Translations under genes and position numbers: made by a program
Shown here: one piece after another, positions 1 through 64,000 of the stretch
Numbering within the stretch: position 1 is the first letter of the stretch
Layout: every line of letters starts with the position of its first letter
Assembly: GCA_038063815.1 (NCBI GenBank)
Contig: JBBTUJ010000003.1
Location: 12,965 to 76,964, forward strand
Direction of reading: 5' to 3'
Length of the DNA stretch: 64,000 nt
Origin: Patescibacteria group bacterium
GTDB taxonomy: Bacteria > Patescibacteriota > Minisyncoccia > Phycocordibacterales > EsbW-18
The notes under the pieces: generated by a model
What the model was told of the DNA's origin: nothing
What the model saw: only the letters and a program-made list of their open reading frames with translations
Databases searched by the model: none

Positions 1-19
1 ACCAACGACCGACAACTAG
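1..19. repeat. left arm ACCAACGACCGACAACTAG of composite inverted-repeat element (copy A)
   Basis: 18/18 nt identical to 34052-34069; roughly complementary to the right arm at 451-487. Confidence 0.6.
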
Positions 20-26
20 AGAAACG

Positions 27-428
27 TCAGTCAAGGGATCTTTTAAACCCACCTATCTGTCTTGCCAGGGTTTCTGTTTTTTCTCGAATACCTTTCTGTT
101 GTAGAGCGTCAAGTATATTAATCTTACACAACGTATCTACTGCTGCTCGGACTTCATAGAGAGAACCGAGTGCGATATCCAGAAATCTCTTTAAATCTGC
201 GTCTGTTTTCTTTCCGCTACCTTCGGCAATATTTAAAATGACCGAAAAAGCAGCTCTGTTCAACTGACTTCCCAGATCAAACCGGTACTCTCTCGGAATA
301 GTTCGAACCAAAGCAGATATCTCGATAAACAGATCTTGAGCAAGTGTGTAAATATTCCAATCCAGAAAACGAAATTGCTTCATGAACGTAAAGGATGTTC
401 CTTCTCCCATAAAAACTTTATAAAACAT
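27..428 (-). CDS. four-helix-bundle protein (23S rRNA intervening-sequence protein family, PF05635-like)
   Basis: 133 aa with the 'NIAEGSGKKTDADLKRFLDIALGSLYEVRAAVD' motif typical of this family; flanked by inverted repeats (1-19 and 451-487). Confidence 0.7.
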   Translation of the reverse strand: MFYKVFMGEGTSFTFMKQFRFLDWNIYTLAQDLFIEISALVRTIPREYRFDLGSQLNRAAFSVILNIAEGSGKKTDADLKRFLDIALGSLYEVRAAVDTLCKINILDALQQKGIREKTETLARQIGGFKRSLD

Positions 429-450
429 CTCTTCTGGGCTCTTCGTTCTG

Positions 451-487
451 GTTGTTGGTTGTAGGTTGTGGGTTGTGGGTTACAATA
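451..487. repeat. right arm GTTGTTGGTTGTAGGTTGTGGGTTGTGGGTTACAATA of composite inverted-repeat element (copy A)
   Basis: shares a 17-nt core GGTTGTAGGTTGTGGGT and the ...GGTTACAATA end with 34100-34141. Confidence 0.6.
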
Positions 488-493
488 TATTCC

Positions 494-1174
494 ATGGCCC
501 AAGCGCAAAAGGCAAAAGCGACGCAAGAATTTGTTCCTATTAAGGAAATACGGAGTGGCATCGTTGTTCTTAAAGACAACTCGTTGCGTTCCGTTCTCTT
601 GGCATCATCCTTGAACTTCGCGCTTAAATCAGAGGATGAACAAACCGCGATAATCTTGCAGTTCCAGAACATGCTGAATTCGCTTGAGTTCCCCATGCAA
701 TTCTTCATACAGTCCCGCGAGCTTGATATCCGGCCCTATCTTGCTCTCCTTGAGGCACAACTTAAAGAACAAACGATCGAACTCATCAAAGTACAGACGC
801 GCGAGTACATCGAGTTCGTCAAGGGATTTACAGAGAACGTGAACATCATGTCGAAGAGTTTCTTCGTTGTTGTTCCCTATAACCCCGCGGTTATCAAATC
901 AAAGGGTGGCGTGTCGGGTGTTCTTGGTGGGCTTATTGGAAAGAACAGAAACGACGCAGAGACGCGCCTCAGTCTCTTTGAAGAATCCCGGAGTCAACTC
1001 GAGCAACGAGTCGCCGTCATCACACAAGGACTCTCCCGCGCCGGCGTTCGCGCAATCCAGCTCGGAACAGAGGAGTTGGTGGAACTTTACTACAAACTCT
1101 TCAATCCGGGCGATTCGGAAAAACCTATCAAGATTGCAACCGACAGCCAACAAAAAAGTGCTGTAACTCGTTAG
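494..1174 (+). CDS. hypothetical protein, resembles the N-terminal region of Gram-positive-type VirB4/PrgJ/TcpF proteins
   Basis: The ATG at 494 lies just after the repeat; the ORF-track start at 452 is a TTG inside the repeat. The motif 'EFVPIKEIRSGIVVLKDNSLRSVL' is like VirB4 N-termini. Sits immediately upstream of the VirB4-like ATPase. Confidence 0.4.
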   Translation: MAQAQKAKATQEFVPIKEIRSGIVVLKDNSLRSVLLASSLNFALKSEDEQTAIILQFQNMLNSLEFPMQFFIQSRELDIRPYLALLEAQLKEQTIELIKVQTREYIEFVKGFTENVNIMSKSFFVVVPYNPAVIKSKGGVSGVLGGLIGKNRNDAETRLSLFEESRSQLEQRVAVITQGLSRAGVRAIQLGTEELVELYYKLFNPGDSEKPIKIATDSQQKSAVTR

Positions 1175-1181
1175 CCATCGT

Positions 1182-3122
1182 ATGTCTATCTTTGATGTAT
1201 TCAAAAGAAAAAAAGGTGTAGACGTGGAGATAACTCCCGTTTTGCCAAAAGATATCTACGAAGCCGGCGTTCTTGAACTCAAAGATATTTTGGCGCCTTC
1301 TGCGCTCAAAATCACACCACGAGAGCTCAACCTCGGAGACAAGATCGTACGGACATTCTTTGTAATCTCGTACCCCCGCTTCGTTCCCGACAACTGGCTT
1401 TCTCCTATCATCAATCTCGATAAAGTATTCGATATCTCGATTTCTATTGTCCCTGTTGAAACGGCACAGGTCCTCAAAGATTTCAGAAAGAAGGTGGCTG
1501 AGGTACAAAGCCAGATACATATGCGAGAGGAACGCGGGCTTGTGCGCGACCCAATGCTCGATGCCGCATACCAAAACCTCGAGGGTCTACGCGACCAACT
1601 CCAGCAGGCAACAGAGAAACTTTTTGATGTTGGTCTCTATATTTCTGTCTATGCAGATAACGAGAACGAGCTCGATAAACTGGAATCCGAGATTCGTTCG
1701 ATTCTTGAAGCGCGTTTGGTGTACCTCAAACCAGCCCTTTTTCAGCAAGAACAGGGGTTCAGGAGCGTTGTTCCTATGAATACAGATGAGCTCCAGGTTC
1801 ACTCAAAACTGAACACATCTCCTCTCTCAAGCTTCTTCCCATTCGTGTCGTTTGACCTCACGTCGGACAAGGGAATCCTCTACGGTATCAACAGACACAA
1901 CTCTTCTCTCATTCTCTTTGACCGATTTTCGCTTCCGAACTACAACTCGGTCACATTCGCAACATCTGGTGCAGGAAAAAGTTACGCGACGAAGCTCGAG
2001 ATTCTCCGTACGCTCATGTTCGATACCGAGGTCATCGTGATTGACCCCGAGCGCGAGTACGAGTTCATGGTTGAAGCAATGGGTGGGAGGTATTTCAATA
2101 TTTCTCTGACATCTGAACACCACATCAACCCATTCGACCTCCCTCCGGTCAAAGAAGACGAGTCACCATCAAATGTGTTGCGCTCGCACATCGTCACCTT
2201 GGTCGGGCTTTTCCGAATTATGTTCGGCGGACTGACACCAGAAGAGGACGCTATCATTGACCGCGCAATAAGCGAAACATACGCGCTCAAAGACATAACT
2301 GGTGATACTGACTTTTCAGGAAACCAGCCGCCGCTTCTTTCTGACTTTGAACTCGTCCTTGCCGGCATGCAGGGTGGGGAATCGCTCGTTCAACGTTTGA
2401 CCAAGTACACGAAAGGGACGTGGTCTGGATTCATCAATAATCCTTCGAATGTTGATATCAACAAAAAGTTCGTCGTCTTTTCTGTGCGCGACATGGAAGA
2501 TGAACTAAAACCCGTCGCGATGTACCTGGTCACACACTACATCTGGAGCGCCGTACGGAAAAACATCAAGAAACGACTCCTTGTCGTCGACGAAGCGTGG
2601 TGGATGATGAAATCAGAGGATACTGCGTCTCTCTTGTTCGGACTCGCAAAGCGAGGACGAAAATACTACCTCGGCATCGCAACGATTACGCAGGACGTCG
2701 GTGACTTCTTGCGCTCGCCATACGGGCTCCCCATCATCACGAACTCATCTATCCAACTTCTCCTCAAACAATCCCCCTCATCGATTGATCTCGTACAGAG
2801 AACATTCAACCTCACCGACGAAGAGAAGTATCTGCTCCTTGAATCGGAAGTCGGTGAAGGAATCTTCTTCGCAGGACTCAAACACGTGGCATCAAAAACG
2901 ATCGCCTCATACACAGAGGACCAAATCATTACATCCGATCCCTCGCAGATCTTGGCAATCAAAAAGTCCCGTGAAGAGTATCGTGCCGCACGAAAAAACC
3001 TCGACGGAGAGCAGGACGCTGGGACATCCGCATCACCACAATCAAATCCAAACGAACCATCGACCCCATCCGCTCCCGAGACCCTCACAAAGGGTGTAGA
3101 ATTAAAGAACGTGCTGGAATAG
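1182..3122 (+). CDS. virB4: VirB4/TrbE/CagE-family type IV secretion ATPase
   Basis: Walker A 'ATSGAGKSYATK' and Walker B 'LLVVDEAWWMM' (the DEAW signature of VirB4); 646 aa. Confidence 0.75.
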   Translation: MSIFDVFKRKKGVDVEITPVLPKDIYEAGVLELKDILAPSALKITPRELNLGDKIVRTFFVISYPRFVPDNWLSPIINLDKVFDISISIVPVETAQVLKDFRKKVAEVQSQIHMREERGLVRDPMLDAAYQNLEGLRDQLQQATEKLFDVGLYISVYADNENELDKLESEIRSILEARLVYLKPALFQQEQGFRSVVPMNTDELQVHSKLNTSPLSSFFPFVSFDLTSDKGILYGINRHNSSLILFDRFSLPNYNSVTFATSGAGKSYATKLEILRTLMFDTEVIVIDPEREYEFMVEAMGGRYFNISLTSEHHINPFDLPPVKEDESPSNVLRSHIVTLVGLFRIMFGGLTPEEDAIIDRAISETYALKDITGDTDFSGNQPPLLSDFELVLAGMQGGESLVQRLTKYTKGTWSGFINNPSNVDINKKFVVFSVRDMEDELKPVAMYLVTHYIWSAVRKNIKKRLLVVDEAWWMMKSEDTASLLFGLAKRGRKYYLGIATITQDVGDFLRSPYGLPIITNSSIQLLLKQSPSSIDLVQRTFNLTDEEKYLLLESEVGEGIFFAGLKHVASKTIASYTEDQIITSDPSQILAIKKSREEYRAARKNLDGEQDAGTSASPQSNPNEPSTPSAPETLTKGVELKNVLE

Positions 3123-3134
3123 CGGCCGTTCTTC

Positions 3135-3635
3135 ATGGCAGAACCTTCAAAAAAGCGCATTAGTAACACGACCGCAATGTTGCTTTTTGCTGTTGCGATT
3201 GTTTTTGACCTCATCAGTATTATTCCTTTTGTTGGGCAGTTCATCTCGACCGTTGGAGGAGCGGTGACTTTTTTTATCTGGTTCACAATCCTTGGCATTC
3301 CTTTGATAAGTCCTAAGAAAATCGCCTCATGGGGACTTAACCTCGCCGTTGAAGCATTTCCTGTACTCGGGTCTGTGTGGCCTGGTATAACTGCCGGTGT
3401 TATACTCATGGTGCTCATCACGCGCACCGAGGATACGTTGGGTGTTCAGATTCTTAAGACGAAAGGTGTCCCAGGACCCACACAAGCAAAAGCAACGCGA
3501 CGCATCCAAAATCCGGGTCGGGCGCTCGAGGCGCGAGCCCGCCTCGACCGGATGCAAGAAACACGAGCTCGCGCTGAAACACCAGCCAAAAAAACACCTC
3601 GGGTTGGAAACGACCTTACAGGAGACATCTCATGA
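3135..3635 (+). CDS. integral membrane protein (3-4 TM), T4SS-cluster associated
   Basis: hydrophobic segments 'LLFAVAIVFDLISIIPFVG', 'FFIWFTILGIPLI', 'VILMVLI'; near-contiguous with virB4. Confidence 0.45.
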   Translation: MAEPSKKRISNTTAMLLFAVAIVFDLISIIPFVGQFISTVGGAVTFFIWFTILGIPLISPKKIASWGLNLAVEAFPVLGSVWPGITAGVILMVLITRTEDTLGVQILKTKGVPGPTQAKATRRIQNPGRALEARARLDRMQETRARAETPAKKTPRVGNDLTGDIS

Positions 3636-4351
3636 AATACTTTTTGTACAGCGTCTGTTTTCTTTTTATCGCCGGGCTTCTGGTGACCTCCGTGTACGCA
3701 CAAGTAAACGTGACAACGGAGTTCGTTCCGACCAATACTACACTGGTATGGGAGGCGGAATCCTACACGCCGCCATTCTACAAAGGAAAGGCGCTGTATC
3801 CGACAGGTGGCACGGTACACGTTGTTGCGTTCCCTCCAGAGGGAGTCGGCAATCCCGAAACGCTGACCTATACATGGAAGGTTGATGGCGAAGTCCAAGG
3901 AGATCTGTCCGGTGTTGGAAGGCAGACATTTGTTTGGAGTGGAGGTCTTTTTAGCGGATCTCCCTTGATTGTTGTTGAGGTGTCGTCAGCCGCCGGAACG
4001 CATGGTGTTGGCGCAACGCGTATACCGGAAACAAATCCGGGAATCCTTCTGTACCAAGATGCTCCACTTGTTGGTATCCTTTTTAACACCGCCTTCACCG
4101 CTCATCCTTCGAATGAAATTGCCGTCGAAGCATACCCCCTCTTTTTTTCAACACAAACAAGAAACGAGCAACCTCTTCGCTATACGTGGTTTGCGGGAAA
4201 TACCGCATTACAAAATCCGCTCGACACACCAGCACGCATCGTGGTACGAACCGAGAACCCTGGGACAACAACGCTTTCGGTACGCGTCGAGAATGACAAC
4301 AACCTTCTTGAGTCGGCACGTGGAGAAATGACCATTCGTCTCACAGAATAA
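3632..4351 (+). CDS. secreted protein (signal peptide), unknown function
   Basis: N-terminus 'MKYFLYSVCFLFIAGLLVTSVYAQ'; start overlaps the previous stop by 4 nt. Confidence 0.45.
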   Translation: MKYFLYSVCFLFIAGLLVTSVYAQVNVTTEFVPTNTTLVWEAESYTPPFYKGKALYPTGGTVHVVAFPPEGVGNPETLTYTWKVDGEVQGDLSGVGRQTFVWSGGLFSGSPLIVVEVSSAAGTHGVGATRIPETNPGILLYQDAPLVGILFNTAFTAHPSNEIAVEAYPLFFSTQTRNEQPLRYTWFAGNTALQNPLDTPARIVVRTENPGTTTLSVRVENDNNLLESARGEMTIRLTE

Positions 4352-4352
4352 A

Positions 4353-5189
4353 ATGAAAACCTCAACAAAACTTCTTGTTCATTGTTCATTGTTCATTGTT
4401 TCTTTTTTTGCGATTACGGGCGTTGTGCTCGCAGCAAATGACTATACCCTCCTCGCACCATCGGTGCCTTTTATTGGAAAAACATACACCCCAGGAAATC
4501 TCGCGGGATACCTCCAGGGTATCTTTCGTTTGGGCATCGGGATTGCTGTTACGCTCGCAATTCTTATTCTCGTCAAAAATGGAATCCAGTGGATGGTTTC
4601 CGATGTCGCAGGAAAAAAAGAAGAGGTAAAAGATTGGTCGTGGGACGCCATTCTCGGACTTCTTCTCGCGTTTTCCGCATGGCTCATTCTAAGTACCATA
4701 AACCCAGATCTTGTTAAATTTAAACTCGTACAGACAATTAAAGATGCCAAAGAACAAGCACTTCGTCCTCCCGTTGGGGGTACGGTAACAACGGTAGGAA
4801 AACCGTGGCCAGACGACTCAAAGGAAAGAGGTCTGCTTGATGCTGGGGGCGTTCATGTAAAGACACCAACGTGCAAGACAGATGTTCAAAAGGGCTGTAC
4901 GAGCGTTGCGGGTCTTTCTCAAACGTCAATCTCTAAACTCATCCAGTTAAAGGCGAAGTGTAAGTGCGAGGTATTCATTTCGGGCGGAACAGAGTATTGG
5001 TTACACAAAACTCACGGCGGAAACAATACTGTTGATATTCGTAATTATGCTGACTTAGCTGCATATTTGGGAGGTATGGGAGAAAAGTGCGGAGACACAA
5101 AACCAAAAGATGGTTTGACGTTTCACTGGGAAGACAAAAGTTGTCCGTGGGCCACCGCAGGAGATGGTCACTGGCACGTTCCTTTGTAA
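4353..5189 (+). CDS. signal-peptide protein with two further TM helices and a Cys-rich C-terminal domain; possible pilin-like (VirB2/TrbC-like) T4SS component
   Basis: 'MKTSTKLLVHCSLFIVSFFAITGVVLAA' then 'GIFRLGIGIAVTLAILILV' and 'AILGLLLAFSAWLILSTI'; the 5' end carries TTCATTG tandem repeats. Confidence 0.4.
   Translation: MKTSTKLLVHCSLFIVSFFAITGVVLAANDYTLLAPSVPFIGKTYTPGNLAGYLQGIFRLGIGIAVTLAILILVKNGIQWMVSDVAGKKEEVKDWSWDAILGLLLAFSAWLILSTINPDLVKFKLVQTIKDAKEQALRPPVGGTVTTVGKPWPDDSKERGLLDAGGVHVKTPTCKTDVQKGCTSVAGLSQTSISKLIQLKAKCKCEVFISGGTEYWLHKTHGGNNTVDIRNYADLAAYLGGMGEKCGDTKPKDGLTFHWEDKSCPWATAGDGHWHVPL
4376..4403. repeat. tandem heptad repeat (TTGTTCA/TTCATTG) x about 3.5
   Basis: ttgttcattgttcattgttcattgtttc; the same motif recurs at 32913-32946 and 62415-62454, each at the 5' end of a pilus/T4SS-like gene. 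Confidence 0.7.
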
Positions 5190-5194
5190 GTAAG

Positions 5195-6478
5195 ATGTAT
5201 ATGCCCAAAAAAGTATCCCTCATTCTTACGCTTATCGTCATCCTCGCACTTGTCGGTGGCGTTTGGTTTTGGTTCGCATACATCCACACACCAGCCTCCG
5301 AATCTCCCACAACAGAAGAGTCGCGGGGTGGATTTTTCTCTTTCTTTGGTAACTACTTCGGTGGAAGTGGTGAGCCGGGGACACAGACCCCAACCAACGA
5401 AACCCCGGAAGTGCTTGCTCCCGCGTTCTCATTCCGAGAGCGTCTTACAAAGGAACGAATGCTCTCTCTTTCAGATGTTCCTCTTTCGGGTACAACGTTT
5501 GCACTCATGCGCAAAGGAACGACGACCCCCGCACTGTTCGACGAGCAGGTTCGGTTTGTTGAGAGAGAAACGGGGCACGTTGTTGACCTCTCAATCACAA
5601 CAGGGGACACCGAGCGCATCTCAAACACAACAATCCCCGGTATTCAAGAGACCATCTGGGGCAATGGCGGAAACACAGTTGCCCTTCGTTACCTCGCAGA
5701 AGATAGCGAAACGATAGAGACCTTTGTGGGAACGCTTCCGACAACAACTCCTGTTATGAACACGGACCTTGTTGGAACATTTTTTCCGCAAAACATCACA
5801 TCTCTCGCCATGCGTCCGACGAACGGAGAGGTGTTCTATGTCATCAAAAATCAAGATGGGGCGGCAGGACGTATTACAAATGTCGCAGGCACGAACACCC
5901 GAACTCTCTTTTCTTCTCCTCTTCGTGAGTGGGCCGCGCTCTGGACAAGCCCTTTAATCACCCTCACCACAAAACCGTCTGCACGAGCGACCGGATCTGC
6001 ACACTCTCTTAACCCATCAACGGGAGCGCTTGTACGGCTCACCCCAAACACATCGGGGCTAACTGTTCTTATGAACACGGAGCAAACTCGCGTGCTCTAT
6101 ACCAACACCACCCCTTCTACGGTTTCACTCTTTATACTCAACCTCACCACACAAGAAACATGGACTGTGCCCTTGAGAACTCTTCCAGAAAAGTGTGTGT
6201 GGCGAGATGAAACGAACCTCATATGCGCTGTACCGGACAACGTCCCTGGAAATATGCCCGACATTTGGTACCAAGGACGCGTGTCACTTTCCGATACCTT
6301 ATGGGCAATCGACACCGAAACCAAACTTGTTGATTTCCTCATCTCACCAGAGGAAATTATTGGAGAGGGTGTTGATGCGATTGGGCTTTCACTTTCTTCA
6401 GACGGCACAATTCTCTCGTTCATCAATAAAAAAGATCTGCGTGGTTGGATCGCAGATGTTACGTCAACCAACAACTAG
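5195..6478 (+). CDS. secreted/membrane-anchored Thr-rich protein, unknown function
   Basis: ATG at 5195 lies just after the upstream stop; the ORF-track start at 5087 overlaps the previous gene. TM 'VSLILTLIVILALVGGVWFWF'. C-terminus '...TSTNN' is encoded by the repeat hairpin. Confidence 0.5.
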   Translation: MYMPKKVSLILTLIVILALVGGVWFWFAYIHTPASESPTTEESRGGFFSFFGNYFGGSGEPGTQTPTNETPEVLAPAFSFRERLTKERMLSLSDVPLSGTTFALMRKGTTTPALFDEQVRFVERETGHVVDLSITTGDTERISNTTIPGIQETIWGNGGNTVALRYLAEDSETIETFVGTLPTTTPVMNTDLVGTFFPQNITSLAMRPTNGEVFYVIKNQDGAAGRITNVAGTNTRTLFSSPLREWAALWTSPLITLTTKPSARATGSAHSLNPSTGALVRLTPNTSGLTVLMNTEQTRVLYTNTTPSTVSLFILNLTTQETWTVPLRTLPEKCVWRDETNLICAVPDNVPGNMPDIWYQGRVSLSDTLWAIDTETKLVDFLISPEEIIGEGVDAIGLSLSSDGTILSFINKKDLRGWIADVTSTNN

Positions 6479-6500
6479 TGCTTTGTTTAGTTGTTGGTTG
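6465..6500. terminator. 13-bp perfect hairpin (CAACCAACAACTA / TAGTTGTTGGTTG) between convergent genes; candidate bidirectional terminator
   Basis: the stem arms overlap the stop codons of the 5195-6478 gene (TAG at 6476-78) and of yidC (TAA complement at 6487-89); built from the CAACCAACAAC repeat family. Confidence 0.55.
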
Positions 6501-7233
6501 TTGGTTGTTGGTTTTCGGCCGTTATTTTTTTCCTTGTCCACCATTCTTGCCCGATTGAGAATAGGTTTGATGTCGTCCAATAGAGCGCAACCGATGCGGG
6601 TAGCGCAGAAGCGATAAAGACGATGACAACGGGGAAGATGTATTTCATCTGGAACTGCAAACTCTTACTGAACTCGTTCCCGAATGATGGCTTGGTGTCT
6701 TTCTTTGTCTCAGGAACGCGCATGAGCTTCGCTTGGAAGAATTGTGAGACGCCGGCAAGGATAGCGATAGGAATACTCCTTACTGTCACGTCCACAAGTC
6801 CCAGGAACATCGTATTGATGTGTGACGGGGCATCAACGAATGAGTAGAGGAATGTGGGGTCTATCGCGGGAAAACCGGCCCGCAGAACCATGAAATAGAG
6901 ACCGAAAATGATCGGAATCTGAATGAAAAGAAAGAGGATATTCGAGAACGGATTAACCTTGTTGTTCCGATAGAGCTCCATCATCTTCACTGCCTGCTCT
7001 TGTTTGTCGTTCTTGTACTTCTCTTTAATGGCATCCATCTCCGGTTGGAGTTTTTGCACCATGAGTTGGGTGCGGACCGATTTTTGCGCGATAGGGAAGA
7101 GGATGAGTCGAATCACGCACGTGAAGACAATCACGATTACCCCGAGATCTGCCCAGGGAAGCGCCTGCATCAAAAGAACAATCCCGTTATACAAAGGTGT
7201 GGTAACAAACGTTCCGAATATGCTGTGTGACAT
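6487..7233 (-). CDS. yidC: membrane protein insertase YidC (short form)
   Basis: 248 aa, multi-TM, Oxa1/YidC-like; sits in the conserved rpmH-rnpA-yidC arrangement; C-terminus '...QQPTTNN'. Confidence 0.8.
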   Translation of the reverse strand: MSHSIFGTFVTTPLYNGIVLLMQALPWADLGVIVIVFTCVIRLILFPIAQKSVRTQLMVQKLQPEMDAIKEKYKNDKQEQAVKMMELYRNNKVNPFSNILFLFIQIPIIFGLYFMVLRAGFPAIDPTFLYSFVDAPSHINTMFLGLVDVTVRSIPIAILAGVSQFFQAKLMRVPETKKDTKPSFGNEFSKSLQFQMKYIFPVVIVFIASALPASVALYWTTSNLFSIGQEWWTRKKITAENQQPTTNN

Positions 7234-7254
7234 AGAAAGTAGTATACCTCGGCA

Positions 7255-7626
7255 CTAACTTTTGCGCATTCGGACATCCGATGTCCCGTCTTCGGACATC
7301 GAATATTCGAAAAGAAGATTCTTTATTTCCACCTCAAGTTCTTTGAACGAGAGTTCTGGTGCATTCTTTTTTGCAAACAACACATATCGACCGGGAGAGA
7401 TCGGTGTGTTTTTTTCCGACCGACGGAACACGTCATACACGCGGCGCTTGAGTTTGTGTCGCGCAACCGCTGTCCGTGCGACCTTTTTTGAAACAACAAC
7501 AGAGAAACGTGATGCCACGTCAGCGTGTGACACGGCGCGAAGAGAGAAGTGGGTGGCATGAAAAACCTGTCCGTCGCGTCCCGACGGAAATTCCTGCCGT
7601 GTTATACGACGCCTCTTTGAAAACAT
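7255..7626 (-). CDS. rnpA: ribonuclease P protein component
   Basis: 'SKRRRITRQEF...' RnpA motif; start taken at the internal M 'MFSKRRR'; lies downstream of rpmH. Confidence 0.8.
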   Translation of the reverse strand: MFSKRRRITRQEFPSGRDGQVFHATHFSLRAVSHADVASRFSVVVSKKVARTAVARHKLKRRVYDVFRRSEKNTPISPGRYVLFAKKNAPELSFKELEVEIKNLLFEYSMSEDGTSDVRMRKS

Positions 7627-7717
7627 ATAGAACGTATTTAAAACACGATTTGCTGCGCTGCCCGCTCCGGTCCTCGCCCGCGCCTTGCCTCTCATGTTTT
7701 AAATACGTTCTAGTGGG

Positions 7718-7852
7718 TTAGACAGTGAGTCGTTTTCGTCCTTTACTACGACGACGCGCGATTATGTTCCGTCCCGTCTTCGATTTCATACGGAGACGAA
7801 ACCCGTGTGTTTTTGCCCGCTTTCTCTTTTTTGGTTGATATGTTCTTTTCAT
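7718..7852 (-). CDS. rpmH: 50S ribosomal protein L34
   Basis: hand translation of the minus strand gives [44 protein letters not shown] (44 aa); not in the ORF track because it is <60 aa. Confidence 0.85.
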
Positions 7853-7971
7853 AACTTTAATTGTGTGTTGTTGGTCGTTGGTTGTCGGTTAATTTGTCCC
7901 CACATTATTAACATAGTTATCTCCTTCTCACAAGTTCTCTCGGCACACCACTCATCTATAATGAACACTCT

Positions 7972-9348
7972 ATGACAACAACAACGACCACTCCCACCGA
8001 CACAAAGTCATTGTGGAAACATGTTCTCTCCGGCGTCGAGATTGTTGTGTCGAAACCCGTATTTCGAACATGGTTCAAGGGTACACACATCGTTCGTGTT
8101 GATGATGGGGTTGTCTATATTGGTGTTCCAAACCTTTTTGCAAAGGATTGGATTTCGTCAAAACATCACAAGACGATACTCCGGCTCTTGCGTGAGGTCT
8201 CAGACATCGTCCGTTCAGCAGAATATGTTATCTCAACCAAGGCTCCCGAGGACGCAACACTTCCGACCCTGACGCGCGAAGACGCGCTTCCACAATCGTT
8301 CGGTGAGTTGCCACTCAAAGATCTCTACATCAACAGGGCGGACAACTTGAATCCGCGCTACACGTTCGACTCATTTGTTGTTGGTTCGTTCAACGAACTC
8401 GCACATGCCGCCGCACAGGCAATCCTTGAGCGTCCTGGTATGCGCTATAACCCGCTCTTTGTGTATGGACAAACAGGACACGGAAAAACACACCTTATCC
8501 AGGCAATCGGAAACGAGATAAAAAAGAGATTCCCTGACAAAAAGGTGTTTTATGTTACCTCTGAACGGTTTTCTCAGGAGCTGGTGAATGCGATACAAAC
8601 GAATGCTGTTGGGGCATTCAAGGAAAAGTATCGAAAATTCGATGTTTTGATCATGGACGATGTGCAGTTTCTTTCAAGTAAGGAAAAGACGCAGGAAGAA
8701 CTCTTCCACACATTTAATGATATCTACGAGAAGAACGGTCAGATTATTTTTTCATCTGATCGTCATCCCAACTACATCTCTTCGATTGCAGATCGGTTGA
8801 AATCTCGCTTCAACGCTGGAATGACTGTTGATATCCCGCCCCCTGACGCAGAGTCCCGGATGGCAATCGTCAAATCAAAAGCGTCAGAAAACGGCATCAC
8901 CCTTCCTCAAGAAACACTCATGTTCCTCGCCACATCGATTGAAGGAAACATCCGCGAGCTTGAGGGGGCACTCAATTCACTTCTTGTACAAACACACATG
9001 AAGAAGCGCGATCTCACACTCGCCGAGATTAAAGAGATCATAAAAAACAACGTACGCCCCAAGAAGATGGTTGCGGTCAAAGAGGTGGTTAAGATTGTGT
9101 CTGGATTCTATAACCTCGACGAGGAAAGTATTTATAAGAAAAGCCGAAAAAAGGAGGTGGTTAGGCCTCGTCAAATCATCATGTATCTTCTCCGGGAGGA
9201 TTTTGCGCTTCCGTATCCGTCGATAGGACAGAAGATGGGTGGTAGAGACCACACAACAGTTATTCACTCATATGAGAAGGTTAAGGAAGATATCAAAACA
9301 GACCACCAACTAGAACAAGAGATCGCACAACTGCGTGCGATGCTCTGA
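7972..9348 (+). CDS. dnaA: chromosomal replication initiator protein DnaA
   Basis: AAA+ Walker A 'GQTGHGKTHL', C-terminal DnaA-box-binding domain, classic position. Confidence 0.95.
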   Translation: MTTTTTTPTDTKSLWKHVLSGVEIVVSKPVFRTWFKGTHIVRVDDGVVYIGVPNLFAKDWISSKHHKTILRLLREVSDIVRSAEYVISTKAPEDATLPTLTREDALPQSFGELPLKDLYINRADNLNPRYTFDSFVVGSFNELAHAAAQAILERPGMRYNPLFVYGQTGHGKTHLIQAIGNEIKKRFPDKKVFYVTSERFSQELVNAIQTNAVGAFKEKYRKFDVLIMDDVQFLSSKEKTQEELFHTFNDIYEKNGQIIFSSDRHPNYISSIADRLKSRFNAGMTVDIPPPDAESRMAIVKSKASENGITLPQETLMFLATSIEGNIRELEGALNSLLVQTHMKKRDLTLAEIKEIIKNNVRPKKMVAVKEVVKIVSGFYNLDEESIYKKSRKKEVVRPRQIIMYLLREDFALPYPSIGQKMGGRDHTTVIHSYEKVKEDIKTDHQLEQEIAQLRAML

Positions 9349-9356
9349 TAAGGGTG

Positions 9357-9502
9357 GATTTATCCAGCACTTACATTACTGTTATGTTTTTGTTACCAAA
9401 ACAACCCCAGAAGACAGAGAGTTATCGTTTGGTATTTTGGGGTTGTGTACGTGTTTTATAAAAACACAACATAACAACAGTAATGTAAGTGCTGGATAAA
9501 TC
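9357..9502. repeat. long imperfect palindrome (32-nt arms, 24 bp perfect core) in the dnaA-dnaN spacer; oriC-associated candidate
   Basis: left GATTTATCCAGCACTTACATTACTGTTATGTT pairs with right AACATAACAACAGTAATGTAAGTGCTGGATAAATC, which has a 3-nt bulge; inner palindrome GTGTTTTATAAAAACAC; arm ends carry TTATCCAGC (DnaA-box-like, 2 mismatches). Confidence 0.6.
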
Positions 9503-9754
9503 TGTGGAGAGGTGTGGGTGAAGGGTGGGGTTAAGTTGTTGGTAGTGTGTGAAGAAAATCGGTGTTTTTAAGAAAAAGACAGAATAAGCAAAAACTAACC
9601 GTCAGTTCTTCATACATAAAGTATCAGTAATGCACATGTGCGTATCTAAAAACAAGAGCCCCGCCTTCAGTTTAGATACTTTTTAACATATCCACGCACA
9701 TAATAGTAATAATAATCTTTTATTTATAAAGAATAGAAACAAGGTATCAACACC

Positions 9755-10855
9755 ATGAAAGCAACCCTTCCAACCAGAGATTTTCAAATAGCTGTTTCAA
9801 ACGCGGGACGTGTTACAGGAAAACATCTTTCACTTCCGATACTCCGCTGTCTTCTTGTTGTGACAACAAAAAACGAGATTACGATTCGTGCAACAAATCT
9901 TGATCTGGGAATCGAGATACGGATTCCCGCACGGGTTGAGAAGGAAGGCGTGTTTGCTGTTCCTGCAGACGTACTCGACGCGTTCGTTTCGAACATCTCA
10001 TCAGGAGACGTGCTCACCATATCCCACGAGGGGTCAACACTTCATCTCTCGACCCCAAAAACAAAAGCAAAGATTGGGACGTTCTCTCACGAGGATTTTC
10101 CGTCGCTTCCCGCGGTGCCGGACGAAGAACATTTTACTGTCGGCGCTGGAGAATTTGCGGGGGCACTCCGAAGTGTGTCCTGGGCCGCCTCTGCATCAAG
10201 TATCAAACCAGAGCTCGGGAGCGTGTATCTTTATCCGAACGGTGACGAACTCGTGTTCGTCGCGACCGACTCATTTCGCCTTGCTGAAAAAAAGATTCCC
10301 GCAAAACCCTCAAAGAAATTTGAATCGCTTTTGATTCCACTACGGAACGTGACGGAGATCATCCGCCACCTCGAGGAATCGAAAAGGGATGTTGTTATCC
10401 GTGGAGACGGACACCAGATTGCACTTACACTCGACGGAACGTATATCACGTCGCGCGTCATCGAGGGGGTGTTTCCTGACTATCACCAAATTATTCCAAA
10501 AACACACGATACCGACGCCGTTCTTTTAAAACAAGATCTTGCTGACGCGCTCAAACAACTCCGTGTCTTTTCGGACCAATTCAATAAACTCACCGCATCC
10601 ATTGACCCGAAGAAAAAGACCTTCACGCTCGCAAGCGCAAACCAAACAACAGGAGAGAGTATTGTGACCCTAGACGCGGCGCTTTCGGGGGAACCTTTGG
10701 AACTTCACTTCAACCTTCTTTTTGTGAGCGATTGTCTTCAGTCGGTGAGAACAGACAGCGTCAAAATCGAATTTGGAGGCGGAGGTAAGCCCGCACGGAT
10801 TACTCCGATTGGCGATGCGTCATTTGTATACATCGTCATGCCGATGAATAGGTAG
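9755..10855 (+). CDS. dnaN: DNA polymerase III beta sliding clamp
   Basis: 366 aa, three-domain clamp-like, directly downstream of dnaA. Confidence 0.85.
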   Translation: MKATLPTRDFQIAVSNAGRVTGKHLSLPILRCLLVVTTKNEITIRATNLDLGIEIRIPARVEKEGVFAVPADVLDAFVSNISSGDVLTISHEGSTLHLSTPKTKAKIGTFSHEDFPSLPAVPDEEHFTVGAGEFAGALRSVSWAASASSIKPELGSVYLYPNGDELVFVATDSFRLAEKKIPAKPSKKFESLLIPLRNVTEIIRHLEESKRDVVIRGDGHQIALTLDGTYITSRVIEGVFPDYHQIIPKTHDTDAVLLKQDLADALKQLRVFSDQFNKLTASIDPKKKTFTLASANQTTGESIVTLDAALSGEPLELHFNLLFVSDCLQSVRTDSVKIEFGGGGKPARITPIGDASFVYIVMPMNR

Positions 10856-10870
10856 TGCCCCAATTGCCCC

Positions 10871-11128
10871 ATGAATCCCATCAAAGACCTCCTCTCTCTG
10901 TATAAACGCCTCACACCGCCAAATGGTGCGCTTCGCGGTGCCGTTGCCTCTGGAATAGAGAGTGTTCTTAATGTGAAGGTTCCTCAAAGCGCAATCACAA
11001 TTACTCGCGACGCGGCGTACCTTTCTGTTGATGCGTCGCTGAAGGCCGCCATTTTTATGAAACGCGATGCGGTTTTAACCGACATCGCTGCGCGTGTTGG
11101 AGAAGGGAGGGTGCGGACAATCCACTAG
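10871..11128 (+). CDS. small hypothetical protein downstream of dnaN (position suggests DUF721/DciA-like)
   Basis: 85 aa; only positional inference. Confidence 0.3.
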   Translation: MNPIKDLLSLYKRLTPPNGALRGAVASGIESVLNVKVPQSAITITRDAAYLSVDASLKAAIFMKRDAVLTDIAARVGEGRVRTIH

Positions 11129-11132
11129 TGAC

Positions 11133-13313
11133 CTAGTTATTATTTAGAGGAATCAATTTTCCTTTTTCTCCGTATCCGTTTGCAACGGCCCACGCGCGTA
11201 CCGATGATTCCCAACGTGTGAATTGCGGGTCATTTCCGGGGTTGTCCGGTTCCGGACCCTGCGGATCGTCTTTTTCTACCCAATATAAGATTGAGTGCAC
11301 GTCTTGTTTTACGTACTCACGTCTTCGAGACGCAGGTGTGTTGTCGTTTGCGGGTTTCCCTGTTTTTGTATCAACGGTGACCATCTCACCACCTTGCCAA
11401 ATCCCACGAAGGACTGGTTTAACGTCTTCTTCGTATGTTGGTGATGCAAAGCCCGTCTCGGGGAATTTTTGAAGCGCAAACTCCATGAACTCGTGCCACA
11501 AAGGAGCGATAATAAACCCAGCAACCTTTTTTTCCATCGGCGTGTTGTCATTGTTTCCCGCCCATGCACCCGCGGAAATCGATGGTGTGTATCCGATAAT
11601 CCACGCATCCCGATAATCGTTTGTTGTTCCTGTTTTTGCAGCGACCTGTTTGCCAGGGAAGTACAAAGATGAGCGTTCACCGAATGCCGGTGTCCGTGCG
11701 GTATTATCAGAAAGAATATCGGACATCTGGAGCGCGATGTTTCTATCAATGACACGGAACGATCGCGCGTTAAACTCTTCAAGCACCCTTCCTGTGCTAT
11801 CTTCAATTTTGAGGATTGGTGTTGTTGGATTACGTGAGCCGTCGTTCGCAAAGACGCTGTATGCGCTCGTGAGCTCCAAGAGGGTCACCTCACCTCCTCC
11901 AAGGACCAAGGTGAGCCCGTACCGTGCCGGGTCTGCAAGAGTTGTGATACCCATATCGCGCGCCGTTTTAAGCGATTCGGTGAGTCCTGCAAGGTACACA
12001 GCTTCGACCGCAGGAACGTTCACGGACTGTGCGAGGGCCTGTCGTATCGTCATTGGACCACGGAACAAGAGATCGTAATTTTTCGGGCTATAACACGGAG
12101 ATATATTCGACATGCTCGATGCCGGACATGCCGTTGAGAATTGTGTTGGTACGTCAAAGAGTACTGTGTCCGGCGTGTACCCCTTTTTAAACGCCGTTGC
12201 GTAGACGAACGGCTTGAACGCAGATCCTGGCTGGCGAAGCGCGAGTGTTATGTTCACGTTGCCGTCGATATCTTTATCAAAGTAGTCGCGCGACCCGACC
12301 ATCGTCAAGATCTGTCCTGTTTTTGGATCAAGTGCAACAAGGCTGGCGTTTTCCGCATTGAATTTTTCTTTGTTTTGAAGTGCCCCCTTCAAAATGATTT
12401 CCTCCGCTTTTTCCTGAAGCTCGTAATCAAGTGTCGTGATGACGTTGAGACCCCGCGAGTCGATGCCGCCCGAGCCGTACTTTTTTTCAAGATAACTTTT
12501 CACATAAAAAACAAAGTGTGGAGCGAGAATACCTTTCTCTGGTTGCGGCTGGAATGTCACCACTTCTTTCTCTGCGGAAGCCCGGTCTTCTTCGGTGATA
12601 AATCCAAGCTCAACCATGCGTCGCAACACGACATTTTTTCTGGCGTCTAACTCTTTGAGATTGTCTCCGTACGGAGAAAAGTATGTTGGTGCTTGAGGAA
12701 GCGCCGCGAGGTACGCGGACTCTGTGAGTGTGAGATCAGATGCTGACTTGTTAAAAAACCGCCGGCTTGCTTCCTCGATGCCATAAACAGACCCACCGTA
12801 TGGCGCCTCATTCAAATAGAGCGAGAGAATCTCTTCTTTTGAGAGTGCTTGTTCGAGTTTGATGGCCAAAACCCACTCCTTGAGTTTTCGGGTAATTGTT
12901 TTCTCTGTCGTCAAAAGAGAGTTCTTGACCACCTGCTGTGTGATTGTTGACCCACCTTGAGAAAAACCAATTGAAGTGATATTCACAAAAACGGCACGGA
13001 TAATCGCAGAGACCTTGATACCGCCATGTTGATAGAACTCAGCGTCTTCGATCGCAACTGTCGCATTCTTTACATGTCGCGAGATGGAGTCAAAAGGAAT
13101 GACGGTTCTGCGCACATTCTCGTGAAGGTCGTAGAGAAGTATCTTTCCTGTTCTGTCGAAGATCTTTGTTGACTGCTCGACTTTCCGCTCGGTAGCAACA
13201 TCAAAATCAGGAAGACGGATTGACGCCGCAAACAGAAGAAGACCACCCCCAACAAGGGCAACGAAGGCCCCTGCGGCAAAAAGAAGCGTCCGTTTCAACT
13301 GTTTTCGTCTCAT
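11133..13313 (-). CDS. class A penicillin-binding protein (transglycosylase + transpeptidase)
   Basis: GT51 motif 'GGSTITQQ', SxxK 'SAFKPFVY', 'SDN', 'KTGTT'; N-terminal TM anchor. Confidence 0.9.
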   Translation of the reverse strand: MRRKQLKRTLLFAAGAFVALVGGGLLLFAASIRLPDFDVATERKVEQSTKIFDRTGKILLYDLHENVRRTVIPFDSISRHVKNATVAIEDAEFYQHGGIKVSAIIRAVFVNITSIGFSQGGSTITQQVVKNSLLTTEKTITRKLKEWVLAIKLEQALSKEEILSLYLNEAPYGGSVYGIEEASRRFFNKSASDLTLTESAYLAALPQAPTYFSPYGDNLKELDARKNVVLRRMVELGFITEEDRASAEKEVVTFQPQPEKGILAPHFVFYVKSYLEKKYGSGGIDSRGLNVITTLDYELQEKAEEIILKGALQNKEKFNAENASLVALDPKTGQILTMVGSRDYFDKDIDGNVNITLALRQPGSAFKPFVYATAFKKGYTPDTVLFDVPTQFSTACPASSMSNISPCYSPKNYDLLFRGPMTIRQALAQSVNVPAVEAVYLAGLTESLKTARDMGITTLADPARYGLTLVLGGGEVTLLELTSAYSVFANDGSRNPTTPILKIEDSTGRVLEEFNARSFRVIDRNIALQMSDILSDNTARTPAFGERSSLYFPGKQVAAKTGTTNDYRDAWIIGYTPSISAGAWAGNNDNTPMEKKVAGFIIAPLWHEFMEFALQKFPETGFASPTYEEDVKPVLRGIWQGGEMVTVDTKTGKPANDNTPASRRREYVKQDVHSILYWVEKDDPQGPEPDNPGNDPQFTRWESSVRAWAVANGYGEKGKLIPLNNN

Positions 13314-13376
13314 GTGTGGATAGTATACAACACCACATACAAGGAGGCCTTTTGTGGGCTATGGTATGCTTCACAT

Positions 13377-14600
13377 ATGAGACGATTAAAATCCAAAGTC
13401 ATTACAGACCCTGCGCGGGTAGACCGTCTTCTTTCGCGCGGCATTGCCGAGATTGTGGACAAGGCGCACCTTAAGGCAGCCCTTCTTTCGGGAAAGCAAC
13501 TTCGGATAAAACTCGGGATCGATCCGACGGGCGAGAATCTTCACCTCGGGCACAGTATCAATCTCCTCAAACTCAAGGATTTTCAGGATCTCGGGCACCA
13601 AATCGTTTTTATCATTGGCGACGCGACGGCGGAGGTTGGTGACACATCGGATAAGGACTCCGAGCGGCCGATGTTGGTGAAAAAAGAGATACAAAAGAAC
13701 AAAAAGACATACCTTGCGCAGGTCGGAAAGATTATCGACCTTTCGTGCGCAGAGGTCGAACACAACGGAAAATGGTTGAATAAGTTGACATTCCGCGATA
13801 TCGGCGAGCAGGCGAATCTTTTTTCGGTGTCTGACTTTATTTCGCGCGATAACATCAAACGTCGTCTTACGGCGGGGAAACGGGTTTCCTTACGCGAAAC
13901 ACTCTATCCTCTCATGCAAGGGTATGACAGTGTTGCTGTCCGGGCGAACGTTGAGCTTGGCGGCACGGATCAGTGGTTCAATCTCTTGGCGGGGCGCGTG
14001 ATGCAGGAATACTACAAACAGGAACCGCAGGATATTCTTATCACACGAATACTCACGGCCGGTGACGGAAGAAAAATGAGCAAGTCCTTGGGAAACACAA
14101 TCAATATCCTCGACGCGGCAGAGGACATGTATGGAAAAGCAATGCGGATTGATGACGTGCTTATCACCGAGTATATGGAACTAACGACACGGATTCCTGA
14201 AGAAGAGATTCTTGAGTACAAACAACGTCTCGTTGCGGGAGAGAATCCGAAGAACATAAAGCAGATTCTTGCACGCGTCCTCGTTTCCACGTACCACTCG
14301 GAAAAAGATGCAACAAAAGCAGAAGACGCATTTCAAAAGACATTCTCTGAGAAGAAAATGCCGGACACCATGCCCGAGGTTTTGATAGAAGAGGGCGAGA
14401 CGCTTGAGAATGCGCTGCCCACAACTCTTATGTCTTCGAAATCACATCTGCGGCGTCTGGTTGCACAGGGCGCAGTTCACGACATGGAAAGTGGAGAGAA
14501 GATTAAAGATTCAAAAAGGCGTATTGTTGTCCCCCTTATCTTAAAACTCGGAAAACGGACATTTGTGCGGATTACTGTGCGGAAGAAAAAGAAAGAATAG
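13377..14600 (+). CDS. tyrS: tyrosine--tRNA ligase
   Basis: HIGH motif 'LHLGH', 'KMSKS' present; start taken at the ATG at 13377, since the ORF-track GTG at 13314 abuts the PBP start. Confidence 0.9.
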   Translation: MRRLKSKVITDPARVDRLLSRGIAEIVDKAHLKAALLSGKQLRIKLGIDPTGENLHLGHSINLLKLKDFQDLGHQIVFIIGDATAEVGDTSDKDSERPMLVKKEIQKNKKTYLAQVGKIIDLSCAEVEHNGKWLNKLTFRDIGEQANLFSVSDFISRDNIKRRLTAGKRVSLRETLYPLMQGYDSVAVRANVELGGTDQWFNLLAGRVMQEYYKQEPQDILITRILTAGDGRKMSKSLGNTINILDAAEDMYGKAMRIDDVLITEYMELTTRIPEEEILEYKQRLVAGENPKNIKQILARVLVSTYHSEKDATKAEDAFQKTFSEKKMPDTMPEVLIEEGETLENALPTTLMSSKSHLRRLVAQGAVHDMESGEKIKDSKRRIVVPLILKLGKRTFVRITVRKKKKE

Positions 14601-14610
14601 ACAGAAACAC

Positions 14611-14640
14611 AAAAGCCCCATTCGGGGCTTTTGTGTTTGA
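14611..14640. terminator. rho-independent bidirectional terminator
   Basis: AAAAGCCCCattcGGGGCTTTTgtgttt between convergent genes. Confidence 0.75.
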
Positions 14641-14871
14641 TTACATCTCTTCGCTTTCGCTTCCCATTCCTCCAAGATCGTCTGGGTCAGGTTCGTCACC
14701 GTCGATGTCACCAACGGGCTTCTTCTTGGTCGGGTCAACGGGGGCCAGTGGGTCAACCTCTTCGTCGACTTCTTCTTCGCCCACAGGGTCATCTACCATC
14801 GCCGTCTCAAGGTCCACCTCTATTGTTGCTTCGAACATTTGTGAAAAGTTATGTCTATAATTTGCCGCCAT
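14641..14871 (-). CDS. small highly acidic hypothetical protein
   Basis: 76 aa, D/E-rich; alternative + ORFs overlap it, so it is uncertain. Confidence 0.3.
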   Translation of the reverse strand: MAANYRHNFSQMFEATIEVDLETAMVDDPVGEEEVDEEVDPLAPVDPTKKKPVGDIDGDEPDPDDLGGMGSESEEM

Positions 14872-14954
14872 CTCTGTGGCGACACTGTTGTATCAAATAT
14901 GGTGTTCCGCTGTCAACAGGGATTGTATCGTAGTGTGGATAAGGGGGCGCTCAA

Positions 14955-15043
14955 GTCGGATTCCGGGAACACGCGTCCGTGCTTGCTAGCCCGGCGCTCA
15001 CGCTCGACCTCGACGGTCTCCGCGAGTTTCCCGGAATCCGACT
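14955..15043. repeat. inverted repeat (15 bp perfect, about 27 bp imperfect) downstream of ruvC
   Basis: GTCGGATTCCGGGAA ... TTCCCGGAATCCGAC separated by about 60 nt. Confidence 0.5.
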
Positions 15044-15079
15044 TTCGCTCTTGTCGGTAAATGCAAATGCCAATACGTC

Positions 15080-15550
15080 CTAGAGCCGGCTGCTCACCAT
15101 GTGTGTGAGCGCAACCGCGATCGCGTCATATTCATCGTCGTGTGTTTTTTTAACCGAAAACGAGAGGAGCCGATGAAGCATTTCGGTAACGGCTCTCTTG
15201 TCACTTTTGCCATACCCCGTAACGGCTGCCTTAACCGCTGAGGGTGTGTATTCGGCAACAGAGAGGCCGCGTTCGTGGGCGAGAGAAAGAAGCGCGCCAC
15301 GAACCTCGGAGACCCGCATCGCTGTCTTTTGATTTGCTGTTACAAAAAGATTCTCGAACGCCGCCGATGTCGGCTCAAACTCCTTTATAATTTTTCCTAC
15401 TTGCGCGACGCACTCTCCCAGGCGAGGAATGAATTCTTTTGCGAGAGGTGTAAAACATTCCGAATGGAGAACGTGTTGTTTGTTTGCGTCTCCCTCGAGG
15501 ATGGCGATGCCCAAGCGTTCATATCCGGGATCAATACCGAGAACCTTCAT
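15080..15550 (-). CDS. ruvC: Holliday junction resolvase RuvC
   Basis: 'MKVLGIDPGYERLGIAILEG' RNase H-like fold motif. Confidence 0.9.
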   Translation of the reverse strand: MKVLGIDPGYERLGIAILEGDANKQHVLHSECFTPLAKEFIPRLGECVAQVGKIIKEFEPTSAAFENLFVTANQKTAMRVSEVRGALLSLAHERGLSVAEYTPSAVKAAVTGYGKSDKRAVTEMLHRLLSFSVKKTHDDEYDAIAVALTHMVSSRL

Positions 15551-15627
15551 AGTAGTTTATTAGTTTAATAGTTACGCCTTGCTTTAGTTTATTTGTTTCA
15601 AACCAATAAACTAACGGACTAATAAAC
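15551..15627. promoter_or_regulatory. AT-rich yebC-ruvC spacer with two symmetric AGTTTATT / AATAAACT inverted-repeat pairs (candidate operator)
   Basis: tagtttattagtttaatag...tagtttatttg...ccaataaacta...ctaataaactta. Confidence 0.35.
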
Positions 15628-16152
15628 TTACTCTGCGTTGGTGTACACCTCCTGGACATCATCATAATCACGAAGCACCTCAAGAAGCGTTTGAAGCGCT
15701 GCGCCATCTTCTGCGGAGAGGGGAATCGTTGTTCCTGGCACGTATCCTTCCTCACCTTTTGTGAACGCCCAAAGCGCCGCACCAGGAGCGGCAAGTGTTC
15801 CGCCGTGTTTTGAGAGAAGGTGTTTTACTTCAGCGGATGTTCTGTTCTTGCTGTCCGTGAGCCCTTCGATGACGATGGCACACCCTCCTGGCCCATATGC
15901 TTCGTAAACAACCTTTTCATCCGCGCCTCCGGCGGTTGCACTTGCAATCGCTCGTTCGATATTTTCTTTCGGCATGTTCGCCGCTTTTGCTTTTTCAATC
16001 GCCGATTTGAGCGCGGGCGAATTCGGGTCGCCTTTTGCGATACGTGCCTCAACCTTAATAAGTTTTACAAGTTTGGTGAAGAGATTACTCTTCTTTGCGT
16101 CGGTCGCACCTTTCTTCTCTTTTATTTGGCTCCATTTATTGTGTCCTGACAT
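15628..16152 (-). CDS. yebC: YebC/PmpR-family transcriptional regulator (short form)
   Basis: 'MSGHNKWSQIKEKKGATDAKKSNLFTKL...' conserved N-terminus; upstream of ruvC as in many bacteria. Confidence 0.85.
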   Translation of the reverse strand: MSGHNKWSQIKEKKGATDAKKSNLFTKLVKLIKVEARIAKGDPNSPALKSAIEKAKAANMPKENIERAIASATAGGADEKVVYEAYGPGGCAIVIEGLTDSKNRTSAEVKHLLSKHGGTLAAPGAALWAFTKGEEGYVPGTTIPLSAEDGAALQTLLEVLRDYDDVQEVYTNAE

Positions 16153-16161
16153 TGTTTTGTA

Positions 16162-17169
16162 TTACAAAAGTACGTCTTGATTTCCTACGGCGCCCACATG
16201 ATCGCGCGCGCGCGCTGTTGCGATGCGGCCGCGTGGAGTGCGCTCGATGAATCCGATTTGCATCAAATATGGTTCGTGGACTTCCTCAACGGTTGCGCTG
16301 TCTTCCGCAAGCGCGGCCGCAAGGGTCGAGAGGCCAACGGGACCACCGCCGAACTTATCAAGAAGCACTCGAAGGAGCGTTCTGTCCGCGTGGTTAAGGC
16401 CTCGTTCGTCTACACCCAAGAGTTTGAGCGCGTTTTGAACTGTTTCGTGATCAAGATCTGTTTTGTGGATTTGTGCGAAGTCGCGACAGCGTTTCAAAAG
16501 GTAGTTTGCGGTTCGTGGTGTCGCGCGTGCTCTGCCTGCAATTTCCTGAAGTGCTTTTGGATGTGCGGAAACTCCAAGAACTTCTGCGGAGCGCTTCAAT
16601 ATCGAGAGAATTTCTTCTTCTGTATAAAAATCGAGGCGAAACACACCACCAGAAAAGCGAGAACGAAGAGGAGATGAAAGAAGTGCGATACGTGTAGTTG
16701 CGGCAACAAGTGTGAATGGTGGCAACTCGAGTTGCACGGTGCGCGCGGAAGGACCTTTGCCAATGATGATGTCGAGGCGGCTTGATTCCATTGCTGGATA
16801 GAGGACTTCTTCAATCGCGCGGTTCAATCGGTGTATCTCGTCGATAAAAAGAACATCGCCAGGTGAGAGATTTGTGAGGATCGATGCGAGATCGCTCACG
16901 CGCTCGATCGCGGGGCCCGAGGTGACCTTCAGAGATGTCCCAATCTCGCGCGCAATCAAATGCGCTAAGGTTGTCTTTCCCAAACCCGCGGGTCCGTAGA
17001 AGAGAAGGTGCTCGGGGGAGTGCCCACGTTCTTTTGCGGCGGAGAGGAGGATACGCAAATTGGCCTTTATTTGGGGCTGTCCAATGTATTCGTCCCAAAG
17101 GGCAGGGCGGAGAGCCGCGTCCAAAAAAAGGTCTGCTGCGGGCTCTGGTTTTAGGGGCTCACTTGACAT
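16162..17169 (-). CDS. ruvB: Holliday junction branch-migration helicase RuvB
   Basis: '[19 protein letters not shown]' Walker A, AAA+. Confidence 0.95.
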
Positions 17170-17513
17170 ATTAAAAATGGTATGCTAGGATACCCATGCG
17201 TACATGAGGATTTCTTGACATGTCCGCGTGAACATTCAAAACTAGTGCTTCGCGTAGTGTGGGTACGTTTTAAAACGCTCCAAGCAAAAAAGAGGTTATC
17301 GACCCGCCCGAGGCGGGTAAATAAAGAGAGCAGGCGAGAAACCTCTGAGCAAACGTCATACGCCCGTATGCTCATCATCGGTGAGGAACCGTTGGTTGAT
17401 TTGAACTCGTTTCAAGCCAGCGAACAGTCCCCTTAACAGATATGAGGCTTTGCTCAGAGATTTCTCTTCTGGTCACGTGCAGTCAAACTTCATCCATCAT
17501 ACTCCTTTTTATG

Positions 17514-17552
17514 AAAAAAGAAAGTGCACACAACATTGTGCACTTTCTTTTT
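17514..17552. terminator. palindromic bidirectional terminator
   Basis: AAAAAGAAAGTGCACAacaaTGTGCACTTTCTTTTTTT. Confidence 0.7.
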
Positions 17553-17579
17553 TTGTGGTGTTTCAAAAATGAAAAAAAT

Positions 17580-19259
17580 CTAGACGGAGAGATCGACAAC
17601 ACGTTCGATTTCTTCGAATGTTGTCGTGCCTTCAAGCACGCGGAGGATTGCGTCTTGTGAAAGAGAGAGAAACCCTTGTTCGCGTGCCGCCTTTCTAATT
17701 TCGCGCTCGCTCGGACTCTCCTCAACAATCCTCTCGATGGTCTCATTCATCACAATTGCCTCAAAGAGCCCAATACGGCCCTTATATCCGTCTCCACCGC
17801 ACTCGGCACAGCCCGGACCGGCCTCAAATACCTTCTCCCTTTGAATACCCGCGATCTTTGTGGGATCTCCCACATCACTCAAAATCCTCTCAACAAGTGC
17901 ACGTCGTTCATCTGGAATCGGTATCTCTTTTTTACATGCGGGACAGAGCGTACGAACCAGTCGCTGTGCGAGCGCGACATTTATTGCCGAGCCCAAGATG
18001 CGAGAATTGATACCGATGTCGATAAGGCGCGTGAATGCTCCCGCGGCGGAGTTTGTGTGAAGTGTTGAAAAAACTAAGTGACCGGTGAGCGCGGCATGAA
18101 TGGCAATCTCCGCTGTTTCGTTGTCGCGAATCTCACCAACCATGATGATGTCGGGGTCTTGCCGCACCGCCGCGCGAAGCCCGCTCTCGAACGTATAGTT
18201 TTTCTCTGCATCTACCTGTGTCTGCACGATTCCCGGAAGGTGATACTCAACAGGGTCTTCGATTGTGATGATCTTTACCTCCGGACTGTGCACTCTTTTC
18301 AAGAATGCGTAGAGAGTCGTTGTTTTTCCTGATCCGGTTGGGCCGGTTGTCAAAATCATACCGTTTGGCTTCGTTATTTCGTGCTCGAGGACGGCTCGTA
18401 GATCATCTCGCATACCAAGCTTCTCAATCGAGACGCTGATTGAATCGGGATTGAGGACACGCATGACGACCGACTCGCCGTACTGCCCCGGCAGGATAGA
18501 TGTACGGATCTCGATGTCCGAGGGGTCGATTTTGATGCTGAAACGACCGTCCTGCGCTTCGCTCTGGATATTCAATTTAAGTCCCGAGAGAAGTTTGAGG
18601 CGGGAGAGAAGTAGGCGATATGTTTCGTGATCAAAAAAGGAGACATCGGTCAAAATGCCGTCGAGTCGCATACGCAGTCGCACCTGCTTTTCTTCCGGTT
18701 CGATGTGGATGTCGGAAGAGCGTGTTGCAAGTGCGCTCGCGAGGAGAACCTCGACGATGCGCGATGTGCGAAATGCTTTTTTGAGATGCACCGTTTCTTC
18801 GATGAACCGCCGCACGTCCTCGACGGTATGCACATCTTTTATGAACGTATTGATATCTTCACTTGAGACATCAAGCATCCCTTTCTTGCTCTCTGACGCG
18901 AACTGGATGTCTTTGAAGCGATCCCACGCGAAGGTGAGGCTCTTTTTCGACGCAAGATATGTGTTCACCGAGAAACCTCGCGCTTCAAGATCCATAACAA
19001 CTTCACGTGCCGCTTCTCCTTCGGGAGAGTGCATCGCGACGTCAATCTCTTTATTCAAACGATTGAAAACCGCAACCTCGGCGGTTCGTGCTGTGCTTTC
19101 TGCCAAAAGGATGAGGGCATCGGTATTGATGGGAGTCGTAGTCAAATCGACATACGGGATGCCGTATTTCTGTGAAAGATTTTGGAGAGCGTCCTCCTCC
19201 TCTTTTTCGCGGAGCTGGTCATACTTCCGTGATTGTTTCGATTCGTCAAATTGGATCAT
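17580..19259 (-). CDS. pilB: type IV pilus assembly / type II secretion ATPase (GspE/PilB family)
   Basis: 'ILTTGPTGSGKTTTLYAF', 'GEIRD', C-terminal Cys4 'CPAC...CAECGGDGY'; start taken at the internal 'MIQFDESK'. Confidence 0.85.
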   Translation of the reverse strand: MIQFDESKQSRKYDQLREKEEEDALQNLSQKYGIPYVDLTTTPINTDALILLAESTARTAEVAVFNRLNKEIDVAMHSPEGEAAREVVMDLEARGFSVNTYLASKKSLTFAWDRFKDIQFASESKKGMLDVSSEDINTFIKDVHTVEDVRRFIEETVHLKKAFRTSRIVEVLLASALATRSSDIHIEPEEKQVRLRMRLDGILTDVSFFDHETYRLLLSRLKLLSGLKLNIQSEAQDGRFSIKIDPSDIEIRTSILPGQYGESVVMRVLNPDSISVSIEKLGMRDDLRAVLEHEITKPNGMILTTGPTGSGKTTTLYAFLKRVHSPEVKIITIEDPVEYHLPGIVQTQVDAEKNYTFESGLRAAVRQDPDIIMVGEIRDNETAEIAIHAALTGHLVFSTLHTNSAAGAFTRLIDIGINSRILGSAINVALAQRLVRTLCPACKKEIPIPDERRALVERILSDVGDPTKIAGIQREKVFEAGPGCAECGGDGYKGRIGLFEAIVMNETIERIVEESPSEREIRKAAREQGFLSLSQDAILRVLEGTTTFEEIERVVDLSV

Positions 19260-19325
19260 AGGGTAATAGTAGCAAATCAGGGTTGTACAGGTGAGGATGT
19301 TTAAGAAATGTGTGCGTGGGGGCTT

Positions 19326-19362
19326 CTTTAAAAACAACACCCGCCGACGCGAGGGGCTCGCG
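19326..19362 (-). terminator. GC-rich hairpin + T-run terminator (minus strand)
   Basis: on the minus strand: CCCCGCCGCGCGAGccccTCGCGTCGGCGGG followed by TGTTGTTTTT. Confidence 0.6.
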
Positions 19363-19373
19363 CGGCGGGGGGA

Positions 19374-19787
19374 TCAGATGAGGCGAAGAACGGAGTGAAC
19401 CGATTCAACCGTACGACGAAGGTCGCGCAGGTCGTCGGTCTTGATGAACCCCTTGGATGCTCGTCGTTCAAACTCGGCGAGTTCTCGGGCGACAAGGTTC
19501 GCGGCGTACTTTTCGCGCCGCTTCCTGAAGTCGCCCTCGATGGCGCGACCGCGCTTGAGGAGACCCGCGAACTGGCCGCGGATGACCACCTGGCGGTCGC
19601 CCCTTCGAAGGTGAACGACGAGTCGTCGAAGTTGTCGGCCGAACTTCGAGTCGCGGACACGTCGATACGTGTTCGTTGTGGTGTTCGCGGAGGGGTGGTT
19701 GTTGAGCCACCTCCCCACGATCCACCAGAGGAATCCGAGGAATCCCCACAGCGCGTCTGTTGCGGTCATGAACCCTCCGTTTGTCAT
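19374..19787 (-). CDS. hypothetical basic protein with N-terminal TM helix; GC-rich (about 62-65%) islet
   Basis: 'MTATDALWGFLGFLWWIVGRW...' Arg-rich; strong downstream terminator; composition atypical for the window. Confidence 0.35.
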   Translation of the reverse strand: MTNGGFMTATDALWGFLGFLWWIVGRWLNNHPSANTTTNTYRRVRDSKFGRQLRRLVVHLRRGDRQVVIRGQFAGLLKRGRAIEGDFRKRREKYAANLVARELAEFERRASKGFIKTDDLRDLRRTVESVHSVLRLI

Positions 19788-19867
19788 TTGGCCACTATTG
19801 GTCCGACGTGACGGTACGTTAGTTATTGAATAAAGTCAACTCTTTTTCCTAGTGCTACAATTCATTT

Positions 19868-20812
19868 ATGAAGAGGGTTACCATCGCATCTCTTTCCGAG
19901 ATGAAAACATTTGCTGAGAGTGTTTTGAAGAATCTCAAACCGCAAAAAAAGACCGCGACAGTTTTCGGACTCCGTGGTGATTTGGGTGCGGGGAAAACAG
20001 CATTTGTAAAGGCGATTGCCGAAACTCTCGGAGTAAAAGAACACATCACGAGTCCGACGTTCGTGATACAAAAAATCTACAACCTACCTACCCGACACGC
20101 AGGCGGGCAACCAACAACAAACGAAGGGTTCAAAAAACTCGTTCACATTGATGCGTATCGACTTCAATCGGGAGACGAGCTCAAAAAGATTGAGTGGGAG
20201 GAAACTGTTGCTGATCCGACAGGCCTCATCTTTGTTGAGTGGCCAGAGAACGTGAAAGGAATCATGCCGGAGGGCGCATACCACATTGACTTCGAACATG
20301 TTGATGAGCACACACGATCTGCATCGGTTATGAAAACGCCATTTACACTCTGTGTGATCCACAAGCCACCGAACATTCTTTTGGGGATGAAAAAACGCGG
20401 GTTTGGTGCGGGGAAATGGAATGGATTCGGTGGTAAGGTCGGAGAAAATGAAACCTTAGAACAAGCAACGCTTCGGGAAATCAAAGAAGAAGTAGGAATT
20501 GTGCCGCACAAAATAGAAAAAGTTGGAATACTTGAGTTTGCATTTGAAAACGACACGAAAGGATTTGAGATGCATATTTTTTGTGGGAATGAATTTGAGG
20601 GAGAACCAACCGAAACAGAAGAAATGAAACCACAATGGTTTCATGTGGACAACATACCGTTTTCCGAGATGTGGCCAGACGATGAATATTGGATCCCGCT
20701 TTTCTTGTCAGGAAAATTATTCCGGGCAAGGTTTCTTTTTGACAGACCATCTGATACAGAATATTCAGTGAAAATCATTGAGCACACAATCTCTGAGGTA
20801 GAGAAGCTCTAG
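19868..20812 (+). CDS. tsaE: TsaE (t6A37 biosynthesis ATPase YjeE) fused to a C-terminal Nudix hydrolase domain
   Basis: N-terminus 'GDLGAGKTAFVKAIAETLGV...TSPTFVI'; C-terminal Nudix box 'GGKVGENETLEQATLREIKEEVGI'; internal repeat-encoded 'GGQPTTNEG'. Confidence 0.75.
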   Translation: MKRVTIASLSEMKTFAESVLKNLKPQKKTATVFGLRGDLGAGKTAFVKAIAETLGVKEHITSPTFVIQKIYNLPTRHAGGQPTTNEGFKKLVHIDAYRLQSGDELKKIEWEETVADPTGLIFVEWPENVKGIMPEGAYHIDFEHVDEHTRSASVMKTPFTLCVIHKPPNILLGMKKRGFGAGKWNGFGGKVGENETLEQATLREIKEEVGIVPHKIEKVGILEFAFENDTKGFEMHIFCGNEFEGEPTETEEMKPQWFHVDNIPFSEMWPDDEYWIPLFLSGKLFRARFLFDRPSDTEYSVKIIEHTISEVEKL

Positions 20813-20814
20813 GC

Positions 20815-23271
20815 ATGCCGAAAAAACCATCACCAACAAAAACAAAAAAGGGGAAAACGGGCGGAAAGCCGAAGCGGCTCGTGCTTCTTGATGCACACGC
20901 GATTATTCATCGTGCATACCACGCGCTTCCTGACTTTACATCCGCAACAGGCGAGCCGACGGGGGCGCTCTATGGTCTTGCGGCGATGCTCCTGAAGATT
21001 ATCGCGGATTTGAAGCCGGACTACATCGCGGCCGCATACGATCTTCCAAAACCAACACACCGCCACATCGCGTACGAAAAATATAAAGCGACACGCAAAG
21101 AGCTTGAAGAACCTCTTGTTGCTCAGCTTGTGCGAAGCAGGGACGTTTTCAAGGCATTCTCGATTCCAATTTACGATAGGGAAGAATTCGAAGCGGACGA
21201 TATCTTGGGCACGATTGTTGAAATGTTCAAAGACGATTCTTCAGTCGAAATCGTAATCGCGTCGGGCGACATGGATACGCTCCAACTTGTTTCGGGAGCG
21301 CGCGTCAAAGTGTTCACGCTCCGGAAGGGCATACAAGATACGATTCTCTACGACGAAAGCGACGTCGAGAAGCGCTTTGGATTTCCTCCAGTCCTTTTGC
21401 CTGACTACAAAGGTCTCCGCGGAGACCCGTCGGATAATATTCCCGGCATTGCTGGTATCGGAGAAAAAACAGCAACGACACTTATCACGACGTTTGGTGA
21501 CCTGGACGCGCTCTATAAAACACTTGCAAAAGGAGAGGAGAAGTTTTTAGGAGCAGGGATAACAAAACGAATCGTCGGACTTTTGAAAGAAGGAGAAGAA
21601 GAAGCGCGATTTTCGAAACTTCTCGCAACGATTCGGCGGGATGCGCCCATTACGTTCACACTTCCTGACACCGTCTGGCGCGAGCACGTTTCGGTGTCGG
21701 AGATTGTCACTCTTTTCACCGAACTCGGATTCCGCTCCCTCGTTGCCCGGGCAAAGGAAGCATTTCCTGAAATAAACCAACAACCAACAACAAACAACCA
21801 ACAACAAATATTTTACACAGAACCCACAACCTCTTTGTCTCATCAAGAATTAACTGAAACAAAGGTCGCCCTGTGGCTTCTGAACTCCGAGATCACCAAT
21901 CCGACGGAGGAAGATATCAAATATTTCGCACGGACGGACGACATCAAAAAGGCACGCGAACACATTCTTTCTGAGGTACAAAAGCAGGGTCTTACGGACG
22001 TTTTTGAAAAGATCGAAAAACCGCTTACGCCTGTTCTTGAAAAGATGCACGAGCGAGGTGTTCGCATCGATACGTCGTACTTAAGCGACATCGCGGAATC
22101 GTACCACGCGGAGCTCGATGCACTGAAGAGAAAGATATTCGAGCGTGCCGGAATGGAATTTAACTTAAATTCCCCGCGACAACTCGGAGATGTTCTCTTT
22201 ACCACACTAGGACTCACGGGAGGAAAGAAAACATCAACAGGGCAGAGGTCAACGCGCGAGTCAGAACTCGCAAAACTCGCGGACAAGCACCCGATTATTG
22301 GAGAGATTTTGCAACACAGGGAACTCCAGAAACTCCTCTCAACATATATTGATGCATTTCCAAAACTTCTTGGTCCCGATGGGCGTTTGCACACAACATT
22401 TGTACAAACGGGAGCGGCAACGGGACGTATGTCGTCTCAAAATCCGAACTTGCAGAATATTCCGATCAAAACGGAGCGCGGCCGCGCTGTTCGTGGAGCA
22501 TTTGTTGCATGTCCGGGTTTTGTGCTCGCAACATTTGACTACTCGCAGATTGAGCTCAGAATCGCAGCGATTCTTTCGCAAGATGAAAAACTTCTCAAAA
22601 CATTTTCTGAAGGCGGTGATATTCACACGGCTGTTGCGTCAGAGATTTTTAATGTGCCACAAAACGATGTGACGCAGACGATGCGCCGCACCGCGAAAGT
22701 CATTAACTTCGGTATCATCTACGGCATGGGCGCGAACGCGCTCGCAGCAACGGCGGGCATGAGTCGTAAAGATGCGCAAAAATATCTCGCGGAATATGAA
22801 AAGACATTCCCGACCCTCTCGCGTTGGATCGAGACCCTTTTTGGTGAAGTCCGAAAAAAAGGTTACACAGAAACACTTTTTGGGCGTCGGAGGCATCTTC
22901 CCGGTATCCGATCACCTCTTCCGTATATTCAGGCAGAAGCAGAGCGCCAAGCGGTCAATGCGCCCATTCAGGGAACTTCTGCAGACATCATCAAACGCTC
23001 AATGGTTGAGGTTGATGAATATATTGCACGAGAAAAATTAGATGACGACGTTTTTGCGATTCTTCAGATTCACGATGAACTCATGTATGAAATAAGGGAA
23101 GGTGTTGCAGACAAGGTCGTTCCGGAAATAAAAAAGATTATGGAGGCAGGGCTTAGAGACCACCTGCCTGCCGGCAAGGCAGGCGAGACGTATGGGGTTC
23201 CGATTGTTGTTGATGCCTCGGTCGGCACGCGGTGGGGAGAAATGAAAAAAGTAAACAACAAGAAAGAATAA
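20815..23271 (+). CDS. polA: DNA polymerase I (5'-3' exonuclease + polymerase; no 3'-5' exonuclease domain)
   Basis: motifs 'RRRHLPGIRS', 'INFGIIYGMG', 'QIHDELMYE'; 818 aa; the linker contains repeat-encoded 'QQPTTNNQQQ'. Confidence 0.9.
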   Translation: MPKKPSPTKTKKGKTGGKPKRLVLLDAHAIIHRAYHALPDFTSATGEPTGALYGLAAMLLKIIADLKPDYIAAAYDLPKPTHRHIAYEKYKATRKELEEPLVAQLVRSRDVFKAFSIPIYDREEFEADDILGTIVEMFKDDSSVEIVIASGDMDTLQLVSGARVKVFTLRKGIQDTILYDESDVEKRFGFPPVLLPDYKGLRGDPSDNIPGIAGIGEKTATTLITTFGDLDALYKTLAKGEEKFLGAGITKRIVGLLKEGEEEARFSKLLATIRRDAPITFTLPDTVWREHVSVSEIVTLFTELGFRSLVARAKEAFPEINQQPTTNNQQQIFYTEPTTSLSHQELTETKVALWLLNSEITNPTEEDIKYFARTDDIKKAREHILSEVQKQGLTDVFEKIEKPLTPVLEKMHERGVRIDTSYLSDIAESYHAELDALKRKIFERAGMEFNLNSPRQLGDVLFTTLGLTGGKKTSTGQRSTRESELAKLADKHPIIGEILQHRELQKLLSTYIDAFPKLLGPDGRLHTTFVQTGAATGRMSSQNPNLQNIPIKTERGRAVRGAFVACPGFVLATFDYSQIELRIAAILSQDEKLLKTFSEGGDIHTAVASEIFNVPQNDVTQTMRRTAKVINFGIIYGMGANALAATAGMSRKDAQKYLAEYEKTFPTLSRWIETLFGEVRKKGYTETLFGRRRHLPGIRSPLPYIQAEAERQAVNAPIQGTSADIIKRSMVEVDEYIAREKLDDDVFAILQIHDELMYEIREGVADKVVPEIKKIMEAGLRDHLPAGKAGETYGVPIVVDASVGTRWGEMKKVNNKKE

Positions 23272-23275
23272 AAGT

Positions 23276-23983
23276 ATGCTCTACCTTTTTTACGGAACGA
23301 ATACCGACAAGGTACGAGAAATGTCTCGCGATCTCATCAAAAAGTTGGAAGAAAAACGTCCCGATGCGGCAACATTTTCTTTTTCAGATGAAACATTTTC
23401 TTCCGAAGCACTTTCGTACTACAAAGGAGCCGCCGGTCTCTTCGCTCCGCGTCAAATCGTAACGCTTTCTCATATCCTCACACACGAAGATCATGGGCCG
23501 ATTCTTCTCGAGGCGCTCGCCGATCTCGCCGAGTCAGAAAACATATTTATTTTGATAGAAGGAAATCTTCCTGTAAAAATTGTTGCCTCGTGCGAACGTC
23601 ACGCGGAGAAGGTTGCACACTTTCCATCAAAAGAAGCGAAAGGGGAAAAGCCATTTTCAATATTTACCTTGACTGATGCGCTGGGGAAGCGAGACAAGAA
23701 AAACCTCTGGATTCTCTATCAGCGAGCGCTTCGGGAAGATATAACACCCGAAGAGGTACACGCGATTCTTTTTTGGCAAGTGAAAACGCTTCTCATGGTC
23801 TCGGGTGGTGCGACAAAAAACATGAAGCCGCGTGTTCTCAGCAACGCAAGAGCATTTTTGAAAAATTTTTCACGCGAAGAACTTGAGAACCTCTCTCTTT
23901 CATTAGTTGTGCTCTATCACGATGCTCGCCGCGGTGTCGTTGAGTTTGGTATCGGGCTCGAAAAGTTGCTGTTGTCGATATAG
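23276..23983 (+). CDS. holA: DNA polymerase III delta subunit (HolA)-like, short
   Basis: 'MLYLFYGTNTDKVRE' HolA-like N-terminus; downstream of polA. Confidence 0.5.
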   Translation: MLYLFYGTNTDKVREMSRDLIKKLEEKRPDAATFSFSDETFSSEALSYYKGAAGLFAPRQIVTLSHILTHEDHGPILLEALADLAESENIFILIEGNLPVKIVASCERHAEKVAHFPSKEAKGEKPFSIFTLTDALGKRDKKNLWILYQRALREDITPEEVHAILFWQVKTLLMVSGGATKNMKPRVLSNARAFLKNFSREELENLSLSLVVLYHDARRGVVEFGIGLEKLLLSI

Positions 23984-24003
23984 TGTTGTAAAGTCTAGCC
24001 ATT

Positions 24004-24077
24004 CCGCCCGTAGCTCAGCCTGGTAGAGCACCTCCCTTTTAAGGAGTGGGTCGTTGGTTCGAATCCAACCGGGCGGA
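24004..24077 (+). tRNA. tRNA-Lys (anticodon UUU)
   Basis: cloverleaf folded by hand: acceptor CCGCCCG/CGGGCGG, D-arm GCTCAGCCTGGTAGAGC, anticodon loop CUUUUAA, T-loop TTCGAAT. Confidence 0.8.
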
Positions 24078-24082
24078 CTTTT

Positions 24083-24553
24083 ATGTCGAAAAAGATATTT
24101 GTTATCCTCGACAATATTCGAAGTGTTGAAAACACAGGATCGACTTTCCGCACGTCTGATGGGGCGGGTGTCTCAAAAATATATCTTTGCGGTACGACAC
24201 CGACACCAATCGATCGTTTTGGTCGCGCACGAAAGGATTTTGCGAAAGTATCTCTCGGAGCAGAAAAAACAGTTCCGTGGGAACATGCAAAAAACACGAA
24301 AGATATTATTGCACGCCTCAAAGAAGAGAATGTTCAAGTTGTTGCTGTTGAGCAAGACAAGAAAGCGATTGATTATAAAAAATTAAAGGCGGGCGGCGCT
24401 ATCGCATTCGTTTTTGGAAACGAAGTCAGCGGTGTTTCAAAAGATATTCTTTCCCTGTGCGATGAAATCGTTGAGATTCCAATGAAGGGAGCAAAAGAGT
24501 CCTTGAACGTCTCGGTCGCCGCAGGAATCATTCTTTTTTCTGCTTCCGCATAG
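24083..24553 (+). CDS. SPOUT (SpoU/TrmH/TrmL-type) RNA 2'-O-methyltransferase
   Basis: 'FGNEVSGVS', 'ESLNVSVAAGIILF' motifs; 156 aa. Confidence 0.8.
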   Translation: MSKKIFVILDNIRSVENTGSTFRTSDGAGVSKIYLCGTTPTPIDRFGRARKDFAKVSLGAEKTVPWEHAKNTKDIIARLKEENVQVVAVEQDKKAIDYKKLKAGGAIAFVFGNEVSGVSKDILSLCDEIVEIPMKGAKESLNVSVAAGIILFSASA

Positions 24554-24576
24554 TTCCCTGCCTGCGCTTGTCCGCG

Positions 24577-25551
24577 TTAATACTGCCAGACGTCAACTAA
24601 CTTGCCCTGTGCGTCGAAGAGGCCAATCGTCTCGCGGTCGTCTCGCCACAAGTCGTTCCGATTTGCATTCAAAAAGATGCGCCACTCGTCTTTGAGGAAG
24701 TCGGAATCGTTCTTGTGGAGTTTTACGCACCCTTCGTAGTTGCTGTACTCGCGGATGAATGCGCGACACTCTTTTACCACATCTGACGGTGCGGACCCAC
24801 GCTCGCATTGTCCGACATCTTCGATTGCGTCCATACATTCGTCGTACTCATCTTCATCGTCAAAATCATCGAACGCAAGATCAAATTCGGAAAGATTTTC
24901 TTCTTCAAGAAGGGGACACTCGGAATAGAGTGACGGTATGAATCTGTTTTCATTCCCAAAATAGCCGATACATTTATTCACGAGGAACGAAGTGCGGATA
25001 CCCGCTGCTCCTCCTGTCGAAACAACTGCTTCATCCCCCGGCGCGAGATACATCGTGCCTGCGGAGAACCACGGTCGGTTGCCCATAAGCACACGCACAC
25101 CCTTGCCGATCTTCGCTCCCCGGTCGGTCACGAGGCTTTTGAGGACCCAGCCCGTGATAGGAATAGGCGTTTCATTGTCAGACGATGCGGAAAGGCGCAC
25201 GTATTCTTCGTTTCGGACATCTGTCCACGTATTCCCTGACTGAATCTCGACCTTTCCCGCGTAGGGAGAAAGGTTTTGGGAAAGTTTCGCCTCATCGATA
25301 TCACCTTCGAGTTCCTCGATCTTGGATTCGATCCGGTAGAGTTCACCTTCGCGATATTCGGTGTCGTCCACGACTCCGTCGTTGTCTGCGTCATATGAAC
25401 GAAGGTAAGTGTCTCTCTCGGTAAGGTCATATGAAGGTTCGTTGTTCCACGTGCTTCCGAATTCTCCGAATGAAAGACCAGCGTCTCTCATGACTGCCAC
25501 GATGAAGATGCCGGCGATAACGATAAAACCAATCTTAAAAAGTGAAGACAT
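24577..25551 (-). CDS. secreted protein with lamin-tail-domain (LTD)-like region and Cys/acidic C-terminus
   Basis: 'EYVRLSASSDNETPIPITGWVLKSLVTDRGAKIGKGVRVLMG' LTD-like; start at internal 'MSSLFKIGFIVIAG' (TM/signal). Confidence 0.45.
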   Translation of the reverse strand: MSSLFKIGFIVIAGIFIVAVMRDAGLSFGEFGSTWNNEPSYDLTERDTYLRSYDADNDGVVDDTEYREGELYRIESKIEELEGDIDEAKLSQNLSPYAGKVEIQSGNTWTDVRNEEYVRLSASSDNETPIPITGWVLKSLVTDRGAKIGKGVRVLMGNRPWFSAGTMYLAPGDEAVVSTGGAAGIRTSFLVNKCIGYFGNENRFIPSLYSECPLLEEENLSEFDLAFDDFDDEDEYDECMDAIEDVGQCERGSAPSDVVKECRAFIREYSNYEGCVKLHKNDSDFLKDEWRIFLNANRNDLWRDDRETIGLFDAQGKLVDVWQY

Positions 25552-25554
25552 ATG

Positions 25555-25600
25555 AATACAGTAACAAACAACCAACAACCTACAACAAGCAAGAGAGGCC
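25555..25600. repeat. CAACCAACAAC-family repeat (gtaacaaacaaccaacaacctacaacaag) in the 5' region of the LTD gene
   Basis: the same motif family as at 1-19, 451-487, 6465-6500, 7861-7890, 20105-20120, 21778-21810, 34052-34141. Confidence 0.6.
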
Positions 25601-25654
25601 CCTGACTCCACCTGTTCGTTGGCCCCGCTGTTTCATACGGCGGGTCCTGAATGT

Positions 25655-26932
25655 TTATATATTGATCTTCTTTAGTTCCTCCCGCACGACCGTCGCGTCG
25701 TCCCACGGCGTTTTTGATCCGCGAGGACCCATGATGTACGGGTCGGTGCCTTTTCCGGTGATAAGAACAAGTGCTTTATCAGGGGATCTCTTTGCGCGCA
25801 GGAGTGCTTCATGAATCGCGGCTCGACGATCAAAAATCACAGTCAATGTATTCTTGTCTTTCATGCCAGCGCGCATCTCATCAAGTATTGCTTTTGGATC
25901 TTCGTCGTAGGGATCCTCGTTTGTGAGAATTATTTCGTCGCAGTATTTCTCTGCGATACCCGCCATGACGGGGCGTTTCCACGTGTCGCGTCCGCCGCCG
26001 GTGTTTCCGAGAAGACCAATCTTATGGACATTTGGAAATGCTTTATACAACGCCTCGAGTGACTCCGGTGTGTGTGCGTAATCAACGATGACATCAAACG
26101 ATTGTCCTTCTCGGACGTATTCAACTCTTCCACGTACTTCTGTAACGTTCGAGAGCCCCGCGTGGATTTTTTGAAGCGGAATATTTTGGCTTTCCGCGAA
26201 TGTCGCCGCGCCCAAAGCGTTCATGATGTTGAATTCTCCGGGAATGTGAAGCGACATGCCGTGTCCGTGAAATGTGAATGTCGAACCGTCCGCGCGGGTT
26301 TCATAGGGAGATGCGTCACTCAAACGATAGGAAAGTGTGCGCGTTGCGAGAACATTCAAAAAAAGTTCTCCCGATGGGTCATCTGCATTTGCAACAATAA
26401 CCGTGTTCTTTTTTGACGAGCGCGCGACTGCGCGCGCAATCTTTAATTTTGCGTCACGGTATTTCTCGAATGAGCCGTGTGATTCGATGTGTTCTGGTGC
26501 GAGGTTTGTGAAGATGAGACCGTCAAGCGCAATCCACATGTGTCTGAATTGCCGCACCGCCTCAGAACTCATCTCAAGGACCACCCACGTACATCCTGCA
26601 TGTATGGCACCACGCAGGAACTTCTGAACAAAAAATCGTCCCGGGACCGTCATTTTGAATTTATTGGGCCGGCTTGTATCAGCGACTTTAAATCGGATTG
26701 TATTCAAAAGCGCCGTCTTCTCTCCTGCCGCTTCAAGAATTGCGTTCACGAACTCAGTTGTTGTTGATTTTCCTTTTGTTCCCGTGACAGCGATTACCTT
26801 CAGTTTTCGCGATGGAAATCGATAGAGAAGCGCTCCTGCAAGTGCAAGGAAGGAGTGGTATGCGGGTTGCCCGAACCGATACAATTTTTTCGGTATTAAG
26901 CGCTCCGCAAATCGCAGGACTTTTTCAAGCAT
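25655..26932 (-). CDS. murE: Mur ligase family protein (MurE-like UDP-MurNAc-tripeptide synthetase)
   Basis: 'VIAVTGTKGKSTT' P-loop, 'DYAHTPESLEAL'. Confidence 0.75.
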   Translation of the reverse strand: MLEKVLRFAERLIPKKLYRFGQPAYHSFLALAGALLYRFPSRKLKVIAVTGTKGKSTTTEFVNAILEAAGEKTALLNTIRFKVADTSRPNKFKMTVPGRFFVQKFLRGAIHAGCTWVVLEMSSEAVRQFRHMWIALDGLIFTNLAPEHIESHGSFEKYRDAKLKIARAVARSSKKNTVIVANADDPSGELFLNVLATRTLSYRLSDASPYETRADGSTFTFHGHGMSLHIPGEFNIMNALGAATFAESQNIPLQKIHAGLSNVTEVRGRVEYVREGQSFDVIVDYAHTPESLEALYKAFPNVHKIGLLGNTGGGRDTWKRPVMAGIAEKYCDEIILTNEDPYDEDPKAILDEMRAGMKDKNTLTVIFDRRAAIHEALLRAKRSPDKALVLITGKGTDPYIMGPRGSKTPWDDATVVREELKKINI

Positions 26933-27509
26933 AATTACGCGTGTTGAGTTGCTTCATCGCTTCTTTGACACGTTCACTTGTCCCAACGATTGCGTTATCG
27001 ATTTTTTTCACCGCATCACGCGCACTTTGTTGTGTGTACCCAAGCGAAACAAGCGCTTCGATGACGTCGGCATCTTCACGCAACTCTGGTGTCGCGATGT
27101 CTGGTGCACCGATTCTATCTTTGAGTTCAACAACAATCTTCTCTGCCGTTTTTTTACCAATGCCGGAAACCTTGGTGAGGTATGTTGTGTCACCGCGCCC
27201 GATTGCAGTACGAAGCGTTGTTGATGTCGCGAGAGAGAGAACCGCAAGTGCGGACTTGGGACCGATACCCGGGACGTTTATGAGCATCTCAAAAAGCGTG
27301 AGCTCGTTTGTTGTTGCAAATCCGAACAGTTCCATCGAATTTTCACGTACCGCAAGATGTGTATGGAGAGAAACGGGAGACCCTACCTCAACCGGAAGCG
27401 TTGCAAATGTTTCTGTTGAGACGTGCACGCGGTATCCAACACCATTCACGTCAAGAATAATCGAACCGAGGTCTTTCGTGTGAAGTGTGCCTGAGAGGAA
27501 TGAGATCAT
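26925..27509 (-). CDS. ruvA: Holliday junction DNA helicase RuvA
   Basis: 'MISFLSGTL...GVGYRVHVS' RuvA N-terminus, HhH region. Confidence 0.9.
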   Translation of the reverse strand: MISFLSGTLHTKDLGSIILDVNGVGYRVHVSTETFATLPVEVGSPVSLHTHLAVRENSMELFGFATTNELTLFEMLINVPGIGPKSALAVLSLATSTTLRTAIGRGDTTYLTKVSGIGKKTAEKIVVELKDRIGAPDIATPELREDADVIEALVSLGYTQQSARDAVKKIDNAIVGTSERVKEAMKQLNTRNYA

Positions 27510-27602
27510 AGAAATAGTTTATAGGTTTTAAGGTAGAGGGGATAGGGGGGTGATTTTTCTTGCTTAAAATCAGCTTTCTTGGTATTCTCTTCACGTTCAC
27601 CT

Positions 27603-27872
27603 ATGCCAATAATTAGAGCAGCAAAAAAGGCACTTAGATCCTCAGCGAGAAAACGCGTTTTTAATCAGCGCCGGGTTCGCGCGATGAAAAGTGTTGTCAA
27701 AGAGATTCGAACGAATGTTGCAAAGGGCGCGGCAAAAGAAGCCCGCGAACAGCTCGCCCTTGCGTATAAGGCAATCGATAAAGCACTTAAAAGCGGCCTT
27801 ATCAAGAAGAATGCCGCAGCACGAAAGAAGTCCCGCCTCGCGAAACTCCTCAAAAAAGCAGCTGCAAAGTAG
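27603..27872 (+). CDS. rpsT: 30S ribosomal protein S20
   Basis: 'MPIIRAAKKALRSSARKRVFNQRR...' lysine/alanine-rich S20; start at the internal ATG. Confidence 0.85.
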   Translation: MPIIRAAKKALRSSARKRVFNQRRVRAMKSVVKEIRTNVAKGAAKEAREQLALAYKAIDKALKSGLIKKNAAARKKSRLAKLLKKAAAK

Positions 27873-27880
27873 CCACAGAA

Positions 27881-27908
27881 CCCGCCGCAAGGCGGGGTTT
27901 GTTTTTAT
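27881..27908 (+). terminator. rho-independent terminator after rpsT
   Basis: CCCGCCgcaaGGCGGGgtttgtttttat. Confidence 0.75.
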
Positions 27909-27969
27909 AAAGAAATCGCCCCCGAGGACTACCCGGGGGACTTCGCGATTTCGTAGGACACGTCACGGC

Positions 27970-28227
27970 CTAAGCGGACTGCGCGGCGGCCAGCTGACTC
28001 GACGATTGCTGGAGCAGGTCGAGATACTTCTCGATTTGCTCCGTTCCGTAATGCACCTGACCCGAGGGGGTGTGAAGGTACGGCGTTCCGACGTACGCCG
28101 AACCAAGGGATACGGTATACCGGTGACCGCACACCTTTGCCAGCCTCTTGCGCAACCGCGCTTCAACCTCAGCGAGCTTGGGGATGGAGGGGCTCAGGTA
28201 GAGCAACCACCAATTTTCTGTAGCCAC
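27970..28227 (-). CDS. hypothetical protein in a GC-rich islet
   Basis: 85 aa ORF; no recognisable motifs; composition differs from its flanks. Confidence 0.25.
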   Translation of the reverse strand: MATENWWLLYLSPSIPKLAEVEARLRKRLAKVCGHRYTVSLGSAYVGTPYLHTPSGQVHYGTEQIEKYLDLLQQSSSQLAAAQSA

Positions 28228-28515
28228 GGCGGGCGTCTCCTTCCTCGGTCGGTTGTGGAACGTTTCTAAACACTCACAATACGCTTAAGAAAAAGAGTGT
28301 CAATATTACATGCAGTATTCTTGAATTGATCCGAACGCATTTTTCCGGAAAATTCCCCCCCGTGAAAATTCGGCAACCCGCGAACGCAGAGAGCGGAGCA
28401 GTCGTCGTATGACGGAAAGGCGGCGGCTTGTACTGAGCGAAGTCGAAGTGAGTCGCACCACTGACAATTTCAAGTTTCTCTTTGATTCGTTTGGCCCACC
28501 ATTACTTCTGGTTTT

Positions 28516-29127
28516 TTATGGTCCGCGCCTTTCAATAATCTTTGTTACCTTACCATCTTTTTGAGTCACGTGAAAAAGAGTAATTTGAGAAAAGGAATAA
28601 TTTGTTGGTCCGATCTTGCTATCAAGAAATGCTTGCGAGGTGTTGATGTCCGTCGTCCTCCACTGGTTTTCATAGTTTGGAGAGTAATAGAAAAATGGTC
28701 CGGCGGAAGGCAACATTTCTAAGGTCTGGGTCATTTTATCAGCTTCAATAGGGAACGCATCGGTAATTACCGCGTGAGCTGGATCGGCCGGGCAAATTGC
28801 AGGTAGTGTCTCATGTTCATCTTGGAGTTTTCGGCAATTAATTATGCGTACCGGATCAATTGTGACAAACAGCTTATCGTCACGCTTAACAATCGCTTCA
28901 ATATAGGCAAGGTTACTAGAATCACTATCAAAAAGATCGGGTATGCCAGCTTCCGCAAACGTGTAATAAGTATACTTTGAAGCCACTGGTGTTGGTGTAG
29001 GTTGTTGCGCAACTGACCCCGATTTCTTAACGAATACAAAGTATCCAACCGTACATAATCCTAAGAGTATAACTACTACTACTATCAAAACAATATTTGC
29101 AAAACCTTTTTGATTGCTCGTATTCAT
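28516..29127 (-). CDS. membrane-anchored hypothetical protein (AT-rich)
   Basis: N-terminal TM 'IVLIVVVVILLGLCTVGYFVFV'. Confidence 0.5.
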   Translation of the reverse strand: MNTSNQKGFANIVLIVVVVILLGLCTVGYFVFVKKSGSVAQQPTPTPVASKYTYYTFAEAGIPDLFDSDSSNLAYIEAIVKRDDKLFVTIDPVRIINCRKLQDEHETLPAICPADPAHAVITDAFPIEADKMTQTLEMLPSAGPFFYYSPNYENQWRTTDINTSQAFLDSKIGPTNYSFSQITLFHVTQKDGKVTKIIERRGP

Positions 29128-29222
29128 GTGTTTATTAGTTAATTATTTTGACTTTTCCTACGTGGTGCCCCCGAGAGGACACGTTCTTCCTCTCCCGGTC
29201 ATTTTCTCACCATGTTCGCAAA

Positions 29223-29294
29223 TGCCCTCGAGAGGAATCGAACCTCTATTGCAAGCTCCGCAAGCTTGCGTCCTATCCGTTGAACGACGAGGGC
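29223..29294 (-). tRNA. tRNA-Arg (anticodon reads GCG; G37)
   Basis: minus-strand cloverleaf: acceptor GCCCTCG/CGAGGGC, anticodon stem CAAGC/GCTTG, loop UUGCGGA, T-loop TTCGATT. Confidence 0.7.
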
Positions 29295-29359
29295 AGTAAT
29301 TGTCTGCGTGAGCACACTATACGTTGCTCGCATTAGTTTTTCAACGCGCGCACGAAAAA

Positions 29360-29845
29360 CTAGAAGCCGAGTATTTCCATGATGTGCTCGGAGAGCGATT
29401 CCTTCACCTCCTCTTCTGAGATGTGATCGAGCAGCCGTTCGCGGACATCCGAGGCGGGCACGCCCTCAAGGGGAAGTGTGATGTACGGCATAAAAACCTT
29501 TTGTGATTTAACGATGAGTTTATTTGGGATTCTGTGCTCGTGTATCCAAAATGATTCAAGCGTTTGGTATGGAAAAAGCACCCCATCAACAACCACGCCT
29601 CTTGTATTGATTTCAAATGACACGTGCCGCGGATGACGAAGTACATACAGAACAAGCGTCAGTGCGCCGATGATAATCAAAACACCAAAGAGAACATTTC
29701 CAAAAATAATCGCAAGAATCGCTCCTCCGAGTGCGATAACGCCAACGGCCCAAAACCAATCGTTTGATCGTTCGCGATGCTCGTACTCAAGCGCGCTCCA
29801 GATGAGGGGTTCCATGCAAGTATTGTAGCGCATATCACGAAGCAT
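29360..29845 (-). CDS. integral membrane hypothetical protein
   Basis: two TM helices 'WFWAVGVIALGGAILAIIFGNVLFGVLIIIGALTLVLYVL'. Confidence 0.45.
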   Translation of the reverse strand: MLRDMRYNTCMEPLIWSALEYEHRERSNDWFWAVGVIALGGAILAIIFGNVLFGVLIIIGALTLVLYVLRHPRHVSFEINTRGVVVDGVLFPYQTLESFWIHEHRIPNKLIVKSQKVFMPYITLPLEGVPASDVRERLLDHISEEEVKESLSEHIMEILGF

Positions 29846-29908
29846 GAAACATGAATCGTGAATTAACGCTGGACGAGTAAGTGTTTGTTGTATATTGTTC
29901 GTCTGAAC

Positions 29909-29998
29909 GGTGGGGTGGCGGAGTGGTCTAACGCACCTGTCTTGAAAACAGGAGTCCCTTTACGGGGACCGTGAGTTCGAATCTCACCCCCACCGCCA
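29909..29998 (+). tRNA. tRNA-Ser (anticodon UGA), CCA encoded
   Basis: acceptor GGTGGGG/CCCCACC, long variable arm, anticodon loop CUUGAAA, T-loop TTCGAAT. Confidence 0.85.
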
Positions 29999-30006
29999 TA
30001 AACAAG

Positions 30007-30354
30007 ATGTTATACAGACAAACGCCGAGACACCGGATTATTTTTTGGACTCATCTCCTCATTATTTTAGTAGTATGGTCTTCTCCGTTTTGGATTCCGT
30101 GGAGAATTATTTGTGTTGGTATAGCCGCCTACTACCTTCAGTTGCTTCTGGTGGGCAATTGCATTTTGACGAAGCTTCAATTTCAATCGACAGAGCTAGA
30201 TTTAAGTTTCCACTCTTATTGTATAGAACAACTCGGAATCAACCTGAACCGTCGTAGGGTTTTGTTTGTAGTTGATCACATAGTGCCGTGGATTATTCTT
30301 GGTGTAAGTTTGTTGTGGCAAATATACCTACACCACTCTTCTGTTTTGATTTAA
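30007..30354 (+). CDS. small integral membrane protein, hypothetical
   Basis: AT-rich; multiple hydrophobic helices; start placed after the tRNA. Confidence 0.4.
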   Translation: MLYRQTPRHRIIFWTHLLIILVVWSSPFWIPWRIICVGIAAYYLQLLLVGNCILTKLQFQSTELDLSFHSYCIEQLGINLNRRRVLFVVDHIVPWIILGVSLLWQIYLHHSSVLI

Positions 30355-30390
30355 ACTTCGCTCCTCAAATAACTGTAAAAAATACATAAA

Positions 30391-30789
30391 ATGAAAACAT
30401 CTCTCTACCATATACAGCTTAATGTTTCTGATGCCGCAACATCATTTCCATTCTATAAAGACCTGTTTCATTATTTTGAGTACAAGATAATAGACGAGGG
30501 AGAAGGGTACCTCGGCGTGTCGAATGGAACAACTGATTTTTGGATTATGACGACCGAAGAAAAATTTAAGAATGCCAACTTCCACCGGAAAAATCCCGGC
30601 GTAAACCACCTTGCCTTTCAGGTAGAGAAAAAAGAAGACGTTGATACCTTTGTAAAAGATTTTCTTAAACCACGAAATATTTCAACTTTATACGAAACAC
30701 CAAAAGCATTTCCTGAATACACACCAGATTACTACGCTGTATTTTTTGAAGATCCCGATCGAATCAAACTGGAGATCGTATATAAATAG
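30391..30789 (+). CDS. VOC / glyoxalase-bleomycin-resistance family protein
   Basis: 132 aa, 'HIQLNVSD...NHLAFQVE' VOC fold motifs. Confidence 0.65.
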   Translation: MKTSLYHIQLNVSDAATSFPFYKDLFHYFEYKIIDEGEGYLGVSNGTTDFWIMTTEEKFKNANFHRKNPGVNHLAFQVEKKEDVDTFVKDFLKPRNISTLYETPKAFPEYTPDYYAVFFEDPDRIKLEIVYK

Positions 30790-30812
30790 GCCTTTCTTGG
30801 TACAATCACTAT

Positions 30813-32060
30813 ATGACCAAGCCGCAAAGAATATTTGTTGCCGTTCTCACCTTGCTTGTTGGCGTAGGACTTTTGTTTGTCGGCTTTACTACTCGAAACG
30901 CAGAAAAAGGAACCACCAATGATTCCGAGACGTCAGGGCTTCCGGAAGAGGTGTCCCTGCTTACGTACGGTGAACCAGTCAGTTATTCTGCATCTGTTCC
31001 GGCTCATTGGAAATTGTATAAAAACAAAGAACTCGGAATTTCTTTTATGTATCCGCCAACCATGCGGGTTGAGCAATATGTAAAGTCACATATTTCTCTT
31101 GTGAGTGGGGCAGAAAAAACGGAGATTGCCTGTAACGAAGAGCGACCCGAAGTACCACCATGGATTTCTTTTTCCTTCATGAATAACCCTGAAAATCTAT
31201 CACTCGAAGACCTTGCTGGGGCATTGCAAGTATTTGATAACCCCACGGTAGTTCATCCGGTTACGTTTGCAGAACAACGAGGTCTTCTTTATGAATCTCG
31301 TTATCTAGATGGTGGTATTCGTAAGAACCTATTCATTGAGGTTTTTGATCGTGCTGTACAAGTTGATTGGTGGCCAGATATCAATTCTGACGAAGAGTGG
31401 AAAAATACGATTCACACAGTTCTCTCATCCCTTTCTTTTCCGGAAGTTGAAAGGAAAAGTATGTATGAGTTAGAGCCCATGTCATCAGATTATGAGACGG
31501 ACTATCGGCTTGTTTTTTATGACGAGAGCGGGAGCAAGCGTGTTCTTTTAAACAACGTTAATACGTTAGCGGGAGTTTATCTGCAGGAGTTCTATTTTCC
31601 CGTCGGTAAAGAAAAAATCTACTTCTCCTCCCTCGCTTATGGATCGGATTCCCCCTGGAGCGATTTGTATAAATATGATCTTTCAACGTCGACTTTCCAA
31701 AGAATGAATATCTCTGATTTCATACGGTCTGAAAGATTTTTATCTCCGGATAAGAGATGGATTGCTGGGTACAATACACGTTCAGAGAAAACAGTTGGTA
31801 CAGAAGAGTCATTGTACGTATTCGATTTGGAAAAAGACGAAATGGAAGAAGAGGTTCGTTTAGAGGGAGGAAATCTTACTTTTATGGAAACGTGCCAGGC
31901 AGAGATAGCCGATGTTTGCTGGGGTAGCGATTTACAATGGCTTGATGATAACTCTTTTGAATACAAGGTATATAGAGCCGATGGGCCAACGATGTGCAAG
32001 AGTGACTCCAACACCCATTTCCCATTATTTGAAACTCGTCGCGCCGTACTGACACCCTAA
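30813..32060 (+). CDS. secreted/membrane-anchored hypothetical protein (AT-rich accessory)
   Basis: N-terminal TM 'IFVAVLTLLVGVGLLFVGF'; no recognised domain. Confidence 0.45.
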   Translation: MTKPQRIFVAVLTLLVGVGLLFVGFTTRNAEKGTTNDSETSGLPEEVSLLTYGEPVSYSASVPAHWKLYKNKELGISFMYPPTMRVEQYVKSHISLVSGAEKTEIACNEERPEVPPWISFSFMNNPENLSLEDLAGALQVFDNPTVVHPVTFAEQRGLLYESRYLDGGIRKNLFIEVFDRAVQVDWWPDINSDEEWKNTIHTVLSSLSFPEVERKSMYELEPMSSDYETDYRLVFYDESGSKRVLLNNVNTLAGVYLQEFYFPVGKEKIYFSSLAYGSDSPWSDLYKYDLSTSTFQRMNISDFIRSERFLSPDKRWIAGYNTRSEKTVGTEESLYVFDLEKDEMEEEVRLEGGNLTFMETCQAEIADVCWGSDLQWLDDNSFEYKVYRADGPTMCKSDSNTHFPLFETRRAVLTP

Positions 32061-32065
32061 GTGAT

Positions 32066-32461
32066 ATGACCATCCTCGGAATTGATTACGGAGAGAAGCG
32101 CGTGGGAATCGCGCTTTCGGATACGTCGGAAACACTTGCGTTCCCGAAGGAAACATTTGAGAGCAGAAAAACACTTCTTGACGATGTCGTTTCTCTTGTC
32201 CAAAAAGAGAACGCGCGCATCGTCGTTCTGGGTTTGTCCCAAGATCTCAAAGGGAATGATAATCCGGTGATGGAGCATATCCGATCATTCAAAAAAGAAC
32301 TTGAAACACGACTCGGTATTCCTGTCGTACTTGAAGCGGAATTCTGGTCATCTGCCGAGGCGCGGCGATTCCAGGGAAAAGTAGAAGGACTTGATGCGTC
32401 TGCCGCCGCGATTATTTTACAAAGATTTTTAGATAAACAGAGAAGCGCGGCAACAAATTAA
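32066..32461 (+). CDS. ruvX: YqgF/RuvX putative Holliday junction resolvase / pre-16S rRNA nuclease
   Basis: 'MTILGIDYGEKRVGIALSD' RNase H-like. Confidence 0.85.
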   Translation: MTILGIDYGEKRVGIALSDTSETLAFPKETFESRKTLLDDVVSLVQKENARIVVLGLSQDLKGNDNPVMEHIRSFKKELETRLGIPVVLEAEFWSSAEARRFQGKVEGLDASAAAIILQRFLDKQRSAATN

Positions 32462-32462
32462 T

Positions 32463-32834
32463 ATGACCATCTCACACGACGATTTTAAAAAGGTAGATAT
32501 CAAAATTGGAAAAATCCTCTCTGTCGAGGAAGTTCCTGAAGCGGACAAGCTTCTGAAACTCATGGTTGATTTTGGGCTCAAACCCTCTGCTACTGTAGAA
32601 GGTTCGTCCGAAGGTGAAGAGCGCGATATCAGACAGATCATTTCCGGTATCAAGCAGAGAGTTGCCGACCCGCAAGCGCTTGTTGGTATGAAAACGACAT
32701 TTGTCGTCAATCTCGAGCCGCGGATGATTAAGGGGCTTGAGAGCAACGGAATGCTTTTTGCCGCAGGAGGTGAAGAAAACTTTGCATTTCTCATTCCAGA
32801 TAAAGATATTCCCGAGGGATCCAGAACAAATTAG
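32463..32834 (+). CDS. tRNA-binding domain protein (CsaA/Trbp111-like)
   Basis: 'KVDIKIGKILSVEEVPEADKLLKLMVDFG...SNGMLFAA' OB-fold tRNA-binding signature. Confidence 0.8.
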   Translation: MTISHDDFKKVDIKIGKILSVEEVPEADKLLKLMVDFGLKPSATVEGSSEGEERDIRQIISGIKQRVADPQALVGMKTTFVVNLEPRMIKGLESNGMLFAAGGEENFAFLIPDKDIPEGSRTN

Positions 32835-32912
32835 TTGGTAGACCGTAGTACGAAGAACGTGGCGCGCCGCTTCTCCCTGATTCTGCAGAATTAGGGAGAA
32901 GCGGCAAATCCT

Positions 32913-32946
32913 TGTTCCTTGTTCATCGTTCATTGTGTATCATTGA
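32913..32946. repeat. degenerate TTCATTG heptad tandem repeat upstream of pilM
   Basis: ttgttccttgttcatcgttcattgtgtatcattg immediately 5' of the pilM ATG (32951). Confidence 0.6.
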
Positions 32947-32950
32947 CACT

Positions 32951-34045
32951 ATGGCTCTCTCAGAAAAACTCCTTTCTGTTTTTCCTCTACCTTCATCCGT
33001 CACAATGCCGGCGGTTGGGCTTGATATCTCGGATCACTCAATAAAATTTCTCGAACTCGTACACTCACACACAGGATTCCGTGTCGGACGGTTCGGAACG
33101 AAGGAGATTCCCGAAGGCATTGTGGTAGGCGGCATGATTACGCGAAGGGACGACCTCGTGAAGATTCTCGCCGAACTCAAAGATGAGCACAAACTCACGT
33201 ATGTCCGCGCGTCTCTTCCCGAAGAGCCAGGATACATCTTTACGACGATTGTTCCCGCGGTCTCACCCGACGAAATCCGAAGCTTGCTCAAGTTCAAACT
33301 TGAGGAACACGTGCCGATCTCTCCGACAGATGCGGTGATCGATTTTGACACTGTTGCAACCGACGCACCTGTTGGTTCAAAAGAAAAAGTTGTTGCTGTT
33401 TCTGTTTTTCCTGAAGGGTTAGCACAGATTTACGTTGACCTTCTTCACGCTGCCGGTCTCACGCCCGTTTCACTCGAGATAGAAGCCCAGGCGATCGCGC
33501 GCGCGGTCGTGCCGCAGAACCTTACCGCCGCATGTATGTCGGTTGATGTTGGGCGGACGCGTTCGTGTATCAGTGTCGTTGCGGGAGGTGTCGTGCGATT
33601 TACCACGACGGTTGACATTGGCGGAGACGGCTTGTCTCTCGCAATCGCCAAAGCACTTCCTAACGCAAAGGAAGAAGAAATTCTCGTTCTTAAGAACGAA
33701 GAAGGGCTTGCACACACAGAGCACGAAGATGTGAAAACGGCGATGTACGCATTTGCAAAGACGCTTCGAAATGAGATTGAGCGCTATTACATCTATTGGC
33801 AAACACATCCCGAACAAAACCAAAAACTGCCACACCCGCTTGTTGACCGCGTGTTCCTCTCGGGTGGATACGCGAATACCGCAGGGCTCTCGGAATTTTT
33901 ATCCGAAGAACTCTTGATGCCCGTAATACGAGCAAATGTGTGGGAGAACGCATTTTCACTCGACGACCATGTTCCGCCCCTCGAATATCGTCACTCACTG
34001 AGTTACGCGTCATCAATTGGTCTTGCGCTCCATCAGGATACGTAA
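32951..34045 (+). CDS. pilM: type IV pilus assembly protein PilM (actin-like ATPase)
   Basis: 'VGLDISDHSIKFLEL', 'VDVGRTRSCISVV', 'RVFLSGGYANTAGL' actin-fold motifs; followed by pilN/pilO-like genes. Confidence 0.8.
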   Translation: MALSEKLLSVFPLPSSVTMPAVGLDISDHSIKFLELVHSHTGFRVGRFGTKEIPEGIVVGGMITRRDDLVKILAELKDEHKLTYVRASLPEEPGYIFTTIVPAVSPDEIRSLLKFKLEEHVPISPTDAVIDFDTVATDAPVGSKEKVVAVSVFPEGLAQIYVDLLHAAGLTPVSLEIEAQAIARAVVPQNLTAACMSVDVGRTRSCISVVAGGVVRFTTTVDIGGDGLSLAIAKALPNAKEEEILVLKNEEGLAHTEHEDVKTAMYAFAKTLRNEIERYYIYWQTHPEQNQKLPHPLVDRVFLSGGYANTAGLSEFLSEELLMPVIRANVWENAFSLDDHVPPLEYRHSLSYASSIGLALHQDT

Positions 34046-34051
34046 TACAAA

Positions 34052-34141
34052 ACCAACGACCGACAACTAACGACAGAAAACATTGGCAAATGGCGAAGTG
34101 GTTTGTTGTGGGTTGTAGGTTGTGGGTCGTTGGTTACAATA
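34052..34141. repeat. composite inverted-repeat element (copy B, no cargo) between pilM and pilN
   Basis: left ACCAACGACCGACAACTA (identical to 1-18) + 30-nt spacer + right GTTTGTTGTGGGTTGTAGGTTGTGGGTCGTTGGTTACAATA; ACCAACGACC pairs with GGTCGTTGGT. Confidence 0.65.
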
Positions 34142-34146
34142 GTGTT

Positions 34147-34695
34147 GTGGCGAATTTGCTCCCGACAACAGAACGTCTCGCGCTTCTTGCGGGACGAAAG
34201 CGAAAGTTAACGACCGTTTCGACGATACTCGTTGCGGGCACGTTGGCGGTTGCGATTGCACTCCTCCTCCCTTCTCTTATAACGGTGCTTGCTCGTAAGG
34301 AGTCGAGCGATGAGCGTCTTCTTGCGACACAAAAACTCCTCGACCTCCAGAAGGAAACAGGAACCGGGGCCGATCTTGTTCGCACACAAGAAACCATCAC
34401 ACTTCTGGGGAATACGTTGAGGAGCGTCTCTCCGTACGAGAGCGTGCGTGACCTTGTCGACCTTATCCCCTCGGGAGTTACGGTGCGGCATATTTCCATT
34501 GCCACTGAAGGAGAAACGACGACTATCTCGTTTTCGGGAATGGCAGATACACGAACAGCCCTCATATCGTTCGGTGATCGGTTACGTCAATCAGGTTTGT
34601 TTGCTCAGGTTTTGATTCCGCTTCCCGCACTTGCTCAAAATATCGACATCGCATTCGATCTCCATCTCGTGTTCACTCACAGCGAGAAAAAATAA
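34147..34695 (+). CDS. pilN: type IV pilus assembly protein PilN-like
   Basis: a GTG start just after the repeat gives 'MANLLPTTERLALLAGRKRK' (PilN 'INLLP' motif) followed by a TM; the ORF-track 33940 start reads through the repeat. Confidence 0.55.
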   Translation: MANLLPTTERLALLAGRKRKLTTVSTILVAGTLAVAIALLLPSLITVLARKESSDERLLATQKLLDLQKETGTGADLVRTQETITLLGNTLRSVSPYESVRDLVDLIPSGVTVRHISIATEGETTTISFSGMADTRTALISFGDRLRQSGLFAQVLIPLPALAQNIDIAFDLHLVFTHSEKK

Positions 34696-34700
34696 TCTCT

Positions 34701-35249
34701 ATGGCACAATCTCGAGCACAATCTGACACACGCCACGCATCTGTTTTTAGTGCGGTTCTCGTGTCCTTCCTTCTTCTCGTTGTGTATATGGGAGCAATCG
34801 TATTCATTCGCCGCACAACAGCGGCCGTTGAAGCACGTGCTGCGGAGTTGGCACTTGAAGTGCGACGCGAAGAACTGACACGAGACACGTCTAACCTTTT
34901 AAAAGGACTTTCAAAAGAAACAGAAGACCTCTCAGCCTTCTTCGTACATCCCGGTGGAGCGGTTACCCTCATCGAACGGATCGAGGGCTTTTCTCTCTAC
35001 GTTGGGGTTCCGATCACTATCCGTGACGTGTCATTCGTGCCGCTTGCGGAAGGGAGCGAAGAGGGAGCGGTCGCGATGCGCGTTGAGACGGTTGGCTCGT
35101 GGCGGGAAATGACGCATCTCTTGTCTCTTCTCGACACGCTTCCGTTTGAGGCCGAGGTGAGTACTATCGTTTTGGAAGTCGTAAATGAAGGAGAAGATGG
35201 CACGGAATGGTCGCTTCGTGCGGCACTCACTGTCCTTCTTCGTGAATAA
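34701..35249 (+). CDS. pilO: type IV pilus assembly protein PilO-like
   Basis: N-terminal TM then coiled-coil 'AVEARAAELALEVRREEL', position after pilM/pilN. Confidence 0.5.
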   Translation: MAQSRAQSDTRHASVFSAVLVSFLLLVVYMGAIVFIRRTTAAVEARAAELALEVRREELTRDTSNLLKGLSKETEDLSAFFVHPGGAVTLIERIEGFSLYVGVPITIRDVSFVPLAEGSEEGAVAMRVETVGSWREMTHLLSLLDTLPFEAEVSTIVLEVVNEGEDGTEWSLRAALTVLLRE

Positions 35250-35259
35250 GCATATTGAT

Positions 35260-35565
35260 ATGAAAAACCTTCCTCATATAAACGTTAAAAAATTCTTACA
35301 TCGGCCACATCCGACTTTGGCCTTCGCGTGGCTCACCGTTCTTGTGGTGTGCGGCATCCTTATCATAGGAAGCGCTGTTTATGCAGCTTTTGTTTTTAAA
35401 AGAGTGCTTGGGTCGGACGCTTTACCAGAAAATGTCTCCGCTCCGATCGTTGAAACGATCAACCGCGAAGAACTTGTGGAGGTACTCGCCGCATTCCGCA
35501 GACGTGTTACCGAATTTGAGAGGCGCACGAGCACAGTCCCCACGATTCCCGATCCGTCGAGGTAA
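35260..35565 (+). CDS. small membrane protein in pilus operon (PilP-like position)
   Basis: single TM 'LAFAWLTVLVVCGILIIGSAVYAAFVF'. Confidence 0.4.
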   Translation: MKNLPHINVKKFLHRPHPTLAFAWLTVLVVCGILIIGSAVYAAFVFKRVLGSDALPENVSAPIVETINREELVEVLAAFRRRVTEFERRTSTVPTIPDPSR

Positions 35566-35614
35566 TTTTCTTTTTGTTGCCGGCTTCTTATTCTTTCGTG
35601 TATTGTGAGAAAAG

Positions 35615-35686
35615 CCCCTTGTAGTTTAATGGATAAAACGGCTCCCTTCTAAGGAGTTAATGCAGGTTCGATTCCTGCCGAGGGGA
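35615..35686 (+). tRNA. tRNA-Arg (anticodon UCU)
   Basis: acceptor CCCCTTG/CGAGGGG (one G-U), D-arm GTTT..AAAC, anticodon loop CUUCUAA, T-arm GCAGG-TTCGATT-CCTGC. Confidence 0.7.
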
Positions 35687-35840
35687 TATAGGCGAAGCAA
35701 ATAGCCATGCGGCGGGAATCGAACAGGAAGGAGGTCAAGGAAACACTTGTTTCCTTGTGAAGGAAGGCAACGAGCATTGCTCGTGTTGGAAAACCGTGGG
35801 TTTCCAAAAAGTGAGATAGCGTAGCGTCCTGCCGAGGGGA
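35672..35840. repeat. 16-nt direct repeat TCCTGCCGAGGGGATA (tRNA-Arg 3' end repeated about 150 bp downstream)
   Basis: copy 1 inside the tRNA 3' end, copy 2 at about 35823-35838; the bounded 138-bp segment has hairpins (GGAAACActTGTTTCC; CGAGCAttgCTCG). Confidence 0.55.
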
Positions 35841-35850
35841 TAGTAGAATA

Positions 35851-36339
35851 TTGAATATGTCAGAAAGAGAAAAACAGTTTGATCCATCTGCAAAGAAAGA
35901 AGATGGAGCGGAATCTCAGGAATCGGGAGCAAGCACTTCGGGGGATTATATTGATTGGGAAAGATTCCGACAGTCGCCAGCGTATAACAAGCACGTCATG
36001 ATACGTTTGCGGGCCCTTCTTCACAAGACACTTCTACCTATTGAAGAACTGGACAGCATAACCGCCATTGATGTGGAGCAAAGTGAGGATTTTAATGACG
36101 AAGATGCGCGCATGGAGGCTATAGAACGCGCGGCAGAGATGTACCGAACTCCAGAAAGTGATCGAATGTCCGAGGAGATCGGCGCGTTGCATACGGTTGA
36201 AGATGTAAAAGTTTTTGTACGAGAAAAAGATCTCGCTATCGATGTGGATGCTGTTGTACAAAGAATAGAGAATGAGTACCCAGAACTCGAAAAGATGCCA
36301 CAGATTCGCACTGACGGAATTGAACCAAAAAGTTCGTAG
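35851..36339 (+). CDS. acidic hypothetical protein
   Basis: 162 aa, D/E-rich, no recognised motif. Confidence 0.4.
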   Translation: MNMSEREKQFDPSAKKEDGAESQESGASTSGDYIDWERFRQSPAYNKHVMIRLRALLHKTLLPIEELDSITAIDVEQSEDFNDEDARMEAIERAAEMYRTPESDRMSEEIGALHTVEDVKVFVREKDLAIDVDAVVQRIENEYPELEKMPQIRTDGIEPKSS

Positions 36340-36400
36340 AAACAGTCAAGGCCCCTCTCCTTGGGGGGCCTCGGGCAAATCGTGGTTAGACAAGTTTGTG

Positions 36401-36958
36401 TCAGGGTAACATCATCGCGTACTGAAAGTGTGCGAAGGCACGGGTGAGCCCGAGGTCGCCGTTCCTGTTGAGGATGACGAAGTCGGCGAGCCCAACCCCA
36501 TCAAGGATTTCACCAGGGGCGTTTTCCAGACGCGTCGAGAGATCCTCGGGTTTTACTCCAAGATCTCTTGCCACAATCCGACCACGGATCGTATCCATGT
36601 CGGGAGTAAGGACGAAAATAAACTTCGCCGGAATTCCCGTCCCTCGAATTTGACGCGCACCCTGCACGTCGATGTCGACGATGGTTCTGAGGTTGTCGCG
36701 GCCAACCTCGGACCGGGGCGTTCCGTACAACTTTCCATGGACCTCGGCCCACTCGAGGAACTCTCCACGCGCGGCCATCTCTTCGAATTGTTCGCGCGCG
36801 ATGAAGTGATACTCGACTCCGTCCGTCTCACCGGGACGAGGGCTCCGCGTCGTACACGACACGGACACTCTGTATCCCGGAACCACTTTCATGAACTTCT
36901 TGATGAGGGTTCCCTTGCCGGCGCCAGAAGGTCCGGAGACGACAGACAGATTTTGCAT
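36401..36958 (-). CDS. gmk: guanylate kinase
   Basis: 'VVSGPSGAGKGTL' P-loop, 'TTRSPRPGE'. Confidence 0.9.
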   Translation of the reverse strand: MQNLSVVSGPSGAGKGTLIKKFMKVVPGYRVSVSCTTRSPRPGETDGVEYHFIAREQFEEMAARGEFLEWAEVHGKLYGTPRSEVGRDNLRTIVDIDVQGARQIRGTGIPAKFIFVLTPDMDTIRGRIVARDLGVKPEDLSTRLENAPGEILDGVGLADFVILNRNGDLGLTRAFAHFQYAMMLP

Positions 36959-37065
36959 CGCTGACCCTCCAGGTCGTTAGGTGCTTCTGGTGTCGGACTT
37001 TACTCTCCTAAAAACATGAAGTCAATTGAACGAAAAGCGTAAGTAAGGTATTCTGGCTTCGCGTC

Positions 37066-37138
37066 GGGCGCTTAGCTCAGTTGGTAGAGCAACTCTTTTA
37101 CACAGAGAAGGTCAGGGGTTCGAATCCCTTAGCGCCCA
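37066..37138 (+). tRNA. tRNA-Val (anticodon UAC)
   Basis: acceptor GGGCGCT/AGCGCCC, D-arm GCTCAGTTGGTAGAGC, anticodon loop UUUACAC, T-loop TTCGAAT. Confidence 0.8.
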
Positions 37139-37148
37139 CAAAAACAAA

Positions 37149-37862
37149 ATGCAGATAGAAATCTTGTACGAAGACGATAACCTCCTTGCTATCAATAAGC
37201 CATCGGGGCTGAAGGTTCACGGTGATGGTAGAACTTCCGATGAAACACTTGCTGATTGGGTGCTTGAAAAATATCCCGCACTCAAGGACGTTGGTGAACC
37301 GGGCGTGCTTTCCGATGGGCGGGCAATCGCTCGTCCGGGAATCGTGCACCGCATTGATGCGGAAACATCCGGTGTTCTTGTGCTTGTAAAAAACCAAGAA
37401 ACATTTTTACATTTGAAGAATCAATTTCAGACACGCGCTATAAAAAAGCACTACAACACCTTCGTGTACGGCGTTCCCAAGGGTGTTCGTGCCGTCATCA
37501 ATCGTCCGATTGGGAAGAGTAGGAGAGACCCGCGACTCTGGTCAGCGCAGCGTGGCGCGCGGGGAGTGCTTCGCGAAGCAATCACGCAGTACCGTGTTGC
37601 AAAAACAGGTACAGCGCACGCATATCTCGATGTGTTTCCGCGAACAGGAAGAACGCACCAAATTCGCGTTCACATGAAAGCAATCAATCATCCAATCGTG
37701 TGCGATCGCTTGTACGCACCTGTCCATGAACCAGCGCTCGGGTTTACACGCTTGGCACTTCATGCGACAGCTATCACGATGATTGACATTACTGGTCGCG
37801 AACACAAATTCGAAGCACCCCTTCCCGCCGACTTCCAAAACGCACTCAAAAATCTCCAATAA
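37149..37862 (+). CDS. RluA-family pseudouridine synthase
   Basis: 'LLAINKPSGLKVH', 'HRIDAETSGVLVLVKN' catalytic Asp motif. Confidence 0.85.
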   Translation: MQIEILYEDDNLLAINKPSGLKVHGDGRTSDETLADWVLEKYPALKDVGEPGVLSDGRAIARPGIVHRIDAETSGVLVLVKNQETFLHLKNQFQTRAIKKHYNTFVYGVPKGVRAVINRPIGKSRRDPRLWSAQRGARGVLREAITQYRVAKTGTAHAYLDVFPRTGRTHQIRVHMKAINHPIVCDRLYAPVHEPALGFTRLALHATAITMIDITGREHKFEAPLPADFQNALKNLQ

Positions 37863-37918
37863 ACGCGCATTCTGAACGGTTGCCTTCGGCAAAAAGGCGT
37901 GCTAGAGTAACGTTTCCT

Positions 37919-38383
37919 ATGAAAACGCCGAACATAAAGATCTCGTCCGCAAATGTCGTGGCCCGCAAAGAACTTCCGATGCGCGCGGGTGATACCGTTC
38001 GTGTGTGGGTGAAAATCGAAGAAAAAGGAAAGACACGACTTCAGGCATTTGAGGGAACGGTTCTTGCACGAAAGGGCGGTACGCAAGCTGGAGCAACGTT
38101 CACCGTGCGACGTGTTGCGGGAGGGCACGGTGTCGAAAAAATATTTCCTCTCTACTCACCAACAATCGACAAAATCGAGATTCTCCGTCGCGTAAAGACA
38201 CGACGTGCGAAGCTCTACCACATCCGTGACAAGGCAACGCGTGAAATCAGACGCCAGATGCGAAAGATGCACTTGGTCAATATTAATGATGACGGTGCAC
38301 CAGAAGAGATAACGCCGGAAGAAATTGTACAAGAAACACCTTCGTCTGAAGAAAAGGTTGAGACGGAAACAGCTACTACATAG
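37919..38383 (+). CDS. rplS: 50S ribosomal protein L19 (with C-terminal acidic extension)
   Basis: '[59 protein letters not shown]' L19 core. Confidence 0.85.
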   Translation: [154 protein letters not shown]

Positions 38384-38903
38384 TTTTTTATTTCACCCAT
38401 CCTTGACGGTACGGGGTCGAAGAGTATTGTGTCTCTAGGTTTTGATCTGTTCCTGTCCCACAAACTCAAGGAGAGCACGCTGTGAAGAAGACGCACCTGT
38501 TGCCGACTGATTGGAACAAAGACGAGGATTACGCACTGGATCTCAACGGCGGCGTTTTCGTCTGCCGAATCCAGGAGGTGCACTTCGACCAAGCCCACTG
38601 TCGTGTGGGCGTGGTGGTCGGGAACCAAATCGATTTCAGCGGTCCCGAGGCCACCAACCCGCGTCATGGCGAAACACTGGAACTCGAGCACCCGTTTTCG
38701 CTGAAAAGCTTCGCCTTCCTTGGGTGGCGAGTGCGGCGTCTCGCCCCACACGAGCGCGCCCGCGCCCTCGGCGAGGCGAAGTTTCATCAGGGTGCCTAGG
38801 GGCGTGCTGTTGGCACGCGCTGGCGGCGGCTTTCTTCGGAAGGCCGCCGCTTCAACTTTCTTTTTGTTTAGCACTGTTGTATGGTGTTGTGTATTCGAAA
38901 CAC

Positions 38904-38987
38904 GCGCAGGTGGCGAAATTGGTAGACGCACTACCTTGAGGTGGTAGCGCCCGCAAGGGCTTGGAGGTTCAAATCCTCTCCTGCGCA
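38904..38987 (+). tRNA. tRNA-Leu (anticodon GAG)
   Basis: acceptor GCGCAGG/CCTGCGC, long variable arm, anticodon loop UUGAGGU, T-loop TTCAAAT. Confidence 0.8.
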
Positions 38988-39012
38988 CATTTTTAGACAG
39001 CAATTTTTATTT

Positions 39013-39546
39013 ATGAAAAAATCACTCCTTGTCATTCTTGTTCTCATTATCATCGGAGGCATTCTTTATTTTGTTTCAAAAAAACCCGCTCCTGACGAAA
39101 GCACTATCACATCGTTTGAAGAGTGCGCGAAATACTATCCGGTGATGGAGTCATATCCAGAGCAGTGCAACACCCCGGGTGGTAAGCATTTCACACGCGA
39201 CGTCGGAAATATCCTCGAGAAGATGGATCTCATAGACATCGCATCTCCCCGACCGGGCGATGTTGTAAAAAGCCCGCTTACGGTAACTGGTGAAGCGCGT
39301 GGCACGTGGTATTTCGAGGCATCATTTCCTGTGACATTGGTTGATGATGAGGGCGTTGAAGTCGCGCGTGGAATTGCAGAGGCGCAAGGAGAATGGATGA
39401 CAGAAGAATTCGTCCCCTTCAAGGCAACCCTCACATTCACTGAAAAGCCGACCACAGAAAAGGGTCGTTTGATGCTTCACAAGGACAATCCCTCGGGCTT
39501 GCCTCAAAACGATGACGTTCTCATTGTGCCGATTGTGTTTGAATAA
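39013..39546 (+). CDS. secreted Ig-like (Gmad2-type) domain protein
   Basis: signal/TM 'LLVILVLIIIGGILYF'; 'PGDVVKSPLTVTGEARGTWYFEASFPV...' beta-sandwich-like. Confidence 0.5.
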   Translation: MKKSLLVILVLIIIGGILYFVSKKPAPDESTITSFEECAKYYPVMESYPEQCNTPGGKHFTRDVGNILEKMDLIDIASPRPGDVVKSPLTVTGEARGTWYFEASFPVTLVDDEGVEVARGIAEAQGEWMTEEFVPFKATLTFTEKPTTEKGRLMLHKDNPSGLPQNDDVLIVPIVFE

Positions 39547-39577
39547 CACGAAGCGTCTTATCAGTAGCGACTAGGCC

Positions 39578-39910
39578 ATGAGTAACCACTTCTCGGAGAA
39601 AATAACCCGTGCGCTTGGATCCCCGGCTTCTCTTGCCATACACACCATTCTTTTTATTGGTGTATTTTTTCTACCATATCTCGGATTCTCGTTTGACCGG
39701 GTACTTCTTGGGCTGACGACCATCGTATCGCTCGAGGCCATCTATCTTTCGCTTTTTATTCAGATGACGGTCAACAGAAACACAGAAAGTTTGCAGGGCG
39801 TTGAGGAAGAGATCGGAGAGATTCAGGAAGATATTGGCGAGATCACGGAAGATATCGATGAGTTGTATCAAGAAGAGATAGAAAACCAAGAAGCAGAAGA
39901 AATCGTGTGA
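39578..39910 (+). CDS. DUF1003-family membrane protein
   Basis: 'FDRVLLGLTTIVSLEAIYLSLFIQMTVNRN' matches the DUF1003 core; acidic C-terminal tail. Confidence 0.6.
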   Translation: MSNHFSEKITRALGSPASLAIHTILFIGVFFLPYLGFSFDRVLLGLTTIVSLEAIYLSLFIQMTVNRNTESLQGVEEEIGEIQEDIGEITEDIDELYQEEIENQEAEEIV

Positions 39911-39967
39911 GATAAGGCCGGCATAAACTTTATCGAGATTTTATCTCGGCATTTCTACGATAGAGAG

Positions 39968-40462
39968 ATGCCACAGGTGAAATGTAAATTGTGCAAAACC
40001 CCCTTTCATGCAAAACCATCGTGGCTCAAGCGGGGCCACGGGATTTATTGTTCTCCCCCGTGCCAACATGTTGGGAGACGAAACGGGAAAGTCATTACGT
40101 GTTTTGGGTGTGGCAAGGAGTCCTACAGGAATTTACACTTACTGAAGCAGTCAAAAAGCGGAAAGTACTTTTGTAGCAAGTCATGTCAGACAAAATGGCG
40201 AAACGCTCTCTTCGTTGGAGCAAAACACGCGAACTGGAAAGATGGTATGCACGCATATCGGAGTGTTTTGTCCCGACACGGAGTTCCGCAGGTTTGCAAA
40301 CGATGTGAAACGAACGACAAACGAATCCTCGCGGTCCATCACATCGATAGGAACAGAAAAAACAATAAAGTTGATAATCTCATCTGGCTTTGCCATAATT
40401 GCCACCACCTTATCCATCATCACAAAAATGAGGAACAAGGGCTCATGGTGCCCATAGTTTAG
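39968..40462 (+). CDS. HNH endonuclease with N-terminal Cys-rich zinc-finger region
   Basis: 'AVHHIDRNRKNNKVDNLIWLCHNCHHLIHH' HNH motif; the 3' end overlaps the tRNA-His 5' end by about 16 nt. Confidence 0.75.
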   Translation: MPQVKCKLCKTPFHAKPSWLKRGHGIYCSPPCQHVGRRNGKVITCFGCGKESYRNLHLLKQSKSGKYFCSKSCQTKWRNALFVGAKHANWKDGMHAYRSVLSRHGVPQVCKRCETNDKRILAVHHIDRNRKNNKVDNLIWLCHNCHHLIHHHKNEEQGLMVPIV

Positions 40463-40521
40463 TGGTAAAACTCCGCTCTGTGGCAGCGGCGTCGAGAGTC
40501 CGATTCTCTCTGGGCACCCCA
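40447..40521 (+). tRNA. tRNA-His (anticodon GUG) with encoded G-1 and CCA
   Basis: G-1 + acceptor GTGCCCA/TGGGCAC, discriminator C, anticodon loop CUGUGGC, T-arm GAGAG-TCCGATT-CTCTC. Confidence 0.85.
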
Positions 40522-40544
40522 ATTAGAGATAGTTAGTATTTTGC

Positions 40545-40720
40545 ATACTCACACATACGCGAGACACCCGGTCGTCCTACAAGGGACGACCGGGCGCTGA
40601 TCTCGACCAGTGGCCTCACAGGGCTTGGAGTTAGCCGATAGGCACCTCCCAGGTTTGTTGCTCCCGCGCTGGCCCGAATGGCCAGACGCTAAGAGGTCTT
40701 TTCCGTGCGTACCATAGCCA
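40545..40720 (+). ncRNA. candidate structured small RNA (GC-rich, hairpins + terminator-like 3' end), unclassified
   Basis: ACCCGGTCGTCCtacaagGGACGACCGGG hairpin; CTGGCCcgaatGGCCAG hairpin; AGACgctaagagGTCTTTTCC at the 3' end; no credible ORF. Confidence 0.3.
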
Positions 40721-40802
40721 AGATTTGGCCAAAAATCAATCACTGTCTTATTTTTTGGAAAACATCACCGCATCCGCGTATGTTTAGAGTAGCCGTAAGG
40801 AA

Positions 40803-40845
40803 TCGTCTTCGCGCTCGAGCAAAAATGAGAACTGATATACTTTTG
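40803..40845 (+). promoter_or_regulatory. conserved promoter module (copy 1) with extended -10 TGaTATACT upstream of mltG
   Basis: about 88% identical (38/43) to 42092-42134; the TGnTATACT is conserved in both copies. Confidence 0.6.
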
Positions 40846-40880
40846 ATGTGAGCGAAAATAGGTATTCATACAAAAGTAGA

Positions 40881-41870
40881 ATGAACGTTAAAACTGGTAC
40901 GAAACGTCGTCTGCTACAAGTTTGTCTTTTCTGTCTCGTGGTGATGATAGTCGCCACGCCATCTTTATTAATAGGCCTTATTCGACTCGAAGACGACAGA
41001 TCGCCTTTTAGCACAGCGTTTCCCGTGACCGTTAATCCGCGAACGAAGACAATTATTGATGACAAGAATATAGAAGCGTATCTACAAAGCGATGCATCTC
41101 CTTTGCAGGCAAGTGCTATCGTGGCCTTTTCAAAACTCAGTGACTTTTTTGTATCGTTCGTGGCGTCTTTCTCAAACTTTGCTGTAGATCACGGTCTAGC
41201 GCTTGCAAGTCAGGAAAAGGTGGTAATCATCGCCCCCGGAGCACGGAAGGAAGAAGTCGCTACTGCGCTTGCAAGAACTCTCACGTGGAATGGTGAAGAA
41301 AAAAAAGAATTTCTGAACGCGGACGAGGGCTTTTTATTTCCAGGAATGTACGTCGTGGATACGAATGCCTCGCCCCTTGAAGTGAAAACCGCGATAGAAG
41401 AAAGATTTAATGAAAATATTTTGTCTCGATATGGAACAACAACCGAAGAGATTGTGCCCCTCACCACAGCGTTGACGATTGCATCACTTATTCAAAAAGA
41501 AACCATCGGCACTCGAGATATGCGACTTGTTTCCGGTATCATTTGGAATCGAATCTTTGTCGGACAAAAACTCCAACTTGATGCAACACTCCAGTATGTG
41601 AAGGCCTCAAAACTACAGAATGGTCAGTGGTGGCCCAAGGTTCTTTCAAAAGATAAATTCATAGAATCTCCCTACAATACGTACAAACATCACGGCTTAC
41701 CACCAACGCCCATTGCCAGTCCGTCTGTGGCAGCTGTAGTGGCGGCTCTCAATCCCTTACGGACCGATTGTTTTTACTACTTTCACGACAAGGACGGAGA
41801 CATTCACTGTTCAGTGGACTATGAAACACACGAGGCGCTCATAGAGCAATTCTTTAACATCACCAAATAA
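40881..41870 (+). CDS. mltG: endolytic murein transglycosylase MltG (YceG-like)
   Basis: 'SPYNTYKHHGLPPTPIASPSVAAVVAALNP' YceG signature; N-terminal TM. Confidence 0.85.
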   Translation: MNVKTGTKRRLLQVCLFCLVVMIVATPSLLIGLIRLEDDRSPFSTAFPVTVNPRTKTIIDDKNIEAYLQSDASPLQASAIVAFSKLSDFFVSFVASFSNFAVDHGLALASQEKVVIIAPGARKEEVATALARTLTWNGEEKKEFLNADEGFLFPGMYVVDTNASPLEVKTAIEERFNENILSRYGTTTEEIVPLTTALTIASLIQKETIGTRDMRLVSGIIWNRIFVGQKLQLDATLQYVKASKLQNGQWWPKVLSKDKFIESPYNTYKHHGLPPTPIASPSVAAVVAALNPLRTDCFYYFHDKDGDIHCSVDYETHEALIEQFFNITK

Positions 41871-42091
41871 GCTCCATCACGTCTTGGTATACTTTTTATA
41901 CGCGCAGTATTAATGTATCTTCTGATTCAAATATACACACGGGATATTTGTATGACCATTTGGACGGATACGATTTTAACAACGCTAGTGTCTATGTTTG
42001 TGGCCGTGATGTTGCCTGTAAGGCAATGGTTGAGAAAATCAAAGCGCTAGGGCCCCAAAATTGCGAATTCTTTGTCGAGGGGTTTCATTGA

Positions 42092-42134
42092 TTGTCTTCG
42101 TGCTCGAACAAAAATAAGAACTGGTATACTTTTG
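42092..42134 (+). promoter_or_regulatory. conserved promoter module (copy 2) with extended -10 TGgTATACT
   Basis: paralogous to 40803-40845; lies inside the ORF-track N-terminal extension of the next gene. Confidence 0.6.
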
Positions 42135-42136
42135 TT

Positions 42137-42940
42137 ATGGAAGGTGAATCAAAACTGAAAACAGCGGAAACAGATGAACCACCTTTTGTTGGGAGCCGGT
42201 TGGATAGCGAGGTCTCAGAAGACCACAAGGGCTCGGGCAAGTTAACAGAAATAGAAAATAACCCGAACAAGGTTATTCGCCGCGAGAGCCTCGATGCTTT
42301 ACGTACTAGGTATAAGAACAAGATAGAGATAGTCGAGCTTGTTCGTATCGCAAAAACACTATTTGAGGAGTTGGAAACAAAATACGGGATTGAGGCACCG
42401 GTTGATTTTATTATTGGGGTAGACGCACCGGGAAATGGGGTCGTCTATTCGATTGTTGATAAGATTGATGGGGAGGGTTTGGGTGTTCTTGGGGACTCGT
42501 CCGAAGCACTTTCCCAGATCCAAGATCTCTACGCTTCAGTTGCTCGGTATTATCTCGATAAATTAAGAGACGGAGGTTTTTACCTGAACGATATTGCGAA
42601 CGAAGCACAGTATGTATATGGTAAAAAGCCAGGTACAGAAAAGAATAAGATATATCTTGTAGATACGGACATATATTTTAACGAAAGCAGTGTCAAAATG
42701 TATACAACAGTAGTGTGGCTAACAAGACACATCAAGGAACACGAAAAGAATCTCGGAATCGTGTTTGAAAGCGCTCGCGAGTACCTGCAACAATTTGTTA
42801 ATCAACCGTTGCCTGACAAAATGAGTAGTGAAGAAAAAATACGTGTTACAAAAAATATTGAAGGTATACAGAAGTTCTTAAACCACGAAAAACTTGGAGA
42901 AGGACCAATTCCAGCGATTCCGGACTTCGATATACGTTAG
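42137..42940 (+). CDS. hypothetical cytoplasmic protein
   Basis: ATG at 42137 after the promoter module; no recognised motif. Confidence 0.5.
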   Translation: MEGESKLKTAETDEPPFVGSRLDSEVSEDHKGSGKLTEIENNPNKVIRRESLDALRTRYKNKIEIVELVRIAKTLFEELETKYGIEAPVDFIIGVDAPGNGVVYSIVDKIDGEGLGVLGDSSEALSQIQDLYASVARYYLDKLRDGGFYLNDIANEAQYVYGKKPGTEKNKIYLVDTDIYFNESSVKMYTTVVWLTRHIKEHEKNLGIVFESAREYLQQFVNQPLPDKMSSEEKIRVTKNIEGIQKFLNHEKLGEGPIPAIPDFDIR

Positions 42941-42974
42941 GAAGTGGGCTTTTGAAAAAACACCAGTTCCAGCG

Positions 42975-43727
42975 TCACGGTCTCTTTTTTGTTGGAAGTG
43001 TGTTCCAGATGAAATTCCACCACTTTATATAATCTTGTGCGAGTGTTTTATCTTTAAGAACGAAAATTGTTATATCATCTGATAGGCCTTTTGGATTTAT
43101 GCCGGAGTAAATAGCCACATAATTTCCAAAAATATCAATTGACGACTCGGTTGATAACTCTTTGGGGAGAAATTTATATTCGCCGCCAACAGCCCGTGTT
43201 ATTTCTGGGAATTCTTTAATTGATGCGTCATATATAATTTTATTTTTTAAACGAAGCAGGGAATACTTTTTTACAGCATGTCTAACAAAATTCTTTATAC
43301 GAGGATCAAACCATGACCCCTTACTTCCGAGGCCGTAAATAGGTTTTCCAACAGAGAGCTCGAGTGCAATATAGTTCTTAAGCCCGCCGATGCCTTTGTA
43401 TACATATACCGACTGTGATGTAACAACATTTTTGTATTTTTTGATGAGACCAGGCAGGGCGTTTTCAAGGTTCTGTACTCGCTCGTCAAGTATCTCTCGT
43501 AGTTTATCGGGATGTACGGGCGCATACGTGAGAATTTTTTTTGGTAAAACTTGAAAGGCGAGACCTTTGTGAATAAGGCGTTGAATAGCATCATACGTAT
43601 TGCGACGATGAATCTCCGCATGTTTAGAAATGCTCCAAATAGAGGCCCTTTTAAGCTCTAAAAGAGATTTGTAGATCTTGCTCTCATTGGGTGTTAAACC
43701 AATATCTTTGAGTACCTGTTCATACAT
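42975..43727 (-). CDS. TrmB-family (sugar-responsive) transcriptional regulator
   Basis: N-terminal wHTH 'MYEQVLKDIGLTPNESKIYKSLLELKRASIWSISKHAEI...'; the ORF may extend to 43802. Confidence 0.6.
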   Translation of the reverse strand: MYEQVLKDIGLTPNESKIYKSLLELKRASIWSISKHAEIHRRNTYDAIQRLIHKGLAFQVLPKKILTYAPVHPDKLREILDERVQNLENALPGLIKKYKNVVTSQSVYVYKGIGGLKNYIALELSVGKPIYGLGSKGSWFDPRIKNFVRHAVKKYSLLRLKNKIIYDASIKEFPEITRAVGGEYKFLPKELSTESSIDIFGNYVAIYSGINPKGLSDDITIFVLKDKTLAQDYIKWWNFIWNTLPTKKRP

Positions 43728-43919
43728 GGAAATGTAGTGTAGCGTCATTTTTAGAAAGGTCAATAAAATGGTGGTATTGGCCACCACCTGTGATAAGTAC
43801 AATTATTTTATTGGAAATATTGGGTAGTAGGACCCGTTCATCTTTCATGGACAAAATAAGAGCGCTTAAGGTTTTTTGAAAAAGGGGTATAAAATTATTC
43901 GTACAGATAATTTATTTTT

Positions 43920-45029
43920 ATGAAGAACTTTTTGAAAAAAGCGGGAACGGTTCTTATAATACTTGTCGTTTTTGTTATTGGTGCGAGTTACATCAAAAAC
44001 AAAAATAGAGACGTATCCAAGTCAATAAAGGTAGGTGTTGTGTTGCCGCTCACCGGTGACAGTGCTTTTATAGGTGAAGATATGAAAAGAGGGATTGATC
44101 TTGCTGCGGAGGAATTCCCAATGGCCGAGTTTATATATGAAGACAGTGCGGGTAACGTGAAAACTGCGGTCTCTGCGTACCAAAAAATACTTCTTAATAA
44201 ACCCACTGTCATTATTGTAGCGGGCACTGGTGTTGAATCTATAATTCCAATTGCAGAAGAGAACAAAATTCCAACGTTTTTGAGCGTCTCTTCGGCTTCG
44301 GGACTACCACAACAAGGGGAATACATTTTTCGTTATTTTACAAATGCAGATAATGACGCTCCTGTGATGGCTGAGTACGTGGTCGAAAAACTTGGTCTGA
44401 AAAAATTTGCAACGCTATACCTTCAAGATCAGTTTGGGATTGATTACAATGAGGTCTTTTCCCATGAGGTGGTGCGCCGTGGGGGAGAGGTTGTGGTATC
44501 GGAAAGTTTCAACTATGGGAATTTTGATTACCGTAGCCAATTGACGAAACTGAGCGAGAAAGAATTTGATGCACTATATCTTATCGGTCTTGATTTTCAA
44601 CTTATCCGCGCACTAAAAGAAATGAAAGAACTGGGAATAAGCACCCAGATTCTTTCTTTGGGGACTGTTGCAACTCGAGGCGCAATAGAACAGGCGGGGA
44701 CTTCAATTGAAAACGTTTATCTAACAGCATTTTGTACCGATGGTTCACCAGAGGAGTATGTAGTACAATTTCAGAATAAATACGGTATTTATCCGGGATT
44801 TTTTTCTGAGATTGGTTACGACATAGTCCAGATGTTAAAAAAAGCATCTGAAAACGGTCGCGAAAAAAAGAACATACAGCAAGGACTTCTTTCAATAAAA
44901 AACTTTACTGTAAATACTGGCGTAGTCACATCAGACCCATTCGGAGAAATGATTATCCCTATGTGTGTAAAAAAAATTACTGGTGGAAAAATATTCAACA
45001 CGGTTACGGAAAAATATTCAAACTACTGA
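43920..45029 (+). CDS. ABC transporter substrate-binding protein (Leu/Ile/Val-binding LivJ/K-like family)
   Basis: signal/TM anchor; 'KVGVVLPLTGDSAFIGEDMKRGIDLAAEE' type-I periplasmic-binding-fold motif. Confidence 0.7.
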   Translation: MKNFLKKAGTVLIILVVFVIGASYIKNKNRDVSKSIKVGVVLPLTGDSAFIGEDMKRGIDLAAEEFPMAEFIYEDSAGNVKTAVSAYQKILLNKPTVIIVAGTGVESIIPIAEENKIPTFLSVSSASGLPQQGEYIFRYFTNADNDAPVMAEYVVEKLGLKKFATLYLQDQFGIDYNEVFSHEVVRRGGEVVVSESFNYGNFDYRSQLTKLSEKEFDALYLIGLDFQLIRALKEMKELGISTQILSLGTVATRGAIEQAGTSIENVYLTAFCTDGSPEEYVVQFQNKYGIYPGFFSEIGYDIVQMLKKASENGREKKNIQQGLLSIKNFTVNTGVVTSDPFGEMIIPMCVKKITGGKIFNTVTEKYSNY

Positions 45030-45093
45030 ACAGTTCTATTTTCTTCAGTCTCTCGCGGAAAAACCCCTTTGGCACGGGGCAGGTTCATGGTGC

Positions 45094-45117
45094 TTGACAG
45101 ATACCCCCTAGGGGTAT
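45094..45117 (+). promoter_or_regulatory. -35-like TTGACA + perfect palindrome ATACCCC(C)TAGGGGTAT: candidate CsoR-family operator
   Basis: GC-rich pseudo-palindrome of the CsoR-operator type (ATACCCnnnnGGGTAT) 14 bp upstream of the repressor start. Confidence 0.65.
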
Positions 45118-45130
45118 ACCTTTGTTGTAT

Positions 45131-45397
45131 ATGCATAACGACATACACACAAAGGTTACCAACCGCCTCAAGCGTATTGAGGGGCAGGTTCGTGGCTTGC
45201 AAAAAATGGTAGGAGAAAAAAAGTACTGCATTGATATCATCACGCAGTCGTCAGCGATCCGGAACGCGCTGGCTTCTGTCGAAGACCTGATGTTGCAGAA
45301 CCATCTCTCGCAACACGTAGCGCATCAGATGAAACATGGCAAAGAAGCGCAGGCGGCAGAAGAAATCTTGAAGGTCTACAAACTCAAAAGAAAATAA
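45131..45397 (+). CDS. csoR: CsoR/RcnR-family metal-sensing transcriptional repressor
   Basis: 'KRIEGQVRGLQKMVGEKKYCIDIITQSSAIRNAL' DUF156 signature; precedes copA. Confidence 0.8.
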   Translation: MHNDIHTKVTNRLKRIEGQVRGLQKMVGEKKYCIDIITQSSAIRNALASVEDLMLQNHLSQHVAHQMKHGKEAQAAEEILKVYKLKRK

Positions 45398-45400
45398 TAT

Positions 45401-47704
45401 ATGGAAACATCACGAACATACAAAATAAAAGGCATGCACTGTGCGTCATGTGCGGCAATTATCGAAAAAACATTCAAAAAAACAGATGGCGTGCATTCGG
45501 TGCAGGTCAACTACGGCACAGAGACGGCCAAGGTTGCATTTGACGAATCAAAAACAAATCCAACAGACCTTTCAAAAAAGATAGAGCCACTTGGCTATTC
45601 TCTGCATCTGCCAGATGGCCCAAGCGCCAAGGATATGGGCATGTCCGAGGATGAGCACGCAGAACATCTAGGCCTTAATCAGTCAAAGAAAGAGAAACTT
45701 GCTGAGGTTGCTGATATGAAGGCAAAGGTATTATCTGCAATCCCGCTTACGATAGTCGCCGCCCTTGTTATGGGTTGGGATATTCTCTCTCAATACGGAG
45801 CAGTATCGGGAATGAGTTACGTGGTTAAAGAATTTTTCCATCACATCCTTCCACTGATGGCCACATACACTCTTTTTGTAGTCGGCAAGCCATATCTCCT
45901 TGGTTTTTACCGATTCCTTCGATATGGAAAGGCAAACATGGACACACTCATTGGTATTGGAACAGTCGCAGCTTTCCTATACAGTTTTGCCGTTACGGCT
46001 TTTGAAGAAGTACTTAAACCTTTCATAAACGTTGAGTACCAATACTATGACGTTACGATTGTGGTAATTACTTTCATTGCACTTGGAAAATACCTTGAAG
46101 CACGTTCAAAAATAAAGACGGGTGACGCGATAGAAAAACTTCTTAATCTGCAGGCAAAGACAGCGCTCGTTGTTCGTGATGGAAAAGAAATAGAGATTCC
46201 TGTTACTGATGTGAAGCATGGCGACCTTGTTATCGTAAAACCGGGGGCAAAGATTCCCGTTGACGGAACAGTCACCGAAGGCGTGTCGTTTGTTGACGAA
46301 TCTATGGTGACAGGTGAACCCATGCCAGCTCAAAAAAAAGTGGGCGACAGTGTTGTTGCTGGAACGATTAACACAACTGGCTCGTTTATATTTACAGCGA
46401 CAAAGATTGGCTCGGAAACACTTCTCGCACACATTATTCATATGGTTGAAGAAGCGCAGGGAAGCAAGGCGCCCATTCAAGCCCTTGCGGACAAAATATC
46501 GTCCGTCTTTGTGCCAATCGTGTTAGTTCTTGCGTTTGTAACGCTTGGCGCGTGGCTGGTGTTTGGCACACAATACCTCGGTTTTTCACAAGCGCTTTCG
46601 TTTGGCCTCGTGTCATTTGTTGGAATCTTGGTAATCGCATGTCCGTGCGCGCTTGGGCTTGCGACACCAACAGCAATTATTGTGGGTGTCGGAAAGGGCG
46701 CAAAAGAGGGAATCCTCATCAAAGATGCGGCAACACTCGAGAAGCTTCACAAGGTAGACACGGTTATCGTCGACAAGACGGGAACAATTACAATCGGCAA
46801 GCCAACCCTCGTTGATATTCAAAATTTTTCAAAGCAATCAGACAACGAACTTGTATCAATTCTCGCATCACTTGAGAAAAAGTCGGAGCACCCCATTGCT
46901 CATGCAATTGTTTCGTACGCACAAGAGAAAAACATAAAAACAGAAGATGCCCTCAACTTCGAGGGTATCCAAGGCAAGGGAGTTACGGCGTCAATCGAGG
47001 GCACTGTGTACTATGCGGGGAATGTGGACCTCATCAAGGGTCTTGGTGTGTCATTTGATGCCTCAAAAATTGAACAGTTCACCGCGCAAGGAAAAACGCC
47101 GGTTGTTCTTGCAACAAAAGAAAAGGTTCTCGGATTTGTCATGGTTGCCGATGAAATAAAACCAGAATCAAAACAGGCAATAGCAGATCTACACAAGCTT
47201 GGAATCAAGGTGGTGATGTTGACAGGGGATGACGAGAAGGCGGCAAAACACATGGCATCTCTTGTTGGCATTGATGATGTTGTCGCTCATGTGTTGCCAC
47301 AGGATAAACTGGCCAAGATCAAAGAGTTGCAATCACAAGGCAGAATCGTGGCAATGGCCGGCGACGGTGTCAACGATGCCCCCGCGCTTGCCCAAGCCGA
47401 TGTGGGTATCGCCATGGGAACGGGAACTGATGTGGCAATAGAGTCAGCTGGCATCACGCTTCTTGGTGGAGATATTTCAAAACTTGTAAAGGCAATCAAG
47501 CTCTCAAAAATGACCATGCGCGGGATAAAGCAAAATCTTTTCTGGGCGTTTATCTACAATATTGTTGGAATCCCACTTGCGGCGGGGGCTTTCTATCCAA
47601 TTTTTGGTTGGCTCTTGTCGCCGGTGTTTGCAGGATTAGCAATGGCACTGTCGTCGGTATCTGTGGTGTCAAACTCATTGCGGATTAAAACCAAAAAACT
47701 ATAA
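45401..47704 (+). CDS. copA: copper-translocating P1B-type ATPase
   Basis: N-terminal HMA 'MHCASCA', TM 'CPC', 'DKTGTIT', '[10 protein letters not shown]'. Confidence 0.95.
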
Positions 47705-47739
47705 ACAGGCGCGCTTATTAAAAGTAGTAACTAACAAAT

Positions 47740-48360
47740 ATGACAAATAACAATAATACGGTCTGGCTCGTTTTGGGGGGAATTATAATTGGCCTACTTC
47801 TTGCGCCGTGGCTCATTCCCATGATGGGGTTCGGTTCAATGATGGGGCGGAGAACTAACACAGCATTAAGTCCTCGAACGACAAGCGCCAACTTAATTGA
47901 CCAACATTTTATTGAACAAATGATACCGCATCACGATGGGGCAATTGCTATGGCAAATCTCGCACTTACGAAGGCAACACACCCAGAAATTGAAACATTA
48001 GCGAAAGACATTCTTCTTGCTCAAACAAAAGAAAACTCAGAAATGCGCTTGTGGTATAGGGCGTGGTTTGGTGTAGACGTATCCGTGGACAGTTCCGCCA
48101 TGATGGGTGGCATGATGTCGCAGGGTGGAATGCATATGGGCGGGTTAGAGGACGTAACCACTCTCGACAGCGCAACGGACTTTGACAAAGAGTTTATTGA
48201 ACAGATGATTCCACATCATCAGATGGCTATTATGATGGCGCGAATGCTTGAGTCGGGAACCGATCGCCCAGAAATGTTGGAACTTGCCAAAAACATAATC
48301 GAGTCACAATCACAGGAGATTCAAAAAATGCAGGGTTGGTATCAAGAATGGTATCAATAG
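47740..48360 (+). CDS. DUF305-domain protein (copper-resistance associated)
   Basis: duplicated 'FIEQMIPHH(D/Q)(G/M)AI(A/M)MA' DUF305 motif; N-terminal TM. Confidence 0.8.
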   Translation: MTNNNNTVWLVLGGIIIGLLLAPWLIPMMGFGSMMGRRTNTALSPRTTSANLIDQHFIEQMIPHHDGAIAMANLALTKATHPEIETLAKDILLAQTKENSEMRLWYRAWFGVDVSVDSSAMMGGMMSQGGMHMGGLEDVTTLDSATDFDKEFIEQMIPHHQMAIMMARMLESGTDRPEMLELAKNIIESQSQEIQKMQGWYQEWYQ

Positions 48361-48408
48361 CAAAGAAAAAGGACTTGGCTGATGTGTTAATAAATTTATT
48401 AAAATTAT

Positions 48409-48675
48409 ATGGAAAAACTCTCCCTTAAATCATACGTCTGGAAATGTGTGCTCGGTAGCGAGGTGGTCTATATCCTCTGTCTTCTGGGCGGGTATATTCC
48501 GTGGCGATCAGCGGTGGTGATCGAATTGCACCATCGTCTATTTGAGACGCTCCCGGGTTTTGTGTGGGGTAACTTTGGCAGTGTCATCCTTGGCGCGGTG
48601 TACGTGTTTGTCTTTGCCTGGATATTCGGTAGTTACATGGTCTGGATGTACAACTCAAGTTTGGTGAACAAATAA
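48409..48675 (+). CDS. small integral membrane protein (metal-island associated)
   Basis: 88 aa, 2-3 TM. Confidence 0.45.
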   Translation: MEKLSLKSYVWKCVLGSEVVYILCLLGGYIPWRSAVVIELHHRLFETLPGFVWGNFGSVILGAVYVFVFAWIFGSYMVWMYNSSLVNK

Positions 48676-48689
48676 TAATAAAAGATTTT

Positions 48690-48797
48690 ATGAATAACCA
48701 CGACAATAACGGTCATGATTCAAAAATGATGTGGATGATGGTGCTTTGCTGTTTACTCCCCGTCGTAATCCTCATTGTACTCGCCATTAGCAAGTGA
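48690..48797 (+). CDS. 35-aa His-rich N-terminus + Cys-Cys TM peptide (putative metal-binding small protein)
   Basis: hand-translated MNNHDNNGHDSKMMWMMVLCCLLPVVILIVLAISK; not in the ORF track. Confidence 0.35.
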   Translation: MNNHDNNGHDSKMMWMMVLCCLLPVVILIVLAISK

Positions 48798-48869
48798 TCT
48801 CGTGCAGTATGCAAACAACAACTTTTTTCCAATGAAATCTCCGCTTAAAAAAGCATCACTGTCCTTGTT

Positions 48870-49238
48870 TTGGTGTCATTTATGGCGTTGGCGCTCTTGA
48901 GCTTGACCGCGATGTTGCATGAGTCGGATGGAGGAATGTCGGGCGATTGCCCATTTTCGCCGATGGGCGCGACGTTGTGCCCGCAAGACAGTCTTGCGGA
49001 ACTTGCACACCATATTTCCGCATACCGCATGTTCTTCAACGTGCCAGTGGGCATCGGTTTTACAATTATTGCGTTATTGTTTGCGCTCACCGTACTCCTC
49101 CTTGTTTTCATAGCATCACCGCCACTGCAGCAACCGGTGTTCGTCCGTAGCGACCACGGTGCGCCGCCACTCGATTCCTACCAGAGAAGGATCATTGACT
49201 GGCTCGCACTCTTTGAGAACAGCCCCTCCCACGCATAA
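48870..49238 (+). CDS. hypothetical membrane protein
   Basis: 'VGIGFTIIALLFALTVLLLVFIA' TM; overlaps a minus-strand ORF of similar length, so the strand call is uncertain. Confidence 0.3.
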   Translation: MVSFMALALLSLTAMLHESDGGMSGDCPFSPMGATLCPQDSLAELAHHISAYRMFFNVPVGIGFTIIALLFALTVLLLVFIASPPLQQPVFVRSDHGAPPLDSYQRRIIDWLALFENSPSHA

Positions 49239-49333
49239 CGGCCTCCGTAAGCATTCGCTTCCGGGGTGCCGCGCTCGCACGTTTGTTGCGGGTTTTTTTA
49301 TTGTGCAGCCTTACTCGACTCAATCAATAACCT

Positions 49334-49852
49334 ATGAAATCACAAACCATTATCACGATGTTTGCTACACTCGCCCTCGTTGTCGGCCTGTTCGCGTGGG
49401 GATACGCCAACCGCGGAAACCCTGCCACATCAGCTGAAGCGACCGGAGGACGGAGCGGCATCGCAGGTTCACTGGCCATATCGGAGACTTTCTACGACTT
49501 CGGTACGATCTCGATGCGGGATGGCAACGTAACGCGCGAGTTCACCATTACCAATCCTACCCCCGAGGATGTCCTTCTCTCGTCGCTCATCACCTCATGT
49601 ATGTGCACGACTTCGTTCATCGTTACGCCTGACGGCGCTGTGCGAGGTCCGTTCGGCATGCCCGGACACGGCAGAAGCGTGCCTCCGGCGAACGAGACAA
49701 TCAAAGCGGGAGAGAGCCGCATCGTCCGTGTCGTCTTTGATCCAAACGCGCACGGTCCCGCGGGTGTCGGCCGTATCGAGCGTGTTGTCACGATGACCGA
49801 GGCAACAGGAGCAACGGTGACATTCGGTTTCAAAGCGCTCGTAACACCCTAA
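49334..49852 (+). CDS. DUF1573-domain secreted protein
   Basis: 'YDFGTISMRDGNVTREFTITNPTPEDVLLSSLITSCMCTTS' matches the DUF1573 core (DFG...SCGCT). Confidence 0.6.
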   Translation: MKSQTIITMFATLALVVGLFAWGYANRGNPATSAEATGGRSGIAGSLAISETFYDFGTISMRDGNVTREFTITNPTPEDVLLSSLITSCMCTTSFIVTPDGAVRGPFGMPGHGRSVPPANETIKAGESRIVRVVFDPNAHGPAGVGRIERVVTMTEATGATVTFGFKALVTP

Positions 49853-49854
49853 TC

Positions 49855-50634
49855 ATGAAACGACTCATCATTATCGTCTCAGCACTCGTGCTAGCACTGC
49901 TTGGCCTGGTCGCGCTCAAGTTCACGCCAGGATTCGCCGACATGCTCTGGAACGCAAGCAATGGAGGCGTGTGGCTTCTGCCACTCGTCGTCTTCTCGGC
50001 GCTTCTCGACAGTGTCCACCCGTGCAGCTTCTCGATCCTCTTGATCACAATCGCGTTCCTGTTTGGTATCCAAGTGTCACGGAAGAAAATCTTGCAGATT
50101 GGCGGCATCTATATCGCGGGGATATTCGCGGCGTACTTTGCAATCGGCATCGGGCTCCTCAAGGTGCTCCATGTCTTCAACGTGCCGCACTTCATGGGCA
50201 AGCTCGGCGCGGGAATGCTCATCCTCTTCGGCGTCTTGAATCTCTTAGGCGCGCTCTTCCCGAAGTTTCCGATCAAGCTCCGGATTCCGAAGGCGGCGCA
50301 TGCATCCATGACAAAACTCATGGGCGTCGCATCGATGCCAGCGGCATTCGCGCTCGGATTGCTCGTTGGTTTGTGTCAGTTCCCGTGTATGGGCGGCCCG
50401 TACCTCATGGTCGTCGGGCTTCTGCATGACACAGGAACATATACATCGGGATTCGGCTACCTCCTGATGTACAACCTCATCCTCATCGCACCACTTGTCG
50501 CGACTCTGACCGTCGCCGCGAACCCGGCGCTCGTCGATAAGGTGCAGGAATGGAAGACGACACAGATGAAGAGCGTACATCTATGGGCCGGCATCGCGAT
50601 GATCATTATCGGCGTCCTCATCTTCTTTATTTGA
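49855..50634 (+). CDS. ccdA: cytochrome c biogenesis / thiol-disulfide transporter CcdA (DsbD-family TM protein)
   Basis: conserved Cys pairs in TM segments 'HPCSFSIL' and 'LCQFPCMGGPY'; 6-TM. Confidence 0.7.
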   Translation: MKRLIIIVSALVLALLGLVALKFTPGFADMLWNASNGGVWLLPLVVFSALLDSVHPCSFSILLITIAFLFGIQVSRKKILQIGGIYIAGIFAAYFAIGIGLLKVLHVFNVPHFMGKLGAGMLILFGVLNLLGALFPKFPIKLRIPKAAHASMTKLMGVASMPAAFALGLLVGLCQFPCMGGPYLMVVGLLHDTGTYTSGFGYLLMYNLILIAPLVATLTVAANPALVDKVQEWKTTQMKSVHLWAGIAMIIIGVLIFFI

Positions 50635-50635
50635 T

Positions 50636-51022
50636 ATGACGTTGCTTAAAAAGATCTGTCCGATCTGCGCGCTCGTCTCGCTCACCTGGATGACGATGCT
50701 CACGTTCAAGGGGCTTGGGTACGATATTGATGACGCGCTACTTGCCATGCTCATGGGGGGCAGTGTCGTCGGCATTTCGTACGTGCTCGGTGCGCGCACG
50801 AACCTTACTTCAAGGGTGGCGTTGATGTATTGGAAGCTCGTCGCGATCCCCACTGGGTTTGCTGTGATGTACGCGCTTCTGCAATTCGCGTGGGGTTATT
50901 TCGCGGGTGCGCTTGTCGCATACAGTGTCGCGTGGTGGCTTTTCAAAAGTGCGTCAACGGCACCACGTCGCTCTCTCTATATGGAAGGCATTACAAAAGA
51001 ACTCAATAATTGTTGTGAATAA
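50636..51022 (+). CDS. membrane protein with N-terminal CPxC motif
   Basis: 'KKICPICALVSL' in the first TM; 128 aa. Confidence 0.4.
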   Translation: MTLLKKICPICALVSLTWMTMLTFKGLGYDIDDALLAMLMGGSVVGISYVLGARTNLTSRVALMYWKLVAIPTGFAVMYALLQFAWGYFAGALVAYSVAWWLFKSASTAPRRSLYMEGITKELNNCCE

Positions 51023-51026
51023 ATCT

Positions 51027-51962
51027 ATGGAAAATCAAATTGTCACTTCGCATGACGCTCGTATGAGCGAAACAGCAAAAAAAGAAAGCCCGTATATCCT
51101 GCCTGCGGCGATTATTGTCGCGGCGGTCATGATCTCGGGGGCGTGGCTCTATAAAACACAAAACCCCACAATTGCCAATCAGAGTGATACCGAAGATACA
51201 GTAAATGCCCTTGTCGACAAGGTACTTCCCGTCGCAGGGGTTGAGCTCCCGGTTTCGTGGGGTGATCTTGGCACACAGATGGTACGCGCGGGCGTGATCG
51301 ATGGTGAGCGGTTTATGGCGCTCTATCGAGAGCGGGGCGCATTCACCGAGGAACTCAAGAGTATGTTGTTTGAAAGCAACAACGGCACGGTTACTATCAC
51401 ACGTGAGAACGCTGACTATCTCCTCAACCTCTTCTGGGCATTGGGTCTTGCAAGCAAGAATACGATTCTTGATACGGGAGAGATGATGACGGCAACAAAT
51501 GGTAATGCGGGCGGCATGGCATCAACCGGAGGATGGACGATGGCCGTGGGCGATGTGATGGATCACTATAGTGCGCACGTGTTCTTCGATTTAACACCAG
51601 AACAACAATCGTTGGTGGATAAAGTGTCGCGCGGTATTTATCGCCCATGTTGTGGCAACTCCACACACTTCCCAGACTGCAACCACGGCATGGCGATGCT
51701 CGGGCTTCTTGAGCTAATGGCATCGCAAGGGATTGGTGAAGAAGAAATGTATAAAGCCGCACTCGCCGTCAATTCGTATTGGTTTCCAGACACATACATT
51801 ACAATTGCAACGTACATGAAAAATAAAGGCATCGCGTGGTCGGATGTTTCTCCTTCAGAGGTGCTTGGCGCACAGTATTCCAGCGGCTCCGGTTTTGAGA
51901 AGATCAAGTCGCAAGTTACACAACCACAACAACAGCAAGGTGGAGGGGGATGTAGTGTGTAA
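51027..51962 (+). CDS. membrane-anchored hypothetical protein with C-terminal Cys cluster
   Basis: ATG at 51027; TM 'ILPAAIIVAAVMISGAWL'; 'RPCCGNSTHFPDCNHGMAM' possible metal site. Confidence 0.45.
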   Translation: MENQIVTSHDARMSETAKKESPYILPAAIIVAAVMISGAWLYKTQNPTIANQSDTEDTVNALVDKVLPVAGVELPVSWGDLGTQMVRAGVIDGERFMALYRERGAFTEELKSMLFESNNGTVTITRENADYLLNLFWALGLASKNTILDTGEMMTATNGNAGGMASTGGWTMAVGDVMDHYSAHVFFDLTPEQQSLVDKVSRGIYRPCCGNSTHFPDCNHGMAMLGLLELMASQGIGEEEMYKAALAVNSYWFPDTYITIATYMKNKGIAWSDVSPSEVLGAQYSSGSGFEKIKSQVTQPQQQQGGGGCSV

Positions 51963-52140
51963 CTGATTGTCGAAAAGTAATCTCGGTGGTACCACCCAAG
52001 TTGGAACAAAGCATTATGGAGGTATAACTCCCCGGTGTCTTTGATGTGAGGTATAATCCACGCATGAAAGATATAAAGAAACTCTTGGATATCAAGGTGA
52101 TGCCGTGTGGGACAGGATTAAAGGCCTAAATAGCATCCCT

Positions 52141-53190
52141 ATGTTTGAAAAACCAAGGCCATCTGATTCTAAAGAGCACCATACTCTAAAACGTTTTCTG
52201 CGCGTTGTTTTTGTGGCCAACATGTTGTTTCTCGGTTCTGAAGCGGCCTTGGCGCATGGACCAAAAAAACCAGTCAGGAGAGCAAAACCAGTTGCGGAAG
52301 CAATTGTACGACAAGAAACACCCCAAACCATTCTTGCGCCGATTCTCGACAATATTACTGCGCAAGAAACGATAGAGAATGTTGTCACTCTAATTGAGAA
52401 TCCCCAAGCAAAAGTCGCCATCCAAGAAGCCGTTGATGAGGTCATGGCTCAACATCCAAATATGATTGTTGTCGCAGAAGCGAAACCGGTCGGGCAAGAT
52501 CTTCAAGAGAATAATGCTGAAGACGCGGAAGAAGAGGTTGGCGTACACGAAGGCCCATTTTGGGAACGGCATCACATTGAAGGAGTAGATGCCAACGGAG
52601 GCATTATCATCAAGCTCGATGATCTGGCTGGATGGCACGCAAGCATACCACTGGGTGAAGAAGGCGAACTTACAATCGGCGGGGGAAATACAGACGATGA
52701 TATCCACATCGAGACAGGATTTGAAGTTGGAAAGCCAATTGTTCTTGGTATGCGGCCAGGTGCACGGGTGGTGTTCTCTCAGAAAGGAAAAGCGCAGTTT
52801 GCTCTTACTCTCAGCGGATCAACAAAAGGTGGACTGTATGTGCGAGGCGGAATGAACGTGGGTAAAATTGGGGGTCACGATGAGGGAGAAGTAGGACACA
52901 CCTTACACGTCGCAGAGGGACATGAGGAGGAAAAGGATATAAAGGACACACATGAGGGAGAGGCCCACGAAGAAGGGGGGCGTCAATCTTTGACTGAAAT
53001 GGTAAGTATTGAACTAGAGAAAGTCGGCGATCGTTTTTCGATTGCTGGAGGATTGGATCATGGGGGCCTCTACGTAATCCCACGTCTTACGATACGCAGT
53101 GACGGCAAGGTGCAGGTTCGTGTGGAAGGGGTCGCACGCGCAGGGGCGCACGGTAAGAGCGCGGCGGCAGCATTGCGGATTTCTTTCTAA
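52141..53190 (+). CDS. secreted His/Glu-rich protein (possible metal-binding)
   Basis: signal 'RVVFVANMLFLGSEAALAHG'; C-terminal 'GHDEGEVGHTLHVAEGHEEEKDIKDTHEGEAHEEGG'. Confidence 0.45.
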   Translation: MFEKPRPSDSKEHHTLKRFLRVVFVANMLFLGSEAALAHGPKKPVRRAKPVAEAIVRQETPQTILAPILDNITAQETIENVVTLIENPQAKVAIQEAVDEVMAQHPNMIVVAEAKPVGQDLQENNAEDAEEEVGVHEGPFWERHHIEGVDANGGIIIKLDDLAGWHASIPLGEEGELTIGGGNTDDDIHIETGFEVGKPIVLGMRPGARVVFSQKGKAQFALTLSGSTKGGLYVRGGMNVGKIGGHDEGEVGHTLHVAEGHEEEKDIKDTHEGEAHEEGGRQSLTEMVSIELEKVGDRFSIAGGLDHGGLYVIPRLTIRSDGKVQVRVEGVARAGAHGKSAAAALRISF

Positions 53191-53275
53191 CTCAACCTCA
53201 ACCAAATGTAGAAGGGATAATCTGTCACGAGATAGAAGACCCTAATGGGGGCATTATGTGGTAAAATGACGAACC

Positions 53276-54310
53276 GTGACAGATTTAAATCAAAAAAAGT
53301 ACACCTTTCACGTTCACGGCATGCACTGCAATGCGTGCGTGCTTATGACAGAAAGCGAATTGAATGATTTGCCAAACGTGGTATCTGCACGCTCAAATCT
53401 CGCACGGCACTCTGTCGAGGTGGTGGGGGACTTTGGCGACAAAACACCAGAACAAATCGCCGAAGAGCTCACTGTGCCACTCAAGTCACACGGCTACACG
53501 GTGTCTGTTGAAAAGCAAAAGCACACAGCCATGTGGAGCGATTTTAAAATTGCGATTCCGATAGCACTCGGATTTGCAATACTTTTCATTCTCTTACAAA
53601 AAATGGGAATTGTGAATCTTATTTCTTCTGGCAATGTCACGTATGGCACGGCGTTTGTAATCGGAATTATTGCGTCGCTCTCAACATGTATGGCGGTTGT
53701 TGGTGGGCTTGTTCTCTCGATGTCTGCCACGTTTGCAAAAGAAGGAGACAAAATACGACCACAGCTGATGTTTCATGGTGGACGCATCGTTTCGTTCTTT
53801 GTGCTCGGTGGCGTTATTGGCGCGCTCGGGTCTACTTTTACACTGGGCACCACAGCCACATTTGTCCTCGGTCTCATTATTGCCATCGTGATGCTTATTC
53901 TTGGCATCAACCTTCTTGATGTTTTTCCGTGGGCAAAAAAATTGCAACCCTCGATGCCACAGTTTATTGCAAAGCATGCTCACGGCGTATCAAAACTCAA
54001 CCATACTCTGACACCGCTTCTTGTTGGTATCGCGACGTTCTTCTTGCCATGTGGATTTACGCAATCGATGCAACTGTATACACTGACAACGGGAGGATTT
54101 TTCGCAGGCGGACTCACGATGCTTGCCTTTGCGCTCGGCACATTGCCAGTCCTTGCGCTTATTAGTTTTAGCTCATTCAGTATTAAAAACAGCTCAAAGG
54201 CAGGCATCTTTTTCAAGTCAGCCGGACTTATTGTGATTATGTTTGCGCTGTTCAACTTCATCAACGGGCTTGTTATCATTGGTTTGATTCCACCGATTTT
54301 TAATTTCTAA
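53276..54310 (+). CDS. HMA-domain fused to polytopic membrane permease (DsbD_2/TauE-like; putative metal transporter)
   Basis: N-terminal 'HVHGMHCNACV' heavy-metal-associated motif followed by about 8 TM helices. Confidence 0.6.
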   Translation: MTDLNQKKYTFHVHGMHCNACVLMTESELNDLPNVVSARSNLARHSVEVVGDFGDKTPEQIAEELTVPLKSHGYTVSVEKQKHTAMWSDFKIAIPIALGFAILFILLQKMGIVNLISSGNVTYGTAFVIGIIASLSTCMAVVGGLVLSMSATFAKEGDKIRPQLMFHGGRIVSFFVLGGVIGALGSTFTLGTTATFVLGLIIAIVMLILGINLLDVFPWAKKLQPSMPQFIAKHAHGVSKLNHTLTPLLVGIATFFLPCGFTQSMQLYTLTTGGFFAGGLTMLAFALGTLPVLALISFSSFSIKNSSKAGIFFKSAGLIVIMFALFNFINGLVIIGLIPPIFNF

Positions 54311-54322
54311 TTTGATCGTTCT

Positions 54323-54709
54323 ATGAAAGAAACGATAGCATCTACAATCATTGTTCTTGGAATAGTTGGGGCCGCCTTGGTCTTTACTCGCGGAGGGCGA
54401 GAGGTTGTGACCGATACCCCCATCAACAACACAACAATTGTTGATGGGGTGCAGATTGTAGACATAACAGCAAAGGGTGGATACCTTCCTCGGAAAAGTA
54501 TTGCGAAGGCGGGCATACCGACAATCGCGCGGTTTTCTACGAGCGGGACGTTCGACTGTTCGTCAGCACTTCGTATTCCGAGTATGGATATAAGCAAGAA
54601 TCTGCCATCTTCTGGAGTCACCGATATTGATCTGGGTATTCCAGAATTGGGCACGCTCGAGGGTAGTTGTGGGATGGGAATGTATCCGTTTGAGATTGAG
54701 TTTCAATAG
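54323..54709 (+). CDS. small secreted protein with Cys/Met motif (possible cupredoxin-like copper binder)
   Basis: signal/TM 'IIVLGIVGAALVF'; 'CSSAL...SCGMGMYPFEIEF'. Confidence 0.35.
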   Translation: MKETIASTIIVLGIVGAALVFTRGGREVVTDTPINNTTIVDGVQIVDITAKGGYLPRKSIAKAGIPTIARFSTSGTFDCSSALRIPSMDISKNLPSSGVTDIDLGIPELGTLEGSCGMGMYPFEIEFQ

Positions 54710-54757
54710 ATGATCGAAGCGATAGACGAAGAGTCACGATTTTCATACACTGCAAGA

Positions 54758-55576
54758 ATGAAAATCGTTTCTTGGAACGTAAACGGCATCCGCTCTGTCT
54801 TCAAGACGACATTTCTTGAGTGGCTCAAAAAAGAAGACCCCGACATCGTTTGCCTCCAAGAAATAAAAGCAGACGCAAAAGAGCTCGATACAACATTTAG
54901 TGAGATCGATGGTTATTTCGCGTATTTCAATTCGGGAAGCAAAAAAGGACACTCTGGAGTTGCGATTTATACGAAGATAAAACCCGTCGAAGTAGAAATA
55001 CACCTCGGCATCGATCGCTTTGACGAAGAGGGTCGTTGTATCAAACTCACGTTTGACGATTTTATTTTGTTCAATTTCTATATACCGAACGGCGGACGGA
55101 TGAAAGAGAACATGGCGTACAAACTCGATCTTTACTCCAAACTCCTTCTGCTCTTTCGATCACTTGCCAACAAGCCAGTTATTCTTACGGGCGATTTCAA
55201 CATCGCGCACACGGAGATGGACCTGTGCTATCCGAAACAGAATCAAAACAATACGATGTTCACACCTGAGGAGAGAAAACAGATTACAACACTTCTCAAT
55301 CTTGGATACGTAGATGCTTTCCGTTACAAGTATCCCGAGAAAAAGTCCTACACGTGGTGGTCGTACATGTCGGACCTACGAGAACGCGATGTTGGTTGGA
55401 GGATTGACTACTTTTTTGTAACAGAGGCGCTCAAACTCCTCGTTCAAGACGTTTTTTCACAAAGAGAAGTTCTTGGTTCCGACCACGGTCCCCTTGTGAT
55501 GGTACTTAACAAAGATATTGTGATAAAAGAAAGGCCTGTCTATCTAAAAAAGGAAACGCAGCCAATCTTATTCTGA
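54758..55576 (+). CDS. xthA: exodeoxyribonuclease III (EEP family)
   Basis: 'MKIVSWNVNGIRS...DIVCLQEIK', 'SDHGP' C-terminus. Confidence 0.85.
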   Translation: MKIVSWNVNGIRSVFKTTFLEWLKKEDPDIVCLQEIKADAKELDTTFSEIDGYFAYFNSGSKKGHSGVAIYTKIKPVEVEIHLGIDRFDEEGRCIKLTFDDFILFNFYIPNGGRMKENMAYKLDLYSKLLLLFRSLANKPVILTGDFNIAHTEMDLCYPKQNQNNTMFTPEERKQITTLLNLGYVDAFRYKYPEKKSYTWWSYMSDLRERDVGWRIDYFFVTEALKLLVQDVFSQREVLGSDHGPLVMVLNKDIVIKERPVYLKKETQPILF

Positions 55577-55663
55577 GATACAATGATTAGCACCGCTGTC
55601 GCCGCTGCGGGGTAGAACCAGCCATCTCGATTGTTTGATATAGTGATGTAATAAAACTGTGGT

Positions 55664-56473
55664 GTGACAATTCTTTCTAAGAAAAACAAAAGTGTCGATG
55701 TTATTGTCATTCTTTGTTTGACTCTTGTTGGGTTTGGGCTTGCGTGGTTAGCACAGGGAACCTTATTAGGAAGGCCGCTTTTGTCATGGGGACTTTTTAT
55801 AGTACTGCCGGTAGTTGTGTACCTTTCTTTCAGGAAAAAGAAACCATTTGAGTACATTGCGATGGGTACGTTTGTTATCGGTTTTGTTTTTTCTCTCGTC
55901 CTTGAGACCTTGGCAGAATTTAATGGGGCGTGGCACGTGGCTGACACTGTGTTTTCCTACCGATTTCCTGGAGGGGCTTCTTTGGACGCAATTCTTGGAT
56001 ACGTCCTCATGACATTTCTTACGCTTGTTATATACGAACATTTTCTTGACCGTCCACATAGAGGAAGGGTCAAATTTGTGCCCCGAAGGCTTGCAATGGC
56101 CCTCGTCCCATCAACCCTTGTGGTAATGACCCTTTTTGTTTTAACAGAGATCGCCCCTGAAATCATTTCTGTTTCGTATCTTTACGCGATAGCTGGTCCG
56201 GCAGCAATTGTGTTTCCACTGATTGTTGGGTTTAGAGAACCGACCTTGTATTCAAGGATGGTCAAGATCATGCCATATTTCTTTTTTATTTATCTCGTTT
56301 CTGAATACTTCGCAGTAACATTTTCTTGGTGGACATATCCAAGTGGAGAATATATAGGATATGTTTCTCTCGCCGGCGTGTCGTTTCCTATAGAGGAACT
56401 GCTTTTTTGGATGTTATTCTACGCGGCTTCTATTGTTGTCTATTACGAAGAATATATTGATGATGACAAGTAA
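55664..56473 (+). CDS. lycopene-cyclase-domain (CrtYcd-like) integral membrane protein
   Basis: multi-TM; 'FPIEELLFW' matches the conserved PxEE motif of the lycopene cyclase domain family. Confidence 0.45.
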   Translation: MTILSKKNKSVDVIVILCLTLVGFGLAWLAQGTLLGRPLLSWGLFIVLPVVVYLSFRKKKPFEYIAMGTFVIGFVFSLVLETLAEFNGAWHVADTVFSYRFPGGASLDAILGYVLMTFLTLVIYEHFLDRPHRGRVKFVPRRLAMALVPSTLVVMTLFVLTEIAPEIISVSYLYAIAGPAAIVFPLIVGFREPTLYSRMVKIMPYFFFIYLVSEYFAVTFSWWTYPSGEYIGYVSLAGVSFPIEELLFWMLFYAASIVVYYEEYIDDDK

Positions 56474-56567
56474 TACGTTGAGGAATTTGCTTAGTCCGAC
56501 GAGTTTGTGTGGGGGTGGTGTCCGTGTATACTTTCTATAAGAAATTAGAACCTAAAATATCTTCCAT

Positions 56568-57485
56568 ATGAACTCACGTCGCACCATTTTCTTTTTTAGC
56601 ATCGCAGTCGCCCTTCTCTTTGGCGGAGCACTTTTTATCCCTCAAAACGCACGCGCAGCCGAAGCGTGCTCATTTACACGCGACCTCGGTCTTGGCGACA
56701 CGGGCGAAGACATCCGATGTCTCCAGCGATACCTGAACTCGGAAGGGTTTACCGTCGCTGACTCTGGTGTTGGATCTCCGGGGAACGAAACGAGTTTGTT
56801 CCGCGAGAAGACAGAAGATGCAGTACGCCGTTGGCAAGTAGCAAAACTCATCTCTCCTGCAACAGGGAACTGGGGACCTCTCTCGCGCGGTCTCTACGAG
56901 CGTTTGATTGTATCGCCCACACCAACTCCTACTCTCACCCCGACACCTGACCCAGAGCCAACACAAAGCACAGAAGAAAAAACAGCTCGCACGCGGCTTC
57001 TTGCGGCACTGAACGCAATCGAAGATGCAGAGAGTGATTTTGAAGACGCGGAAGATGATGACGCGGACACAGGTGATGCAGAGGACTTCATAGAAGATGC
57101 AAAAGATGAACTTTTTGACGCACTCCGTGCATTCATCGAAGAAGAATATGAAGAAGCGATTGACTTTGCGGACGGTGCCCGCGAACGAGCACACGATGCG
57201 CAGGACGAAATAGACAGTGATAGCAACAGTGATGGCGCGGACGAAGCAGATGCAGAAGAAGCGCTCGATGACGCGGACCAAATGATTGAAGACGCAGAGG
57301 ACGAAGTCGCAGAAGCAGAAGATGATGGAGAAGACACCGGCAACGCAGAAGATCTCCTCGACGAGGCAAACGACCTTCTTGATGACGCTGAGGAAGCATT
57401 TGATGCCGAAGATTGGGATGAGGTAATAGACCTTGCAAACGAAATTGAAGATCTCGTCGACGAAGCACTCGATTCAATTGACTAA
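56568..57485 (+). CDS. secreted peptidoglycan-binding-domain protein with long D/E/A-rich low-complexity tail
   Basis: signal peptide; 'LGLGDTGEDIRCLQRYLNSEGF' PG_binding_1-like; the C-terminal 170 aa is about 45% D/E. Confidence 0.6.
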   Translation: MNSRRTIFFFSIAVALLFGGALFIPQNARAAEACSFTRDLGLGDTGEDIRCLQRYLNSEGFTVADSGVGSPGNETSLFREKTEDAVRRWQVAKLISPATGNWGPLSRGLYERLIVSPTPTPTLTPTPDPEPTQSTEEKTARTRLLAALNAIEDAESDFEDAEDDDADTGDAEDFIEDAKDELFDALRAFIEEEYEEAIDFADGARERAHDAQDEIDSDSNSDGADEADAEEALDDADQMIEDAEDEVAEAEDDGEDTGNAEDLLDEANDLLDDAEEAFDAEDWDEVIDLANEIEDLVDEALDSID

Positions 57486-57494
57486 GCACTAGAC

Positions 57495-58145
57495 GTGAAT
57501 CAATACGATTCAATAGGAGAAGAATATACCCGACAGCAACGAGAGTTCTTCGCGGGCTCTCTTGATTGGCCTCGCGAAAAAATCAGGAAACACCTTGTAG
57601 ACATAAGGGATAAAAAGATCCTGGACATAGGGTGTGGGGGCGGGGATGATATGGTTTGGTGTCAGGAGCAGGGCGCAGATGTCTACGGTATCGATCCCTC
57701 TGAAAAGATGCTTGATCTTGCGCGTGAAAAAATCGCCGACACAACGAGGGTACAGAGTGGTGGATACACGGATATCCCATTCCCCGACAGCTCTTTTGAT
57801 TTTGTTTTCGGGAGATTCTCGCTTCACTACCTCCCCACGTTTGAAGACGCATATCGAGAAGTTGCGCGCGTTATGAAACCCGGGGGTATCTTGTTGGAAA
57901 CTGTAAATCATCCCACATTCGATGTGTTTGCACTCGAAGGGGTGACAGACAAATCTCTCATCACCCTAAAGCTTTTCAATGGAAAGGTTACGATTCAGTT
58001 TCCTCCGCATACGCTCAAGGATTATTTCTCAGATACCTTCTTCCGCTTGTTTGATTTACAGGAGATAGACGAATCAGAGTCAGTTGATGCCGAAAATCCG
58101 CGTAACCTTCCAGAAACACTTTTTTTCATGGCGCAAAGAAGGTAA
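57495..58145 (+). CDS. class I SAM-dependent methyltransferase
   Basis: 'ILDIGCGGGDD' motif I, 'VMKPGGILL'. Confidence 0.75.
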   Translation: MNQYDSIGEEYTRQQREFFAGSLDWPREKIRKHLVDIRDKKILDIGCGGGDDMVWCQEQGADVYGIDPSEKMLDLAREKIADTTRVQSGGYTDIPFPDSSFDFVFGRFSLHYLPTFEDAYREVARVMKPGGILLETVNHPTFDVFALEGVTDKSLITLKLFNGKVTIQFPPHTLKDYFSDTFFRLFDLQEIDESESVDAENPRNLPETLFFMAQRR

Positions 58146-58153
58146 ATGCTATT

Positions 58154-58657
58154 ATGAAAAACCACTTTCAAGGGAACTTTGTACATCCGCAGCACGTGTC
58201 CGTTGGGGCGGTTGTCGTGAACGAGAAAAAAGAGATTTGTTGTCACCACCTGTATGCGAAAGATATAAAGGGATACTGGAAAGAGGAAGGCCTCGACGAC
58301 TTCTACCTTCTCATGAGAGAAACAATACAGCCGAATGACTCTCTTGAAACCTCTCTTAACCGCGGTCTTCAAAAAGAGTTCGGTATAACCGCAACGCTCC
58401 GTGACTACGTCGGATCTATTCAGGGTTCTTTCACACACAAGGATGTCCCAATCCAAAAAACAACACTCTACTTTCTCTGCGACCTCGTGCAGCAAGATCT
58501 CTCGCTTCGGGATACATCTGATGTGGAGGGACAAACACAAGTGGAGTGGCAGACCGCGGACTTCCTCATTCCACGCATGAAAGCGCAGGCAGAAAAATTT
58601 GGTAGGACTGATATTGATGAGTCGTTTATACTTGAGCGAGTGCAAAAGATCTTATAA
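58154..58657 (+). CDS. Nudix-like hydrolase (degenerate Nudix box)
   Basis: 'ETSLNRGLQKEFGI' resembles REx2EExGU. Confidence 0.35.
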   Translation: MKNHFQGNFVHPQHVSVGAVVVNEKKEICCHHLYAKDIKGYWKEEGLDDFYLLMRETIQPNDSLETSLNRGLQKEFGITATLRDYVGSIQGSFTHKDVPIQKTTLYFLCDLVQQDLSLRDTSDVEGQTQVEWQTADFLIPRMKAQAEKFGRTDIDESFILERVQKIL

Positions 58658-58672
58658 ATCTAAATCATACAC

Positions 58673-58966
58673 ATGACCGAAGAATCTGAAGGGTATCTGG
58701 TAAAAGAAGGGATTGCATCTAATGAAGAAGCAGCATTCGAAGCTCTCAAGGAAATCCTTGCGATAAAAAGAGCAGAAGATCCGCTTGGTACACACGAAAA
58801 AACAGCAGATTTTTCAGCGGCGCTCATTCAAGAACTTTCGGATTCTGTTGTGCGAGGGACGCGCCTCTTTCACCTGCTTGCTTCGAGCACGCTTGAAGAG
58901 GGCGTGTCGTTACCATTCGATGTTCCGGGTGGGCGTATCAAAAAGTTTATTCGCGAGGAACTGTAA
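58673..58966 (+). CDS. hypothetical protein
   Basis: 97 aa ORF, acidic N-terminus. Confidence 0.35.
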   Translation: MTEESEGYLVKEGIASNEEAAFEALKEILAIKRAEDPLGTHEKTADFSAALIQELSDSVVRGTRLFHLLASSTLEEGVSLPFDVPGGRIKKFIREEL

Positions 58967-59086
58967 CGTCAAAGGTTTTGCTTTCTTTGTACACACGATG
59001 TCTGAGTCGTTGGCTCTTCTTGCTGTGTCAGTATGCGCATATCCGTAGTGTATAATGCGCTTGTGTAAGACCGCATCCTCATTCGT

Positions 59087-59434
59087 ATGTCATCTGAATT
59101 ATTACTCAGCATCGGCGCACCCCTTCTTGGTTTCATCGTTTTCTTTGTTGTGCAGGCGGCAGGGTACACAAGCGAAAAGGTACTCACGCTTATTGCGGCA
59201 CTTTTTACAATAGTGATTCTTGTGACGAGCCCACATCGTGGAGAAGTTGCACTCTTTTGTGTGGGGCTTCTCCTAGGATTTTTTATTGAAGTCGACCTGC
59301 GACTTTTGGGTACACAGCAGGTGTGGGCAAAAGCATCACTGTTTGGTGTGCCGTACTGGCTTCCGCTGGTGTGGGGTATCGGGTTTGTTATTATTACTCG
59401 AATTGGCATCATTATTCGAAACCTTTCGCTATAA
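59087..59434 (+). CDS. small integral membrane protein
   Basis: 3-4 TM helices. Confidence 0.45.
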   Translation: MSSELLLSIGAPLLGFIVFFVVQAAGYTSEKVLTLIAALFTIVILVTSPHRGEVALFCVGLLLGFFIEVDLRLLGTQQVWAKASLFGVPYWLPLVWGIGFVIITRIGIIIRNLSL

Positions 59435-59443
59435 AAGAAACAT

Positions 59444-59995
59444 ATGGACATTTTTCCTCTACCACTTCTCCACACCCTCATTATTTGGGGGACCGTCGTT
59501 CTGCAGGTCGTCGCTGTTGTACTTTTTATTCTTTTGTTCACGCGTGAGACAAAGGTATCCCTGTGGGTTGGAAAAAACGCCCTCGCACTTTCGTTCATCC
59601 TTGTCCTCTCTGCAGTACTGGGTAGTCTGTACTACTCGGCGATTGTAGGAATTGTTCCCTGCGTGCTTTGTTGGTGGCAGAGGGTATTTATGGTCCCTTT
59701 GATATTTTTATTTGGGTCTGCGCTCTATCGCAAACAGACAGGCATGCTCTCGGGAGCGCGAATACTGTCTTTTGTTGGAGGTGGTATCGCTCTCTACCAC
59801 ATTCTTTTGCCGTTGTTTGAGAGTATCCCGGTTATCTGCGACGTTGCATCAACGGCATCGTGCATCGAACAGCCGATCATGGCTCTGGGGTACATCACCA
59901 TCCCCGTCATGTCTTTGACGGTGTTCATCATGCTCATCCTCTTTACTCTTCACGCTCGAAAAACTGCCGCTCTCCTTATTTCGGCAAAGTCATAA
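59444..59995 (+). CDS. disulfide bond formation protein B (DsbB/BdbC-like)
   Basis: 'PCVLCWWQRVFM' matches the BdbC/DsbB CxxC-QR motif; 4 TM; second Cys pair 'ICDVASTASC'. Confidence 0.6.
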   Translation: MDIFPLPLLHTLIIWGTVVLQVVAVVLFILLFTRETKVSLWVGKNALALSFILVLSAVLGSLYYSAIVGIVPCVLCWWQRVFMVPLIFLFGSALYRKQTGMLSGARILSFVGGGIALYHILLPLFESIPVICDVASTASCIEQPIMALGYITIPVMSLTVFIMLILFTLHARKTAALLISAKS

Positions 59996-60061
59996 AAGTG
60001 CTATAATCAAAGACGTTAACGAGGTTAGCGGGTATTTACTAGTAGAATCAAAATTACATAC

Positions 60062-60775
60062 ATGACTCCAAAAACACTTTGGATAGGGCTTGTTATCGTC
60101 ATTATCCTCATCGGAGGTCTTTTCATCTTCCGCTCAAATGACGCGGACGACGCGGAGAACGCAACGACGACTCCGGCAACGACCACCAGTTCGACTGGTG
60201 GATCTACAGCAACGGGTGGAACTGGAGGTACAGCACAACCGGTCCTGGCCAACGGTACATATACCCTCGACACAGAAGAGAGTTTGATCACTTGGACAGG
60301 GAAGAAGCCCCTCGTTCTTGGGTATGAGGATACCGGCACATTCGCGATAAAGAGCGGTACCGTTAAGGTCAGCGACGGTGTGGTTGTTTCAGGAGAATTT
60401 TTCATCGACATGGACTCTCTCGTGGTCACCAAGACATCAAATACGAAAATTGGAATGGACAAGCTCGAGAACCACCTTCGTTCAACGGACTTTTTTGCAA
60501 TCGAAACATATCCGAATGCAAAATTTGTTCTCACGAGCGTCGTCAATGGACAAGTAACAGGCGATCTTACGATTAAGAACAAGACAGCACCGATTTCATT
60601 CCCGGCAGCGATCCGCTCAGAAAGCGAAACACGACTTGTTGCGCAGGCGGCTCTTGTAATGAATCGTGCAACATGGGATATCCGATACGGATCGGACACA
60701 TTCTTTGACAACTTGGGTGACAATTTAATTGCTGATGAGGTGCAGTTGAGTTTGAAACTCGTTGCGACGAAGTAA
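60062..60775 (+). CDS. YceI-like domain protein
   Basis: N-terminal TM + Thr-rich linker; 'ETYPNAKFVLTSV...GDLTIKNKTAPISF' YceI fold motifs. Confidence 0.7.
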   Translation: MTPKTLWIGLVIVIILIGGLFIFRSNDADDAENATTTPATTTSSTGGSTATGGTGGTAQPVLANGTYTLDTEESLITWTGKKPLVLGYEDTGTFAIKSGTVKVSDGVVVSGEFFIDMDSLVVTKTSNTKIGMDKLENHLRSTDFFAIETYPNAKFVLTSVVNGQVTGDLTIKNKTAPISFPAAIRSESETRLVAQAALVMNRATWDIRYGSDTFFDNLGDNLIADEVQLSLKLVATK

Positions 60776-60805
60776 GTACGGACATACAGACATATCGCGG
60801 ACAGA

Positions 60806-60845
60806 CGCGGAAAACACCACCGGCCTTCTGGGGCCGGTGGTGTTT
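60806..60845. terminator. bidirectional rho-independent terminator
   Basis: AAAACACCACCGGCCttctGGGGCCGGTGGTGTTTTT. Confidence 0.8.
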
Positions 60846-60852
60846 TTACGTC

Positions 60853-61110
60853 TCAAACGTGTTCGTTTATTGATTTGGCAAGAGCGATATCTTTTTCCGT
60901 CACCGTGTTTGTGCTGTGTGTCCACGTAACGACCTCAACAAACCCCCAACCAAAACGTATCTCGGGGTGATGGCCACATTCTTCCGCCACAACCGCAACC
61001 TTTTGAACAGTCTCAAAAGCGCTCTTAAAATCAAGCGTTTTAAACGTGCGCAGAATGCGAGTTCGATCCTCCGTATAGGTCCAGTAAGAAGGAAGCGGTT
61101 CGTCCGTCAT
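60853..61110 (-). CDS. phhB: pterin-4a-carbinolamine dehydratase (PCD/DCoH)
   Basis: 'EECGHHPEIRFGWGFVEVVTWTHS' PCD signature. Confidence 0.8.
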   Translation of the reverse strand: MTDEPLPSYWTYTEDRTRILRTFKTLDFKSAFETVQKVAVVAEECGHHPEIRFGWGFVEVVTWTHSTNTVTEKDIALAKSINEHV

Positions 61111-61332
61111 ATAGGTATCTCCATGATATTAGAGTATATCTAAAAACCTTTCCCTGCCTACGCTGCACGATGGCTGGCTCCGACACGCTCGTCTCGACCT
61201 CACCGTACCACCGGTATGGCTCGGTCTCCGACTCGATGTCTCGCCGACGCCCTCGCGCGGCTCGGTTCGGGAACCCAGGTTTTCAGATATACTCTTCAGG
61301 AGGAATCATATTACCCCATAATTTTTCTACCT

Positions 61333-62196
61333 ATGTCTTTTACAGACAATCCGGAGGCAGGACGAGCGTTTAAATATGCAGGATGGCTTTTTGTCGTAGG
61401 CGCTATCTACCTTGCTCTCCTCGCGATCTCCACTATTAAGGAGTACCGCTACATTGGCGGCAATTATCCAAGCGCGAATGTAATCACCGTTTCGGGTGAA
61501 GGTGAAGTGTTTGCTGTTCCCGATATCGCGGAATTCAGCTTCTCTGTTGTTTCCGAAGCTACAACAGTCAAAGAAGCGCAAGATGAAGCGGCAACAAAGA
61601 TGAATGCAATCATCGCGTTCCTGAAAGAAAGCGACATTGAAGAAAAAGATATCCGAACGACATCGTACAGCGCAAACCCACGTTACGAATATGACAACAA
61701 CCCACGACCACTCCCGGCATATGATGCATCTGCTGGTGGATCTGCGGGTGTTGCGATGCCGGATTCGATCTCGTACTCCTATCCCTATCCAGGCAACCAA
61801 GTGCTTGTTGGATATGAGGTTCGCCAGAGTATTTCCGTTAAGGTTCGTGCCGCTGACGAGGCGGGAGAAATCCTTGATGGTGTAGGGGCGCTCGGTGCCA
61901 CAGATATGTACGGCCCGACGTTCACGATCGACGACGAAAGCAAACTCCAAGGTGAAGCGCGTGAAAAAGCGATTGAAGATGCACGTCAAAAAGCAAAGGA
62001 ACTCGCGGATGACCTCGATGTTCGATTGGTACGCATCGTCTCATTCTCTGAGAATGCTGGCGGTTGGTACCCCTATGCACGAGTGGAAATGAGCGCGCAG
62101 GCATATGACAAAGCAGAATCGGCGCCAGTTCCCGAACTTCCTCTCGGTGAGAATACAATTACCTCAATGGTGACGATCACCTACGAGATACGATAA
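61333..62196 (+). CDS. SIMPL-domain (DUF541 / BP26-like) protein
   Basis: 'VITVSGEGEVFAVPDIAEFSFSV' SIMPL N-terminal motif; N-terminal TM. Confidence 0.7.
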   Translation: MSFTDNPEAGRAFKYAGWLFVVGAIYLALLAISTIKEYRYIGGNYPSANVITVSGEGEVFAVPDIAEFSFSVVSEATTVKEAQDEAATKMNAIIAFLKESDIEEKDIRTTSYSANPRYEYDNNPRPLPAYDASAGGSAGVAMPDSISYSYPYPGNQVLVGYEVRQSISVKVRAADEAGEILDGVGALGATDMYGPTFTIDDESKLQGEAREKAIEDARQKAKELADDLDVRLVRIVSFSENAGGWYPYARVEMSAQAYDKAESAPVPELPLGENTITSMVTITYEIR

Positions 62197-62219
62197 AACG
62201 CACAAAGACCGAAAGAACA

Positions 62220-62250
62220 AAACCACCACGAGCACTGCTCGCGGTGGTTT
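62220..62250 (+). terminator. rho-independent terminator
   Basis: CCACCACGAGCAcTGCTCGCGGTGG + TTTTG. Confidence 0.7.
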
Positions 62251-62268
62251 TGCCTTTGAAAATGCTAC

Positions 62269-62401
62269 ACCCGCACACTAACTTTTGTATTGTTGCAGCA
62301 GGAGACGAACCACTTTTTCTTAAGACGGAGTAAGGGAACACTTTTCGATTTTGCTATTAAACTACAACGTAATAACGCTATACAAAAGTTAGTGTGCGGG
62401 T
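62269..62401. repeat. 22-bp perfect inverted repeat (ACCCGCACACTAACTTTTGTAT / ATACAAAAGTTAGTGTGCGGGT) enclosing an about 90-nt interior
   Basis: arms at 62269-62290 and 62380-62401; between the SIMPL terminator and the second pilB promoter (TATACT at about 62401-62406). Confidence 0.7.
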
Positions 62402-62414
62402 ATACTAAGGGTAC

Positions 62415-62454
62415 GTTTCATTGTTTTCGTTCATTGTTCGTTGTTTGTTATTTC
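62415..62454. repeat. degenerate TTCATTG heptad tandem repeat immediately upstream of the second pilB
   Basis: gtttcattgttttcgttcattgttcgttgtttgttatttc, directly 5' of the ATG at 62455. Confidence 0.6.
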
Positions 62455-64000
62455 ATGCGCGTTGACACAAATGATTTCAAAAAGTTCCTGATCGAGACCA
62501 AGCTTGCGACCCACGCCAAGCTCGAAGATCTCGAGAAAATTGCCAAAGAGCGAAAAACGTCTCTCGAGGACATCGTCGTTTCCGAAGGTGTTCTCTCTGA
62601 AGACGACGCACGACGCGCAAAAGCACATGTCCTGGGCATTCCCTTTGTTGATCTTAAAGACCAAAAGGTTGATCTGGACACTCTCTCTCTTATCCCGGAG
62701 CCCATTGCGCGAAATAACAACATCATCGCGTACAACAAGACGTCGAAAGGTCTTGAAGTCGCCATGCTTGACGTCGAAGATCTCCAAGCAATCGACTTCG
62801 TCAAGAAAAAGACAGGCCTCACGATTCTTCCGCGTTTGACCGACACCGAATCGATTAAGCACGCACTCGTTCAGTACCAGAAAAGTTTGAAAGCGGAGTT
62901 CGGTGACATCATAAGCGCTGAAGCACAAGCATTGATCGCGGTCTCTGATACGCCCGCTGATGGAGAGGAGGTATCGGGAGAAGATCTGAAGAAGCTTGCC
63001 GAAGATCTTCCAATCGTTCGTATCGTTGACACGCTTATCAAACATGCGGTGGTGCAGGATGCATCAGACATTCACATTGAACCAATGGATAAGCAACTTT
63101 TGGTGCGGTATCGCATCGATGGACTTCTTCATGATGCAATGACACTTCCGAAGCAAGCCGCGTCCGGCATCAGTGCACGTATCAAAGTGCTCGCGAGTTT
63201 AAAACTTGATGAGAAGCGTCTTCCGCAGGACGGTCGTTTCAAGATTGACCTTGATGGAGAAAAAGTTTCGTTCCGTGTATCAACACTTCCGACATATTAC
63301 GGAGAAAAAACAGTCATGCGTATTTTGCGCGAAGGGGCATCCGGATTCACACTCGAGTCACTTGGTTTTCACGGTGAAGCCCTGGAAGCCCTTCATTGGG
63401 CCACGAAACAGGCGACCGGAATGATCTTGACCACAGGTCCTACAGGTTCAGGAAAGACGACGACGCTCTATACGATGCTTGATATTTTGAACACGCCGGA
63501 CGTGAACATCTCAACGGTTGAAGATCCTATCGAGTACCAAATGCAGCGCGTCAACCAAACGCAAGTAAAACCGGAGATTGGCATGACATTCGGGAATGGG
63601 CTTCGCTCCCTCGTTCGTCAGGACCCCGATATCATCATGGTTGGAGAGATCCGTGACACGGAAACGGCGTCTCTCGCTGTGAACGCTGCACTCACTGGTC
63701 ACCTTGTTCTCTCAACACTCCACACGAACTCCGCCGCAGGTGCTATCCCGCGCATGATCGACATGGATGTCGAACCGTTTCTCCTCGTGTCGACGATCAA
63801 GGTCATTATCGGACAGCGTCTTGTGCGGACACTTACCAAAGACAAGGAAGAGTATCACTTGAATAAAGATGAACTTACGGTTCTTGCAAAAAACGTGGAC
63901 TTGGATCGCACGCTCTCATTTTTAAAAAGAGAAAACCTGATTCCTGAAAAAGCAGATTGGAAGGACGTACCATTTTATCGTCCAAAAGCGGGTCCTGATG
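62455..64000 (+). CDS. second GspE/PilB-family pilus/secretion ATPase (3' truncated by the window end)
   Basis: hand translation: 'MRVDTNDFKKF...', Walker A 'ILTTGPTGSGKTTTLY', 'GEIRDTETA', 'TLHTNSAAG'; no stop in window, so it is absent from the ORF track. Confidence 0.85.
   Translation, partial: MRVDTNDFKKFLIETKLATHAKLEDLEKIAKERKTSLEDIVVSEGVLSEDDARRAKAHVLGIPFVDLKDQKVDLDTLSLIPEPIARNNNIIAYNKTSKGLEVAMLDVEDLQAIDFVKKKTGLTILPRLTDTESIKHALVQYQKSLKAEFGDIISAEAQALIAVSDTPADGEEVSGEDLKKLAEDLPIVRIVDTLIKHAVVQDASDIHIEPMDKQLLVRYRIDGLLHDAMTLPKQAASGISARIKVLASLKLDEKRLPQDGRFKIDLDGEKVSFRVSTLPTYYGEKTVMRILREGASGFTLESLGFHGEALEALHWATKQATGMILTTGPTGSGKTTTLYTMLDILNTPDVNISTVEDPIEYQMQRVNQTQVKPEIGMTFGNGLRSLVRQDPDIIMVGEIRDTETASLAVNAALTGHLVLSTLHTNSAAGAIPRMIDMDVEPFLLVSTIKVIIGQRLVRTLTKDKEEYHLNKDELTVLAKNVDLDRTLSFLKRENLIPEKADWKDVPFYRPKAGPD

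Follow-up and report, generated by a model that had tools for sequence, protein, structure and literature searches.

The window analysed here, a 64-kb stretch from the Parcubacteria (Patescibacteria) MAG of a groundwater bacterium, carries a family of short tandem repeats at gene junctions and inside several genes, together with a single PF05635 gene. The relevant features are the following:

1..19, plus strand: 3' end of the left CAAC arm, (CGACCAA)n; the arm extends about 15 nt upstream of the window.
27..428, minus strand: PF05635/TIGR02436 four-helix-bundle gene ('23S rRNA intervening sequence protein'; Pfam E 5.9e-24; NCBIfam TIGR02436).
449..481, plus strand: right GTTG arm, (GGTTGTN)4.6, in the putative -35/spacer zone before TACAAT (481-486) and the ATG (494) of a TraC-like gene.
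4375..4400, plus strand: perfect array (TTGTTCA)3.7 of a second heptamer family, in frame in a T4SS pilin signal peptide (LLVHCSLFIVS).
6465..6478 (repeat part 6465-6475), plus strand: CAAC arm forming the last codons (TSTNN) and TAG stop of a 427-aa gene, 5195..6478.
6487..6513, minus strand: partner arm (CAACCAA)3.4, encoding the YidC C-terminal tail QQPTTNN and its stop.
7867..7890, minus strand: solo array (units AACCGAC, AACCAAC, GACCAAC, AAC) between rpmH and dnaA, 14 nt upstream of the rpmH start.
20093..20125, plus strand: TsaE beta-hairpin insertion RHAGGQPTTNE, identified from alignments, with array core CAACCAACAACAAAC at 20108-20122.
21775..21810, plus strand: (AACCAAC)5, in frame in the PolA interdomain linker (NQQPTTNNQQQI).
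25563..25586, minus strand: GTTG-type array (units GTTGTAG, GTTGTTG, GTTGTTT, GT) upstream of TACTGT (25558-25563), 6 nt and an ATG at 25551.
29834..29863, minus strand: (TTCATGN)4, followed by TACAAT (complement of 29822-29827), 6 nt and the ATG (29815) of gene 29360..29815.
32909..32936, plus strand: TTGTTCN array upstream of TATCAT (32938-32943), 7 nt and the pilM ATG (32951).
34052..34073, plus strand: CAAC arm of a pair without an enclosed gene, 7 nt past the pilM stop.
34105..34134, plus strand: GTTG arm of the same pilM/pilN pair, running into TACAAT (34135-34140), 6 nt and the pilN GTG (34147).
62427..62453, strand not assigned: degenerate TTGTTCN array.

Matches to CAACCAACAAC with at most one mismatch number 23 in the window, against 1.75 expected and a maximum of 5 in shuffled sequences, and CAACNNNCAACNNNCAAC is matched 19 times against 0.52 expected; all of the repeat sites listed by the first-pass annotation exist in the sequence. 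The repeat unit, given there as 11 nt, is instead a 7-nt tandem, (CAACNNN)n with the complement (GGTTGTN)n, in arrays of two to five units: the window holds 10 period-7 arrays where 0.8 are expected, and the other periods from 4 to 12 are without comparable enrichment. TTGTAGGTTGTNGGTNGTNNGTTAC occurs three times with no mismatches (0.00 expected), and an arm sequence is common to two loci, positions 1-16 and 34052-34067 being identical at 16 of 16 positions. Further heptamer families are present (TTGTTCA at three sites, TTCATGN at one), and an excess of 5-mers at lags 7 and 14 marks both the window and the Parcubacteria relatives L014, L015, L007, L019 and L020; in Bacillota controls the same excess was looked for and not found. 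On either side of dnaA, CAAC falls mostly on the leading strand.

The CAACCAACAAC family belongs to the already known heptanucleotide-repeat (STRR-like) class, represented also by the heptanucleotide SSRs/STRRs found in cyanobacteria, Xanthomonas and Beggiatoaceae; within an overall explanation that we regard as probable, it consists of lineage-specific short heptanucleotide tandem arrays. Among long SSRs the heptanucleotide class is dominant, and slippage of the polymerase is the cause given for it (Mrazek 2007, from the summary in PMC4679880). Its members lie before start codons and at the ends of ORFs (PMC4679880); in Xanthomonas and Nostoc, too, they lie near ORF ends (PMC4692102). The arrays could be plain microsatellites, arising independently in place by 7-nt slippage, functionless, unrelated to the four-helix-bundle gene and kept where neutral. 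Such an origin would fit the period-7 specificity reported in many bacteria (Mrazek 2007, in the summary given by PMC4679880), and also the enrichment of arrays outside ORFs, at least 21 of 53 being mostly non-ORF when 8.5% of the DNA is non-ORF.

Inspection of the gene junctions revealed that the arrays are mainly arranged as inverted pairs, a 5'-CAAC arm followed by a GTTG arm, able to form long stems between genes, and strong hairpins are predicted there. The hairpin that had been described over two convergent stop codons, at 6465-6500, holds up under folding, with 13 Watson-Crick pairs and one G-U pair (dG -24.4 kcal/mol, z -4.2), and it spans both stops (TAG at 6476-6478; TAA as the complement of 6487-6489). 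At the same yidC/convergent-gene junction, the hairpin of relative L021 consists of a different heptamer, (AACGCAT)2/(ATGCGTT)2, and L022 has a classical GC-rich bidirectional terminator, which together indicate that the junction is a terminator site. The pilM/pilN pair (34051-34135) folds at -43.7 kcal/mol (z -5.7) and is near-identical to the pair around the PF05635 gene, but gene-less. Stems of this kind, if formed on RNA, may act as terminators or as processing or stabilising stem-loops between cistrons. Arrays without a partner arm lie upstream of rpmH (7719..7853, minus strand), in TsaE and PolA, and at the promoter of a lamin-tail-domain (LTD) gene; the orthologous rpmH-upstream array is present, partly decayed, in L021.

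Five arrays lie directly 5' of a TA(C/T)nnT hexamer that is followed, after 6-8 nt, by a start codon, and the same -10/start geometry recurs at dnaA, tsaE, ruvB and the gene at 30813. At the TraC-like gene the -10 element, with 7-8 nt to the ATG, is conserved in L021 and L022. This arrangement suggests that a leaderless-type promoter (TACAAT, 6-8 nt, start codon) serves the downstream gene and takes its -35/spacer region from the GTTG arm; a scan with consensus promoters did not call the GTTG-arm sites, in which TTGTAG matches only three of six positions of the -35 consensus. The TTGTTCN array before pilM is itself preceded by a GC-rich terminator-like hairpin (32865-32905). The gene downstream of the array at 25563-25586 is the LTD gene (24577..25551, minus strand), and the site lies outside YidC.

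Because arrays lie at the promoters of, or inside, the TraC-like gene, the pilin signal peptide, pilM, pilN and the LTD protein gene, gain or loss of 7-nt units might switch pilus, T4SS and surface genes, in the manner of the heptanucleotide repeats of H. influenzae hmw and E. coli neuO; phase variation by heptanucleotides is documented (PMC8262952, PMC13001214). We nevertheless judge such contingency loci very unlikely here, since the arrays, at 2-5 units, are short and frequently imperfect, essential genes contain them as well (PolA, TsaE and YidC, and UvrB in L014), and a change of units within a -35-containing array leaves the -35/-10 spacing unaltered. Moreover, assemblies from the population (three sequencing samples and one MAG; GCA_964355065, ERR3858120, ERR3858121 and ERZ1292633) are 100% identical over the covered arrays, with no copy-number polymorphism seen that would point to ongoing slippage.

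Within coding sequence, the in-frame readings reported earlier are correct: the repeat gives GGQPTTNEG in TsaE, NQQPTTNNQQQ in PolA and QQPTTNN at the end of YidC. Two more coding overlaps, the TSTNN terminus of the 427-aa gene and a PrgI-like gene ending at position 19, bring in further copies. Comparison with orthologues shows that the nucleotide repeat has entered these genes. In TsaE the tract amounts to an insertion of 10 residues, which the closest relative, L019, lacks, and arrays of other units occupy the same hairpin site in L007, L014, L015 and L020. The PolA linker, whose sequence differs from that of relatives, is a replacement, with (CCTACAC)4.7 at the equivalent place in L019; another PolA site, near residue 136, holds arrays of differing units in L009 and L015. 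Residue 235 of 248 is the last of the YidC Pfam domain, and the repeat tail lies beyond it as an extension absent from L021 and L022. In ORFs, arrays persist only at permissive places (C-terminal tails, the TsaE hairpin loop, the PolA linker and the signal peptide), and the stop-free orientation predominates among them. Independent slippage would explain why the same permissive sites hold different units in relatives, and how the pilin signal peptide became a perfect repeat by homogenisation in place, its length unchanged, the L021 pilin having an equal-length, weakly periodic segment there.

Two interpretations offered by the first-pass annotation, a selected peptide tag and a recombination or insertion hotspot, fare less well than its observation that a repeat had colonised coding regions. 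Recurrence of the same peptide in three to five proteins would suit a tag; however, 3 does not divide 7, and every frame of (CAACCAA)n therefore encodes one cyclic peptide, QPTTNNQ, so that the supposed restriction to one reading frame is no property of the element and QPTTNN, the sole possible translation, is a by-product. The same DNA lies at non-coding positions, orthologues lack QPTTN, and relatives show PTPYTLH, YQISN and KSYKLKA at the same sites. On this frame arithmetic, orthologue absence and non-coding copies we rejected the tag, whose probability we place close to nil. As for the hotspot, what recurs is permissive protein sites, not a single motif. The idea corresponds to a DNA uptake sequence or a Chi/KOPS-like recombination or orientation signal. 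DUS/USS elements also occur as inverted terminator pairs and as in-frame copies in proteins, the organism encodes type IV pilus/competence-like genes, and the leading-strand bias of CAAC on both sides of dnaA points the same way. Against such a signal, exact copies number only eight in 64 kb and are missing from the final 29 kb, the motif is a degenerate tandem, the window contains several unrelated units side by side, and the closest relatives are without the unit (one match against 0.5 expected in L019, one against 2.2 in L021); we consider it very unlikely.

Besides the 7-nt periodicity, the organisation into inverted-pair hairpins and the position of arrays relative to -10 boxes, the original reading, which had noticed the repeat itself, missed the gene enclosed by the first pair. 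The PF05635 gene lies in the loop between the left and right arms, which pair at -48.6 kcal/mol (operon-sense RNA, with a mini-loop), and gene and enclosing pair constitute an IVS-type cassette, with about 430 nt separating its terminal inverted repeats. The IVS itself measures 428 nt, and its 28-bp terminal stem is cleaved by RNase III (PMC4990558); the window's cassette sits in an operon, not in 23S rRNA. L021 and L022 lack the whole cassette, gene and arms, at their orthologous PrgI/TraC junction. Sequence L105, which extends the window, shows that the array at 1..19 encodes the tail STNDQRPTTDN of the PrgI-like gene (stop TAG, 17-19); the L021 counterpart ends in SETKKE, and the array was not found there.

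The association extends beyond this locus. Period-7 arrays occur in 57 of 151 PF05635 flanks, drawn from 76 usable metagenome loci, compared with 18 of 586 control windows (approximately 12-fold), and complementary flanks (z>=4) in 41-44 of the 76 loci compared with 4 of 34 neighbouring genes. Two of those four neighbouring genes are themselves PF05635. Flanking arrays are direct, not inverted, at 16 of the 76 loci and likewise in Pseudanabaena; all eight plasmids examined (seven cyanobacterial, one Azospirillum) have heptamer arrays flanking PF05635 genes, and in Campbellbacteria CP064977 inverted heptamer arms enclose both PF05635 genes. This roughly 12-fold enrichment is unaccounted for by independent slippage, as are the inverted-pair organisation and the sharing, by two or three loci, of long arms whose variant units follow one irregular order; slippage alone is a possibility we take seriously but think unlikely.

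The arms adjoin the start and stop codons of the PF05635 gene, and similarity among PF05635 proteins correlates with similarity of their arm units (r -0.54, p 0.0005). Both observations would also suit arrays that act as cis elements, on RNA or DNA, bound by the PF05635 protein or by a single-strand binder of the Csp/S1 type, for which the dispersed arrays would be trans targets. Arrays elsewhere do carry the cassette-arm unit, the CAAC family in the window and, in Campbellbacteria, ATATCAA, found both in the TsaE insert and in the arms that flank the second PF05635 gene (L022 17543-17908); Csp, S1 and CsrA have been proposed as binders of TAACTGA repeats (PMC4679880). Co-descent of gene and arms explains the correlation equally well, however, regulatory sites are unlikely inside essential ORFs, and many arrays lie far from any PF05635 gene, leaving this a tentative and rather improbable account. 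Relative to the PF05635 gene, arm pairing favours neither strand consistently (20 versus 20). Solo arrays, the presence of one PF05635 gene in 64 kb, and L014, with 11 arrays in 22 kb and no PF05635 gene in view, show that arrays are not always tied to a cassette.

We therefore favour, as the probable reading, a single explanation that joins the heptamer array family, inverted-pair stems, promoter arms, the PF05635 cassette and a by-product peptide. The other pairs are copies of the cassette arms with no gene between them; the arms would be copied from site to site, and slipped-strand turnover would drive concerted evolution of their units. On RNA, the stems would terminate transcription, or process or stabilise transcripts between cistrons, and the GTTG arm would provide the -35/spacer of the next gene's promoter; an array landing in an ORF is kept only at permissive sites, chiefly in the stop-free orientation. 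A connection between heptanucleotide repeats and four-helix-bundle genes was not found in the searchable literature, and it is to such a link, between the heptanucleotide-repeat class and PF05635 genes, that this family points.

The repeat that the first-pass annotation had described was confirmed and is strongly enriched, and the true unit proved to be 7 nt long. With at most one mismatch allowed, CAACCAACAAC has 23 matches in the window where dinucleotide-preserving shuffles give 1.75, and neighbouring matches succeed one another at 7-nt intervals. Tandem Repeats Finder and a scan of our own resolve the repeat into a heptamer, (CAACNNN)n or its complement (GGTTGTN)n, present as arrays of 2-5 units, with head-to-tail arrays of 3.4-4.6 units at 449, 6490, 7867, 21775, 25563 and 34105. 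Period-7 arrays number 10 in the window where 0.8 are expected; periods 4-6 and 8-12 give 0-5 arrays against about 1 expected. Simple low-complexity or codon bias is ruled out as the cause, both by the shuffles and because the excess is confined to period 7 and to particular units. Dispersed loci share a common, genome-specific unit: CAACNNNCAACNNNCAAC occurs 19 times in the window against 0.52 expected, and CAACNNNCAAC 19 times against 2.8. The latter stands at background level in the closest relatives (1 copy against 0.5 expected in L019, 1 against 2.2 in L021), and the CAAC unit recurs sporadically in L014 only, which rules it out as a clade-wide conserved motif. Non-ORF DNA is favoured: at least 21 of 53 arrays are for the most part non-ORF, where such DNA makes up only 8.5%, and just 2 of the roughly 14 in the window lie deep inside ORFs. 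An Rfam scan of the window at gathering thresholds returned seven tRNAs and nothing else, the arrays matching no known RNA family.

Inspection of the CAAC-family copies in the window shows that most are arranged as inverted pairs, in which a CAAC arm faces a GTTG arm.

Heptamer arrays in the window
6465-6478 with 6487-6500: pair (a), 14-pair stem, dG -24.4 kcal/mol, z -4.2
34052-34073 with 34105-34134: pair (b), between pilM and pilN, long stem, dG -43.7, z -5.7
1-19 with 449-481: pair (c), enclosing a four-helix-bundle gene (PF05635/TIGR02436, 133 aa) that runs on the opposite strand
7867-7890: solo array upstream of rpmH
25563-25586: solo array upstream of a lamin-tail-domain (LTD) gene
within the TsaE gene: solo array
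within the PolA gene: solo array
4375, 32909 and 62427: second heptamer family, TTGTTCA
29834: further heptamer family, TTCATGN

The stem of pair (a) holds the final codons and the stop codons of two convergent genes, one coding for 427 amino acids (ending TSTNN*) and the other for YidC (ending QQPTTNN*), which is identified by a PF02096 match whose domain ends 13 residues short of the C-terminus. The gene inside pair (c) matches Pfam at E 5.9e-24 and TIGR02436 at E 6.8e-24, and its cassette sits between genes for PrgI-like and TraC-like proteins, in a window where Rfam finds tRNAs only and no rRNA. The left arm, completed by a Logan contig (L105) that extends the window leftward, is (CGACCAA)n, spans about 31 nt, and encodes the tail ...STNDQRPTTDN* of the PrgI-like protein. 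The two arms, of about 31 and 33 nt, are complementary termini about 430 nt apart, and their pairing energy is -48.6 kcal/mol for the operon-sense RNA versus -25.1 kcal/mol for the other strand. The arms of pairs (b) and (c) are near-identical, irregular variant units included: positions 1-16 equal 34052-34067, and TTGTAGGTTGTNGGTNGTNNGTTAC has three mismatch-free copies in the window against 0.00 expected. Arms that share the same irregular units must therefore have been copied between sites, rather than having grown independently.

The surrounding T4SS-like cluster (494-6478 and upstream in L105) comprises PrgI-like and TraC-like genes, a VirB4/TraG-type ATPase, membrane proteins and a T4SS pilin; it adjoins yidC-rnpA-rpmH-dnaA, a synteny kept in L021, an 87%-identical relative, and in L022, a Campbellbacteria stretch. 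The window, L021 and L022 have otherwise diverged in their intergenic DNA, yet between rpmH and dnaA (7895-7945) all three share a conserved stretch of about 45 nt (on the rpmH strand, GAGAACTTGTGAGAAGGAGATAACTATGTTAATAATGTGGGGACAA). It may be an origin element or a dnaA promoter/DnaA-box, and the turn in cumulative GC skew lies close by.

L021 and L022 lack the PF05635 gene together with both arms at their orthologous PrgI/TraC junction, indicating that the cassette is one insertion unit. Inverted heptamer arms likewise enclose both PF05635 genes of the Campbellbacteria stretch, and each of the two genes has its own unit.

PF05635 loci, generally flanked by heptamer arrays
1-486 of the window
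1557-2075 and 17517-17984 of L022
L025-L104 and L108-L115: further loci

A metagenome scan, with an alignment of three PF05635 proteins as query, returned 80 loci, 76 of them with both flanks. The two flanks are complementary to each other at z of at least 4 in 41 of these 76 (44 in a second run), as against 4 of 34 neighbouring genes (Fisher p 2e-5); two of those four are themselves PF05635 genes and one is a GxxExxY/PF13366 gene. Period-7 arrays occupy 57 of 151 PF05635 flanks versus 18 of 586 control windows, any other period reaching at most 9 of the 151, and at 16 of the 76 loci the flanking arrays are direct, not inverted. Similarity between PF05635 proteins tracks similarity between units (r -0.54, permutation p 0.0005, holding after GC is removed), a relation that fits joint descent of gene and arms and is no proof of recognition. 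The strand on which the arms pair more strongly shows no preference relative to the gene among the 41 metagenome cassettes (20 versus 20, Wilcoxon p 0.95); strand asymmetry, strong in the window cassette, was accordingly discarded as a test of an RNA role.

In a tblastn search of 72,556 plasmids, PF05635 relatives were nearly confined to cyanobacteria (Nostoc, Calothrix, Trichormus and others). Heptamer arrays flank the gene in all eight plasmid regions inspected, seven cyanobacterial and one from Azospirillum, with a clear array only downstream of the gene in two Nostoc PCC 7120 regions. The units include TCAGGAG in N. punctiforme, AGGGTGT/CTACACC in Calothrix, AAAGCTA in more than 15 copies in Pseudanabaena, and GGACAGA in Azospirillum. 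The association of heptamer arrays with PF05635 is statistically strong: these genes are generally array-flanked, usually in inverted orientation, in CPR bacteria, metagenome contigs and plasmids. In the openly accessible literature searched, we found no report linking the PF05635/S23 protein to heptamer repeats. Picosynechococcus is also among the plasmid hosts with an array-flanked copy, and two plasmid copies lie inside CRISPR-cas operons (cas6/cas4 and cmr2/cmr3). At the L065 locus (188-562), a 124-aa GxxExxY / PD-(D/E)XK gene (PF13366, TIGR04256) has complementary flanks at z 12.6, possibly a second type of small-gene cassette in the same style.

The first-pass annotation had seen a nucleotide repeat that tolerates or has colonised coding sequence, and took it to suggest either a recombination/insertion hotspot or a selected peptide tag, QPTTN(N). 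Orthologue alignments over 12-13 related loci and two closer relatives bear out the colonisation: the TsaE tract inserts 10 residues into the hairpin before HIDAYR and is missing in L019 (84% PolA identity), and the YidC tail is an extension. At the PolA linker, relatives have a different sequence of similar length. The tag idea fails, both because the orthologues differ at all three sites and by the arithmetic of reading frames: (CAACCAA)n yields the cyclic heptapeptide QPTTNNQ from all three frames, so that the impression of one frame and one peptide is a matter of arithmetic. The suggestion of a recombination or insertion hotspot found no support. Relatives carry arrays of other units at the same or other coding sites.

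Heptamer arrays in coding sequence of relatives
TsaE hairpin: (CTAAAAA)5 in L007; (CTAAAAG)4.7 in L014; (CAAATYC) in L015; (ATATCAA)3 in Campbellbacteria
PolA linker: (CCTACAC)4.7 in L019
PolA, residue ~136: arrays in L009 and L015
UvrB: two arrays in L014

Variant units stand where a perfect repeat would give an in-frame stop (TAT or CAT for TAA in L007), and for 4 of 6 other units tested the single stop-free orientation is the one seen in the coding arrays of those units. The DnaA N-terminus, MTTTTTTPT, was rejected as a further array, since relatives read MTTATATPS, an ordinary sequence.

Several features of these proteins were seen along the way. TsaE of the window (19868-20812, 314 aa) is fused to a C-terminal NUDIX domain, and stands alone at 145-150 aa in the two closest relatives (L019, L020). 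PolA (20815-23271) has 5'-3' exonuclease and polymerase domains with a short linker between them, and no Pfam match to a 3'-5' exonuclease domain; the more distant L011, L012 and L014 have about 80 extra residues exactly at the position of the window's array. One in-frame array in UvrB of L014 (Parcubacteria GW2011_GWA2_42_14, 17994-18027, plus strand) is (TAGGGTT)n, which is the plant-type telomere repeat, almost certainly through a coincidence of unit.

Five arrays in the window run straight into a -10-like hexamer, with a start codon 6-8 nt beyond it.

Array-associated promoter candidates
TraC-like gene: TACAAT at 481, ATG at 494
LTD gene: TACTGT
gene 29360..29815: TACAAT
pilM: TATCAT
pilN: TACAAT at 34135, GTG at 34147

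This leaderless-type geometry also occurs, with no array, at dnaA, tsaE, ruvB and the gene at 30813, and at the TraC-like gene it is kept in L021 and L022, both array-free. This retention argues that the arrays occupy the -35/spacer zone of real promoters, and they may themselves supply the -35 (TTGTAG, 16 bp, TACAAT). A generic sigma-70 consensus scan of the window left the array-associated promoters uncalled, with overall counts at chance; the promoter reading is drawn instead from the recurrent order of -10 box, 6-9 nt and start codon. A TA(C/T)AAT-like hexamer in this arrangement recurs at the first genes of operons (481-496, 7957-7974, 17182 on the minus strand, 19856-19870, 29827 on the minus strand, 30801-30815, 32938-32953 and 34135-34149), suggesting that leaderless or near-leaderless mRNAs may be common in this organism. 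At the junction of yidC with its convergent gene, L021 has a hairpin built from another heptamer, (AACGCAT)2/(ATGCGTT)2, and L022 a classical GC-rich bidirectional terminator; both support a putative terminator role for the window hairpin at 6465-6500.

The window belongs to a Patescibacteria/Parcubacteria MAG: its PolA is identical to a protein recorded under 'Patescibacteria group bacterium' and 66% identical to Candidatus Campbellbacteria proteins, and contig names indicate the Hainich groundwater site. An excess at lags 7 and 14 is found in the window and in L014, L015, L007, L019 and L020, and is not seen in two Bacillota loci that the same query had retrieved. Units differ from genome to genome, and at orthologous sites both units and array lengths differ between species. 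Among the independent assemblies of the window's population (L001, L023, L024, L105-L107), no copy-number polymorphism was found, with 100% identity over every aligned base, for one population, for arrays within each assembly's span, and with 33 terminal bases of L107 unaligned; this identity leaves active slippage in this population without support. Three contigs end at arrays (L023 and L024 at window ~7847, L107 at 17), short-read contigs of the same organism stopping within about 20 nt of them, which suggests that arrays fragment short-read assemblies. L019 also has a LAGLIDADG homing-endonuclease-like gene (8293-9126) between holA-like and SpoU methylase genes, absent from the window.

Among known systems, REP/BIME and MITE-like hairpins are dispersed inverted repeats that lie between cistrons or at gene 3' ends and terminate transcription or stabilise mRNA, and USS/DUS copies also occur in frame in proteins. 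The window pairs resemble these and DUS/USS pairs as dispersed short inverted repeats at 3' ends or between cistrons, but differ from REP/BIME and DUS/USS in arms that are 7-nt periodic inside and highly variable between close relatives. REP/REPIN elements are marked by a RAYT transposase and a conserved palindrome with a GTAG/CGTC head; no RAYT-type transposase, nor any transposase-like gene beside the arrays, is in view in the window. DUS/USS are marked by one invariant 9-12-mer at about 1 per kb genome-wide, and are a very unlikely identity for the family: the window has 8 exact 11-mers in 64 kb, all in the first 35 kb, degenerate and tandem, the array density is far below that of DUS/USS, and other unit families coexist with the CAAC family, unlike a single invariant motif.

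The family has the defining features of the heptanucleotide-repeat (STRR-like) class, to which it belongs; cyanobacterial STRR heptamer sequences were reportedly described by Mazel et al. in 1990. Common to both are few-copy 7-nt tandem units in dispersed arrays with genome-specific units, a mainly intergenic placement near gene ends, and specific over-representation of period 7. The window differs in its host, a member of the Parcubacteria (CPR) with a very small genome, and in that its arrays are mostly paired as hairpin arms and several lie in frame in essential conserved proteins. In the same openly accessible literature, no report of such repeats in CPR bacteria was found. In many bacteria heptanucleotide repeats dominate among long SSRs, and they are ascribed to polymerase slippage (Mrazek 2007, as relayed in PMC4679880 and PMC4692102). 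In marine Beggiatoaceae, cyanobacteria and Bacteroidetes, direct repeats of TAACTGA (MacGregor 2015, PMC4679880) stand in 2-6 copies a few nt upstream of start codons, where SD sequences are rare; some overlap stop codons or lie at the protein periphery, ORF orientation being set by stop codons (PMC4679880). Placement, copy number and stop-dictated orientation are shared with the window arrays, and some PF05635 arms (loci L038, L039) are TAACTGA-like; unlike the window family, that paper's repeats are almost only direct sets (one indirect repeat) of a single unit, and it makes no mention of four-helix-bundle genes (PMC4679880). GGGNATC heptamers of Xanthomonas and Nostoc (Rehm et al. 2015, PMC4692102) likewise form dispersed arrays, preferably of about four units, at no more than 50 bp from the start or stop of an ORF. 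They form G-quadruplexes, of which most units here (TTGTTCA, CTAAAAG, ATATCAA) are incapable, though GGTTGTGGGTT-type arms might form a weak two-tetrad G4.

Heptanucleotide contingency repeats, found in the H. influenzae hmw1A/hmw2A promoters (PMC8262952) and E. coli K1 neuO (PMC13001214), also place tandem 7-nt units at the promoter or within the ORF of a surface-related gene. They form long and perfect arrays of proven variability, whereas the window arrays have 2-5 units, are mostly imperfect and invariant across available assemblies, and also occur in PolA, TsaE and YidC, which makes phase-variable contingency loci very unlikely. The 23S rRNA IVS of Coxiella and Leptospira carries an S23p/PF05635 ORF, its stem being an RNase III substrate; in Coxiella it is 428 nt long with a 28-bp stem, and the element is seen as selfish (PMC4990558). 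The window cassette likewise has its PF05635 ORF in the loop of a ~430-nt element whose terminal inverted repeats would form a long stem, but it lies between protein-coding genes of a T4SS-like operon and not in 23S helix 45 (or 25), its arms are heptamer tandem arrays, and gene-less arm copies are also present. Judged by its sequence, the cassette appears to be an IVS-type element in its defining features, rRNA location excepted.

The best explanation of the heptamer arrays is that they would belong to an IVS-type cassette, or derive from one, as its hairpin arms. Such arms may double as intercistronic stem-loops and promoter-upstream sequence, with in-frame arrays tolerated at permissive sites only. 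The descriptive parts of this account are well supported; the RNA and promoter functions we infer. A more speculative reading, which we consider possible though rather unlikely, makes STRR-class arrays and PF05635 'IVS proteins' two parts of one system. The PF05635 gene would move as a compact cassette with inverted heptamer arrays as its termini, each paralogue would have its own cognate 7-nt unit, and gene-less pairs and scattered solo arrays, those in ORFs included, would be cassette derivatives or trans targets.

The main added value lies in the array/PF05635 association, which holds across the 76 usable loci from metagenomes and across eight plasmids of cultured bacteria. For annotation, the arrays account for unusual low-complexity inserts in conserved CPR proteins (QPTTNN, PTPYTLH, KSYKLKA and others), false N-terminal ORF extensions and short-read assembly breaks. 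In a highly reduced genome, one repeat family is here superimposed on terminators, on the upstream regions of promoters, on signal peptides and on protein loops, none of which is destroyed. Two long-standing items of unknown function, STRR since 1990 and PF05635 since the 1990s, are joined in one testable hypothesis. The bundle of bAvd is pentameric, to be set beside the four to five units per arm; if an Avd-like protein does recognise the repeats, CPR bacteria, cyanobacteria and others would have in common a small element, selfish or regulatory, of a new kind.
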